NCBI GenBank assembly: GCA_028023455.1
Contig: JAQFVV010000009.1
Coordinates: forward strand, 12,400,001-12,464,000
DNA length: 64,000 nt
Reading direction: 5' to 3'
From: Epiperipatus broadwayi
Taxonomy: Eukaryota; Animalia; Onychophora
Below the pieces are notes generated by a model. It was not told the DNA's origin, made no database searches, and saw nothing but the letters and a program-made list of their open reading frames with translations. Every line of letters begins with the position of its first letter. Within the stretch, counting starts at the first letter, position 1. Below, piece by piece: positions 1-64,000 of the stretch. The translations under genes were made by a program, and so were the position numbers.

Positions 1-1299
1 GTTTACTATGATTGCGATAATTAAAACAATTTTAATTATTAAAATAAAAGGCTCATTATTATTAGTGACATATTTGAATAATCATATATTAAATAATCTA
101 TCCTGTTTGTGTACACACATATTCTTTTTAGTTTTAACAACTTTTATTAAAAATGATTTATATTAATGTAGTAGTCGTTAAATATTTTGACTATGCTGTT
201 CTATATGAATTTTAATGAGATGGAATATTATTTCTCTTCACTCTTCAAAAGTATTTTTTAATTTTCTTCTAATTGTTTTTATCACCTGAACTATATAATT
301 ATCTAAATTTTATAATTAGCAAAATTTTTAAAATATGTGTACAATTTTTTATTTGTGCATGAATTCTCTGCAACCAAATTGTTGTAGAATTTTCTTGCTA
401 CAGAAAAGTGTTATAATTTTTAGTTTGAAAATAGTATGTTAGTAAACCCAATTGTGGAAAAATTGCTTAGGCAAACTGTCTATAGCTTATTCAGCTCACT
501 TTTTATAAAGTGTTACTTTTGTATATTTAAATAGTAGTGTTCAATGTGATTAATTTACATTTTAATAGCAATTAATTGGCTTTTAGTTAATTTTGGTATT
601 CCCACTTGGCACAGTCTGTATTAATCAGCTTTCAGCTCATGTCTTATAAATATTATCTGATTGTTCCTAATTTTTCTATATATTCAGTCACTTTAATGAT
701 TTTATTGTTGCTTTGCTATTTGTTTTTTGGTTGTTTCATAAAATTTGTAACTTTTAAATATGTTCTCCACTATTTCCATTCTTTCTTTTTTTTTTTGCTT
801 AAATTATAAATGAAAGAATTATTTAAATTGGAAAACAGTTGTTAATAGACTTGTAGTATCATATTTCTGAATCAATAAATTAACTTAATATTGTATGTAA
901 ACTATTCTTAATTTTCTTATATAGTATCATTTCTTAACCATGGTAATTAATAGAGACAATTCATTAAAGCCCAGTAATTTTCTATTATGTATTAATTTAT
1001 CTCAATTTGTTGTTATGATTTGAAGTCTTAGTTATAAGTTAATTGTAGTTTGTAAAAAAACTTCTATTTTATTATGTTTAACTGATCTAAATAGTATATT
1101 TTTACTGAAATATCTGTAACTTTAGAAAATGTTTATTAAATTGAAATGCTAATACCATATTACTACTCTCTTTTTTCTAATTTAGCAATTTAATCACATA
1201 TTTAGTAAATGGATGTTAAAGGATTGCATGTTTTGTTAAGTCTTTTTTTTTTTTGCAATATGTTTTTACATATAAAATATATAAAATTATTTTTGGAAT

Positions 1300-3560
1300 T
1301 TTATATGAAGATAATGAGAACATAAGTATTAAATTTAATTTTTTAAAAAAATAATGATAATAAATAGTAGAAAAAGGAAAGATAAAGAATAAGCAAATAA
1401 TTGTTTAGGGAAACATTTGAATGATCAAGAAGATCGTTTGTGTGATTTGAAAATTAAAATGTTGAATGATAGCAAGAAAGAAAAAAGACTGCTGAAGAAA
1501 TTATTCTTATTCTTCAATGAAATTTTTAACCAAAAAATAAATAAATGCACTATGTAATGTATTAATTATTAAATGAGAAAATGAATGATTTGTAAAGGAA
1601 ATGATTTCAGGCTTTGTTTAAAGAAAGCCATTTTACTTCCTATCATGTCAAAATTGAATTATGTTAAATAGACAAATTATATAAATAAAAGCTAATTGGT
1701 TAAACTTGAGAGGATGATTATAGCATAGAAAGGAAAAATTAAAATTTTTTTTGGAAATATATAACAAATATAAATATAATAAACAGAATTTTTTTTTAAA
1801 TTAACAATAAAAAAAATATAATAGTAGGGAAAGAGTATAAGTAATTTTAAAAAATTACGTAATAAATAAAGAGAAAATTACACATGAGGAACAATGACAC
1901 AATAATTGGAAATCCTTACAGTAAAGGAAATTATGTTTACCGAGAGTAATTGAAGAAAGTATTCACAAAACTGTAAGCTGAAAAAGCAAGGTATATAGTT
2001 GGATGATAATTTTGAGATGATGATGATGAGTCTTCTATTGGAATTTTTTAATATAGGAATCAGAAGTATTCCAAACTATTTAAAAAATAAAAAAAATGAG
2101 ATTCAAAGATAAGAATAAAAGTCATAAATAATTGATTAATTATAGGCTAGTTGTGCTAACTTCAATAGTCTTTAAAATACTTTCTTATATAATGGTTGAA
2201 AAAAATAATTAAATTGAGTGGAAGAAAATAATAGGAGAGATGCAGAGGATGAGAGGAGTCTAATTATACACTTAATAGAATAAGTCAGAAATTTTGAAAG
2301 CATTTATTTATGTATGACTTCTATAAATTTAGAAAAAAGATGACAATGAGAATAGAATTAAATTGTGATCAACTTTGTTAAATATGGGAATTGGTGGAAG
2401 ATTAGTGAATATACTTTAAAAATTATGTTAAAGTAGCTATTGCATTTATTTTCTGGAAATATCAAGTCAGTGTTAAAAATAATGTGGATTGTAGCAGTAC
2501 TGTTCTTATTTCCTATATATATTTTTAATATATATCAAGACTTAGAAGGGATTAGAAATATCTTTAATAGATAAAATATTGAGTGTTTTATATGTTTTGT
2601 ATACAAAACAAAAAGAATATATGAAATTACTTTTAAGTTTAATTATAAATTTATTAAACGCACATTGATTACGTAAGTAATATTTACTGAAGCTATAACC
2701 TCGACAATATGCGTATAATGCAAATATGGCTAAAAAAAATAGAGATATAAATTTACAAAATGCAAGTCAAAAATAATAATATTAAATGATAATGGGAAGA
2801 AAAAGAATAAACAAATATAATTATTTAAGAAAAAATTTGAGATAAATTAAATAAAGTAGCAAGAATTTGGTGAAAGGAGATGTGTAATACAAATTTTAAC
2901 ATACTGAAATGAAGCACAGAATGTTTTTAAAGGGACATTAGATATTCTGAAGAAAATTCAAAGATAAATGGAAAAACATGCTTTAAATACAGATATGTGA
3001 GCAGCAAATAAAGCAATTCAACCAAAAATGAGATCAAAGTTTTGGTAGATTGTAATTTATAATAATAATAAAACAGTTTAAAGTAGTTTTTAAACTAGGA
3101 AAGATAATCAAAAGAATGGATAAGAAATATTATACCAGATGCTAAAGTATTAGCATTTTTGTGATAATTTATTTATATAAAAATTGAGATGAATGTTTTA
3201 TGGCAATTGTTAATACAGTAAAATATTCATTTTAATAAAACAGAAAGTTAAAAAAACTGGACAGGAGATATGAGAAATAAGAAGTGTTTGAATATATGTA
3301 GGAGCAAATGGTTATCAGAAGTGAAATATGATATCAGAAATAAGTCTTTAATATTAGAACAGAAATTCTCCTAACAAGAGAATATATTTCTAAATGGGAT
3401 AAGTGTAAATAATTTAAATAGTAAACTATGTAAAGAAAATGTTGAAAATATTAGTTCTTTATTACTGCAATGAAGTCACTTGCACTTAGAAAGGATAAAA
3501 ATAATAATTTTGTATAAGAATAAATATAAATTAAATGAATATATTCAAAAGGTTTTTTTT
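1300..3560 (+). mobile_element. Heavily decayed non-LTR retrotransposon (RT region)
   Basis: Purine-rich strand with degenerate RT motifs near 2200-2600 (Q.GFR-like, 'LY..FI.LEK'-like, LEGI.....L.Y.DD-like). Many stops. Confidence 0.4.
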
Positions 3561-4199
3561 TTTATATCTAAAGTTATTGAATGAACATTTTAATGCTGTC
3601 AGAATAAATAAAGTATATTTGAAATTTTGAAAACTTTAGAGAATGCAAAGTAACAAAGAGAGAGATATATTGGTTAACAAATTAATAGGGCACATTGACT
3701 CACCAGTTCTTGACTTTGATAAAGAAGTGTTTTATCACATACTAAGTGCTAAATTTTTTTTTTTTTTTTAAATTAAGATAGAAGAGTTGGAATAATGTTT
3801 TTATTTTTTTGTTTGATTCAATGTTTTTACCAAAATGTTGATTCTCCAAAGTCAGTAAACATGCTTTTCAGTAAATCTTTTAATACATTATCACAGTTTG
3901 TTTGTTTTTTTTAATTGCTTTATTTATATAATTTTTTTTACAAATATTAATGTATTTACACTTACTTTTTTCTTTAAAGTAAAAAATATCACAACATGTC
4001 TACACTAATCTTTAACATTCCTGTTAATAAAGTCAATCCAAGAGTCACTAATCGATTTTACTGAAGTTTAGTCACTGTGAAAAAAGTTTGAAATGTCTAA
4101 CAGTAATTTATAAATTGTTACAAATTTTAACAGAATCAAAATTAAATAATCCAACATATAGCTACAAGTGAAATACTATCATCCCAAATTTTAGACAAA

Positions 4200-6060
4200 C
4201 AATAAATACTTTGTATATGGATCTGATACTATATCAAACTTTAGACATTATGAAAAATTATATCTAAAATTGGCCAGAATAGAAAATCAACAAACTTTCC
4301 TGCTCAAATATAAATCTGAAAAGATTGTTTTTATAGACTTGCAAATGTTTCTTAGAAAATAAACTTACTGATGAAGTCTTCGTGGGAGTTTTTTAATTAG
4401 TAAGAAAATTATATTTTAAATTATAAGAAAAAAATAAAAGATTGTCAAAATTATAAATCTATATAAGCATATTGAATTTCATATTGCACCTAATAATTTT
4501 GTAGCAATATCAGTTTAAAAATGGATGTTTAACTTTTTTTAAACTTTTTCATCACATCATCTAGTGTCTCATTATTTGATATAACGGCATTAACTGAGAA
4601 AATCATTTATGTTTTAGAAGAAGCTACAGAATTATGCTGATAGGATAAAATGACATTAAAGAGATGCTAGCAATTCAAACCAAATATTATTTATATTAGG
4701 ATAGGAGTTATTGAATCTCTCAGACTAAACAGATTTTTAATTATTCTGTCTGCTAACAAAGGTAGTACAGTTGTAATAGATATTGTGAAACAAAATAAAA
4801 GAGCACCTTACAGTAGATCAATATGAAAAAGTAAAACCTTTATACCAATTACAATTATTATTCAGAAGGCATCAGATTCCATATCTTTATGGTCTATCTA
4901 TAATTCATGTTCCATTAAGATCCATGATAGTTTAGAAATTTAGACATGAATTTGTTAAATTTCTTCATAAGTTTCTTTATACTTTTGTTTATAAGTCACA
5001 TAATCAGCCCTTTGTCAGGGATTCTAAGTATTGTATGAAGATAATCAAGAATATGAAAATGATAACTTCAAAATTAGAACACCCTTTCTATTGATAATAT
5101 AATGGAACTTTTAAACTTTTTATATAATGATATATAACACAGAAATTCTTCAACAAAATTATAAAATGATTTATAGAATCATAATTGTCTCTCCTGATTA
5201 GTATCATTTACAGAGAAGAGCTTGAAACCACGGCCATAAATATTATTTCATTCCCAATAAAAGTCTGTTTTTCTTAGTCAATGATACTTTATTGTACTTC
5301 TTCATGGTAAAGCATTCTTATTGTTAATAGAAACCCTCACACAGTAAAATACTTAGCATATATCTTCAATTCTGACAAACATAAAAGAATTTTAAACTAC
5401 TAAACATCACATGATCACTATTTCTTATGCTAGCACATAACTGTTACTACTGTATGGAGAGTTTTGCCTGTTTAATAAAAGAATTTTGTTCAGAAGCAAT
5501 GATTTTGAAAAACAGTAACCCACCATGGAAAAAATTCTCATGAATAATGATTATCTATTAGCTATCATTAACAACAACAAAAAAAAAGATAAATGCAGTA
5601 GTGTGCTCTTACATAGTAGGAATAGCAAACAAACTAAATAAAATTTGCATTCACTATCTCAAAACAACTTTACAAGACCATAACGTGCTGTGAGGAAACC
5701 TTATATCTACAAATACCAAAACTTAAAATATCCTGTGAATATTGGAAGGACATATATTGGTGAAATTAATCACCCCATTGAATAATGATTAAAAACACAA
5801 AATAGTGGTTGGAGATATAAAATAGCAGATTATGTAATTATCAATGAACATACTTTTTGATTGGAAACCAAAAAATAAAAAGAAAATTTTAAGAACCTAC
5901 TCACTTCATAATAGCAAATAACTCTTTCATGGGATAAAAATCTCATGTCCAGTGTATTGAATTGAAATATTGTGCTGACTAGATCGCATGAAAATTATCT
6001 GACTTCCTGAGCAAGTGATTGTATGATTCTTAATCTTTTGTTTTAACAAGGCCCTCTGAT
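4200..6060 (+). mobile_element. Decayed Penelope-like element (RT + GIY-YIG)
   Basis: Ordered degenerate motifs: YEKLYLKLARIENQQTFL (~4250), ILSANKGSTVV (ADKG-like, ~4750), SPLSGIL (~5010), NRNPHTVKYL (YRKPTH-like, ~5330), YIVGIANKL (~5610), TYIGE (~5750), NEHT.DW (~5850). Confidence 0.6.
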
Positions 6061-6399
6061 GTGTAATAAAAATCATTATTATTTAAATAAAGATTAGTTT
6101 TATTTTGATTAAAAGGACATTTGTTTAAGCCTGTGTGTTAAAACAAAGATTTTTATGAATAAAAAAGATTTGAATACAGTACAGCTGTTAAAAAATGAGA
6201 AATATGGTAGTTAATTTGATGTATTAGTTTAGTTAATTATATTATATAAAGCAGTTTTGCTATTCATATTTCCATATGCAATCATATCTTTTTAGAATCT
6301 TTATGACCTTTTTGGTTGTCCTCTAATAGTATGTATTTATAAGAATTTTCTGTGCAAATTTTGCTAGTGTTAAAATCTTATCTAGAGGACACACATTAC

Positions 6400-7600
6400 C
6401 AGAGAACAATCAGAGATGCTATTAAGTTTCTAAAACACTTAATTGCACTAATAAATATAATAAAATAACAAAATTTCCATCTATATGGAAAAATTTATAA
6501 AACATTTATTAGAAACAAACCATATCAAATTAATTATATGATTCACGTTAAATTTCAATTTGGTTACATAATAAATCACAATATGACAGATAATTTGCAT
6601 GTTTTTCATTATCAATATTTCTAACAATAACATCTTTTATCAATAGTACCCAGATAGTGGCAGATAAGACTTCTAAATTGTAGTATTATGAATTAGCATT
6701 TAAGAACTTTCTATCAATTATTATGAAAATGAGATATTAAGCGCTACATATAATAGCCAAATTTTGAATTGTAAACTGTGACAATATAAGGTTTATATAT
6801 TTTTTATGCAAACCCCCTTCATCAATTTTGATAAACCTACTACAAATATTATCCAATTAATTTTAAGCAAACCCATTCAACAGCTTTGCTAAACATTCAA
6901 ATCGTATGATTGATTTTGACTAACCCCTTCATCAACTTTTTTAAATCTTCAAACATTACTAATTGTATATCAGAATAGGTTTAAATCTTATTTATATTAT
7001 GCAAATTGATTTCACTTTCTATTTATCCGTAATATAAATTTATGGACTTGTGTGTGTTTCATCTTTTATACTTTCAAATAAAGCATTTAAAATTTGCTTA
7101 ATATAAATAAGATTTGATCCATTTCTAACTTGTGGTGTTTGAAGGTTTGGTATAGTCAATGAAGTGATGAAGAAATTTCCCCTGTAACCAATCTTGTGAA
7201 CTTTGTATTGTTATAGTTTATTATTCCTAATTTGTCTATTATATATAGCATTTTTTATTTTCACCATAATCTGCTAGAAAATATGTAAATGCTTTAATTT
7301 ATAATATATTATCGAAAAATAGCAATAAATACAACATTATGGGGGTTTTTTGCACTTCGATAAATAAATAATATTACAAAAAACTACTAAATAACAAATA
7401 TTGTGTTACAGTCAATTCTTGATCCATCAGATATGCATATATTGTTTTTTGGTATCCATCATCTCTTTTTTTTTTTTAGAGTCCCAAATTCTGAGTCTTA
7501 GAAATATATGTTATAGAAATAGACAACCATTGTGTTTAGCCTGCCATTTTTTGATATCTATTGTTGATAAATCACAGCCCTAGTGCAATATATGTGGATA
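6400..7600 (-). mobile_element. Decayed Penelope-like RT fragment
   Basis: The minus strand shows an 'IKK.A-K.NTMVV' (ADKGN.VV-like) segment near 7530 and a 'T.HKLE.W'-like segment near 7120. Very degenerate. Confidence 0.35.
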
Positions 7601-8231
7601 TTTTTTTTTAATTTGATTTGGAATTTTATTATACTAAAAAATATAGTAGTAACAATCATGTCATCTTTCTCATTTAATTCTTATTGTTCAGAGTTTACTG
7701 TAATGGTTGTTTTTTTTTTACTTTTTTTTTAAACTTTAGAAAGGACTTTGTTAAAAAATTTAAAAGATTTTTGTTTTTATTGTAACTTACTATTTTCTCA
7801 GATTAGCATAGGCAAATAAAGGTTTTTTAATAGTAAATTAATGATTTTTATTTTAAAAAATCTAATGCCTATACATAATTAGTATTATTTCCAATTTTTA
7901 AACATTTGTATTTTTATTAAAATTATATATATACTATGTTTATGATTAGTTTTTTTTTATTTATATACTTTGTAGTCTTGGTGTGTTTGTGTACTATATC
8001 CATTGTAATTCTATCCAAGTTTTTATTATATCTTACACTTAGCCATTTTACAATACATTGCATATTATTTATACAAAAATCTCTATATCCTATAATATTT
8101 TCTAATTAACTTATAGAATTAATACAAAATAAAATCACTAAAATCAATTAGTAATCTTAGTAGATTATTTTCTTAGTGAAAGAGTGATGTAATGATCTAT
8201 ATTTATTTAAACATATTATTATTGATTTTTC

Positions 8232-10080
8232 GGTAATAGTATGAATACTGAACCCTGTCGTCTGATGGCGCTCTTTTTCACCCAATTCACATCAATATAC
8301 CGATTCACGGGCCGTCTGTTTGTTTACATAATATTACGGTAAAAGATTTTTTTTTTCTCCAACCGGTTTTTTTTTTTTTCATCAGCGACGGTAAACCACC
8401 AAAGTTTTTTTTTTTATTCCACCTGGGTTTTTTTTTTTGTTTGTTTTTAATAAACAAATGTTTTTAGATGGTCTAGGGTGTTGGTTTGTTTGTAAATTAA
8501 CGATTAACTGCCCATAGGTTTCTTTACATAATATTACTTACAGTAAACCAAATTTTTTTTTCACACGGTTTTTTTTTTTTTTTTGGTTCGTTTTTTTAAG
8601 AAACGAACACTTTGTTTTTAGATGGTGTAGGGGTGTTGGTTTGCTTTTAAATTTTCGATTAACTCTCCATCGGTTTGTTTACACAAAAATACGGTTACAA
8701 ACACTTTGTTGTTTTTAGATGGTGGAGGGGGATTGGTTATTTGCTTTTAACTTATCTTCTTTTTTTGTTGTTGTTGATGTTTTGATTTGCTGAAAGACTT
8801 CAACAATTCGGTACTTTTGAATAAATCAACACTTGGTTTTTTAGAGGGGAGAGGGGTTGTTTTGATTTTGAATTGTGGTTTTTTTTCTGTTAATTTATTA
8901 TGAGGCTTTTTTTTTTTTTTCAAATCTTTACGCTGCAGAAAGCTTTATATGATAGCGAAAAGTTCTTCCTTAATTTTTTGGGCCTTTTAATTTTAAAAAA
9001 AGACATAAACAATTTGTTTTTAAAGAACACTTTTTTTTTAAGCCGGGGGAGGTGGGATGGCGGGGAAGGTTTGTTTTGATTTTTAATTATCGACTTTTTT
9101 TTTTATTTTCTTTTTGAACATTTTATTATGTTACCGCACAGTTTTTTATTATTATTATTTTTTTTTTTTGGTGGGGCCTTTTGAATATACTCTTAAACAC
9201 TTCTTTTTTTTTTTTTTGGTATAATAAAATTTTATCTACTTTAACTGTTAATGAAACTTATTAAATATTATCTACCTACTTTATAATCATGTGAACAACA
9301 AAAACAACAACAAGTTTCCCATAAAATAATTTATTGAATCAAAAAGAAACGAAACTTTGGACAAGTTGTGAACCAACACAAGTAAAAAAAAAAAAAACAC
9401 CACCATTTTGGGGGGCATAAAAAACAGCAGCCAAAAGTAACATGCAAATAAAATAACAGGGAAGTCTCAAAGCTGTAAGTAACGGGATTTTTGAGCATTC
9501 GAACCAACTTCCCTTATGCAGACCTACATAGGTATGCTTGCAGGAGTTTCTCTTTCTGGGAAAACATAATATTGTGTGGCCGTCTGGCAATTCACTCAGC
9601 TTCGACCAATTTGACAACTTGCAGACGACATTTTACAGTTCTTGCACGGATTTGTGCATAAACGGGCAATTGCACGCAAAATCGGAAAAAAACTCTGCTG
9701 AAAAAAAGAACCTTTTCAAGTTGTGTGCAGTTCAAAAGCATAGGGAAGCATGTGTGACAACATGACAATTCTTAATATGGAATACTAATTCCACTACGCT
9801 TTGAATTTTTGCAGAGTTTCATCTCTCAAATACGGCCACCATCAAATCAGACTGTAGTGAGAGTTCAAGAGCGCTCTCTTGACGAATACTATCGCAATGC
9901 AATGGGCGTAGTATTTTGTTACATAATCATAGAATATATCACCCTCAGGTGGCCTGTTACGGCTCAAAAAACTCCTTGTACTGTTAGCTGTAAGTTAAGG
10001 CTGCTAAAACAGTATATTGATCTGTGTTTTGTGAAAAACAGCGCCATCAGACGGTAGGGTTCAGTATTCATACTATTGCC
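8232..10080 (-). mobile_element. Merlin (IS1595/ISXO2-like) DNA transposon, non-autonomous derivative, 1849 bp
   Basis: About 50-bp TIRs: GGTAATAGTATGAATACTGAACCCTGTCGTCTGATGGCGCT.. at 8232 and GGCAATAGTATGAATACTGAACCCTACCGTCTGATGGCGCT.. as the reverse complement ending at 10080. Terminal GG and an exact 8-bp TSD GATTTTTC (8224-8231 / 10081-10088). The minus strand encodes PCKNCK and DGHTILCFPRKRNSCKHTYVGLHKGSWFECSKIPLLTALRL, which fits the Merlin N-terminal zinc-ribbon (DG..W.C....C....SIR.GSWFE.SKL). Confidence 0.85.
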
Positions 10081-11689
10081 GATTTTTCTTTTGTTTATGT
10101 TTGCACTTCAAAATTTGCAAAAACGTTTTAATGTTGCATAATGAAAAGATTTTTCTTCTTTCTTTTCTGGTATCGAAACATCTATGATTCTGGTAAATGT
10201 CACCAAAAGTGCGCTCAGCTGATTTGATACCATAATGAAAAAAGAAAAACATTTCCATTATGCAGATGTTAAAACGTTTTTGCATATGTTGAATTAAACT
10301 TATTGTTTTATATTTCTTCATTTTATTTATCTTATATATCCTTATTTTATTTAAATTAATAGAATCTTTGGATAATATATTACATTCTTTTAATATTTCA
10401 TTTTTCACCTTATCCATACAAACATTACAACACATAACTATTATCTTCATTGTATATTTTCGTTTTCTCAAAACTGCAAATTTGTTTAATTTCTTTAATT
10501 AATCTATATTTATTATTCATAATAAATTTTTTTATTATATACATATTCATTTAATAAGCAATCTGTTATTATTGAAATATTAACTAATTATATATCTATA
10601 ATAAGCTTTTTCTTTAATATCAATGAAAGATATTTGTAAATATTAACAGAGCAGTAGTATTATGATATCTAGATTTTCTTTCGCAAATTGCAATAAATTA
10701 TACAGTGAATGAAAATATATTATGTATGTGTAGTCACATAGATAAGCTTAAAGTAATGTTATTTTTAAATAAGTCTTATTATTATTTATTATATTAATAT
10801 AAATATTTAGAAAAAATATTTAATAAATTTAGTTCCTTAGAAAATTTATATATAATTAAATTTATGAAATTATCCTTTATTTCTGTATTGAAAGACATTT
10901 ATATGAACATTAATATTAATGACAAATAACAATGTAACTATATATACAAAACATCATTACTTTTAGTTTTTCTATGTAGTTACAGGTGAATAATATTATA
11001 TTTTCATTTGCTGCATATTTTATATAATAATGTATATAGAGGGGGAAAAGTTATAATTCAGAAAATAAAATCTAGAGGTCACTACTTAATGCTCTGTTAA
11101 TGTTCATAATATATATCTATTATTATCTTGAGGAGAGTAACAAAACATTGCTGAATGGAACTTTTTTTATTAATACTACATTTATTGTTAAACTTTTTTG
11201 GTGTTATTTATCTATATATTCACATATAAATTAAATAGTTTTCATAAAAAGTTAAAACTATTGATTTAAGATTTTTATATATGGATATTTATAATCATTG
11301 GTCTTATTAATAATAATGTGGTTATTAAAATTATAATATAGATGTAAACATTGAGATGCTAGAATATATTTTGTTAAAGGGGATAAAAGAGCATTTGCAG
11401 TAATCAAATGTTATCATTCATCATATATTGTCTAATCTCCATAAAGTGCATACATTTATTATTACTAATACTATTTATATATATATAAACAAAAATATTC
11501 AAAATAGATAGAATTAACTTTTAAATTAATATAACTTAAAAAAAATTGTAAAATCATAAAGTTTTCATTCTCAATAAAAGCTGCTTTCATAAATATGATT
11601 TAAAAGTGAAAGTTTATATACTTTTTTATTTAAAGATTAAATAAGTCATAGTAAATCTACAAATATTTGGTGAGAAAGCTTTAATTAAC

Positions 11690-11965
11690 TATATTTGTTT
11701 AGAAAGAGTGAATCTAATAATCATATTGTAGGCCATTATACTGGGATTTGAAAAAGTTATGGAAATATAGATACAAAGGCCATGGAGTGGACAAAGATGA
11801 TGATGCGGAAATGGGATAGAGCAGGATAGAGAAGAATATGGGAAAAATTTAGGGTGGGGAATAGAAAGAGAAGGATGGTGTCTAACAGGTTTTTGTTGGG
11901 CATATAAGCTGAGAGATTCCTGACTTTGATAAAGGAGTAGCCATATCACATTATATCACAGCTGA
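11690..11965 (+). mobile_element. 5'-truncated 3' end of the RTEX-like LINE family
   Basis: Aligns with 40270-40520 (gccat(g/a)gagtggacaaa...agcaggatagagaagaatatggg...ctgagagattcc) and with the reverse complement of 51620-51800. Confidence 0.75.
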
Positions 11966-13602
11966 ATTTATTTTAAGCTATAATTATATTTGATGCCTAG
12001 TTTAGACAAAAGACATTTTGCAAATTTTGGATAGATAGCAGTCATAAAGAAATCTATCATTTCAGTAAATTTTGGTGTATAATTTTGAATTATGATATTG
12101 TTTATAAATTTCAATAAAACTACAGTCAAGTGTCTGCTAGATTTTTTATACATTTGCACAGATGATGAGTATTGAAAATCAATACATTGGGGGTTTTTTT
12201 GTGATATTATAGCAGGGAGGAAAAAATAAAACCAAAGGAAAAGATTAATTTCTTTTTTGCCCAAAATAAAGTAAAAATAATTTTCTGTGTGCCATTTGAA
12301 ACAATACTACATTGGAAAGGTGGCATTTAAAGTAATAAACAGAATTTTTACCAATAAAGGAATCTAAAGAAAAACATATAATGGGGGTTAAGTGTAAATT
12401 TTTTTTTATGCAAACAAATGAAGTTTAAATAATCATTAGTGTGTCAAACTCAAAGCTAATGCACATACTGATCAATTTTATCTTTGAAATACATATAATA
12501 CATATGAATATATGTTAATTAATTAATATTCAATTTAGATGAACTATTCACTTACAATAAAGAAAATAAATTTAACTTGAACTCCTCTTTTTTTTTTTTA
12601 AATGAGGATATCCCACACAATTTTAAGCAAGTAAAAAAAATATTTTCAATAAAAACAACCAAAATTAATAATTATTCAATACATTCAATTATTTTTTTTA
12701 TGATGTAACATTTATAAATATATTAGATGTTTACCCTACAATACCTAATTTGTGGGGGTTTTTTTACCTTTTCCATGCTTTTTATAGTTGTCTAGTTAAA
12801 TGTCTCTTCTGGTAGATATTACAAGTAGTAGTTTGTTCAACCTTTTGGCTCCAGGTTTTTTCCTTGTTATAACTTTTTTGATAATTCTTTTATCCATTTA
12901 GCATTTTTTAGTTTTTCATTATTTTCATTTCATTATTCTTCAATTTAGCTTTTTCTTTTCTTTATTTAGCTCAGATTTCTAGTTCAACAATTATTTTCAT
13001 TTCAAGTTAGCATAAGCCATGAGTTGAAAGTTTGGATCAGTATATAAGACTAGTTCAAAATTTCTCTCAGAAGTATTTTTTTTTTTTTTTTTTGCATTTC
13101 TTTTAATGTGATTGATTGCATGGTATAGTCTGTAATGTTGAACTTTTAGCAAGAGCTTAGCACATAGTTCTTATAAACTCCATACTTTTTTGCATATTTG
13201 CAAACATGATTTATTTTTTTAACAGGAGTAAAATTAAATTAGCACCAGGCTTTTAAGTTGATTTGCTGGTTGCTGAATTCTACTATTCACACATTTCTTT
13301 GTTCTTAAAAAAAACAATCCTGATATCAATTTTTCATATAGTCAAATGATTATCTCAGAAATTGCTGCATTAAGCCATAACCAAATGATTCTTTTTACAA
13401 GAAAGATTATATTTTTTTGTTTAAAAAAATTATTTATTTTATATACCAATTGAAAAATAACTTAATTTCTTCAGAGATAAAGATTTAATCTCTTTTTATT
13501 TTTTGACAAATAAAATATTCTATTTATACTCTAATTGAAACATACTTTTCATTTATTTAGAGATAAATATCTTAATCTCTTTTTGTTATATATATATAAA
13601 AC

Positions 13603-14016
13603 AGCTGTACAAGAAAAAAAAGATACTATGTATTAGTTCTCCAGTTAAATTTTAGTCTTCTTTACTTATGATTATTTATGATTGCTAAATATTCAATAGT
13701 ATGTTTTACTCAATTAATTAAGTAAATTTAACTTTCAAAGATTTAACAAAGTTGGAAATAAGTCCACTTTCTATATTAATATCAATTTATTTATGTGGCA
13801 AAAGATGGCTATCTTTAAAGCATAACTAGGTCAGTGATAGTTGGAAGTTAACAGATATTTACCAGCTTATCTTTGAAAGTTAAATCTACTTAATTAATTA
13901 AATACTATCAAATATTTAGCAATCATAGATAATCATAATGATTTTAATGAAGACTAAAATTTTACCCCCAAACATACATAAGTACTAAAAAATATATTAT
14001 CTTTTTCTGTACAGCT
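13603..14016. mobile_element. Fold-back (palindromic) MITE, about 414 bp
   Basis: Arms are reverse-complementary over ~140 bp: agctgtac..aaattttagtcttc..atgattgctaaatatt..aattaattaagta.atttaactttcaaagat against its inverse at 13870-14016. Confidence 0.75.
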
Positions 14017-17000
14017 ATATCCAATAAAGTAAACATTTATATTATTATTATGTTTCAGAATCACATGATCATTTCATGCATGAAAACCTTCTGATAAATA
14101 TAACCTAATTAAATTGCTATTTAACAAATAGGATATTCTGCAGCTAACATGAGAAGAAATAATTCTTCTTATCTATATACCTGTATATATATCAATAAAC
14201 ATTATGCCTAATTAATATAACGGTGTCAGTAATTTGTATTTATTTTTTTATTAACTTCATTCATTTTTTAGTTGTTGTTTTTTTTTTTAACGAAATTGAA
14301 TTAATGGATTTTCTAGGCATTTTTATTACTTTTTATTTGATATATATTTCATACTGCAAGAATCTTTTTTTTTTTATTAGTTAATTATTATCAAGTAATT
14401 AGCCATTTGTAAGACATTAAAAAAAATCCATGGATTGAAATGTCTTATATTGCTAAAATAATGAAAAATAAATTATCTTATGAATAAAGAATTCAATATA
14501 GATTTACAATGTAGCCTTTCATTAAATAAATTCATTAATAATTTGAAAACAAACATGAAAATAATAAGGCACAATTGGTGTATGCCCTGGGTTGCCAAGT
14601 TTGTTAGGCTGCATATTATATTAGCAAATTTGAAGATAAAAATGCCATAATATGTTCATTTATATAAATAATACACACAGTTTTGTATATTTTTCAAACA
14701 TAAGAAAGAGATTAGTCATTTAATAATTTTTATTAGTCATTCATTCCAATAGTGAATAATATTTCTGTAGTGTAATTTTCACTATATCACTTTCATGCAA
14801 AGTAGGGTATGGGTTCTATCCACTTACTTGTTGATCCAAAAGTCATTCATTTGGGCAGCACTAATATAAAATGTAAAATAAAAGAGACTTGGAAGAAAAT
14901 CCATGCAAAACATGCTATTAGTATAAGGACCAATAGTGTTTTGCTTTGTCGAGCACTGATATTTTTAGTTTACTTTTGTCAAAGATGCACTGCATCAAAG
15001 CTCAGCCAAGCAATTTTGAGTATTAACATTATAATAATTATCAATTTTTATGCATCTGGTTGACAAAATCCAACAAAATCTATTTCTGCTTGAGCCTGGT
15101 CTTCTATTGTTTTGATGGGTCTTTGACTAAAATATTGGCTTCTATCAATTTTCATCTTCAGGATTTGGTTTTATTTAGATCTTTGAAAGAAAGAATATTT
15201 TTTAGTATATATTTATATATTGATAAGAATATCTTCATGAATAAAAATGTTAATATCCCACTCACTACTGATTTGAAAAAAGGAATTGGGTTATTAATTT
15301 ATCAGTCTTACATATGATGAGACAACCTGAAAGATCATTTGATATAAATATATATCAATAAATGCTTTTCTTATAGTGAGTAGATACTCTTGTAGCCTAC
15401 TGTGCTTTGGAGAATTTAATTAATATGAGTAGAGTCCATGATTTGTATTGATTCTTGAAATAACTTTATCCATTCTGTTAAAAGAAACTGATTTAATGAA
15501 TTTTCTAGAAATGCTTATTGTTTAATATGATTTTCTATCTCCCACTCCATTTTAATCACTACCATTTAATAATATAGCTTAATATAAGATTCATTTATTT
15601 TTAGTAACATTTTTATCACAAGCTCATTTCCCCAAGATTCACCAGGTATAATTTCATTTATGGTATACAAAAGTATCTAACATTTTCTTTTTATATAACA
15701 GTTGTACTTCCCTTATTAAAATTATATTCAATTTAAATTTACATGTTTTATATTTCTCTTTCTATATTCAACATACTTCTTTTCATATTTTTTATATCAT
15801 TTGAAATCATTCAGTTTTTGTATTTAGACTCGATGTTTTCAATCAAAACAAAGGGAGTTTTTTTAAAAGAAAAAACATTAGGGCATTTTTAATTTAATTA
15901 ATATGAAGCTTATCAGATGAATTCTAAGCCATTTTTATTTTTCTGTTTATTTCATTATTGTTTTGTTTAGATGATATCATTTCCACTCTAGTTTTTATAG
16001 AGGAGAGTACCATAAGCATCGTAAACTTAATATATATTTGTATTGTTACAGACGATAGATTATATAAACAGAGAAATAGTATTCCTAATAATTCTCCTCA
16101 TAAAAAAATTGAAGTCAAAAAGAATCTGCTTCCAAATTTAATAGAGTCAATCTAGATCTTGAACCTGTAATAGAATTTGTGATAACAAGTATGTTGAACA
16201 GTTTAAAGAAACAGGATCTACATATGATAAACTATTTGGCATATCTTCAGTGAGATCAACTGATGATTGATATAATCTCTTCACTGATTATTCTATGTTG
16301 TTGATTTATGATATATATGCACATAGAATGAATATGTTTACAAAGCTTGTTTATAATTTTAAGTATTAATAACTTTGGAAACACATGCATATATTAATAT
16401 ACTATGTAGAATTTCACATGAATTAGATTTAGAATCTTTGTTTTTATGGGGCTTTTTAAACTTTATTTGTTTATGAATTAACAAATGATTCTCAGTACTT
16501 ACATAATAGATATATATTACTTAGGAGTTAATTTAATAAGTGAATAAAAAGAATATATTTCTTCGGTCAATTTTTTTATTTTTTGAATATCAATAGGAAA
16601 ATCAGCCTTTTTTTTTCAATTTTGAATACAAATAGAAAAATCAGCCCAAGAGATGTATTGCAGACATTGGCAGTTCATTTGAGGATAAAAATAAACTGCA
16701 CTGTGATAAAAGTCAATGGATTAAATTTTAAAGTGATTGCTTTCATAAATATGTGAATGTATACTTCCAAAGTTATTAGAGTTTAAAGTTGCACATGAAC
16801 TGTGTGTGCAAATATATATGCATATACAGGATATATCAGTATTTTTTAAAATGTTCTAAATATGTTTAATAGAAAATTATTAAGAAACTTGTTTTTTCTT
16901 AATAAAAATAATTATAAACTGTTCTTTTTTACTACTTTTTGTTTTAATTTTATTTTAACATTTTTATTTAATTTACTATTTGTTACTATTTAATCATTAT

Positions 17001-17035
17001 TTCTAAAGTAAACTTTATCTTCTTTCCCTTCCCAG

Positions 17036-17103
17036 GACTGGTTTATGAAGAAGTATGTTCTTTTGTGCCCAAGCCTCTTTGTGATGATCTCAACGAACAT
17101 TGA
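17036..17103 (+). CDS. MAPK14: Terminal coding exon A of a p38 MAP kinase (alpha-L16 helix and C-terminus)
   Basis: Strong acceptor (ctttatcttctttcccttcccag|). The phase-1 frame reads x-LVYEEVCSFVPKPLCDDLNEH*. Human p38-alpha last exon as recalled is [22 protein letters not shown], with the same phase and the same 21-aa length; 11/21 residues are identical. Confidence 0.85.
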
Positions 17104-20100
17104 GACTCCGACTAACTTTGCTGTTCATAGTGGGAAGGGTCTTCATTTTTGCTCTCTTTCTTCTATCTAATAGGTCATGAAGCAATTATGAAATAGACTT
17201 AAAATTAGAATGTCTTGTATGACATTCAAAAATCACTGACACTCATTGATAAAATTCATACTGAATTACTATTTAAACTAATTTTAAGCCCAACTTTTTT
17301 TCTAAGTCGAATATTGTACATAATTTAAAGACTTGAAGTATATTCGCATTTGATTTTTTTTTTTTGCTTTTGTTTTAAAGCACCAACCATTCATTTCAAC
17401 ACTTTTACCCATATTTTGTATATAAAAGGCAATCGTAACTGATAAATTTTATTTAACGTTTATTAATTTTAATTTACATTCCAACAGTAAGTTAATATTC
17501 AACTCTACAATATAAAAGTAAATACCATTGTAAAGAAAGTTTGAATCATTTTGGGTTTAATAATTTTTGCTTGCACATCTTTGGGGGGAGGGGAGACGTT
17601 CACTAAGGGGCAAAAAAAAGTATATTATTTCTTTGTTGAAATTTAGAAATTTGACAATGAATTTTGAGATTATATAATATGATTTATTTTTAAATTAGAG
17701 AAATAAAGTTATACTACCATGATAGTATAACAATCATAAGTATTAAATATGGACAAGGTTAAATTAGTGAATAAGGAGAGAAGGAAGTTATAGATATATA
17801 ACTTTAATATTTTAAAGAATTTGGAAATATTGCTTGTAATAGTGAAGTTGTAAAATATTGACCTGTATATAGTTTAATTTCTTAAAAAGTTTATACAATA
17901 TTTTGAAAACAAATATTTACTTTTTTTAAAGAGTTATTAATTTTTGTATATAAAATGCTTTTTTTAATGATATAGATACTTTATTTCAAATTATCAGTTA
18001 ATCTGAATGATAAATTGAGATAATGAAATACTTTTTAAGAGTTTGGTCAGAAACACTTTGTAAAATCATTAACAAATTGTATTTGAGATGAAATGTTTCA
18101 TTTAAAGATTACAAAATGTTTAAGTGCCCAAATTTTTTATGCTGTAATGCTATTTATAAGCCTTAAATTTTCTACTCATTAAAGTTCACAATAGTAAAAA
18201 AATTTCATTTGATCTTAATGGTATAAAATATTTATTAAAGTTTTTAATGCTACTGAAAATAGTGAGATATCAAAATAAATTGTGTTAAGGGGATGGAAAA
18301 CAAATGTAACTAATAAGTTTTCTCACTTGGTTATAGAACTTCTAGGCATAGTTAATAAATCTGCCTTTAGGCAAGGAACTTAATCATACATATGTGCATG
18401 CATATGTATATATGAAAGTCTACTACATAAAATGTCTTCTACATAAGTTAAAAAAGAATGCTATTTTTGTTTATATTATGCATTGATTTTGACCCATTAA
18501 TTACATCAAAGCTGTGAATAGTTCTAATTATAAAATAAAACCATATAATATTTAAAAAATTAAATTAGTAAACTTGAATTGTGCTGGTAAGTATTAAATA
18601 CTGATAATTTATGTAAGCTAGGGATAACTGCCATCAGAAAATGATGAATACTCAATCAGAAATAATCTACATATCCATATACAGACTACTTGTTTGACCA
18701 TAATGATTTATGTAAATTTTGCAGATTCAGCTTTCTTTTTTTTTTTCACTAACTTAAAAACTCAAATTTACAAAATTCTGCCACAAATCTGATTAATTCT
18801 TGATAATACTCTCTTGTCTAATGTTCTAATGGCCTATTAAAGTAATATGAACTTTGTTGTTACTTATTCTTTATAATAATAAGCTTGAAATTTGTGTCAC
18901 TTAATTTTAATGAGATAATAAATATATAAGTATTTTTTGTCACTTCAGATTATATATAGCATTAACAGAAGTTATTCAGTATAATATGATTGTATTTAAT
19001 GATCATAAACTTTAAGAGGGACTTGTGTATATATAACCATATTCACATACATGTATAAGTATAAAGACCTGCATATACATGTATATATACATATTTAAGC
19101 TCATATATACTGAAGTGTTATTTCTTTATGAAGTAGAGAACTATCTCAAAAGTCTCTCATTTACTAAACTACTCTGTCAATGTAAATTGGTTTTCATATG
19201 TTTTTAATCCCAGCCATTATAGGTTAACAAATCAACAACTGCAGTCCATAACTTTTCCAGTCTATAGCTTTTCATTTTAATAGTCATATAGTTTCTGTGT
19301 ATTTATGGATAATTATGTGCTTACAATCTAAGATGAGGTCGGGACAAAATTTCATTATTATGTAGATACTTAAATTGCTTTCTGCAGTTGCAATTTTTAT
19401 TAATATGTAAATTACGTTTTTGATATCAGCACACTTAAGATCTAGAGTCCACAGAAATGTATTAATATTCATATTATCTTAATTTGAAGACTCTAATAAA
19501 TATGGCAAATCGTACTTATATAATAACTTGGCTTTTTTCCTTTTAAATTTATTTGCAACTTTTAATAGATATACTAAAAATAACATTGATTTAGATTGAA
19601 ATTATCGAATCAAATGGCTCTGATAGCGTAAATATATTGTGTGTGCATATATATATAGAAAAAAATAAAAGCAAATTTAAATATTAATTAGAATATGTAA
19701 TGTATATGTTTTAAAATATGCATTTTATAAAGAAATTTCTTTATTATTCCCAACTAGATTTTGTAATAATTTTTTTAATCTAGTTTCGATATAAAAATGA
19801 TTTTAATTTTGTGGTTGTATATACATGTATCTTCACACACCCTTCCATTAATAAATAGGTATTTCATAAGTAATTATTTACTTAAATATCTGAGATATAA
19901 ACATGTGTTCTTGGCAGGTTTTGCAAGAAATATTTATTTTTGTATTTGATAGTGAAGTTCATAGCTTCTGTAACAAATCATTGAATCTTGTGAGAAACCA
20001 AATCATTTTTAGTCAAGTTTGTCATACTGATCTTGCATTTCTTTAAATAAAGTAACTGACAATATTTTATGTTGGTAAAGATTTCCACTTCACATTTAGA

Positions 20101-22957
20101 CTGATGGATCATACATATTAAATTTTTTTAATACATTTAAATTATATACACTATGGTACAAATATCATTAGTGAATCTTTTGATATGACTTATTAATACT
20201 GTTTATTAAATTCATTTTATTTAAAATTTTATGGCGTACAGTATTTTCAAATTAAAATGAGTACTGATCGTAAAAATAGAAAAAAATGTTCTAAACTGAT
20301 GATTTCCAGTTTATTATGAAAGTTCATAATTTTAAAATAATTTTATATTTTAATGTATATAGATTAAAAACTATAGCTAAAAATTTGACATTTTGATTTA
20401 TTTGAATAACTTCTATATAAGTCACTTGACTTTTCAAAAGTTTTTTTTAATTAGTAAAGTATGTATTTGTTTAATTTTTTTTAAATATGTTTTCAGGATT
20501 TTTAATTGAAAATAATTTGTAGTATTTTATTCATTAATTATATCTATGAGGAATAATTAATAATTCTAGGGCAGACATAGGTGATTTGCAACCTGGGACC
20601 CACATACGACTCTATGATTTTCTGTGAAAAACATTTAATTCATGATAATAGCAGCATAATTAAAGATGCTACATAAAACTTACATTAATTTTTTTTAAAA
20701 ATAATTATATTTTGGTATTTTTATTTGTGAAAATTTTCTTTTAGTTACATGGTCCAATTTATCATGAGAATATATCATGATATCCATTGCTTGAAAAAGA
20801 TTGCCTGTGTGTGCATATTCTAGAAACAGAAAGTTTTTTTTTTTTTTTTGTGGATGTTTAATAATAAAAATTAACTAATATCAGAAACATATCAGTATGC
20901 TGGTAGATTTTTGGTATTCAGTTAATGTGTAAAAGTGATGCAAATTATATTTAAAAATATTTTTTTGGTATGATTTGACTTATGTAGTAAAGATTATGAG
21001 AAATATTTGAGGATTTTTTCAATAATTAGAGCAAAGTATATTGAATTTTCAATTATAAATATTTAAAATCATTTTTTAAATCCTTTTTAATTTTTTTTTT
21101 TTTTTATTGCTTGCAATATTTCCATTTTCAGAATTTTATTGTAAAATTAATAAAAAACCACTCAAATTAACTTTAATTAGCAATAATTTATTTTATTATT
21201 TTAAGATAGTTGGGGTTTTTTTCCAGAAATCTATTTATTATTTTCTAATTAATAATATATTTAAAATATAAATATATTTATTCTTTTTGTTTTTATAAAG
21301 ATACATTATACCTAATTTTGTATAAACTTTGACAAAAAATTTTTGCTCAATTTGGTTGATATGTTTTTTTTTTCTTTCTCTCTTTCCTAATATCTATTTA
21401 TTTTTTTCAAAAGCAAAATGTTGTTTTTTAACTTGTCTTACTACTAATAAAATATCATGGACTAAACCTTTAATTCTTATAAAAAATAGAATTTAATTTG
21501 TATTTATTTTTGTTTATAAAGTATAAAAAATAAACTACTTTTTAATCTTTTATTTGAAATTTATTATTATTATTATTATGTGTGTCAATTTTGATTTATT
21601 TTTAATTTTCAACTGAATACCTTTGGGTTTCATATATCAGCCTGCTTTAAAAGTTCTATACAGTGGTAATATAATCCTGTATGATTTAATGCAGTTATAC
21701 AGTGATGGAGCCTGGAGCTCAAGGTTCGTGGATTGTGGATGGGATTCTATCACTTCTGGTGCTCAAAATTTTTATAAATTCCTGAGCAGTAAATTATTTA
21801 ATTACTTTAAATTGTATTGTCCAACTTTCTCTGAAAGCCATATGTTACCTTCCACTATTAGATTATAATGAGATTACTAAAATATATAGGAATTCTCAGT
21901 TAGTTTCAAGTTATTACATGGGTTGAAATAATAAGCAGTTGCCTTTGTCTGGAATAATTAGAAACTGATCGCCAAGTCTAATGAAACCGCTTGCATATCA
22001 ATCTATTTACTACCTATCTTAAATAGTCTTTGTAACAATAGATAGCACAACTATAGAAATTGAAGTTTTAGAGAAAGATGTTTGACTACTTTTTTACTTA
22101 TCTTAAATTATTTATGTATGTGTATATATATATATATACATTTTACAGAATGTCAGTACATCATGTAAATAATATTGATCTGTTGACTTATTAAGCTGAA
22201 GATTTCAATTGCATTCTGAAGTATAATTAGTATTTGCAAAATATGAATTCTTTTCATGTTTGTTGGAATTTTCTAATCACCTCAATGGTTCTTAGATAAT
22301 CTTGAGATTATTAAATGGTGTTTGATGTTATGTGATGTTTTGCATTAAAAAACAAAAAGAAAATGTCTTCCCTATGTACTTAATTGTAAATATATTTGAT
22401 ATCTGATAAAGTATTTATATGTATTCAATATTGTTATATATATATATTCCCATGGAATAATGTTTCCAATGTATAATAACAACTTATGTTTTCAGTTTCT
22501 TGTTTTAGACATAACTTATTCTAAACTTTGCAGTCAATATATTTTAAAACATTTTATTTTACCCAAGATTTATTGAGTTAATTCTTTCCATTTTTTTCTA
22601 ATGTTGAATTAAATAATATTATAGAAAAATCAATGTTTTAGAAAATTACATTATATTTATATGGAAGTTCATAAATTCTAATTATGAAATTGAAGAATAT
22701 TGAATAAATTTTTTGATCAAAAAATAAAGTGAAGAAAATAATGTATTTATTTTAATTCTTTTTTTTTCTTAAAAAGACATATTTTTGAATTATAGTGTAA
22801 GTTTTTAACTATTTATTTGCATATACATGAAATTTTTAAAAATGTTATTGAACCATGTGAATATGTATGCTGTTTAAACAATAATACTACAATGTCTTTG
22901 TGCTTTTTTTATATGTGATATAGAGCTCGCAAAATAAGCTCATAATAAGCTTTTTGA

Positions 22958-23020
22958 GAATATCCTCAACTCCAGACTGGTTTCTGCTTCTGGCATCATC
23001 AGTGAGGTGCCATGATATTC
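22958..23020 (-). ncRNA. Minimal type I hammerhead ribozyme (copy 1)
   Basis: The minus strand reads gaauauc-auggca-ccuca CUGAUGA ugc-cagaa-gca GAAA ccag UC uggag-uugag-gauauuc. This gives the core, a 3-bp stem II, a 1-bp stem III with tetraloop, and stem I with an internal loop and a 7-bp extension. Cleavage is predicted after GUC (plus coordinate 22975). Confidence 0.75.
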
Positions 23021-23368
23021 AGCATTAGATTAAAAACACTAGGGCAAGCCCAGCACTTTATCTAATGTATAACTTTTTTTTATATGTTTATTATCTAATA
23101 TATAACTATTGAGTAGAAAATCTGAAATTGTCAGACATTCATATGTCTTCCAATCCAGCTATCTAACTCAAATAGCTATATGGGACTGAACTAAGTTCAG
23201 ATACACCATATATTAATAGCTTTAACAATATAAAATCGCCAAAGCCTTAATAGCAAAAAATAAAATGATAAAAAATCAAGTCAGATGTCACATGACTTAA
23301 TTTAATAAAGCTTGTATTTACAAATGTTATATATAGAGCTCGCAAAATAAGCTCTTAACAAGCTTTGA

Positions 23369-23431
23369 GAATATCATCAACCCCAGATCGGTTTCTGCTT
23401 CTGGCATCGTCAGTGAGGTGCCAGGATATTC
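23369..23431 (-). ncRNA. Minimal type I hammerhead ribozyme (copy 2)
   Basis: The minus strand reads gaauauc-cuggca-ccuca CUGACGA ugc-cagaa-gca GAAA ccga UC ugggg-uugau-gauauuc. Stem I is fully paired with one G:U. Cleavage is predicted after AUC (plus coordinate 23386). Confidence 0.78.
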
Positions 23432-23459
23432 AGCATTCGATTAAAAATACTAGAACAAT

Positions 23460-24330
23460 TTAAAACTTCAACTGTCTAATCTACTATTATCTTTTCTAAC
23501 AATACCAATTCCATTTCAGTCTCTTAATTCTTTCAATGTTGGCAATGATACCTGTTATTTCATTTTTGATCTCTTCTTGTTATTTCTAATATATATTTAT
23601 TCATATTTCATTGAATAGTCTGAAGTCTGTGTTGGTCTTTTGTTATATATCAAAGTCTCAGATCTTTAAGTAAGAACTGATAGAATATATATATATTTAA
23701 AAGTTTCCTTTTCAAACATATAGACATATTTCCTTTTAATACTTAGTTCTACCAAAAGCATTCAAGTTTAATTCTATGATTAATTTTATCCATTAAATTC
23801 TCATCTGTATCAATAATCTGACCAATGTATTTGTAGTTATTAACTTTTCTAATTCATGATTATCAATCTTTATTTTCTTCTATTGAACATTACTTGAATC
23901 TAATCATATTTTCTTTCTTTTATATGGTAAATTTTACAACATTTCCTGAAACTCTGAAGCATTATTTGCAAAGCATTAAAAATCATCTGCAAAATCTAGA
24001 TATATTTAAATAGTCTATTATTTTTTTAGCTTCCCATTTTAATCCACAAAATAGTTTTTGTAAAACTTGTAAAAAGTTTTGGAGATATGAAATTATACGG
24101 ACATATACCCCTTTCAACTTTAATCTTTATAACATTCCCATCCTGATGTAATTACTACTGATGCATTTTGATGACAATATCCTGAGTTTTTAACCTGATA
24201 ATCCAAAGCATAATAGCAATTCATATTCATTGATTCTACTCCACTGTAATAAAATCTCATTTAAATCCAGCTTATTCTTTTGGTTAATTAGAATCCAAAG
24301 TTTGCTGTAAACAAGTTAAATATTAGTAAT
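23460..24330 (-). mobile_element. RTE-clade LINE fragment (RT and C-terminal part), decayed
   Basis: Ordered minus-strand motifs: ISPKLFT, LDFADD, ELEKVNNYKYIGQ, AFG, IERIKRLKWNW, all typical of RTE-1 ORF2. Confidence 0.7.
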
Positions 24331-24687
24331 TTGTTCCTTTTTAAAAAAAGACAAATTACCAAAATATAAAATATAGTAACAGTTTATGTATGAATATCAT
24401 GCTAAAAATATATGTAATACATTATATAATAAATTATAGTATAGATTTAAAGAAAAACTTAATATTTTCCATTACTATATTTTTATAATAAATACTCAGT
24501 GAAAGAGTGATAGACTTTGAAGATGAAAATTCTTGGAATGAAATTAATCTTGCCATTTCTGGTGCTCTAATGTCATATAACCTTCCAAGCAATCAATCAT
24601 TTGTTTTTTTATTATTGAAATAATAATTTATAAAAATTATATATAATAAGTTATAATTATATTTATCAAGTGCCATGTTTATTTGTA

Positions 24688-24985
24688 ACAGTCATTAGGG
24701 AATTATCGCCCTACACATGCGCTATATGAAATTATACTCTCTTTTTCTTAATGCAAAAATAAATTCTTTGAAAAAATAAGATGAATCCACCTTATCTATT
24801 TTACCTAAATGTTTATGCTTAAGGTTTGCTGATAAATAGATATATATACATTTAGATAAAAAAGATATAGTGGATTCAACTTATCTTTTCAAAAGACTTT
24901 ATCTTGTGTTTATAAAAAGAGAGTACTCCTCAAAACATTAGAAGTTCATAAGTGCATGTATAGGGCATGATTCCCTAATGACTGT
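24688..24985. mobile_element. TA-flanked fold-back MITE, 298 bp
   Basis: TA|ACAGTCATTAGGGAATTATCGCCCTACACATGC ... GCATGTATAGGGCATGATTCCCTAATGACTGT|TA. The inverted complementarity continues to a ~35-nt central loop. Confidence 0.8.
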
Positions 24986-27900
24986 TAAAAATTATAATAA
25001 TAATATTACTAATTTTTTACTACTTTACTTGTAACTCTCATCTGAAAAATTGCAAATAGTACATACTGTTTTAAATTGCAATTTTGTTTATATTATGACT
25101 ATTAACCATTTAAAATACCAACAACAACAAAAAACATATCAAAAATTAATTATAAAAGTACATTAGAGTCTGCAGTAATTAATTAATTGGTTCCAGAATG
25201 CCATTCAGTTAATCATTTGTTGTAGTTTACATTGAAATGTATATATTTAGGAATAATCTGTTCTAGACTCACAGCCAAAAATGAAACTACTATTCAAAGC
25301 AACCATTTAAGCAAGAAAAATATAAAAATGTATAAAATATTGTGTAACGGTAGATTTTAATGAAAACTAAAATTCATCTTTTAAAAATATAAAATAAAAC
25401 CTAATAAATATTCACAGATTGATTTTTTTACTTTGTTGCAAGATAATATTCAGTTGTTTTATCTGCACTATTAGTCTCACCATGAGTCTGATGAACCATA
25501 CTTTTCTATCAATAAAGAACAAAAAAAGCATTTTTATAAAAGTCACCTCATCAGCGCTATCACCTGCTATTTGTTACTGATTGGTCCACATTGACAAAAG
25601 AATTTTTATTTGTTCCACAATGTTACAACATAAACTACCTAAGCTGGACATTTTTTTTATTGTATGCTTTTTCTATTTTTTTTTTAATGGTGTAGTTAAG
25701 TGATTTTAATCTTATTGTATTCAGAATTTATATCATTGACTTATCTTTTAGAATTTTTTTTTTTTTGTTCATTTTAATACTGATCAATTTTTTAACACTA
25801 TTTTTCTGGCTTATGATTAAAATTAATATTTGTACATGTATAAAAGAATTTTTTAAAAACTAATAACATTGAACAATTTATACAAAAAATAAGTCACAAA
25901 TACAATGAAGATGTTTGATGCTTTATTCAAAACTGAAACACTTGGGAAAGTCTTACACATATATTTGTGTTATCAGACAATAATGCTTATAATATTTTCT
26001 ATTTTACATAGTAATATTCATTCATTTAGCAGTTCCATGTTTAGTGCTTATATTTCTGGTACTTTATCATACTTTCATTTTCAATTTTTTTTTTTTAAAT
26101 CAAAATTAATTCAGTTTTCAAATTCAGCTTTTATGACTCATGATAAAATTATTACAATATATACACCTACTGAGAATATTTTTAAAGAAAAATATGTACA
26201 ATATTTTTTAGCATAAAAGATACAAAGAAATAAGAAAACTAATTGTTAATTGAATTTTAGCACTTAGATTTCTATTATGTTACTGTATTTTCATTTTTTT
26301 TTTATCCCAACATTAATTAATTTTCCGTGTCTGTTTTTATGGTTTATGGCCAAAATTATTTTAGTGTTTACATTTAGGAGAATATTTTTAAAGAAAATAT
26401 GTACAATATTTTTACAGTTAGAAATCAGTAATCTAATTAAATTAATAACTAAATTTCAAATGGCAAAAATATCTGCCATTTTAGTATTCATATATTTTGT
26501 ATTATTTATATAAAAAACAATGTTCATTCTATTAATTATTCATTTTCTTTATACCAGACTTCACTGTGTAAATATTAGGTTTATGACTTGGATTAAGATA
26601 AGGGTAACAATTATAAATGATGTGGTTTACATATAGTTTATTATATATAATCCATAAATATTCATCTCAAAAAATGAAAAATGTTTATACATATATTTAT
26701 ATTATTTTTAAACTTGCAGCACCTATCATGCATATGTGTACATTTATACTACATGACAAATATTGTAATTGAATGTATGAATGTATTGCTAAAATAAGTT
26801 TTAAGAGTAATATATATTTTTGTTCTGTAGATATTCGATTGAGGCTCATTATTGAATAGTGCTATATTTCACATTAAATAAAACAATTACATTTAAAAAA
26901 TAGTCTGAAGATTGTTACATTTTTGTTTATACATAGTATACAAACTTTTACTTTAAGAAATAGCTTATAAATTTTAGAGCCACTAGATCGCAGAGAATGT
27001 TGCTCAAATAAAAACTGCCATAAGCTGATGTTAAAAGTGTTAGTATTGTGTTCTTTATTAACTGAAATTCTTTCCAGACATATCAGGTACATCAATTTAC
27101 TATTTTTATAAATAAAAAATGTATTTATTCATTTCTATTGAAATTCGCAATTTTCTATTCCAATTTTTTTTATCTTTCTCAGTGTAGCCATCTTAATAAA
27201 AAAAATGCAAATTAATAATTGTAAAATAATATTCTAATTTTATTTTTGTGAGTATATAGTTAGTCTGTAAAAATCAATATAAAAACAAACTAAATACCTT
27301 CAATATTGGAGATTAAACCTGTAGTCAGATGGACCATACAATATAAATAATTTGTTAGAATATTGCACCTCTGATAGAATGAATTAGAACTATTATAAAG
27401 GTTGGACATACATAATAGAGAAAATAAATATTTTACTACACTTAATTTTTAATTCAATATTTGAACTATGTGCATGTTTAAGTAGAAATTTTATTTACAA
27501 TTTTGAAAATATCTAGGGTCTGTATTGAGGCTTTCGAGTGCTAGAGATTCCCCATTCCTGACATAAGGGAATTATGTACTGTGTGATCATAAAAGGATAG
27601 TAGATATTCTAGAAAGGAGTAAAAAGATATTTTGGACTCAGATGTCTAGATAGCAAATGCAGTCGAACGTAAGCAAAGCAAAAGACCAGTAGAAAATGTT
27701 TGCAATTTATGGGTAGCAATAGAATAGCTAAAACTTTTAATTTGAATAAGGAAATAATAAACAAAAAGTTGGTTAAAAAGTTAAGATAAAGAATTTAGCA
27801 AAGATTTTATATAATTTATCTGTATAAAAAGTGGAATTCAATGTATTATTAGAATTGTACATTACTACAGCTGTAAAAATTGATCAGGAGAATATTATCA

Positions 27901-29649
27901 TTAAGAAAAATCAGAGAGCTGGAGAATAGATACAGGAAATGTAAAGTGTTTTCTTTGGGTGTGTATATGGAGAGAGAGAAATAAGTTTATCAGGAGTGCA
28001 CTGTTATTTTAATAATAATAGGAAAAAAAATAATCTAATTTTTAAAGCTTAATCAAGACTTGGCCAACAATATACTTATAAATGGAATAATTTAAATGAT
28101 TTACTTTGTAAACTGTAAGAAAAATGTATAAAATATTCATTTTTTACTAGAATGTAGATGGGTTGAAAATAATGAATCTGTGAGAAAATAAATATAAAGT
28201 GAGTATGCAGCAATAATAATGATATAGATGTTTTTGAAAATTATTGAATGGCCAAAGATAGAGAATGTGAAAGACAGAATGCTGGTCGCCAACAAGTTTC
28301 TTAAACTTATTAGGTCAATGAATTTTAGTTTTGATAAAGAAAAACCATATTTTTCATCACAATGTATTTGAATTATGACTAATAACCTTGAATATGTATA
28401 AGTACGCATAAATTATATTGTCTTTTAAGTCCTAATTGAAATCATTTCTAGATAGCTTTCATTGGCATGCGCATTCAAAATGAATAGTTCAGGATACTAT
28501 CTTTACTATGATGTTACCCACAATCATCATCTTTATTGAGCAAATCCATGTTGAATTGTGCAATAAAAATGGCAATTAACCTTTAAAAAAAATGTGATGT
28601 ACATTATAATTACCGCTTTCTAAATGTGTCATTGATAATTATTTTTATGAGAATTGGGTGGTTAAATTTTTAATTTTATTTACAATCTATTTTAATAATT
28701 GAATAATTATATCCTGAGTTTTTCATTTTGAATATGAATTTTCATAGACAACTTTCAAATCTTTTTTAAACTTCAAATTCAATTTAAATCAACTGTAACA
28801 TTCATCTGCTCAACTTACTGAATTTTACAACTCTCTAAATGAGTTTTACATATACTACTTTCAATACAATGATAAAAATTCCAAATATTATAATATTGTA
28901 TTGTTTACCTTTTTGATATTAACTAAGTGATAATTTAAGTAGATATGCTTATAAATTCCAAAATTGCTTATGAAAGTCAATATGATTTTTGCTATCTTAA
29001 TCATAAATTTATTTTATTTTCAATATCTTTGAACCTATTTTAATGTTTGGGTGCATAATTGGCCATCTTCCAAAGTATTAAAGAATATGTGATATTTATA
29101 TCAATGTTTCAAACATTTTCACAAAAATTGCTAAGCATGTTTTCAACAAATAATTGTGGAAAGCATGCTTAGCAAATAATAATTTTAAAGTAGAATATCT
29201 TTTTTGAATATATTTGAAACATTTATATAAATATAACAATCAAGAAAAGAGAAAGATATTTGAAGTTAAAGAATTTGTATTAAAGAAAAAAGTCAATTTA
29301 TTCCAGAAAGTCCAATTGTGTGTAAAAAGTGTTTAATTTCTTTCATATTTCATTTATATTTTTAAACTCGATTCCTATATTTCGCAGTATCTATTAATAA
29401 ATTCCACAAAATGGTCTAAATGTAACAACAAAATTAATATAATGAACAATACTTAATTCTAATTGCTAATGATGTTATAGAAAATATAGTTTTTATTTAA
29501 AAAAATTATTGGGTATTAAAAATGATTAGTAGTAATGATTAATATGTGTTGTATAGAAAGTAATATACTCAATGTAATAAAAACTAATGCATATAAAATC
29601 TCAATAAAGAAACATCATTTGTATAGCATTTGATCCAAAAATATATAAA

Positions 29650-32600
29650 AATGAGGAAAAAATTATTGTAATATATTAGGTTTATAGTACTATATGAATG
29701 GTTTTTTCTCGGATGAAGTCTCTATATATGAACAATTTACCCAGACAATTAATTTTAACATTCCCACTTTCTGAAACTATTATATATATATATATATATC
29801 CCTTATTACCTTCAATTTGCATTCACCAAATCATTCTCCTAGTACTAACATTTTCTTTTCTATACCTTCTTAATAAACTGCTTAACTAGTTCAAGAGTTC
29901 TGATCTCATGTTCTCCATTTTTGTCATAAAGACTTAAACAAGAAAAATCTCTTATCTTTTTTGCTTTTTTCACTTTTATATGCACCCTATTCTCCATAAA
30001 ATTTTTCAAAATAGTTTTCAACATCATATATTCCAAAAAAAAATTATCAACATTCACATTTATCTTCACATAAACTGCAATCGTTTTTGCTAGCATAGTC
30101 ATAAATCTTAATGGTATTTTTTGTATTATTTATTCTGATATAACTCAAAATTATTTGTTTATTAATTTTTTATAACTTTTTTCTAATCAACTTATCTATT
30201 TAATTTTGAATTTATAATATATTCTCTACACATTTGTATATTATTCACACAAATATAAAGAAATAAGTTTTTAATATTTTGTATTTAACCCTTTTCTAGC
30301 ACACTGTTGTTTTGATTTCAGTATAATTCAATTAAATACTATTTTTTCTGATCTATTTTCATTCATAAATTATAATCTTACAAATAATTTTAATTCATTT
30401 TTAATTTCCTTCTTTTAAAAAAAGCCCATCACATTAAATAGCCCCATTTTCCATTAACAATTCACCAACTACTACATATTTATCTATTTCTTTTTGAATT
30501 TTATCTAAAAATTTCTGCATCTCCTGGCCAATGCAAAGTGTATAATTTCCAAATGTTTGAAGCTGGTACTATTATCTTTTTCTTCCATATTGTTCTACAT
30601 AATTCATATTTTTTAGATGATAAACATGCCAGATATTCAATCTCATTCCATTTTTTTGCTATTTGTTTTAACTAATTTCCACCTGTTCATATGATTCCTT
30701 TTCTTATTTAAGAATATCTAAATATTTCTCTTCAAGACAAATCTCCTGTATTTTCCATTTCTTCAGTCTGACTTTTCTCATTAACTATAATATCATATAA
30801 TTTTTCTCATTCAATTTAATTTTCATTTTTTTTAATCTTTATATCATTTACACTATTTGATAAAAATGCTATATCTGCAACAACAAAAAAAGCAGCAAAG
30901 GTACTATATTGTGAATTCTCTGTTAGAATTTTTATTTTCATTTCAACTTCAATTCTAAAAAAAATATATAAATAATAAAAATATAGCAACAGACATACCT
31001 ATTTTATTCTGATTTCACATTTAATTTTTATTGATTTTACATTTCTTTATATTTCTTATAAGACTCTTCAATAATTAAATTTAAAAAAGGAACTTTAAAT
31101 AAAATTTTTTTTGAATCTCTCACCCTCCAGAAAAATGTTATAATCATCTATCCAAATCCTAAGCCTATCTACTAAAACATAGTTAATATTTTATATACTA
31201 TGGAAGTTATTATTAGTCTGTAGCTAATTAACAATCTAAAATCTTTTTTTTTCCTTTATATAATAAACTAATTTTCATATCTCATCATTCATCTATGTTT
31301 ATATTATTTACAATAATGATCTTTCTCTTAAATCAACTTGAATACTTTCCCATACTTACTAACATTTTAGTTGTTATACCACACTATTCTTTTCTTTACT
31401 TTTTTAATATACTTATTGATCTATTCTGAATCTATTATTATACTAAATTAACCTCTAATGATTTGCATTCATTTACTAACTTCCCTTCACCCTGTGTTTT
31501 TATTACAAACTCATTAATTTGTCCCTATTTTTATATGTTCTTCCCTCTGCATCTGCAACATAATTGCCTTTAATTTTTATTCTTATATATATGCCAAAAA
31601 ATGTATAATTATTTTGATTTTTGCACTGAGTTTTCTCAGTTTACTCTTTAAAAAGTGTATCCTATTTCTGTTTTTATTCTAGTTACAATGTTTTTTTTTA
31701 AATAACTATTCCATCTAATATATATATCTCCTATGTTATTTGTTTTTTAAAGCCTCTCTATATTTTGTACATGCTCTTTTTTCCTTTACACTTTCTGAAA
31801 TATGCTTATCCTATTCTTTTTGTTAGTTCTAAATAAATACTCATTTGTGACTTACTTTGCCCTAGGATCAATCTACTCTTTGAAAGGTTTAAATTCACTA
31901 TCTTTTTCTTTTTTTCAATATATTACTAAACCTGCTCAATTTAGACTCTATCCTTATTTTGCATCCATCCTTATCAAACTATTTGCAAAGTTCTCCATCT
32001 AGCCTTTAATATGCCTCTGATTTTTTTTTATCTTTCAACTCATAATCAACAGTGCAGTTCAAATTCCTGCATCAGTTGTGTAAACATTTTATTCAGTTTT
32101 CTAATTTTTATTCTATTACTCTCACACTTCCTTTATAAGGATGCATGATTCACATTCTCCATCAGTTTTATCATTTACAATCAATATTTTACAATTATTA
32201 TTTCTAAATTAATTTATATCACTGTATAAACATTTTCAAATACTCTCTTTACTTCTTACTCATTTCCTATAGCTCTATATACTATTCTACATATCTGTTT
32301 CACTCTAATTTTAATATCATTCACATGTATTTCTTGCAATTTTTTTCTGAAATATCCTTTTGAATAGTAATCACTATAAACTCTTTCTTATCATTGCCAC
32401 ATCTCCTTACATCCTTTCAAGTACAGAACTTTTTCATTTCTCAAACAGATTTGCTACTGATGACTTTTTTTCTAATAAAACTGTCTTCACCTCTCTCCAT
32501 TTATCAATATATCTACTTTTTTACATGTTTGAGGAAATATTTTTTTACACTTATGCTTTGATCATTCTTTTAATCTTTTTTTTTATAATATTTCCAGATA

Positions 32601-32680
32601 TTCGTATGATTTTTTTTCTTACATCATACATTATTCTGTCCTCATTTACATTTCCTGTATCTTATTACTTTTCTTAAATA
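29650..32680 (-). mobile_element. Decayed LINE (RTEX/RTE-like) on the - strand
   Basis: Pyrimidine-rich plus strand like the other LINE copies. The minus strand shows 'EIRTLEL' (LF..R.G.L.L-like, ~29900) and a W...I.VP-like segment (~30570). Very degenerate. Confidence 0.4.
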
Positions 32681-34038
32681 TAAACATATTTTTCTTTTCT
32701 ATTTTTCCTTTAACATTGTTATCCTTATATATATATAAAACCAAATCATTACGCTCTTCATTCTATGATTTTGTAAGCTATCAAACCAATAAAAAAGATA
32801 TCAGACTACATATTTACATTTCGTAAGTAATCTTCATTTTGCAAGTGAGCTGTGGGTTTAAACATCTTACTTCAACTTTTCTTATAAATGCTGTGACTGC
32901 ATATTGGTAAAGTTTGAATATGTTTGAAATCAAATATATAAATAATTTTAAATCTTTTAATGTACCTTACATTGTAAAACCATCATAATGAAAGGGGACA
33001 ATTACTATCCATATTAAAAGATTCAAATGGAGTATTTCTACACTTAGTATTTAAGGAATATACATGCAAAGTTAAGTATTATGTTGCAAGAAAATATATA
33101 ACCAATCAAATCATTTCATGGTTCTGCATTTCATATTTCTATAACCTATTAAACCAGTGAGAAAAATATCAGATTCATTCCATTAGAAACAATAGCCCAA
33201 CCTTTTTTTATAAAAACCATAATTAGTTAACAATTGATTTCAAAGTTGAAACACATATTTGCATTCAAATATTCATATTTATGGTATAAATCTTTTAACA
33301 TTATAATTTGCATTAAACACTTTTAATACCATATATATATATGTTTATTTGATTGTAAATATATTTGTATTTTGAAACTAGTAACTATATGATGTACTGT
33401 CATGGTATTTATAAAAAAGATTGGATTATCATTTCTAATAGGAGGATCCTGATGTTTAGATCCTTTGCTTACCTGTTGAATGGAGGTTGTTCATAAAATA
33501 TATATGATTAGTGAGAGAAATTAATCTGATATTTTTTTCACTAGTTTGATAGGGTATATGAGTATGGGATGCAGTTTAAGATTTGATTGATTATTTGTTT
33601 GCTTTCAGCATAATGCCTAACTTATATTTAAATCTTTTTTTAGTTTTACTGATAATATAATATATTCTAAATTAATTTCCTACTACAATATTTTAATCTA
33701 CCCTTTTTAAGAAATGTAATACTTTTTTTAAAAAAATAAATAAATCTCTGTATCTGATAAATGTATCCTACTCAAGTAAAAAAAACAACCTCATACCACT
33801 ATTATCACAGACATTTCAATCTCAAATCCACAAATCTTGTTTAAATTTATCTTATTATCAAATGTTGGTAGAAAACCAATCACTTATCAGTCATATTCTA
33901 CAAGCACATAGTCATATCATTTAACTATCTTAATGTTTTCTATTACTCTTTATATAACATTGATTGTCTCTATCAATACTATGGCATTATAATTCTTTTT
34001 TTTTTCAACATGTAATAACAATATATAAAATCCTATTA

Positions 34039-35200
34039 CACCTGGGTCTCATTTTACGCGATAGATAGGTTCCTAAGAAAACACGCACAAAAATAGATGT
34101 AACTTACCTTTAAAAAGGAGGGATACGGACTGTGATTTTTCAAAACTCGCGTAAAAGCAAAGCACCAATGTAAAATTTACTTTAAAATTTTCGCAAAAAA
34201 AAAATAAGGAAATAAAATATGACTAATAAAAAATTTAAAATTTGAAAAAAATTGATACAAGACAAACTTTTTTTAACTATAATATTTAATTTTATTCAAA
34301 ATATATTTTTATGCATAATTTACAGTACAGTAATTTACATTTTTTTATACACGTTTTAATTATTATCGCTATTTGTTGATAAACAGTTTCGTTTGCAAAC
34401 TGGTAAAAAATAAAGATTCTTCACAAGAGGAAATACAACTAGTGCCAAGTTCACTCTCATATTGTGTTAATGGTTTTCTTTTGACAACGTAATTAGTAAT
34501 TAATCTTTGAGATGATGATTTTATTAATTGTTTATGAACTTAGATTTATGATAATAAAAAGACATTTATTCACCACTGCTGGGAAAAATTTAATTAAAAC
34601 TAATAACTAAAAATTAAATTCTTATTTTTGTCTTTAATTTTTTAATTTTCAATTCCGTTTAAAAATCAAATTTCGTTTTACATCACATTAATTTCAAGTC
34701 GCCATAAGTAATTTTTAAATTGTTAATTACAATTAAAAATTGGATTTTAATTTTTAATTGTCAAATTTAATTGTGCCCACTGCTATTACTCACTTTTAAA
34801 AATAAACTTGCGGACACTAAATGATTAATAATTGATTACGTTCTTTTTTAAAAAGCAAAAACAGAATGTGATTTATAATGCAAAATTAACACGCACAATG
34901 TTTGAACAAATTTACATTATAATCTTGTAAAATTTAATGTGTGTATACATAAAATGTGGAAATCATGATTTTAATTTCATTATTACATAAAATCTTACTA
35001 TTATAAAGCACTGAAAATATTGAAATTACTAAGATGAAAGTCGAATTCCAATAATGTGCTATTACTTTCAATATAACGTAAGTGCGCAAAATTTATTATT
35101 TAAAGTAATAGCGCATTATCGGAGTTCGACTTCCGGTAAAACATGAGTCGCGTAACTTCAAATCATGTTAAATAAGTCTGCGTAAAAAGAGACCCAGGTG
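34039..35200. mobile_element. pogo/Tigger-like Tc1/mariner MITE, copy 1 (1162 bp)
   Basis: TA|CACCTGGGTCTC.TTTTACGCG ... CGTAAAAAGAGACCCAGGTG|TA, so TIRs with a TA TSD. Homologous over its full length to 37860-38932. Confidence 0.85.
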
Positions 35201-35940
35201 TATTTAGTAAAAATAGTATTCCATTCTTCTCTTTATCTTTTTGCTCTATTCTTATATTTTCTAATCTTGAATCACCAAGTAATAAATTTTTGTTGCTTTT
35301 ACTTTCTTCATACTCCTTCCTCTTTATGTCTCATTTCTATCACATTCTAAATCCATTTTCCTAGTGAGTAAATCTCAAATTCATTATTTGTATAATGACT
35401 TTTTTCCACCAGCATTAACATCAGATGTAATATAAAAAACAGATCCATCAAGTTACTTATCTTCACCATATTAGTATCAGACAAAGAAACTTTGATCTCA
35501 TGATGTTGCAGCTTATAAATGCCGAATAGTCACCTGATTCAACAAACCCCATGGAACCTAAAATGTTAGCTTACATATATGTCAAAACATATGCCTCTTA
35601 AAATAATTTTTTAGCTTCCAGTGAGTTTTAGTAATCCCTTTATAACAAGTCTTGCATATATCACAGGCAAACAGTCAGTTCACTATTTTGACAGGCAGCA
35701 TTTGTTTGTAAATGAAACATAGGCAAAATAAGGAAGTGAAGCATTAGGGGGGGGGGGTGATTTATAAAAAATATTATAAATTCAGGAAACTTGTAAAGGG
35801 GATAGGGTGTAAAATACGTAATATCAAAAAGAAGAATGGATGGGATGTAAGAAATAAACAAAGGGCAGCTGATTTAGATATAAATGTAGATGTATAGAGA
35901 GAATGGGTCTGTAAAATTAATGATAAAAAAGTTAATTACA

Positions 35941-36064
35941 AATATAATAGAGAAGAAACAGTCAAAAGAATTTATAAAAGGGTAATAAGAAAATAAATTA
36001 TTAATATAATAGAGAAGAAACAGTCAAAAGAATTTATAAAAGGGTAATAAGAAAATAAATTATT
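35941..36064. repeat. Exact 2 x 62-bp tandem duplication
   Basis: aatataatagagaagaaacagtcaaaagaatttataaaagggtaataagaaaataaattatt is repeated at 35941 and 36003. Confidence 0.9.
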
Positions 36065-37859
36065 GAAATTGGATATTTGAATATGCAAGGTAGTAGGAGA
36101 CCAGACAAGTGACTGGAATTAAACAAAGCAGTTAAAATGAAGAGTTTGATGTATTAGCAGTAGTGGAAACATCTAAGAGAAGAAGAACCTACACTGGAAG
36201 ACTTGATATGGAAGGATATAAATAGAAAAGAAAAAAGGGGTGTGGTGATATAGAAATTATGTCAAAAAATATTTAAATACAGTTAAGTATCAAGAACATC
36301 TGTGGTGTGAGATAAGGTTATAAAGACTAGAATAGATAGTGGTTATAGTGTATATGGCCACTGGAGATAATTAAACTATAATAGAGTGGAGCTGTAGCAT
36401 ATATGAATGCCTAGTTAAGGATATACAGAGTTTCAAAAAAAAAAAAGGGGGGGGGATAATGGTTATAGGGTATGTGAATGGGCATATTGAAGAAATTGGT
36501 GATGTGGATAACAAGAATGGACAGTTTTTGAAAAAAAAAATTGTCAGAATAAATTTAAACATTGGAAATTTATCAAATATTTATGAGAGACAATGGTCTA
36601 AAAATAATATATTTCACACAGTAGATTATGTATTAGTAAGAAAGAGGGAATGAATAAAGTATGGAAAATTAAAGGGTTTGATAATGAGAGAATATGTAAT
36701 AGTGATCATAATCACTATAATAGAAATGGTTAGTGAAAGATGTGGATGGAGAATAAATGATAAGAATAAGTTAGAAGAATATAAAATAAAAATAGATGAA
36801 ATCATGGAAGAGTTTGTTGGAGATGAATATAACGACTGGTCAGTGATGTAGAAAAAGTGACAAATAGGGTTTTAGGTGAGAATAGTCAGAACAATAAAAG
36901 TAAAAGAAAAGTGAGAACTAATAAAAGTGTAAAAGAGAGGAGGAAAGCATGCAGAGAATATAAATGTGCTATTAACAACAAAGAAAATGAAAAAGATGTT
37001 ATTAAATGGGGAAAATATTTCTAAAAAAAGAAGTTGGCTAAAATAGATAATTATAGAGAGAGAATGAAATTTATTAATAAATTGTTGGAGGATATTAATA
37101 AAAGTGGAAGAGATGGGAGTAAAAAAATTTGGAAATATATTAAAAGAAGGAATGTAGGGGAGAGAGAAATAGTATTACTAGATGGTGAGGAAGTAGAGTA
37201 TAGCTCTAAAGAAGAATTAAAGACAATCTTAAATAAGTATGTAATGGATATCGAAAAGATGTTAGATGTGAATGACAGAGTGATAACAAACATAAAAGCA
37301 TATAGTAATGGAAATATTAGGTTTACAAAAAATGAATTGAATGAGGCAGGGCAGAAGTTGAAAAGTGGAAAGACACGATGTTTAGATGGATAGGCAGTAG
37401 AGATAATGATGAATTTAGGAAATATGACAAAATTAAATCTATTATCATTTTTTAATAAGATGGCACAAAAAAGAGAATTTCCAGATAGCTGGAATAATAC
37501 AAGTATAAATCTACTATTTAAAGGAAAGGCATAGAAAGTTAAACAATTATAAACCGATAGCGATACCAACAGTGTTATATAAAGTTTTTGCATATGTGGT
37601 AATGGGTTGCAAAATGGATGAAAGAAAATAGTATAGTGGGAGAAATGCAAAGAGATTTCAATTGGATAGGCATATAGATAGTTTATTTGTAGTCACACAA
37701 CTTATAGATATGAGTAGGAATACAGGTAGACAGTTATATATGATCTTTATAGATATAGAGAAGACATATGATAAGAGTAAATAGATTATGGGTAAGTTTA
37801 GTAAATTTGGGAATGAATGGAGTTTTAGTGGATATTATAAAGATGTATGAAAATAATTA

Positions 37860-38932
37860 CACCTGGATCTCGTTTTACTCGATAGATAGGTTCCTCAGAA
37901 AACACGTGCAAATGAAATCGCGCAAAAATAGACGTAACTTACATTGAAAAGGGGGGGGATGCAGTCTGTGATTTTTCAAAATTCGCATAAAAGCAAAGCA
38001 CCAACGTAAAATTACTTTAAAATTCGCAAAAAAAAAAAAATAAGGAAATAAAATATGACTAATAAAAAATTTCAAATTTGAAAAAAATTGATACAAGACG
38101 AACTTTTTTTAACTATAATATTTAATTTTATTCAAAATAATATATTTTTATGCATAATTTACAGTACAGTAATTTACATTTTTTTATACACATTTTAATT
38201 ATTATAGCTATTTGCCGAAAAACATGTTTGTTTGCAAACAACTAGCGCCAACTTCACATTCATGTTGTGTCATTGGTTTTCTGGTGACAACGTAATTAGT
38301 AATTAATCTTTGAGAAGATGATTTTATTAATTGTTTATGAAACTAACAACTAAAAATTAAATTCTTTTTTTTTGTCTTTAATTTTCAATTCCGTTTAAAA
38401 ATCAAATTTCCATCACATTAATTTCAAGTCATCATAAGTAATTTTTAAATTGTTAATTACAATTAAAAATCAGATTTTAATTTTTAATTGTCAAATTTAA
38501 TTGTGCCCACTGCTATTACTGACCTTTTAAAAATAAACTTGTGGACACTAAATGATTAATAATTGATTACGTTCTTTTTTAAAAAGCAAAAACAGAATGT
38601 GATTTAAAATGCAAAATTAACACGCACAATGTTTGAACAAATTTACATTATAATCTTGGAAAATTTAATGTGTGTATACATAAAATGTGGAAATCATGAT
38701 TTTAATTTCATTATTGCATAAAATCTTACTATTATAAAGCACTGAAAATATTGAAATTACTAAGATGAAAGTCGAATTCCAATACTGTGCTATTACTTTC
38801 AATATAATGTAAGTGCACGAAATTTATTATTTAAAGTAATAGCGCATTATCGGAGTTCGACTTCCGGTGAAACAGGAATCGCATAACTTCAAAATCGTGT
38901 TAAATAAGTCCGCATAAAAAGAGACCCAGGTG
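37860..38932. mobile_element. pogo/Tigger-like MITE, copy 2 (1073 bp), inserted into an RTEX LINE
   Basis: TA|CACCTGGATCTCGTTTTACTCG ... GCATAAAAAGAGACCCAGGTG|TA. The paralogous LINE copy at ~52990 shows the empty site with a single TA. Confidence 0.88.
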
Positions 38933-39464
38933 TACTATACATATCAATTAGGAAATATAGAATCAGTAAAGTTAAAGTGGGGTGGAACTAAGGCAAAAAT
39001 GCCCTATGTCATCTATTTTGTTTTCATTATATTTGAGTGAAATGGAGAGAGTGATAGAAAGACTAGGAAGAGGGATATACCATTAATAGATGGCAAGGGA
39101 GTATATATATTATTGGGTCTTTATTTGCTGATATGTTCTTGTGCACAGAAAGTAGGGAAGTTATGCTGAAGACGTGCAAGAGTGGGTAAAGAGATGGGGA
39201 TTAAATTTAGTGAAGTAAAATTAAAAATAATGATAAAAGAGAAGAGGAAGATTTTTATTGGGAGATATAAATTTAAATGTGGTGAATGGATATAACTATT
39301 TGGGAATCAACTTAATCAGAGAAATTGCTTGGATGAATGGGGGAAAAATTGATAAATGAAGCAAAGAAAAGAAATTAACAGTTATCATATAATAAATATG
39401 ATGTAACTAGAATTGCATGGGGGCGGAGGTCAGTAGTAGTGAGAAAAAGTATAAAGAGAAGTAG

Positions 39465-39860
39465 GAAGACATGCATTCGTTGCAGATGTGTGGATGGTAA
39501 ATGAGACCATTCAAGAAGAAATGGGTAGAAAGACATGCATTTGTTCAGATGTGTGGGTGGCAAAGGAGACCATTCAAGGAGAAATGGGATGGTCAATTTT
39601 TTATATGAGATACAAAAACCAAAATGATCAGTAGATTGCAATTTATCAATAATAAGAGAATAGCCAAAATAGTATCTAATTGGGTTATGAGTAAAGGACA
39701 GCCAATAAGACAGGAGACCATTCAAGGAGAAATGGGATGGTCAATTTTTTATATGAGAAATACAAAAAGCAAATATGATCAATAGATTGCAATTTATCGA
39801 TAATAAGAGAATAGCCAAAATAGTATTTAATTGGGTAATGAGTAAAGGACAGGCAATAAA
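39465..39860. repeat. Diverged internal tandem duplications (~65 bp x2 and ~148 bp x2) within RTEX copy A
   Basis: gacatgcatt..gagaccattcaag appears twice, and ggagaccattcaaggagaaatgggatggtc...gagtaaaggacag appears at ~39566 and ~39713. Confidence 0.75.
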
Positions 39861-40829
39861 ATGGATGAGAAAGATAGTGCAGTATGCAGATTTGGATAGA
39901 CTTTATGTCAGTATATTTATACATAAGGTATGAGAATTGTTTAGTGCCGTAGTGGCAAGGAATGGGATAGGAGAATAGATGCATTAATGAAAATAGGGAG
40001 TTGGAGAATAAAAAAAGATTAAATATATATAGAAGTAAACAGAATATTGGGTGTGATTTAATTTATCATAATAACAAAAACTAGTTTACTATTTAGAACT
40101 CGAACGGGATCATTAGCAAGAAGGGAATAAACACATAAATGGAGAAATGTTGGTAACTTAGTCTGCAAGTTATGTAAGGAAGGCATAGAAAATATTAGGC
40201 ATCTGTTAATTGAATGTAAATGCTTGCAAGCAGAAAAGGTACAAATAATGAAGTTGTGGGAGAATAAATATAAAGAGATTAAACAGAAAGTGGGTTTTTT
40301 TGATTTTTATTCTGGGTTTGGAAAATGATAAGGGGGATTTAGATATAAATGCCATAGAGTGGACAAATATAATGTGAGAATAGGATTGAGCAGGATAGAG
40401 AAGAATATGGGGAAAACAGGGTGGGGAATGGAAAGGGAAGGTAAGATAGCTAACAAGTTTCTCTGGATATAATGTCTGAGAGATTCCCGACTCCAAGAAA
40501 GGAGAAGCCATAGTGCATTGCATCATCAAAATTAATAGAATGTACATTATTATAAATAGATTCAAAATACCATTTTTTAAAGGAGAGCCAGGCCAAGATC
40601 TTGGGCCTGAAGCTAAATTTTTGTGGGGAGGAAAATTTTTCTTTATTTTGAATGAAAATTTGTTTTTTTTTTTTTTTTTAAAAAAAAAAGCATTCCAGAA
40701 ATAAAATATGATGAAAGAGAATTTGTTTTTGTTTTTTTTTAAAAAAAAAAAAAAGCATTCAAGAAAATAAAATACAATTTCTTGCATTATATGTATTTTA
40801 TTTTGTTTACTCACATATTGATATGATAA

Positions 40830-43800
40830 AGTTATACAAATGAATACTTATAATGTATAAATAATTACTTATTTATTATTATTTATAAATTGTAAATATG
40901 ACTTTGTACAATTTTAGTTTCAAAATACATGTTCATTCACCCTTCGAATAAATTATACAAAGTTACATATCAAATACAGTGTTTCTACTAAGATTTCATC
41001 ACATATATATACAATTCTTATCAATCAAAATACACTGTAATTTACAATGAATCCAATATAATGATCAATAACATATAATAAATCAAATAACATGTTAATT
41101 TACTTTAAACGGAACCTTAGGAGCATAAATGACATCAAATTAACATAAGCCTCCTTTCAGGGCCATTCATCAGAATCAACATCTTTGATTGCACCAAAAT
41201 TAATTTACATAATTTACAATAATATAGATAATTTCTCATAGCAAAACTTATTAAACCAAAGGTCTTAAAACATTACATATAATAAATTTGTGTCTTTCTA
41301 CCATTCTGGTGGGCATCAGTTTCTTCGATTTACATACATTACTTTAACGAAATATCCCCATTTTTGAAGCATTATCACACAGTAACAATGTTTTTCTGCT
41401 TAAATACTTCAGCTGTTGTACTTTTGCATTACTTTCCTTCTCCATCACCTAACGTCCACTCTTAAAAAGTCCTACTTTTCAGCCAATTCTTAACATGAGT
41501 GATCCACTGAATATTCCCATGGCTATACTTCAATATACTCCAGACTTATACATTGTCTTAGATTGATTTGAGACCAAGTTTGATCGATTAGCCATTTTTG
41601 GCAAAAAAAATTGTCAGTATCTTTTATTGTTGTAATAAATAAACTTGTTTTAACTGGGTCACAGTCTTTCTCACTCTCAAAAAGCAGTTTATTTCTCAGT
41701 GTCCAAATACAAATTGATAAATGTTGCTAGTCTAATAATTCTGAAGTGACCTTTCTTAAATGCTTTTATCAAGTGTACGCATGTTGCTTCACCATAGTAT
41801 AGGATTTGATGGCATTATGCAGGCTAGTCCAAATTTTGCACTCTAGTATATGTACCATTGTCTCATCATCCCTTCTACATAAGGAGCATATTGTGTCCAA
41901 ATTATAACCTCTTTGATTATGCAGAAAAGCTGCAGTAGGTAAGGCCCCTAGGTTGACCTTGATCAGACAGTCTATAAATCTTGGTTTTAAAATTTTAATT
42001 GCTTAACCTAGAGAACCTTAAGATCCCAATGGGCAGAAAGTTATCTATTTTCATCTTATTTGGGTTCATAAGTTCCAATAGTTTATTTTGCTATTAAACA
42101 TTGTTGCAGTATTCCTGACCTTAAGATTTTTCAAAGGCAAAGACACTTGTTTGTGTATCCATAGCATCCCACTTTTGGATGGGGGTCAATCTGTCAGAAT
42201 TTCTTTTTTAATAAATCGGACTCTCCATGTCAGGATTATTGATGAACAATTTTACTACAAGAATATTATGAGCACATTGTATCAAACAGGTCTTAATTGC
42301 ATGTAGACCTAATCCATTCAATTGTCTCTAACTCTGCAGGAGCCTTAGGCTGATGACAGGAGCCCCCCCTCAACATAACTTCCTACACTGAGTTTTAACT
42401 TTCCTTATAAAGGTTTTCGTCAGAAAAAAACCCACAAGAAAGTATGTAATCTTTGGGAGCATAACAGCATTCATCAGAGCTATTTTCCTAAACAATGATA
42501 AATATATTTTAGCCAGAGATCTGACAAAATTTGCTGTTTTGATCATTAAACCATTTTCAATATCCTTCCTCATCTTGAATGGGGGGGGGGGAAGCAAGAT
42601 GGAATCCCAGGAACTTCTGAGGAGGAGCTTTGAACCTGGTGGAAATTTGCTTCCTGGTCTTAATTGTACCATATGGCCAACTTCTCATTGACCTTAGACC
42701 AAATTCAGATTTGAATTGGTCCAAGTGCTCCTCAAGCCTTGCAAATTCCTCCTGTGAAGCGAGAAAAAGCATCACATCATCCATATAGGAGATGTGGTAG
42801 ATTCTCTCTTTCAGCAAAGGGATGGCTATCTTCTTAAGAGATGCCTCAATGCTCAGCAGGAGGGATTCACATAGGCAATGAAAAGGACCATACTCAGGGG
42901 TGAGCCCTGAGGAATGGAAACATCAGGCTTGAATCCTGAAGAGACTCTTCCATCCGGAGACAAAAACACCTCCCGATTATGGAGGTTATCATCTGGAGGT
43001 AGACAGCAGGTACCTTGAGTCCCTCCAAGACCCTCAAAAGTATGTCAACTTTGACACAATCAAAAGCTGCAGCAAAGTCAAGCTGTACAGTGACTGGCTA
43101 TGACATCTTCATGTGAATATGATCTACCAAGAGGAAAAATCAGCTCACAGCTTCAGCCATTGAACTCCTCCTCTTGGAAAACTGGTAATTGGTCAGCTGA
43201 TCTATAATGTCTTGAATATCAATTTTAATAAGGCCCTCAACTGCCTTTACTAGTAGAGGAATCATCGATATGAGCCTAAGATTCTTCAGGCTCTGAGGGC
43301 CCTCTAGCTTCTTAACCAGGGGAACCATGGCTATTGGATTGATCCCTGGAAGTTTCTGGCAACCATCAGCCAAAAAGTCAGGTATTCACTTAATAATAGG
43401 TGCTGTAAAAGCACTCAAATCAGCAAGCCAGGGTGAGTCCTTCGGCATCATTCAATAATTCTGTGATCTTATGCATGGAGCCTTCACTATATTAAAGATT
43501 TTCCTGCTAAAGGCAACTCCCTGAAGTTTAAACTTTTCTTTATAATAATCATGTATCCTGGCAAGCATGGAAGACCCTGCAGCATCTTCGCCTTTCTGCT
43601 GGCCCCAAGGGCCCACCTAAAGTAACCCCTGGTCCAGCAATGCTGATGTTGGATAAATTGCTGTGCTCTTTTGACCGATAGACCTCTTTAGGCAAATTCA
43701 TTAATTTTTCAGCAATCTTATCTAACTGATATCATCCGAACAGGATCTCAGGCTTTTGAGGTATATCTGGCAATTAATTTTTCTAAAATCTCAGTAAATT

Positions 43801-46800
43801 GCATTCATGCATCATATGATGAAGATTACGATGTGCCTCAGATACTAATTGAGTATTAATATTAGTGCAGGTCAACATTCTGATTTCTAGGGAGCTCAGA
43901 CATCACATTACAGGAATTATTAATTTCACTGCAAGGTGATCCAAAAAGGTTATTGGTCAAAGCTCCACCTTAATAGAGCTGATAATTATAGGGGAGACAA
44001 AGAGCAAATCAATTAGTCTGCTTTTCTTGTATAATATGAAAAGATCTCTGGAAACAGGGATCTGCAACCAATTAATGGCAGGTTGATTGATTGGTTGTAT
44101 TTTTTCTGAAAACTTTAATAGGATAAATTGGAAATCAACAATTGTCATCGGGAAGGGATTAGTTCTCAATGATAGATTTATATTTTGTACTACTTTATAT
44201 ATGATTTCCATTTGCCTTGATAAGTATATATTTATTAAATTGAAAGTAAAATTTTGAAATTTAATAATTGCTAATACACAGTTATTATCAACCTTAATTA
44301 TCTTGAAGGAGGTGATTGCCAAATTGTTATTTATTACTATTGCTCACTTCCCACCGCTAAATTAGAAAAGGAGTAATCCTGTCAATAATTTGGTGATCAG
44401 TTTGGTGATGCATCTTTGATTTCCTGAGACATAATAATATCAGGGGCCCAAACCCTAAACCACTGCTCTAATGCAAAGACTTTTATTCTTGAATTCAAGC
44501 CCCTGACAGTCATTGATGCAATTTTAATCATTCAGAAATGAGGTTAAGATTGTTCTAGATCAATCCTTGACTCATGGGAGACCTATTCTTATTTTCACAC
44601 AGTTCATTCAATTTCACTTCAAACTCCAGAAGCTGTAAACTTTCTTCATCATTATTGATGAGGATGGATGCAGACACTTCTTCCTTAACATCTAAATCAG
44701 CTCTATCCATTTGCGGACAATCATTTCAATATTCTATCTGATAAAGTCATCTGGAATTGATTCTATCAACAATTTAGTCAAGCTCGGAGAGCTAAGCCAG
44801 GTCTGCTTAATTGATTGGGGTGGAGAGAAAGTTATCTGATCTGATATATCTAGTAGATTCTCCAAGACCTGCTTTCACAATCCAATTTACCCTTGTTTGT
44901 GGAGCAGGTGAACCTTTTCAATATTTCTTTTCCTTTGAGAAAGACCTCCATACTCATTTCCTACCACTTTGTTCTCTTGAACTGAAACATTTGAATTCCA
45001 TGATCTTAAATCCTCCATTGAGGACAGAATATCTTCATTTTGAAAAAGTCTTTTAAATGTTCCTGATTGTGATGAATTTTCTTCATCAATATGTGGGACT
45101 TCAATTGACTGTTCTTCTTGTGTATTCCATATGTTTAATCTTTCATTTATTCTTGTCTTGAATTAGTCTTTATGGCCCCACACACATTGCATTTTCTGAG
45201 TGGGCATTCCCTTATCAAGTGCCCATAATGCTTACAAAAAAAACACTGTGGGGCTACACCTCTCAGCATAATGATTAGAGAAAATTTGTTATAATCAATC
45301 AATGATGGAACTAATATGGGTGATATTTCTTTCTTCAGTAATATTTTAAAATTAGCAGAATTTTGTTAAAAATCGGGAATTTAAATAACTGATAGATTGG
45401 TACTGGAAATTTAATACTCTTCCATAAGGGCCAAGTATTCTTTGCAAATCTGCAATTTCAAAATTAACTCTACAATTATGGATCACTCCGTCTATACAAG
45501 CTGGTCTATTTAAATCTACATGTATCAAAAATCTATTGAAACTTATTTTTAAATGATTCCTTCATAAATGAGTTATTAAACTGTACAACTATATATCAAT
45601 CATTGGGGTGAAAAAAAATGTATAAATAGATTGCCCGAGGCCTTGTTGTTCAATTAGCCTATATAAGTCTTGCACTGAAATTTTTAAAATAATTTAGATT
45701 CTTATCTGTTGTAGACATTAATAGTGTATTCTCATGTTTATAGATTCTGAAAAGGTTCTCATCAAAGCTGCAGGAATCGATTGATTGAATCTATGTAATT
45801 ACTGAGTGTAATGAAGAGTAACTTCTATAAAACATCACCTTGATCTGATTCTAGTTCATCTATATTATCATTTTCCTCTGATTCCATCACTAGTATTGCA
45901 ATACTCAATCTTCATTTCTCTGGGGATTTTTCTGTAAGACCGAATCATTTCTGTTTTGCACATTTATGTTTCTCTTAATACTCTCGGTGTAAGTCATTGG
46001 CTCAGTTTTAGTGTGTATTCCATTGGCTGCACTAAGTAGGGCTTGTTTGCTAGACTTCATCATGCCTTAAAGGGGGGAAATTATCATTTGTAGGTTGATT
46101 TAACTTTTCATTAGCAGAATCTTGATCTTTTTCTTTATATTTAGGTAAAATATTTAATATAGTTTGATCTCCTTCCTCTTTCCATGGAGTTATCTTGCTT
46201 TCATGAAGGTTCATTTTATATCTTGTATAAGTGTAAGTTGGAAATTTTACTCCTTGTATTTTGTAACAAGCTCTTGGTGTTAGTCCTATCTGAATCCTTT
46301 TCTTGATTTTTCCCTTTGTTGGGATCTTTTGTTTTGTCTACAATAACTTTATTCCTTCTAGAATCTTGTTTTGGTTCTTCATAAACTTGTTTTTTGCTTA
46401 TCAAATCATAATTTTGACTCATTTTGCTTTTATTTATCGTTTCATTCACTCCCCGCACTGGAGGCATCATTCTCGCAGCCCCAAAGGCTTCTCTAGGTGA
46501 TTACGATAGTATTTGGCACTCAAATGCTCATTCACCATTTCTGATTCATTATTGTTTTGTTTTAATGTTAGTTTTTTAAGCTTAGAATTTTTTAATAGTG
46601 CCACCTCTGCATCCTTATCTTGTTTATAACTTCCTTCTCCTACATTAAAAATCTTCAGGATTAGTTTTAAATTATAGGTCTCTCCGTGGTTTATAATATC
46701 ACTTTTAAAAAATGATTTCTTAACTAATTCTCGATTTTTCCCTACCTGCCAGTTTTCACCGCTGCCGGCAACTTCCAGTTCGTCACGAAAATATCGTAAC

Positions 46801-46850
46801 TCAATTGAAAGTCTCCAGTTTTTTCAATAGAACTTTTTTGTTTCTTTGAG
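40830..46850 (-). mobile_element. Near full-length decayed L1/Tx1-like LINE (ORF1 zinc knuckle; ORF2 APE-RT-CCHC)
   Basis: ORF1 CFFCKHYGHLIRECP (45201-45245), APE-like segment at 43950-44500, RT motifs LDFAAAFD, PQGSP and SYMDD (42770-43090), and C-terminal CSLCRRDDETMVHILEC (41838-41888). Disrupted by stops. Confidence 0.8.
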
Positions 46851-47169
46851 TTTTCACTCCTCTCTTTTTTTTTGTATTGTTTATTTTATCATTTCCCATC
46901 ATAATTAATTTATCATTGTCATTTTGTACAATTTTATAGAATCAATATTTGAAAAAACAAAATAAAATACATGTTATGCAATTAAGACTGCTTAATGCTA
47001 CTAGCAATTATCTATAATATAACACTACAATACTAGCTAAAAGAACTCAATTTTACTAAAATTCTTCCACAATTATGGTTTCATCTATTAACAAATAGTT
47101 CTTAAATTTTAAGTGAAATTCAACTAAACATATATATATATATTATTACTTTGCATTTTATTTTTGCAG

Positions 47170-47220
47170 AAAATGTAAGTCTTGCAGGCGCATTGTGTTT
47201 ACACAGTCTTCAAGTCGGTT
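47170..47220 (+). CDS. Candidate 51-nt symmetric (phase 1-1) cassette exon, (K/E/Q)NVSLAGALCLHSLQVG
   Basis: Strong acceptor (tactttgcattttatttttgcag|) and donor (|gtgagt). Length is a multiple of 3, it is open in the phase needed to join exon B, and it is richer in GC and CpG than its flanks. No homology recognised. Confidence 0.5.
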
Positions 47221-48189
47221 GTGAGTCAATCACTTTTATAAGCTACTGAAAATTTTTTCTTTTGCTACTTTAGTTTTCTTGCTAATAGGCTTTAGTTTCT
47301 TAACTTTTTAAAAAACATCAAAAGGAATATTTGAATGTTTTTCTTTAATGTAACAAATAAAACTTCAACTTATCCTCGTCAATTTTATACTAAATAAACT
47401 CAGTATTATCAAATTCCAAATCTTGTATTACACATGGAAAGTTCTCAGATAACTTTTTACCCCCCCCCCTCCTTTATTATTTTTTGATATAAATATTAGG
47501 AATTTTTAATAAATAACTCCACAACTACACTTTGTAATGAATATTTCTTACATAAAAAAATAGCTGTAGCAAGTTGTAATTGTAAAGTAGATATAAAATC
47601 TTGCAAATAAAAAAACAAGCAAATTTTATAAATCATGGATTAAGTCCAGTATTTGAAGAGAAAATCTGAATTTTTTTCAAATAATTGATTTTTTAGGCAA
47701 AAAAAAAAGGCATCATTAAATCAATTGATACAATTTACTAATATATTTTTTCTAATAAATAAAATTCAAAAGCTATAAAATGGCAATTCCAGTTTGCTTT
47801 CCTGTGTTACATAATAGTGAAATCTTTAGTTACAGTCACAGATAACATGCCATTTCTGATAATCATGGTCTGTATGCAAATACTAATACACATTTATTGT
47901 ATATTATACAAATATACTATAACATTGATACAAACTCTCTCTTCATAAGTGTAAAGTGCTATTAGTTAAATATTTGGGAATTATCAAACAAATATGACGT
48001 TGAATCTCCTCTCTATAAATAATCCTACTACTCATTGTTTAATACTATTTGTTTATATTTTTGGTTTTTTTTTTTAAGCAAATCTACTGTGCTCTGTTTT
48101 ACCTGAATAGTAAATTGTCTTATATACCCTAAACAAATGAAGATAGTGAATTATTTCTTAGATCTTTATAAATTAATTAATCTGCCACC

Positions 48190-48270
48190 CTGCATGATTA
48201 GTGGCAATGTTTAGAGTATCAGACTCTGGAGCATAAGGTCCTAAGATTAATTCCAGTGCTGATATTTCCA
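48190..48270 (+). repeat. Possible decayed tRNA-derived SINE head
   Basis: tagtggcaatgtttagagtatcagactctggagcataaggtcctaagattaattccagtg has tRNA-like spacing of degenerate A and B boxes. Confidence 0.3.
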
Positions 48271-48349
48271 ATGCTCTAACTTCTTATGAACCCTAAAGCA
48301 ATAAAACCATTCAATTGTTTAATAGATTTTATATTATTATCCTTCTAAT

Positions 48350-49050
48350 TGCTGTCTATTAATTTTCCTTTTCTTTAGAAATTTCATCATCAATGAACTA
48401 TTTTTATTTTATTATCCAATTGTTTTTTGGACATCTCATTGACCACATGGAGTTTTTTCTTCACTTGCCTGTATTTTCTCTTTGCATCTTTCACTTCTTT
48501 CTTTTTTCTTAAACCAATAGTCACCTTCAATTTAGTTAGTTAGTTTTATCTTCTTTGTTTATCATTTCATAATTGTTCAATAGACCACATTTTCAAAATT
48601 GATGTATCTTTTTCAGTCTTTATGAGTGGTATTTTTTTCATGCCAAAAAGTTTTTTGTTTTATTGATAATTTCATTTTCAAAATTTGAACCTTTTAGTTT
48701 ACATTTCATCAAATAGTATGTAGTTCACAGAAACAGCAGAAGCATTATTTTCCTTAAATATCAAAACCAAATTTTTTGTATATTAAATTTTTTTCCATAA
48801 AAATGATAAAATCAAATAAATTTATTCAAACTGCTCATCAAGTGTCATGTAACAACTCCATCCACAAAACAGTACTGATAATCTTTGCCCTGTCACATCT
48901 TGATCTTATGTAAACAAACATGGAAACTTTTTTAATCAAATCCTTTGACAAAAGATATTGGCAATTAGTCTGTACTACTAAACAGTTTTTTTTTCTCTCT
49001 GTGGAAGTAATTTTTTAATTAAATCCACAAAGTAATATAAGATAAAGTAT
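48350..49050 (-). mobile_element. Possible Sola1-like DNA transposase relic
   Basis: Degenerate minus-strand segments resembling 'P...SHY.R' and 'F..PKKD.C' (KTEKDT). Weak. Confidence 0.25.
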
Positions 49051-49815
49051 GCCATTCTGAATAAATTCTTCAATATGGTAAATTTTGTATTATCATTTAA
49101 GTATTATTAAAAATAGTTTTATTGGAAATATATATCAGTAAATATAGTATTTTGATCTGCTCTTTGCTTCATATATTTTTATTAGAGCCATTATAATTTC
49201 AAAATGAACAAATATATTGATAAATGTTATATAATTGATTGTTTATTGACAAGATCATTTGGATTTCTGAGTTTTATTACTAAACAATAAGTAAAGGCAG
49301 AAAGACCAAAATGAGAAATGACAAATTTAAATATGAAAATTGAGCCTGCTTTAACAGGGTGTAAAAAAAATTTAGTTGGCTATGCATTCTTCTTTTTAAA
49401 AAAAGATATGGAATTTATCTGGTTTTAATGATTTAATAAAAACTGAACAATTAATTCATCTAAAAATAATACTTTGATTTAAATACTTAATTCTTATTTT
49501 GATTCGTAATGAAAAATTGTATTGCTTCTGAATCTCTAATCTCACTGCAAGTCATTGACTTCATCCAATCTTAATTCACCCATTCATATTTTTATCTATT
49601 GATTTAATATTAGTATAACATTACAAAAAGAAAATGTTGCATTCTGAATTATAAACTGAAAAATACCTATCAAAAAAATTTTTAAAAATTAATTTAAAAA
49701 GTATATATAATAAATATAAAAATATGAATATTAATAAAGAGCAGGTATCCTTACCCTATTCTAAAGCTGTCTATTAACTTGAGTAATTAATGGATGACAG
49801 GTGATACGTGGTTCA

Positions 49816-49867
49816 GAATCTCCAATTCAGTTTCTGGCTTTGCCATCATTGGTGAAAACTAAGATTC
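49816..49867 (-). ncRNA. Degenerate hammerhead ribozyme relic
   Basis: The minus strand reads gaauc..uca CCAAUGA uggc-aaa-gcca GAAA cugaau uggagauuc. Stem II and GAAA are intact; the CUGA box and cleavage triplet are mutated. Confidence 0.45.
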
Positions 49868-51599
49868 AACACTGAAACTAATGAATTTATTCATACGATT
49901 TTTATTCTATTTAAAATAATGCATATGTTTATTAGTTCCAGGATTTGATTCCTAGTTTTCATTGATAAAAACATCTAAAATTTATCTGGATATGAAGATC
50001 TTGTAACACCCATCTAATGTTGATTGATTATTTAACTTAAAGTAGATGGAAGAGGGTGAAGATAAATGTTTTTGAAAATATATCATTAAGCATGTGACAA
50101 ATTCATGGCAATAATAATAACAAATAAATATTATTAAAAAATAAATTTGTTATCAATCAATCAAAAGAATAAAAGAAAATGAATTCAATACTTCGATACA
50201 TTAAAAAAATTAAAATTAAAGCTAAAATATAATTGTTAATTAACAATTATTAATATTAAATATGGATTGATTTTTTTTTCCTATTTTCTTTCTATATGAT
50301 CAAATAAAAAAATACATAGAAAACTTCACCAAATTATAGTGTACTTCACTGAGTCATACCTTATAACTCAAAATCTGTTTGTTTACTTGTATACTATTCC
50401 CAAGAAATTACCTACAATAAAAAAAATTAAAAAAAAAAAATCAATTAAAAAATGATTATAGGTTTTGCAAAGTATTGAACTTTTCATCTTGTTGGAATTA
50501 ATTAATTTATATTAGAAAATATTAAGTTATTATTGTCTCAAAATTGGAATGAATCTTGAATATGAGTTAATTCTCTAACCACACGTATTCAGAAAAAATA
50601 ATCATTTTTGATATTCTCTTTTTAACTTGATTAAAAATATGTAATATCCTGTTGCATCAATGCTATCATGATTAAAACATTTGATAATTATTCTTATTAC
50701 ACACTTATTGAATTACCTCACTCATTAATTAACACCCGTTGATAAGACATACTAGGTTAAATAATTTTTTAGAATTATCTTGCAAAGATTATACGCAATC
50801 AAACCAATAACTTGTTACTATTATTATTTTATGACTAGTGTATTTTAAAGAGTTTTAAACTATTGCAGTATCCATATCTTTGTTCTCTGCTGTATTTTTT
50901 TAAAAAGTTGAGAATTTTTTTAGAGGAATAAATTATATCAAAAACATACGAACTACTTTTCTATATCTATGTATTACCATTAATACAACTTCTTTAATCA
51001 CTTTTTACAATGCAATCAAAATTTATTCCTTGATATTTTCTTATAGTTTTGGCTGACCACCAGTCTTTATCAGCACTCCAATATGCAAATATATGTGACT
51101 GTACAATTAGTACATATTTATACATATATAAATAGATATAATTATATAATACATATATAATTTATATTGAAATAAAATACTACTTTTCTACTTCATCTTT
51201 GAGTAGTAAGTAATTTAGATTGCGCTTTACGCAAAAAGTGAAGCTTGTCTAAATTACTTAAATATTTTATATTATAAATTTTACAGAATATAACATGCAA
51301 CTCAGAAATTATTATTTATCTTTATGCATTTTTAACAATTCTATAAATATTAACCTTTTTGTTTCTTATTTTTATTTGATTTCTTTTGTATAAAATGTTA
51401 ATATATATACGGTATATTATTTTACAATTATATAACTTTTAAACTTTTTAATAATTTATTTTTATCATTTTAATTGTTCCATTAAAATTTTAATCATGCA
51501 TTACTTAACTATAATATAATTATACATTTTCCTTTTTTTCTTTTTTATATATATAACCTTACTTCTTTCAACTCTTAAAAACTTTTAACTGCCAAAATC

Positions 51600-54500
51600 T
51601 ATATTGTGATGCGACATCGAAGTCAGAAATCTCTCAGCCAATATGCCTAAGAAAATCCCATGTTCTTCTCTATCCTGCTCTATCCCATTTCCACAACATC
51701 ATCTTTGTCCACTCTATGGCCCTTTTATTTATATCCCCTTATCCTTTGCCAACTTCAGCATAAAGACCAAAAAACCCCTTTCGACATAATCACTTGGTCT
51801 ATATTTATTCTCCCACAACTATTATTTGTACTCTTTCTGCTTGTAAGCATTTACATTCAATTAAAACATATGTAATATTTTCTATGCCTTCCTTACATAG
51901 TCTGCAGACTAAATCCCCCATAATTCTCTATGTGTATATTTTCTTGTTGCTAATGATCCTGTTTGAATAAACAGTAAACTAGTTTTCCTGCTATTATAAT
52001 GTTTACTTTTATAAATATTTAAGCTCTTTTTACTCTCCATACTAGCACTCTAGCTCCCTATTTTTTATTAATGTATCTATTCTTCTATCCCAGTCCTTTC
52101 CACTATAACATTCCACAATCATCCCATCCTATGCACAAGTATACTGATACAAAGCTTTTATCCAAATCTGTTGCATACTGTACTGTCTTTCTCACCCATC
52201 TTGTTGCCTGCCTTTTACTCATAACTCAATTAAATACTATTTTAGTTATTCTCTTACTATCCATAAATTGCAATCTATCGAATATTTTCACTTTGCTTTT
52301 TGTATCTCTCATATAAAAATTTGACCATCCCATTTCTTCTTGAAATACCTCCTTTGCCATCCATGCATCTGCATCTAATGCATGTCTTCCTAATTCTTTT
52401 TGTATTTAGGTAATCTAGCAACTCTTTGCTAACATATAATACATCATTATCATAGGTTAATTCCACTATATCATATTTATTATATGAAAATACTATTAGT
52501 TTCTTTATCATGCCCTTTCTTTTCTTTGCTTCACTTATGAATTTTTTCTCTCATTCATCCAAGCAATTCCTCTCATTACTTAAGATGATTCCCAAATAGT
52601 TATATCTGTTCACCACATTTAACTTAATATTCCCCAAGAAAAAATCTTTATCTTTTTCCCCAGCATTTACCATCATTACTTTGGATTTTTCTTCACTAAA
52701 TTTGATCCCCATCTCTTTACTCATCCCTGTGCAAGTGTTGAGCACAGATTCCACATCTTCCCATTTTCTGTGCATAAGAAAGTATCATCAGCAAATAAAA
52801 GACCTGACAATGTATATAATCTCTTGTCATCTACTAATAGTATCACTATATCTCTTCCTAATCTTTTTATTGTCTTCTCTATTTCTTTTAAATATCACAA
52901 AAACAAAATAGGTGATATAGGGTATCTTTGCCTTAGTTCCACACCATTTTTAACTCTAGCTGATTCTATATTTCCTAATTGATATGCATAATAATTATTT
53001 TTCATACAATCTCTTAATAAAACCCACTAAAACTCCATTTATTCCTAAATTTACTAAATTTAACCATAATATATTTCTATTCATTCTATCATATGCCTTC
53101 TCTACTCTATAAAGACCATATATAACTGCCTACTTGTATTCCTACTCATATCTATAAGTTGTGTGACTGACTGCAAATAAACTATCTCTTATATGTCTAT
53201 TCATTCTAAAACCTTCTAGCATTTCTCCCACTATATTATTTTCTTCCATATATTTTGTCACCCAGTCACCATATATGCAAAAACTTTATACATTACCAAT
53301 GTTACCACTACTGATCTATAATTATTTATCTTTCTATGGTTCTTATCCTTTTCTTTAAATAATAGCTTCACTCTTGTATTATTCCAGTTATTTGGAAATT
53401 CTGTTTTCTGTGCCATCTTATTAAAACATGATAATAGATTTAACTTTACCCTATTTCCCAAATTCATCACCATCTCTGCTGCCCATCCATCTAAATCTCT
53501 TGCCTTTCCAATTTCCTCCCTGTCTCATTCAATTCATTTTCCATAAAACTAACATTTCCATTACTATGTGCTTCTTATGATTGTTATCATTCTGTTCTTC
53601 ACATCCAACATCTTTTCTATATCCATTACATAGACTTATTTAAGATTATCTCTAATTCCTTTCTAGAACTACCCTCTTTCTCCTAATCATTCAGTAATAC
53701 TATTTCTCTCTCCCCTACATTCCTTCTTTTAATGTATTTCCAAAATTTTTTACTCCCATCTCTTCCACTCTTAGTAATATCTTTCATTAATTTACTATTT
53801 AATTTCATTCTTTCCCTATAATTATCTATTTTAGCCAACTTCTTTTTATTGAAATAGTTTTCCCATTTATTTTTTCACTTTTCTTTTGCTTTTAATAGCT
53901 CATTTATATTCTCTGCATGTTTTCCCCCTCTCTTTTACACTTTTACTAATTCTCATTTTTTATTACTTCTGTTTTTCTGAATATTCTCACCTAAAACCTT
54001 ATTTGCCATTTTTCTACTTCTCCACACCAATCCTTATATTCATTCCCAACTCCTCCATATTTTTTTCTACTTTTATTTTGTATTCTTCTTATACTTATCA
54101 TTCACCCTCCATCCATATCTTTCACTCTTCTTTCTACTTTTATTATTTTCCATCATATTACTAACCATTTCTTATTATAAAGAAATTATGATCACTATTA
54201 CATACTTTCTCTTCATTATCAAAAATTTTAATTTTCTGTACTTTATTCATTCCCTTTTTATCAACTAATGCATAATTTATTGTGTGAAATACATTATTTC
54301 TAGATTGTGTGTATTGCCCCTCATAAATATTTGATAAATTTCCAATGCTCAAATTCATTCTCTGCCAAAAAAAATTTTCAGAAGATTGTCCATTCTTGTT
54401 ATCCAAATTATCAAAGTCTTCAACATGTCCATTCATATCCTCTATAACTATTATTTTCTTTCCCTTTTTTTTTTTGAAACTCTGTATATCCTTGAATAAG

Positions 54501-56500
54501 TAGTATTCATCTTTGCTATTGTTCCACTCCATTATAATTTGGACTATCTCCAGTGGCCATATACACTATAGCCACTATCCATTCTTGTCTTCTTAACTTT
54601 ATCTCAAACGATAAATGTTCTTGACACTTTATTATTTAAATATTTTTTTGACATAACTCCTATACCACTACCCCTTTTTTTTCTATTTATACCCTGCTAT
54701 CAAATTTTCCAGTGTAAGTTCTTTTCTTAAATGTGTTTCCACTACTGCTAATACCTCAAGCTCTTCATTTTTGGCTGCTTTGTTTAATTCCTGCCACTTT
54801 TCTGGTCTCCTACCATCTTGAATATTCAAATATCCAATTTTAATTCTTTTGATTCAAATATCCAATTTTAATTCTTTTGATTCTTTCTTCTCTATTATAT
54901 TTGTAGTTAGTTGTTTATCATTAGTTTTACAGACCAATTCCTTCTCCCTATCTACATTTATATCTATATAAGCTACCCTTTGCCATCTATTCTTAACCTT
55001 TTTTTTACTAATACTGTAATTAAAACTCTACCCCCACTCCTTATAAATTTTCCGAACTATAATAGTTTTCATAAATCAAATTTCCTTATGCTTCACTTTC
55101 TTGTTTTGCTAAATGTAATCTATCTTTACTGTATAACTTCCTCTTACTAATAAAAAAAAATCCCATGCATCCACAAACATACCATTATTTCTATTGCATA
55201 GTTTTTCCAACCTCTCATATATAGAACATCCTCTATCTAATATATACCTATTGCTGAATTTTGGTAGTAATCCAACTACTCCCATTTCTTCCTTTAACCT
55301 TATTCAAATTCTAATCAATTCTTTGAATTCATTCATTACTTTTTTCAATGGCTCTGACAAATTATTTGTCCCCACTGTAACACAAACATCTATAATCCCC
55401 TGTTTATTTATGTTATCTATAACATCCCTAATTCTAGTTCCAGGAAAACATATTCTTACATATCTATATTTATTTTCTCTTGCAATTACATTTTCATATA
55501 CTCTTAATTAGAGTGACCCAATAAAGACTATCTCATAGTTTATTTTCCCTATTTCATCTGTAACATTTTTTTAAACCTTCTGAACTTCCTTATCTATTTC
55601 TTCCTTCACACTTCATATGTAACACTTTTAATTTTATTTCTATATCCTTTATCTTTTCCTCTATCTTATTCTTTGGCTAACTATCTCTATTACACTACTT
55701 ATTTTGTCATCTATATCTCTTGTCACTTTACTAAACATATACTCCATTCTATCATCCTTATCTACATTTCCCTCAATTTCTCTGACTTTTTCTTTAAACT
55801 ATCTACACTTAGAAATCATTTTTTCATCTTTTTTATCACATTTATGCATGGTCTACACAACTATACACTTTTTATATCCTTCCTATTCTTATTTAAGAAC
55901 TTCAAATGGAAAATCTTATACTATATACGTTACCAAAGCATACCTAGCTTCCTTCTGGCCATCATACATACATTGTGATATACAAATGCAGTCCATCTTT
56001 TCTTATTTTTCCAATTACCCTGCTTTATATTTAAATTTATGATTTTTCTACCACTTTTAAAATCTCTTTATACAAAAAACATTTTCTATTTTATAATGAA
56101 GAACAAGAAACACTGCTCCCTGAAACTCATACTCAACGTTATCTCTCTTTTTCAAATAAATGTACTCTTTCACTTAAATTTAAAAAAATTTTGTTAGAAA
56201 ATCTCCTAAAATCCAACTAATCTTATATATGACTTTGTTTTAAGGCCTCATTACAATAAACCTAAAAAGAAACATTATATATTTAAGATGTCATCTCAAA
56301 ATCACTCTCCAAATTTCACAATATTTTTCCTCACTCTTTCTAAATTCAATTAAATCTACATCTCTGCACTTTTGTCATCTACTCTCTAAACAGATCTTCT
56401 CCAGCAACAGCAGTTTTTATCTAGATGTTATTAAAATAAATAAAAGTTTAACTTATCAACCATGTCACATTACACCAATCTTCATCTGCTTGTATTATAT
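51600..56500 (-). mobile_element. RTEX-like LINE copy B, near full-length (ORF1 SGNH esterase; ORF2 APE-RT-CCHC), decayed
   Basis: ORF1 motif CFPGTRIRDV....VTVGTNN (55360-55470), APE DMNGHV..NG..INYAL..SDHNF (54161-54532 ORF), EKAYD (~53090), LFADD (~52790), YNYLGI. Homologous to copy A in the opposite orientation. Confidence 0.82.
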
Positions 56501-57067
56501 TTTGTATACTAACTCCCCTATGAGCATTTTTAAAACTATTTCATATTTTATTTTTAATGTATATATTTATTTACTAAACTATATTTTTAATAATTGATAA
56601 TATAGGAATTTTTACACATGTAATATTGGGAAAGGAAACCACTCTTCACACATGCACTACAAAATAGACCCGCACTGCAGATTTCATTATTATTTTCTCT
56701 GCTTTATATAAATAAACACTTTTTATGTTAGTTCTTTTATATTTCAGATGTTTGTATTGTTTGACCAAAAAACAATTTAATCATTGTGTTTACTCATAAT
56801 GGTGGAATAGTTGGGAAGAATAACATCTTTAACAATTATTAGATATACTGAAGTTTTCTTAAAGAATCTTTGTCAAATGTTATTGCAAAATTCTTCTCAA
56901 TTATGCTATTAAACATATATTTAAATTAATATATTAGTCCATAGCACAATTGTTTATAAACTCAAAAATTTTATCTTTCTAATCTATATTCATTGTAGTT
57001 CAAAATAAGGATCAAAACAAGAATCTTTCTTACTTCTATCTTGCAAGATATATTTCATTTTATAATA

Positions 57068-57705
57068 TGTAAGGAGGTACCCAAAAATAATTGGAATTTT
57101 GTAGTAAGAACTTATGTATTTTAAGTGTTATAAATTGAATCTCCTTCAAAGCACTGTCCACTTTTCAAAATAGTTCTGAAACTTTTGCAATGTGATGCCT
57201 TTTAACTCTGCTTCCAAATCCACAAAACTTTTCCTTTGGGGCATTTTTTTATTCAGGAAATAAAAAAAAATCACATGGAGCCATGTTGGGTGAATATGGT
57301 TGATGGGTAAGCTAGGTTATGCAGTTTTCAAAATTAAAAATTTATAATACTCAAGGCTTTGTGTACTGGCATATTCTTGTGGTGAAGCTTGCCCTTCCTA
57401 CCTTGCTACAAATAAGGACATTTTTATTTTACCACATCATGCAAAAAACTTTTTAGAATTTATATGTAAAATAGCTGATTGTTATAAACACATTCTGGTT
57501 GAACAACGCTGTCTCCATCCAAAAATATCAACAGCATCTTGATCTAGAACTTCACTTGCCATGCTTTCCACACCCCACCATAACTTCTCTTGATAATGAT
57601 AGTTGGAAGACAATGTCTTGTAAGAGGCATCTGGCAGCAAAAGCATGTACTACAATACACATCCTCCAGAGAACTATTTCAGTTATTTTGGAGTACCCCC
57701 TCTTA
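57068..57705 (-). mobile_element. Internally deleted mariner element (~640 bp)
   Basis: Imperfect ~30-bp TIRs (TA..AGGAGGTACCCAAAAATAA and TA..AGGGGGTACTCCAAAATAA). The minus strand encodes MLLIFLDG.., LHHKN.P.H, PYSPNMAPCDFFLFP and FEGD, the mariner catalytic C-terminus. Confidence 0.8.
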
Positions 57706-58613
57706 TAATTAACTATTATCATTTCTAAATATTTATGGGGAGATGAATTATGGTTATGATGTTTAAAACTGAGATAATTCTCTCTTTTCTTTTCTTTTTT
57801 TGCCAATATTGTTTTAAATCCAATTACTGGATTTCACTTCCAAATGTTCTTAATTAATCAATTATCATTTTGACCAAACCACTACATTTTCTTGTCTGAA
57901 GCCTAATATATATTAAATCAGTAAGCGGCATGAATTGGGCTCAGTGGATAACATAAAATATTGAATCATTAACTTTAAATATTTGATTACGATTTAGTTT
58001 CAGCTGAAGGTCATAATCCATGGTAATGAATTACTGGAAATTCAATTTTAATATTAAATATTTATTTAACATTTTATAGCTAAATTATTTTAATATTAAA
58101 TTCTATATCAAATGATAAAATCTCTAAGTCTTGTGCTTTAAATAAATGTGACTACTTTTTTAGATCTTTTTCTGGCCATATCTTCATTTTTTTGTTATAT
58201 GTTACCTACAGCTTTTTCTTTTTGGTGGCGGTTTTATATTAATGATTCAAAATATTACCACAGTCATATGGTTTTTTGCCTGACTGAATGTTGTCTGCTT
58301 TTAATCATCAGTCTAATATCTATGAGTTCATGTATAATAATGATAAAAAGAATTTTTCTCAGACTAATGGAAATTATACTGATAATAAATGTGATTTGCT
58401 ATAGAGCAAAAGGTTTAAAAGAAAATTTGGGAGAAAATTTTTTTGAACCAAATGAATAAAATTATTATGCCTCTTTGCTACTCACATCTTGCATGCTCTC
58501 TCAAAAAATTCAGCATACATTAAATAAAATTAAGAAATCTTAATATTTATCTTTTTAATGTGTTTTTTATGTATATTGATTAAGTATACATGAGGTTTTT
58601 TTTTATTTTGTAG

Positions 58614-58720
58614 GCCTAGTTCATAAAGAAGTAGTGATGTTTCAGCCAAAAGTACGACAGTTACAAGGTGGCTTATCACAGGCACTACAAAATCAAAGGC
58701 ATTCATACTACAATCCATGA
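58614..58720 (+). CDS. MAPK14: Terminal coding exon B (alternative last exon) of the same p38-like kinase
   Basis: Strong acceptor (gtttttttttattttgtag|). The phase-1 frame reads x-LVHKEVVMFQPKVRQLQGGLSQALQNQRHSYYNP*. Its first 12 residues follow the MAPK alpha-L16 pattern LVx(E/K)EVxxFxPK shared with exon A, and the intron phase is the same. Confidence 0.72.
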
Positions 58721-61579
58721 ATCAGCATTACATTTTCAATTTTTACTTTTACATCTCTGTATGTTATTTTTTGGATCATGATAGATATTTTTTTTAAAAA
58801 TAATTCCTGGTGGATACTAAAAGCTAGATGTGTGTCAATATCGTAGGATAAAATGATACAGTATTGATGAAATCATTGCATCGCGTGCAATTACAAAATT
58901 TGAAATATGCAAACTGTTACGAATAAATTAGTTAAATTATGATGATACAGAATATTTATCTCTGAATTCAAAATTTTCATAATAAAATGATCTCTCTTCA
59001 TCATCAGGATGAATCTTACAGCTGTATGAGTATTTTATGTATATATAAAATACAAAATGAATACATAGAAATTACTAATAAAATGCATGCAGTGGTTTAC
59101 GTACAAAATTTTTATATGATGAAATTTTTTTATGTCTTTATTTTCAAATATATAAGATCATTAATAAAAAAATATTGCTGTGAAAGAAGAGTATATAGAA
59201 TTATTGAACACTTCAAACAAATAAAATCTACTTAGTAATCCCTCATTACACAACATACAACAACTGAGCATACAATTACTGCCAGCTTCACTTTAATTGA
59301 TTTTTTCCTCACCACAAATTTGCACACTATGATGATTCACTTATAAAGGTTTGCTGTCAAATGACAGGTGATTATTAAAATTTTGTAAACTTGCAATACA
59401 TTGCTATTTCTGATGCTATTGACTTGCCAAATTAGGGTATATAAATGATTTGTTGTTATCTCCTTGAGGAACTAGTCATATAATTATTATCATTATTATT
59501 CAAAAAAGAAAAATAAATAAGATTATTGTGGTGTGAAAATATACATCTGTCATGGAATAAATCATACTGTATTTGCAGCCTTAGCATTTGAAATACTATC
59601 AGACATTTGAAATCTTAGACAGATTATCTATCCACCTGATGCAAAACAAATTTTTTTTTAATTATACAAACACCAAAATTAAAGTTTTTAAAAAATAGTA
59701 TTTTTACTAAATGATGTTTTATTATTTAAGTGTAAATCATCATATAACTAATTTTATTATTTAAATAGGGCTCTCTTTCAACAGTGCATTTCTTTCAGTA
59801 TCAAGCAAATCTCTTCTTCAATAACCTACTTTAAAGAAATGCATATGACATTAAAATATTATTTAATTTTACATTTTTATTACATTTATATATAAACAAC
59901 ATTCTTTAGTTATTCAATTTTAAACACACATATATTAAATAATATTCTCCAATTATAATTTAAATCTTAAATCGTTACCTAAAATTATTATATATTTGTT
60001 ATTCATACCATATAATTTTACATACAATTCAAATAATATAGAAAAAATATATATTTTTTCTTTCACTTAGTGTTTAACAAAAAAAAAAAAGCATTATAAA
60101 ATTGATACATTTAAATAAAAACTGAAACATTTAAATAAAATACAAACATTGCTAAAATTAAATGTAACAGGGAGGTGATTTATTTGATGTGGTTCAGTAA
60201 CACGTGCAGATTACCCTGTGGTTTAGACAGTATTAGTGCTAAAATTTTCTGGATTGATTCTCAATTAAATTAAAATAAAATTTAGTTCAGCTACTTGAAT
60301 GGAATTGTTGTGTTCAGTCTAACATTTGGATGCCCAAATATCACATTATTGCCTATATCTCCTTAAACTAATCATATGATTATTATTCAATAAGAAAAAT
60401 AAATATAAGTAGACTTATTATGATATGACAGTATGCATGCATCATGAAATAAATCCTACCATATTTGCAGCCTTAGCCTAAAGAATTCATTCTATCACAT
60501 TCAAACAAGTTCAAGATGTTATTTCATAGGTGAGAGTAGATCATGTGTCTTTTTATCATTAGAATTATTTTTCTTTTTAAACTGAATTTAGTAAATCTAA
60601 AACTTTAGTATAATGCACAGACATTTTATATTTGAAGTTTCTGGTCAGACTTTTTGATTGATTTGTGACTTCAATTAAATGCTTCTAGGATTGTATTCAT
60701 AATTTTCACTCTGTAAATAGTATCTTCAAGTTTTTATTTTGAATACAAAAATAAGAAATAATTTTTAGAATTTAATGCTGCTAATATAATTTGTCTAAAA
60801 TATTCATCAGTGTGGCATAACTACCATAATTAATGTATATATACAAAAGCAAATACAATATCCCATGACTTTCTCACTTGCTCACTCATGTTTGCAAGCA
60901 CAGTTCTCATCACTGTAGTCTAGAACAATCTGTAAATTTGAGTAATTAAATACACCGGATGATGTAGTGCTATAATATCCTCATTTTTATATAGTTTCAA
61001 TTTTATAGTAAATGATTAGAATGAAGAGAATTAGATGCTCTTGAAAATATTTATACAGAAGAACAAAATTATCCATCAAGATACTTTTAGATGAGAGACT
61101 CTAAATAAAATAAAACTTAAAGTTGAAAAGTTAGTTTTGATATCACTATCAAAAATTAAGGCCACCAGCCATGGTAACATTACATCAGAAATTTTATAGT
61201 AAACTTAAAAAGAATAAATAAAAGTCTTAACTAAGTTGCAAAAAAATTTTAAAAAAGTAATACATTCTTTTGATGGATCATGCAAATTTTTTTATATTTC
61301 ATATTACAAACACAGGTAAGAATATTCTGATTGTTTAAAATATTGCATTGAATTAGAACTGCCAGGTGTATGCACTGATTTGAAGAAAGACTGGGAAACC
61401 ACTGATGAGCATGCAAAGGTACAATAATTTGTATAGAGTTAAAAGTTACAATTGAAATAGGCAATGTTAAAACAGCCTTGCTTCACATTGTTTTTTTCTC
61501 AATGATGAACGTTTATTCATCAAAAAAACAAAACAGATACAATTAGAAAAGGTTTACAAGGGAGTGATTATATGATAAA

Positions 61580-61881
61580 TTGAAATTTCAGAAGCAACAT
61601 GGTAAAGGGGAAGGATACATGTGAAAAGGGAATGGGAAGTGGAATGGGGAAACAATGTGTAGTTCAGGCCGGTCCAAAATGCATGTCTTCATGATTGAGT
61701 CCTATGACAGAGGCTAAGAGGATGGGAAAGCTTTGAAATTTCAGAAGCAACATGGTAAGAGGGGAAGGATACATGTGAAAAGGGAATGGGAAGTGGAATG
61801 GGGAAACAATGTGTAGTTCAGGCCAGTCCAAAATGCATGTCTTCATGATTGAGTCCTATGACAGAGGCTAAGAGGATGGGA
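61580..61881. repeat. 2 x 153-bp tandem duplication at the LINE 3' end
   Basis: The unit ttgaaatttcagaagcaacatgg...gctaagaggatggga starts at 61580 and 61733, with only about 2-3 differences. Confidence 0.9.
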
Positions 61882-63800
61882 GAGCCCAAGTGTCTGTGAG
61901 GAGTGGAGGTGGGGCTAGTTTAGTATCTCTGGTTTTGAGAGAGTGAATTATGTCCAAGAGCTTTTGATTGACTGAATGTACTCTCTGGTCAAAGATAATG
62001 GCAAATTGGAGCAACCAGAGAGCATAGATGAGGAAAACTGATAATCTAATAGCTGCAAAGACCCCCGTTTCTATGAATTTTTGGAGGTTGAAGATGGTAT
62101 TCCTGTGTGAGAAAAGGCAGGAGTTGATGACATTTTTCACACCAAGCAGAAAGGGACATTTAAGTATGAAGTACTGGAGGGTTTCATTGTCAGTTTTACA
62201 GAGCTGGCATATGGGAGAGATTTTGGGGAAACCCCTATGGTTGACCAAAAATTGATTTGTAGGAAGGGAGTGAAGATTGATTTTGATGAGGAAATTGAGG
62301 AATTTTGCCTCAAGGGACCACCTTTTGAATTTTTGGATTAATTGGGCATTGGTAAGTTTGAGGAATGTAGGGGACACAATGAAGAAGTCTGCAGTCTGGT
62401 TGAAAACCCTCCCACTATTTTAGTTTACAGCTGATGGATGGTATAGCAAAGCTAGTCTTTTGTATGATGTTGGCAATGAGCGAGGTCTATGATCTGGGCC
62501 TGCCACTGGGAGGAGTGTTGGTGAGTGTGCTAATGATATGCATGAAGTTGGCAGGAAAGTGACTTAGGAGTGTGAGGATAATGTGAGATCTCTGGATCAG
62601 AAGAGTATCGATAGAGTGCAGGCCCAATCCATCGAGGTTTTTAGGAAAACAAGTTCTTTTTAGGCTAATGGCCACCACCTTTCTGCCCCAGAGAAAACAG
62701 GTGCAAAGGGAATTGGATTTTGGATATAAAGGAATGTGTAGGTAGAACAATGGGAAGGTAGTATGCTATTTTAGGAAACACTAGAAGAATGAGGAGTGAC
62801 TTTCCCATAAAGGGACTCTTGTAGATGCCTGTGATAGTGCTGAAGGTGGATGATATGCTGTGATAGAGTGTGGTTTGGACTATTACTCTCATGTCCCTAG
62901 GAGACAGCATGAGGGGGAATCCGAGGAAGCTGTGTGGCTTGGCATTGAAGGTGGAAGAGATTTGTTTACCAGTTGATAGTTGCCAGGCTGCTCTTTTATC
63001 ACTGCTAAATTCTAGCCTGTATGTTTTGGTGTACCAGGTGAGGATTTGTTGAAGCCTGGGGATGAAATCAACTGAGGGAAGGAAGACAACCACATCATCT
63101 ACATAAGCAAGGCATTTGATGCTTTTGCTCAGTGCAGGAATGAAGATACCAGGGAAGTAATGTTCTAGCCTGATCAAGAGGGAATTCAGAAATTTGGTGA
63201 ACAACAAAGTGCTCAGTGGAGAGCCCTGAGGGATGGATATGTTAGGTGTGAAGCCAACTTTCTCATCCAGGGTAACTAGGATTTCTCTGTTGGACAGGAG
63301 ATTGTAGAGGATGGACAGAAGGGCCTCTGGAATGTTCAGGTTTCTGAGGACACCAAGGAGCAGGTCAACCCTAACCAAGTTGAAGGCTGCCTGGATGTCT
63401 AGTTGGACAGCAATGGGCCTGCCATTTCGAGACTGCCTAACATGCTCGGTGGTCATCTTAAAGAGTGGCAGCCCTAAGAATGGAGTGCCCCTTACAAGCA
63501 AACTGAGGCAGAAAGGACAGGAAGTATGACTTGTCCTAGTGATTCTTTAATGGCAGACTCAATAAGTTTTATGAGCAGAGGGGTCATTAAAAATGGCCTA
63601 AGACTCTTGAGCTCAATAGGTGGCCGATCTTTCTTAAGGAAAGGGACTAATGTTACCGTATAGACCCTTGATGATGTAAGCACCTGAGGCCAGCTTGTTG
63701 ATCACGTTGAGAGTAAGTAAGCTAAAATACCAATTTGGTACCAGCAGAGCTTTGTTTTCAACTTACCTGCAGGAATTTGCATTTAGGGGTATGTGCATAG
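61580..63800 (-). mobile_element. 5'-truncated L1/Tx1-like LINE (RT + C-terminal CCHC)
   Basis: ORF 62665-63501 has QLDIQAAFN, IPQGSPLS and LAYVDD. ORF 61868-62377 has CQLCKTDNETLQYFILKC. A different subfamily from 40830-46850. Confidence 0.85.
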
Positions 63801-64000
63801 CTCAAAACTATGGATAAAAATGTATGTTTTTTTTATTAACCTTCATGTAAAAAATACATTTATAGTTAGATATACTTTACAATTACATAGTGCAAATAAA
63901 ATATAGTTCAATTTTATAAAAATAGAGGGCGAAAAGTTGTGACAGTTATATAAGTTTTACCCAATTTTGAATTAATAAAATCTAATATATTTATCCATGC

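Follow-up and report, generated by a model that had tools for sequence, protein, structure and literature searches.

The question raised by this locus is how one strand of DNA comes to carry two exons that both look like the last exon of a p38 MAPK. The 64-kb stretch analyzed here, referred to as the window, holds a proximal copy (exon A) and a distal copy (exon B), separated by 41,578 nt and both on the + strand. We consider the best explanation, with a probability of about 0.5, to be that a very long p38 MAPK gene ends within the window and has two alternative terminal exons there, which would be old duplicates of each other. The evidence from sequence, composition, and RNA-library contigs is set out below together with the readings that compete with it.

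The coding part of exon A lies at 17036 to 17103 on the + strand, starts in phase 1 (GA), encodes LVYEEVCSFVPKPLCDDLNEH, and ends with a stop at 17101 to 17103. It is preceded by an acceptor and polypyrimidine tract (17012 to 17035, + strand) that is 95% pyrimidine at positions -23 to -4 with C at -3, and the boundary reads cag followed by GA at 17036, the first 2 nt finishing a split codon. The open segment around the exon is 35 amino acids (aa) long. The tail is of the canonical acidic p38 type, ending in ..PKPLCDDLNEH, and the probable 3' untranslated region (UTR) extends on the + strand from 17104 to 17725, up to the first AATAAA (17702 to 17707). A donor-like sequence within exon A (GAA followed by GTATGT, at 17053) was considered as a route from exon A to exon B and rejected, as the resulting frame meets a stop two codons into exon B.

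Exon B is built in the same way. Its coding part spans 58614 to 58720 on the + strand, starts in phase 1 (GC), encodes LVHKEVVMFQPKVRQLQGGLSQALQNQRHSYYNP, and ends with a stop at 58718 to 58720; the boundary reads tag followed by GC at 58614, and here too the first 2 nt finish a split codon. The acceptor and its T-rich tract occupy 58590 to 58613 on the + strand, with 70% pyrimidine and T at -3, and the tail it encodes is basic and Q rich. An in-frame stop at 58577 to 58579 limits the frame to at most 12 codons upstream of the acceptor, and the frame is open for 35 codons, a length with a local chance of about 0.08. Coding G+C is 39.7% in exon A and 39.3% in exon B against 24 to 28% in the flanks, and a local G+C peak coincides with exon B. 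Downstream, a transcribed block at 58721 to 59114 on the + strand is its probable 3' UTR, with AATAAA signals starting at 58922, 58981, and 59077 (the last at 59077 to 59082), and the portion from 58760 to 59114 is unique within the window. The two exons thus have the same phase, and each has an acceptor, its own stop, and a downstream poly(A) signal. Alternative last exons are supported by the coding-like rise in G+C that exon B shares with exon A and by its 35-codon open frame.

Re-reading of the sequence bears out the coordinates, peptides, phase 1, and stops that a preliminary description had given for both exons. Its statement that both acceptors are strong holds for exon A at 95% pyrimidine and is too generous for exon B, where the acceptor is only moderate at 70%; the upstream penultimate exon ending in ..EWK that it had named is not in this window.

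Whether the two exons belong to the same family was addressed with a profile built, independently of exon A, on residues 1 to 11 of the tails of the four human p38 proteins. When all six-frame 11-mers of the whole window are scored, exon A ranks first (34.25) and exon B second (29.5), with the next at 24.25; among 200 shuffled windows, none reaches the level of exon A and three reach that of exon B. The earlier assignment of both as p38-type L16 tail exons is in keeping with these ranks. Both also present the p38 last-exon signature [LV]-[TV]-[YF]-x-E-[VI]-x-x-F-x-P after a phase-1 start, with exon B having H at a signature position where Y or F is usual. Their classification as p38-type L16/tail exons in the same phase is supported.

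Direct comparison of the two exons is less telling. The ungapped BLOSUM62 score of exon A against exon B is 32 over 13 aa, which is the top nonself match in the window, and over the first 38 nt 24 positions match, with 9 of the first 12 residues identical or similar. This direct similarity is not significant taken alone, because among 30 shuffled versions of the window (order-1 Markov), 6 reach a score of 32. That frequency could be taken to mean that exon B resembles a p38 tail by chance and is unrelated to p38, a reading with which the failure of its peptide to match anything in the PDB, a representative protein library, or the ESM Atlas would also agree. Against it, only 3 of 200 shuffled windows reach the independent profile score, at any position and in all six frames. 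The match also sits exactly 2 nt after 1 of only 137 acceptor-like sites, on the strand of exon A and 3' of it; jointly, this has a chance of about 1e-5 or less. Exon B has, moreover, exon-like G+C. The number 137 refers to AGs on the + strand with an acceptor at least as pyrimidine rich as that of exon B, of which 64 are open in phase 1; among these 64, exon B scores 32 against the exon A peptide and the next best 14. Exon B is the only acceptor-adjacent phase-1 open reading frame besides exon A that resembles a p38 tail on the + strand of the window. The case for exon B is made by profile, phase, acceptor, and composition taken together, and a chance resemblance is improbable, with a very small share of our confidence.

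Homology between the exons may be proposed from the shared family signature and not from the direct similarity of exon A to exon B, and their duplicated origin is suggested by only about 12 residues. Alignment of the flanks of exon A with those of exon B gives no residual similarity, just AT-rich noise; any duplication would therefore be old, and a recent segmental duplication was rejected on the same alignment. The unrelated flanks would suit a relic, in which exon B is what is left of a decayed old tandem p38 duplicate (a gene or a 3' end) that is no longer spliced, and the transcribed block at 58760 to 59114 is either noise or a small transcript that has nothing to do with it. In vertebrates, p38 paralogues commonly lie in tandem, the pairs being MAPK14-MAPK13 and MAPK12-MAPK11. 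A relic old enough to have lost its flank similarity is nevertheless unlikely to have kept a frame of 35 codons (chance of about 0.08), an in-phase acceptor, the L16 structural residues, and the G+C peak.

Six kinase hallmark motifs, scored on both strands of the whole 64-kb window, give scores no higher than in shuffles, and strict regular expressions for kinase-core motifs find none in the window, although this scoring would miss a strongly decayed gene copy. We conclude from this that there is no second intact p38 gene between exons A and B, as the preliminary description had held, and that no independent gene body within the window feeds the distal exon. That exon B lacks a kinase gene of its own nearby supports alternative last exons. 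An open segment at 25475 to 25591 that contains "DEP" was examined as a copy of the penultimate exon and dismissed, as it has no other p38 residues.

The interval between the terminal exons (17726 to 58589, no strand assigned) would have the character of an intron if exon B is used. A survey of domains and open reading frames finds it to be mostly antisense retroelement debris, with minus-strand fragments of RVT_1, Exo_endo_phos_2, and zf-RVT at 41.8 to 43.1 and 52.5 to 54.5 kb, and also a 413-nt direct repeat. Retroelements inside transcribed introns are usually antisense, and the mostly antisense orientation of the fragments supports alternative last exons in this respect. A search with the reverse-transcriptase fragment against proteins gives nothing at an E value of 1e-10 or better, and Rfam has no family anywhere in the window.

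Transcription was followed through assembled contigs from sequencing runs that were taken as RNA by guess; silent bins between covered ones argue against DNA. Exon A and approximately 0.6 kb following it are found in contigs of eight RNA-library runs. Of the words sampled across 16500 to 18500, a share of 0.32 occurs in run X1, corresponding to about 650 nt, the size of exon A with its UTR, and shares of 0.06 to 0.20 occur in seven further runs. At the distal end, an X1 contig of 355 nt equals 58760 to 59114 with 1 mismatch and a depth of 11.2, and runs X2 to X4 of organism B also cover this block, making four runs from two organisms. Depth falls to 0 in X1 over 59128 to 59495 and is 0 in all four runs over 60416 to 61151. 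The block downstream of exon B is transcribed, and the relic reading is weakened by the fact that this block adjoins exon B and is unique, not a repeat.

The coding part of exon B itself is less clearly covered. The bin at 58576 to 58759 has a depth of 19.8 in X1, 3.3 in X3, and zero in X2 and X4, and none of the four runs has any depth in the preceding bin. The X1 contig in the exon B bin falls below the class of 99% or more identity, and its match ends at 58754, after which at least 255 nt are absent from the window. The fully matching X1 contigs, 58145 to 58354 and 58760 to 59114, account for the X1 word share of 0.11; there is consequently little room for exact exon B coding words, and the word counts suggest that X1 contains the coding part only poorly or in inexact form. 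The contig rows listed for X1 to X4 include no loose end and no junction with a p38 donor at 58614. The contig break at 58754/58760 was considered as a splice site and rejected, as neither strand has GT or AG there.

These data can be read in more than one way. Alternative last exons are supported by contigs that cover exon A with its UTR and the unique block at 58760 to 59114, which has silent DNA on either side, along with some depth in the exon B bin; they are opposed by the lack of a 58614 junction among the rows listed, the diverging X1 contig, the small share of X1 words left over for exact exon B coding sequence, the zero depth in X2 and X4, and the guessed RNA nature of the runs. For a relic, the same missing junction is as would be foreseen, as are the start of the well-matching X1 contig at 58760, 40 nt past the stop, and the coding part without depth in X2 and X4. 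When set against its retained exon-like features, we regard a relic as unlikely.

It is also conceivable that exon B closes a transcription unit of its own and is not an alternative end of the gene of exon A. Such a unit might be a second p38-derived gene with its other exons outside the window, or a transcript that is chimeric or driven by a retroelement promoter; it might also be a paralogous locus elsewhere, from which the diverging contig would come. The X1 contig over part of the exon B bin, less than 99% alike and running into nonwindow sequence after 58754, fits a paralogous or variant locus. A separate unit is, however, made less attractive by the lack of any kinase-core motif in the 41.5 kb upstream or 5 kb downstream of exon B, and by the need of a phase-1 p38 tail exon for a phase-1 kinase donor, the only known one on the + strand being that of the upstream p38 gene. 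We assign this reading a low probability.

A PDB sequence search with peptide A, peptide B, and a two-row profile returns chance matches only (E values of 0.5 or more), the peptides being too short, and the ESM Atlas holds no usable match for tail B. When tail B is compared exhaustively with 1.84 billion representatives by phmmer, one spurious low-complexity match comes back; the representatives are clusters at 50% identity in which isoforms collapse, so this search is uninformative on tail B. The 46-aa open segment around exon B, compared with proteins of 25 to 80 aa, yields no candidate, and both protein searches for tail B could hardly have detected full-length isoforms. In metagenome contigs, a degenerate DNA pattern for KEVVMFQPK has 0 matches, and a search for contigs encoding five open reading frames (two UTR regions and a retroelement) finds nothing on record. 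That no protein with tail B was found, that the similarity of exon A to exon B lies within chance, and that the flanks are unlike all count against alternative last exons.

Alternative last exons remain our preferred reading, with exon B as what looks like a second, diverged, usable last-exon copy in transcribed DNA. It can be hypothesized that a common upstream donor, located outside the window, leaves 1 nt of a codon and by default would join the strong proximal acceptor at 17036, with cleavage after the AATAAA at 17702 and a short acidic tail as the outcome. A minority of transcripts would skip exon A together with its poly(A) site, and the donor would join the weaker acceptor at 58614. The distal isoform would then have the same kinase core and a reworded alpha-L16 segment (LVHKEVVMF) followed by a basic Q-rich tail of 22 residues, with its own 3' UTR ending near 59.1 kb; any functional difference between the tails is likewise a prediction.

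In MAPKs, the L16 segment packs against the N-lobe, and in p38 it is a site at which mutations cause spontaneous activation; vertebrate p38 paralogues that have different partners also differ in the tail that follows. Were a single gene to swap both, it would offer a natural experiment with an identical core, in which the role of this element in activation, docking, and localization could be measured. Such a gene would also illustrate how tails might diversify before whole genes are duplicated, and how exon choice with alternative polyadenylation could achieve what vertebrates do with separate paralogous genes. The mechanism would be an ordinary one of splicing, applied to a part of a MAPK where it has not previously been described.

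The vertebrate p38 paralogues are among the closest parallels, as they too follow one last-exon signature with either an acidic tail (MAPK14/p38-alpha) or a basic one (MAPK12/p38-gamma and MAPK13/p38-delta). By comparison with these sequences and by the profile test, exon A looks like the alpha type, and exon B, with K-E-V, F-x-P, and then R-Q-L, looks like the gamma/delta type, although tail B has no PDZ-binding end, unlike p38-gamma. In vertebrates, the two tails come from whole-gene duplicates, whereas here only the last exon would be duplicated and one core would serve both. That a single invertebrate p38 gene makes both alpha-like (acidic) and gamma/delta-like (basic, Q-rich) kinases through the choice between duplicated alpha-L16 exons is a tentative proposal, to which we give slightly less than an even chance.

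Within the splicing of MAPKs, the proposed pair is similar to human p38-alpha Mxi2 and Exip in that these are C-terminal p38 isoforms from alternative 3' processing. In Mxi2 the last 81 residues are replaced by 17 unrelated ones and in Exip 106 are replaced by 53 (PMC8699841), so both lose the L16 segment and much of the end of the C-lobe. In the pair proposed here, one L16 segment would be exchanged for a homologous one, which would leave the kinase whole. As Mxi2 and Exip are the only p38 splice variants reported (PMC8699841), a swapped-tail pair would be new for p38, and it would be the first p38 isoform pair to exchange the L16 segment rather than delete it. JNK illustrates how one MAPK gene makes isoforms through duplicated mutually exclusive exons (6a/6b) and different C-terminal tails (PMC8699841). 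Its duplicated exons are internal, however, and its tail difference is an extension and not a duplicated L16 exon; exon choice and tail choice are separate in JNK and here would be one event coupled to alternative polyadenylation. The arrangement as a whole would correspond to the skipped-terminal-exon type of alternative last exons that arises by tandem exon duplication, in which two terminal exons, one proximal and one distal, have separate stops and poly(A) signals and share an upstream donor and phase. The mechanism would be no different here, with use of the distal exon B as the part that we propose.

The canonical last exon of the p38 MAPK gene, exon A (17036-17103, plus strand), follows an acceptor that is very rich in pyrimidines, cttctttcccttcccag, and its first nucleotides, GA, complete a split codon; the product is LVYEEVCSFVPKPLCDDLNEH, with the stop at 17101-17103. 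The putative diverged second copy, exon B (58614-58720, plus strand), starts at 58614 behind tttttttttattttgtag, opens with GC in the identical phase, and encodes LVHKEVVMFQPKVRQLQGGLSQALQNQRHSYYNP up to a stop at 58718-58720. Coordinates and translations agree with the preliminary description of two same-phase exons behind acceptors, each with a stop; its view that both acceptors are strong holds for exon A, and the acceptor of exon B is weaker. A stop in the frame of exon B lies 12 codons 5' of the acceptor, so that the open frame is bounded and exon-like. The G+C content of the coding parts is 39.7% (A) and 39.3% (B), with 24-28% in the flanks and 26.9% in the window, and a local G+C maximum coincides with exon B, just 1.6% of the 107-nt windows between 55 and 61.5 kb being equally rich. 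After PK, tail A is acidic and alpha-like (net charge about -3); tail B is basic and Q-rich (charge +2, six Q). Within exon A, GAAGAA/GTATGT at 17047-17058 resembles a good 5' splice site, probably fortuitously, because joining to exon B gives a stop after two codons.

The pattern previously described as common to the two exons is real on comparison of the peptides. Their direct score of 32 (ungapped BLOSUM62, 13 residues) was also reached in 6 of 30 windows after Markov shuffling, and the flanks of A and B are unrelated, so the similarity by itself proves nothing. On two independent tests, we regard exon B as a genuine p38-type exon for the alpha-L16 (L16) segment and tail. The first is a profile independent of exon A, built on the initial 11 residues that the last exon encodes in each of the four human p38 paralogues. 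Scored over every 11-mer of the window in six frames, this profile places exon A at the top (34.25), exon B next (29.5), and the third-best match at 24.25; shuffled windows equalled exon A in 0 of 200 cases and exon B in 3 of 200. The second is the phase-1 acceptor test: only 137 plus-strand AG sites equal or surpass exon B in acceptor quality, 64 are open in phase 1, and among these exon B scores 32 against the exon A peptide, with a runner-up of 14. A chance resemblance is accordingly improbable, the joint chance of a tail match exactly in phase behind an acceptor being of the order of 1e-5. Exon B retains L, V, E, V, F, and P of the L16 segment, has H in place of the usual Y/F, and shares K-E-V with p38-gamma/delta. 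Protein and structure database searches with the short tail peptides returned no informative match, and neither exact-ORF look-ups nor a pattern scan of metagenome contigs gave a match.

Alternatively, exon B could terminate a separate transcription unit or a paralogous one. Strict patterns (HRDLKP, DFG, APE, DxWSxG, RWYR, VAxKK, and others) gave no p38-like match in any reading frame of the window, and fuzzy scoring of six kinase hallmark motifs gave best scores no higher than shuffled sequence on both strands of the window. These scans bear out the earlier statement that no kinase exon lies between A and B, and no gene body belonging to exon B is thus present within 41.5 kb, which leaves such a unit unlikely. 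The penultimate exon ending ..EWK, invoked in the preliminary description, is also absent from the window, which places it outside and makes the last intron longer than 17 kb.

The interval between the exons consists mostly of decayed non-LTR retroelements, whose RVT_1, Exo_endo_phos_2, and zf-RVT fragments are chiefly in minus orientation. Across the window, such copies lie at 41772-43385, 51800-55500, and 61868-63546 (minus) and, with the same set of domains, at 36600-39200 (plus); the top reverse-transcriptase match is at 62668-63546 (E 5e-18). Non-LTR copies in the window are thus mostly antisense to p38, the usual orientation within transcribed introns. The two units of a direct repeat (22918-23042 and 23331-23453), which are about 125 nt long, 90% alike, and spaced by 413 nt, matched neither the hammerhead ribozyme nor any other Rfam family with the E cutoff relaxed to 1. 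Another two islands, 21600-21870 and 57470-57710, are unique and G+C-rich (at least 39% in 107 nt); reading frames of 55-93 aa are open there on both strands, and neither island has a family assignment; 57470-57710 is without coverage in the four runs compared below.

The region around exon A is present in eight runs labelled 'RNA?'. In run X1, 0.32 of sampled words from 16500-18500 are found; this amounts to about 650 nt and fits the length of exon A together with a UTR that finishes past the first AATAAA at 17702, which makes exon A a real terminal exon. Around exon B, contigs of X1 and of three runs from a close relative, organism B (X2-X4), were compared with 56000-61500. An X1 contig of 355 nt equals 58760-59114 with one mismatch (depth 11.2) and ends about 35 nt past the AATAAA at 59077. 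This block, unique within the window, is also covered by the three organism B runs, which diverge from the window in part of it: their contigs exit the window sequence at 58912 and rejoin it at 59049, with 255 or more unlike letters in each case. This points to an insertion or replacement within the putative exon B 3'UTR in that organism. Depth in the exon B bin (58576-58759) is 19.8 in X1, 3.3 in X3, and 0 in X2 and X4. Nothing covers the bin just before it (58392-58575) or 60416-61151 in any of the four runs, nor the bins from 59128 in X1; such patchiness is expected for RNA rather than DNA. Coverage at candidate exon B looks like that of a terminal exon with weak expression.

Among the matches listed, no loose contig end falls at 58614. 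Another X1 contig follows the window as far as 58754, beyond which it runs on for at least 255 nt (TTTTTACTCAAAAATTAACTAG...) absent from the whole window, with no splice signals at 58754-58760 on either strand; the break could reflect another allele with an insertion, a paralogous locus, or an assembly or graph artefact (fork). As this contig is outside the 99+% identity class, whose two members by themselves account for the X1 word share of 0.11, the coding part of exon B may be covered just by an inexact or short piece. A further, unlikely reading is that exon B is what remains of an old tandem duplicate that has decayed.

We favor, at a probability of about one half, a single p38 gene with a proximal default terminal exon A and a distal minor terminal exon B; this alternative-last-exon interpretation is plausible and supported in part, not demonstrated. 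Exon A, with its strong acceptor and acidic tail, would be the default, and exon B, with its weaker acceptor and basic tail, would be used when the acceptor and poly(A) site of A are skipped, giving a complete kinase with the L16 segment and tail swapped and a different 3'UTR.

PMC8699841 names Exip and Mxi2 as the only p38 splice variants on record; in these, the last 106 and 81 residues, respectively, are swapped for unrelated sequence, so that L16 is deleted, whereas the proposed pair would exchange homologous L16 segments. JNK genes have short or long tails and duplicated exons 6a/6b (PMC8699841), which are internal, unlike the terminal exons proposed here. A homologous L16-exon swap coupled to alternative polyadenylation is absent among the p38 splice variants reported in PMC8699841; if proven, the mechanism would nevertheless be an ordinary alternative-last-exon pair derived from exon duplication.
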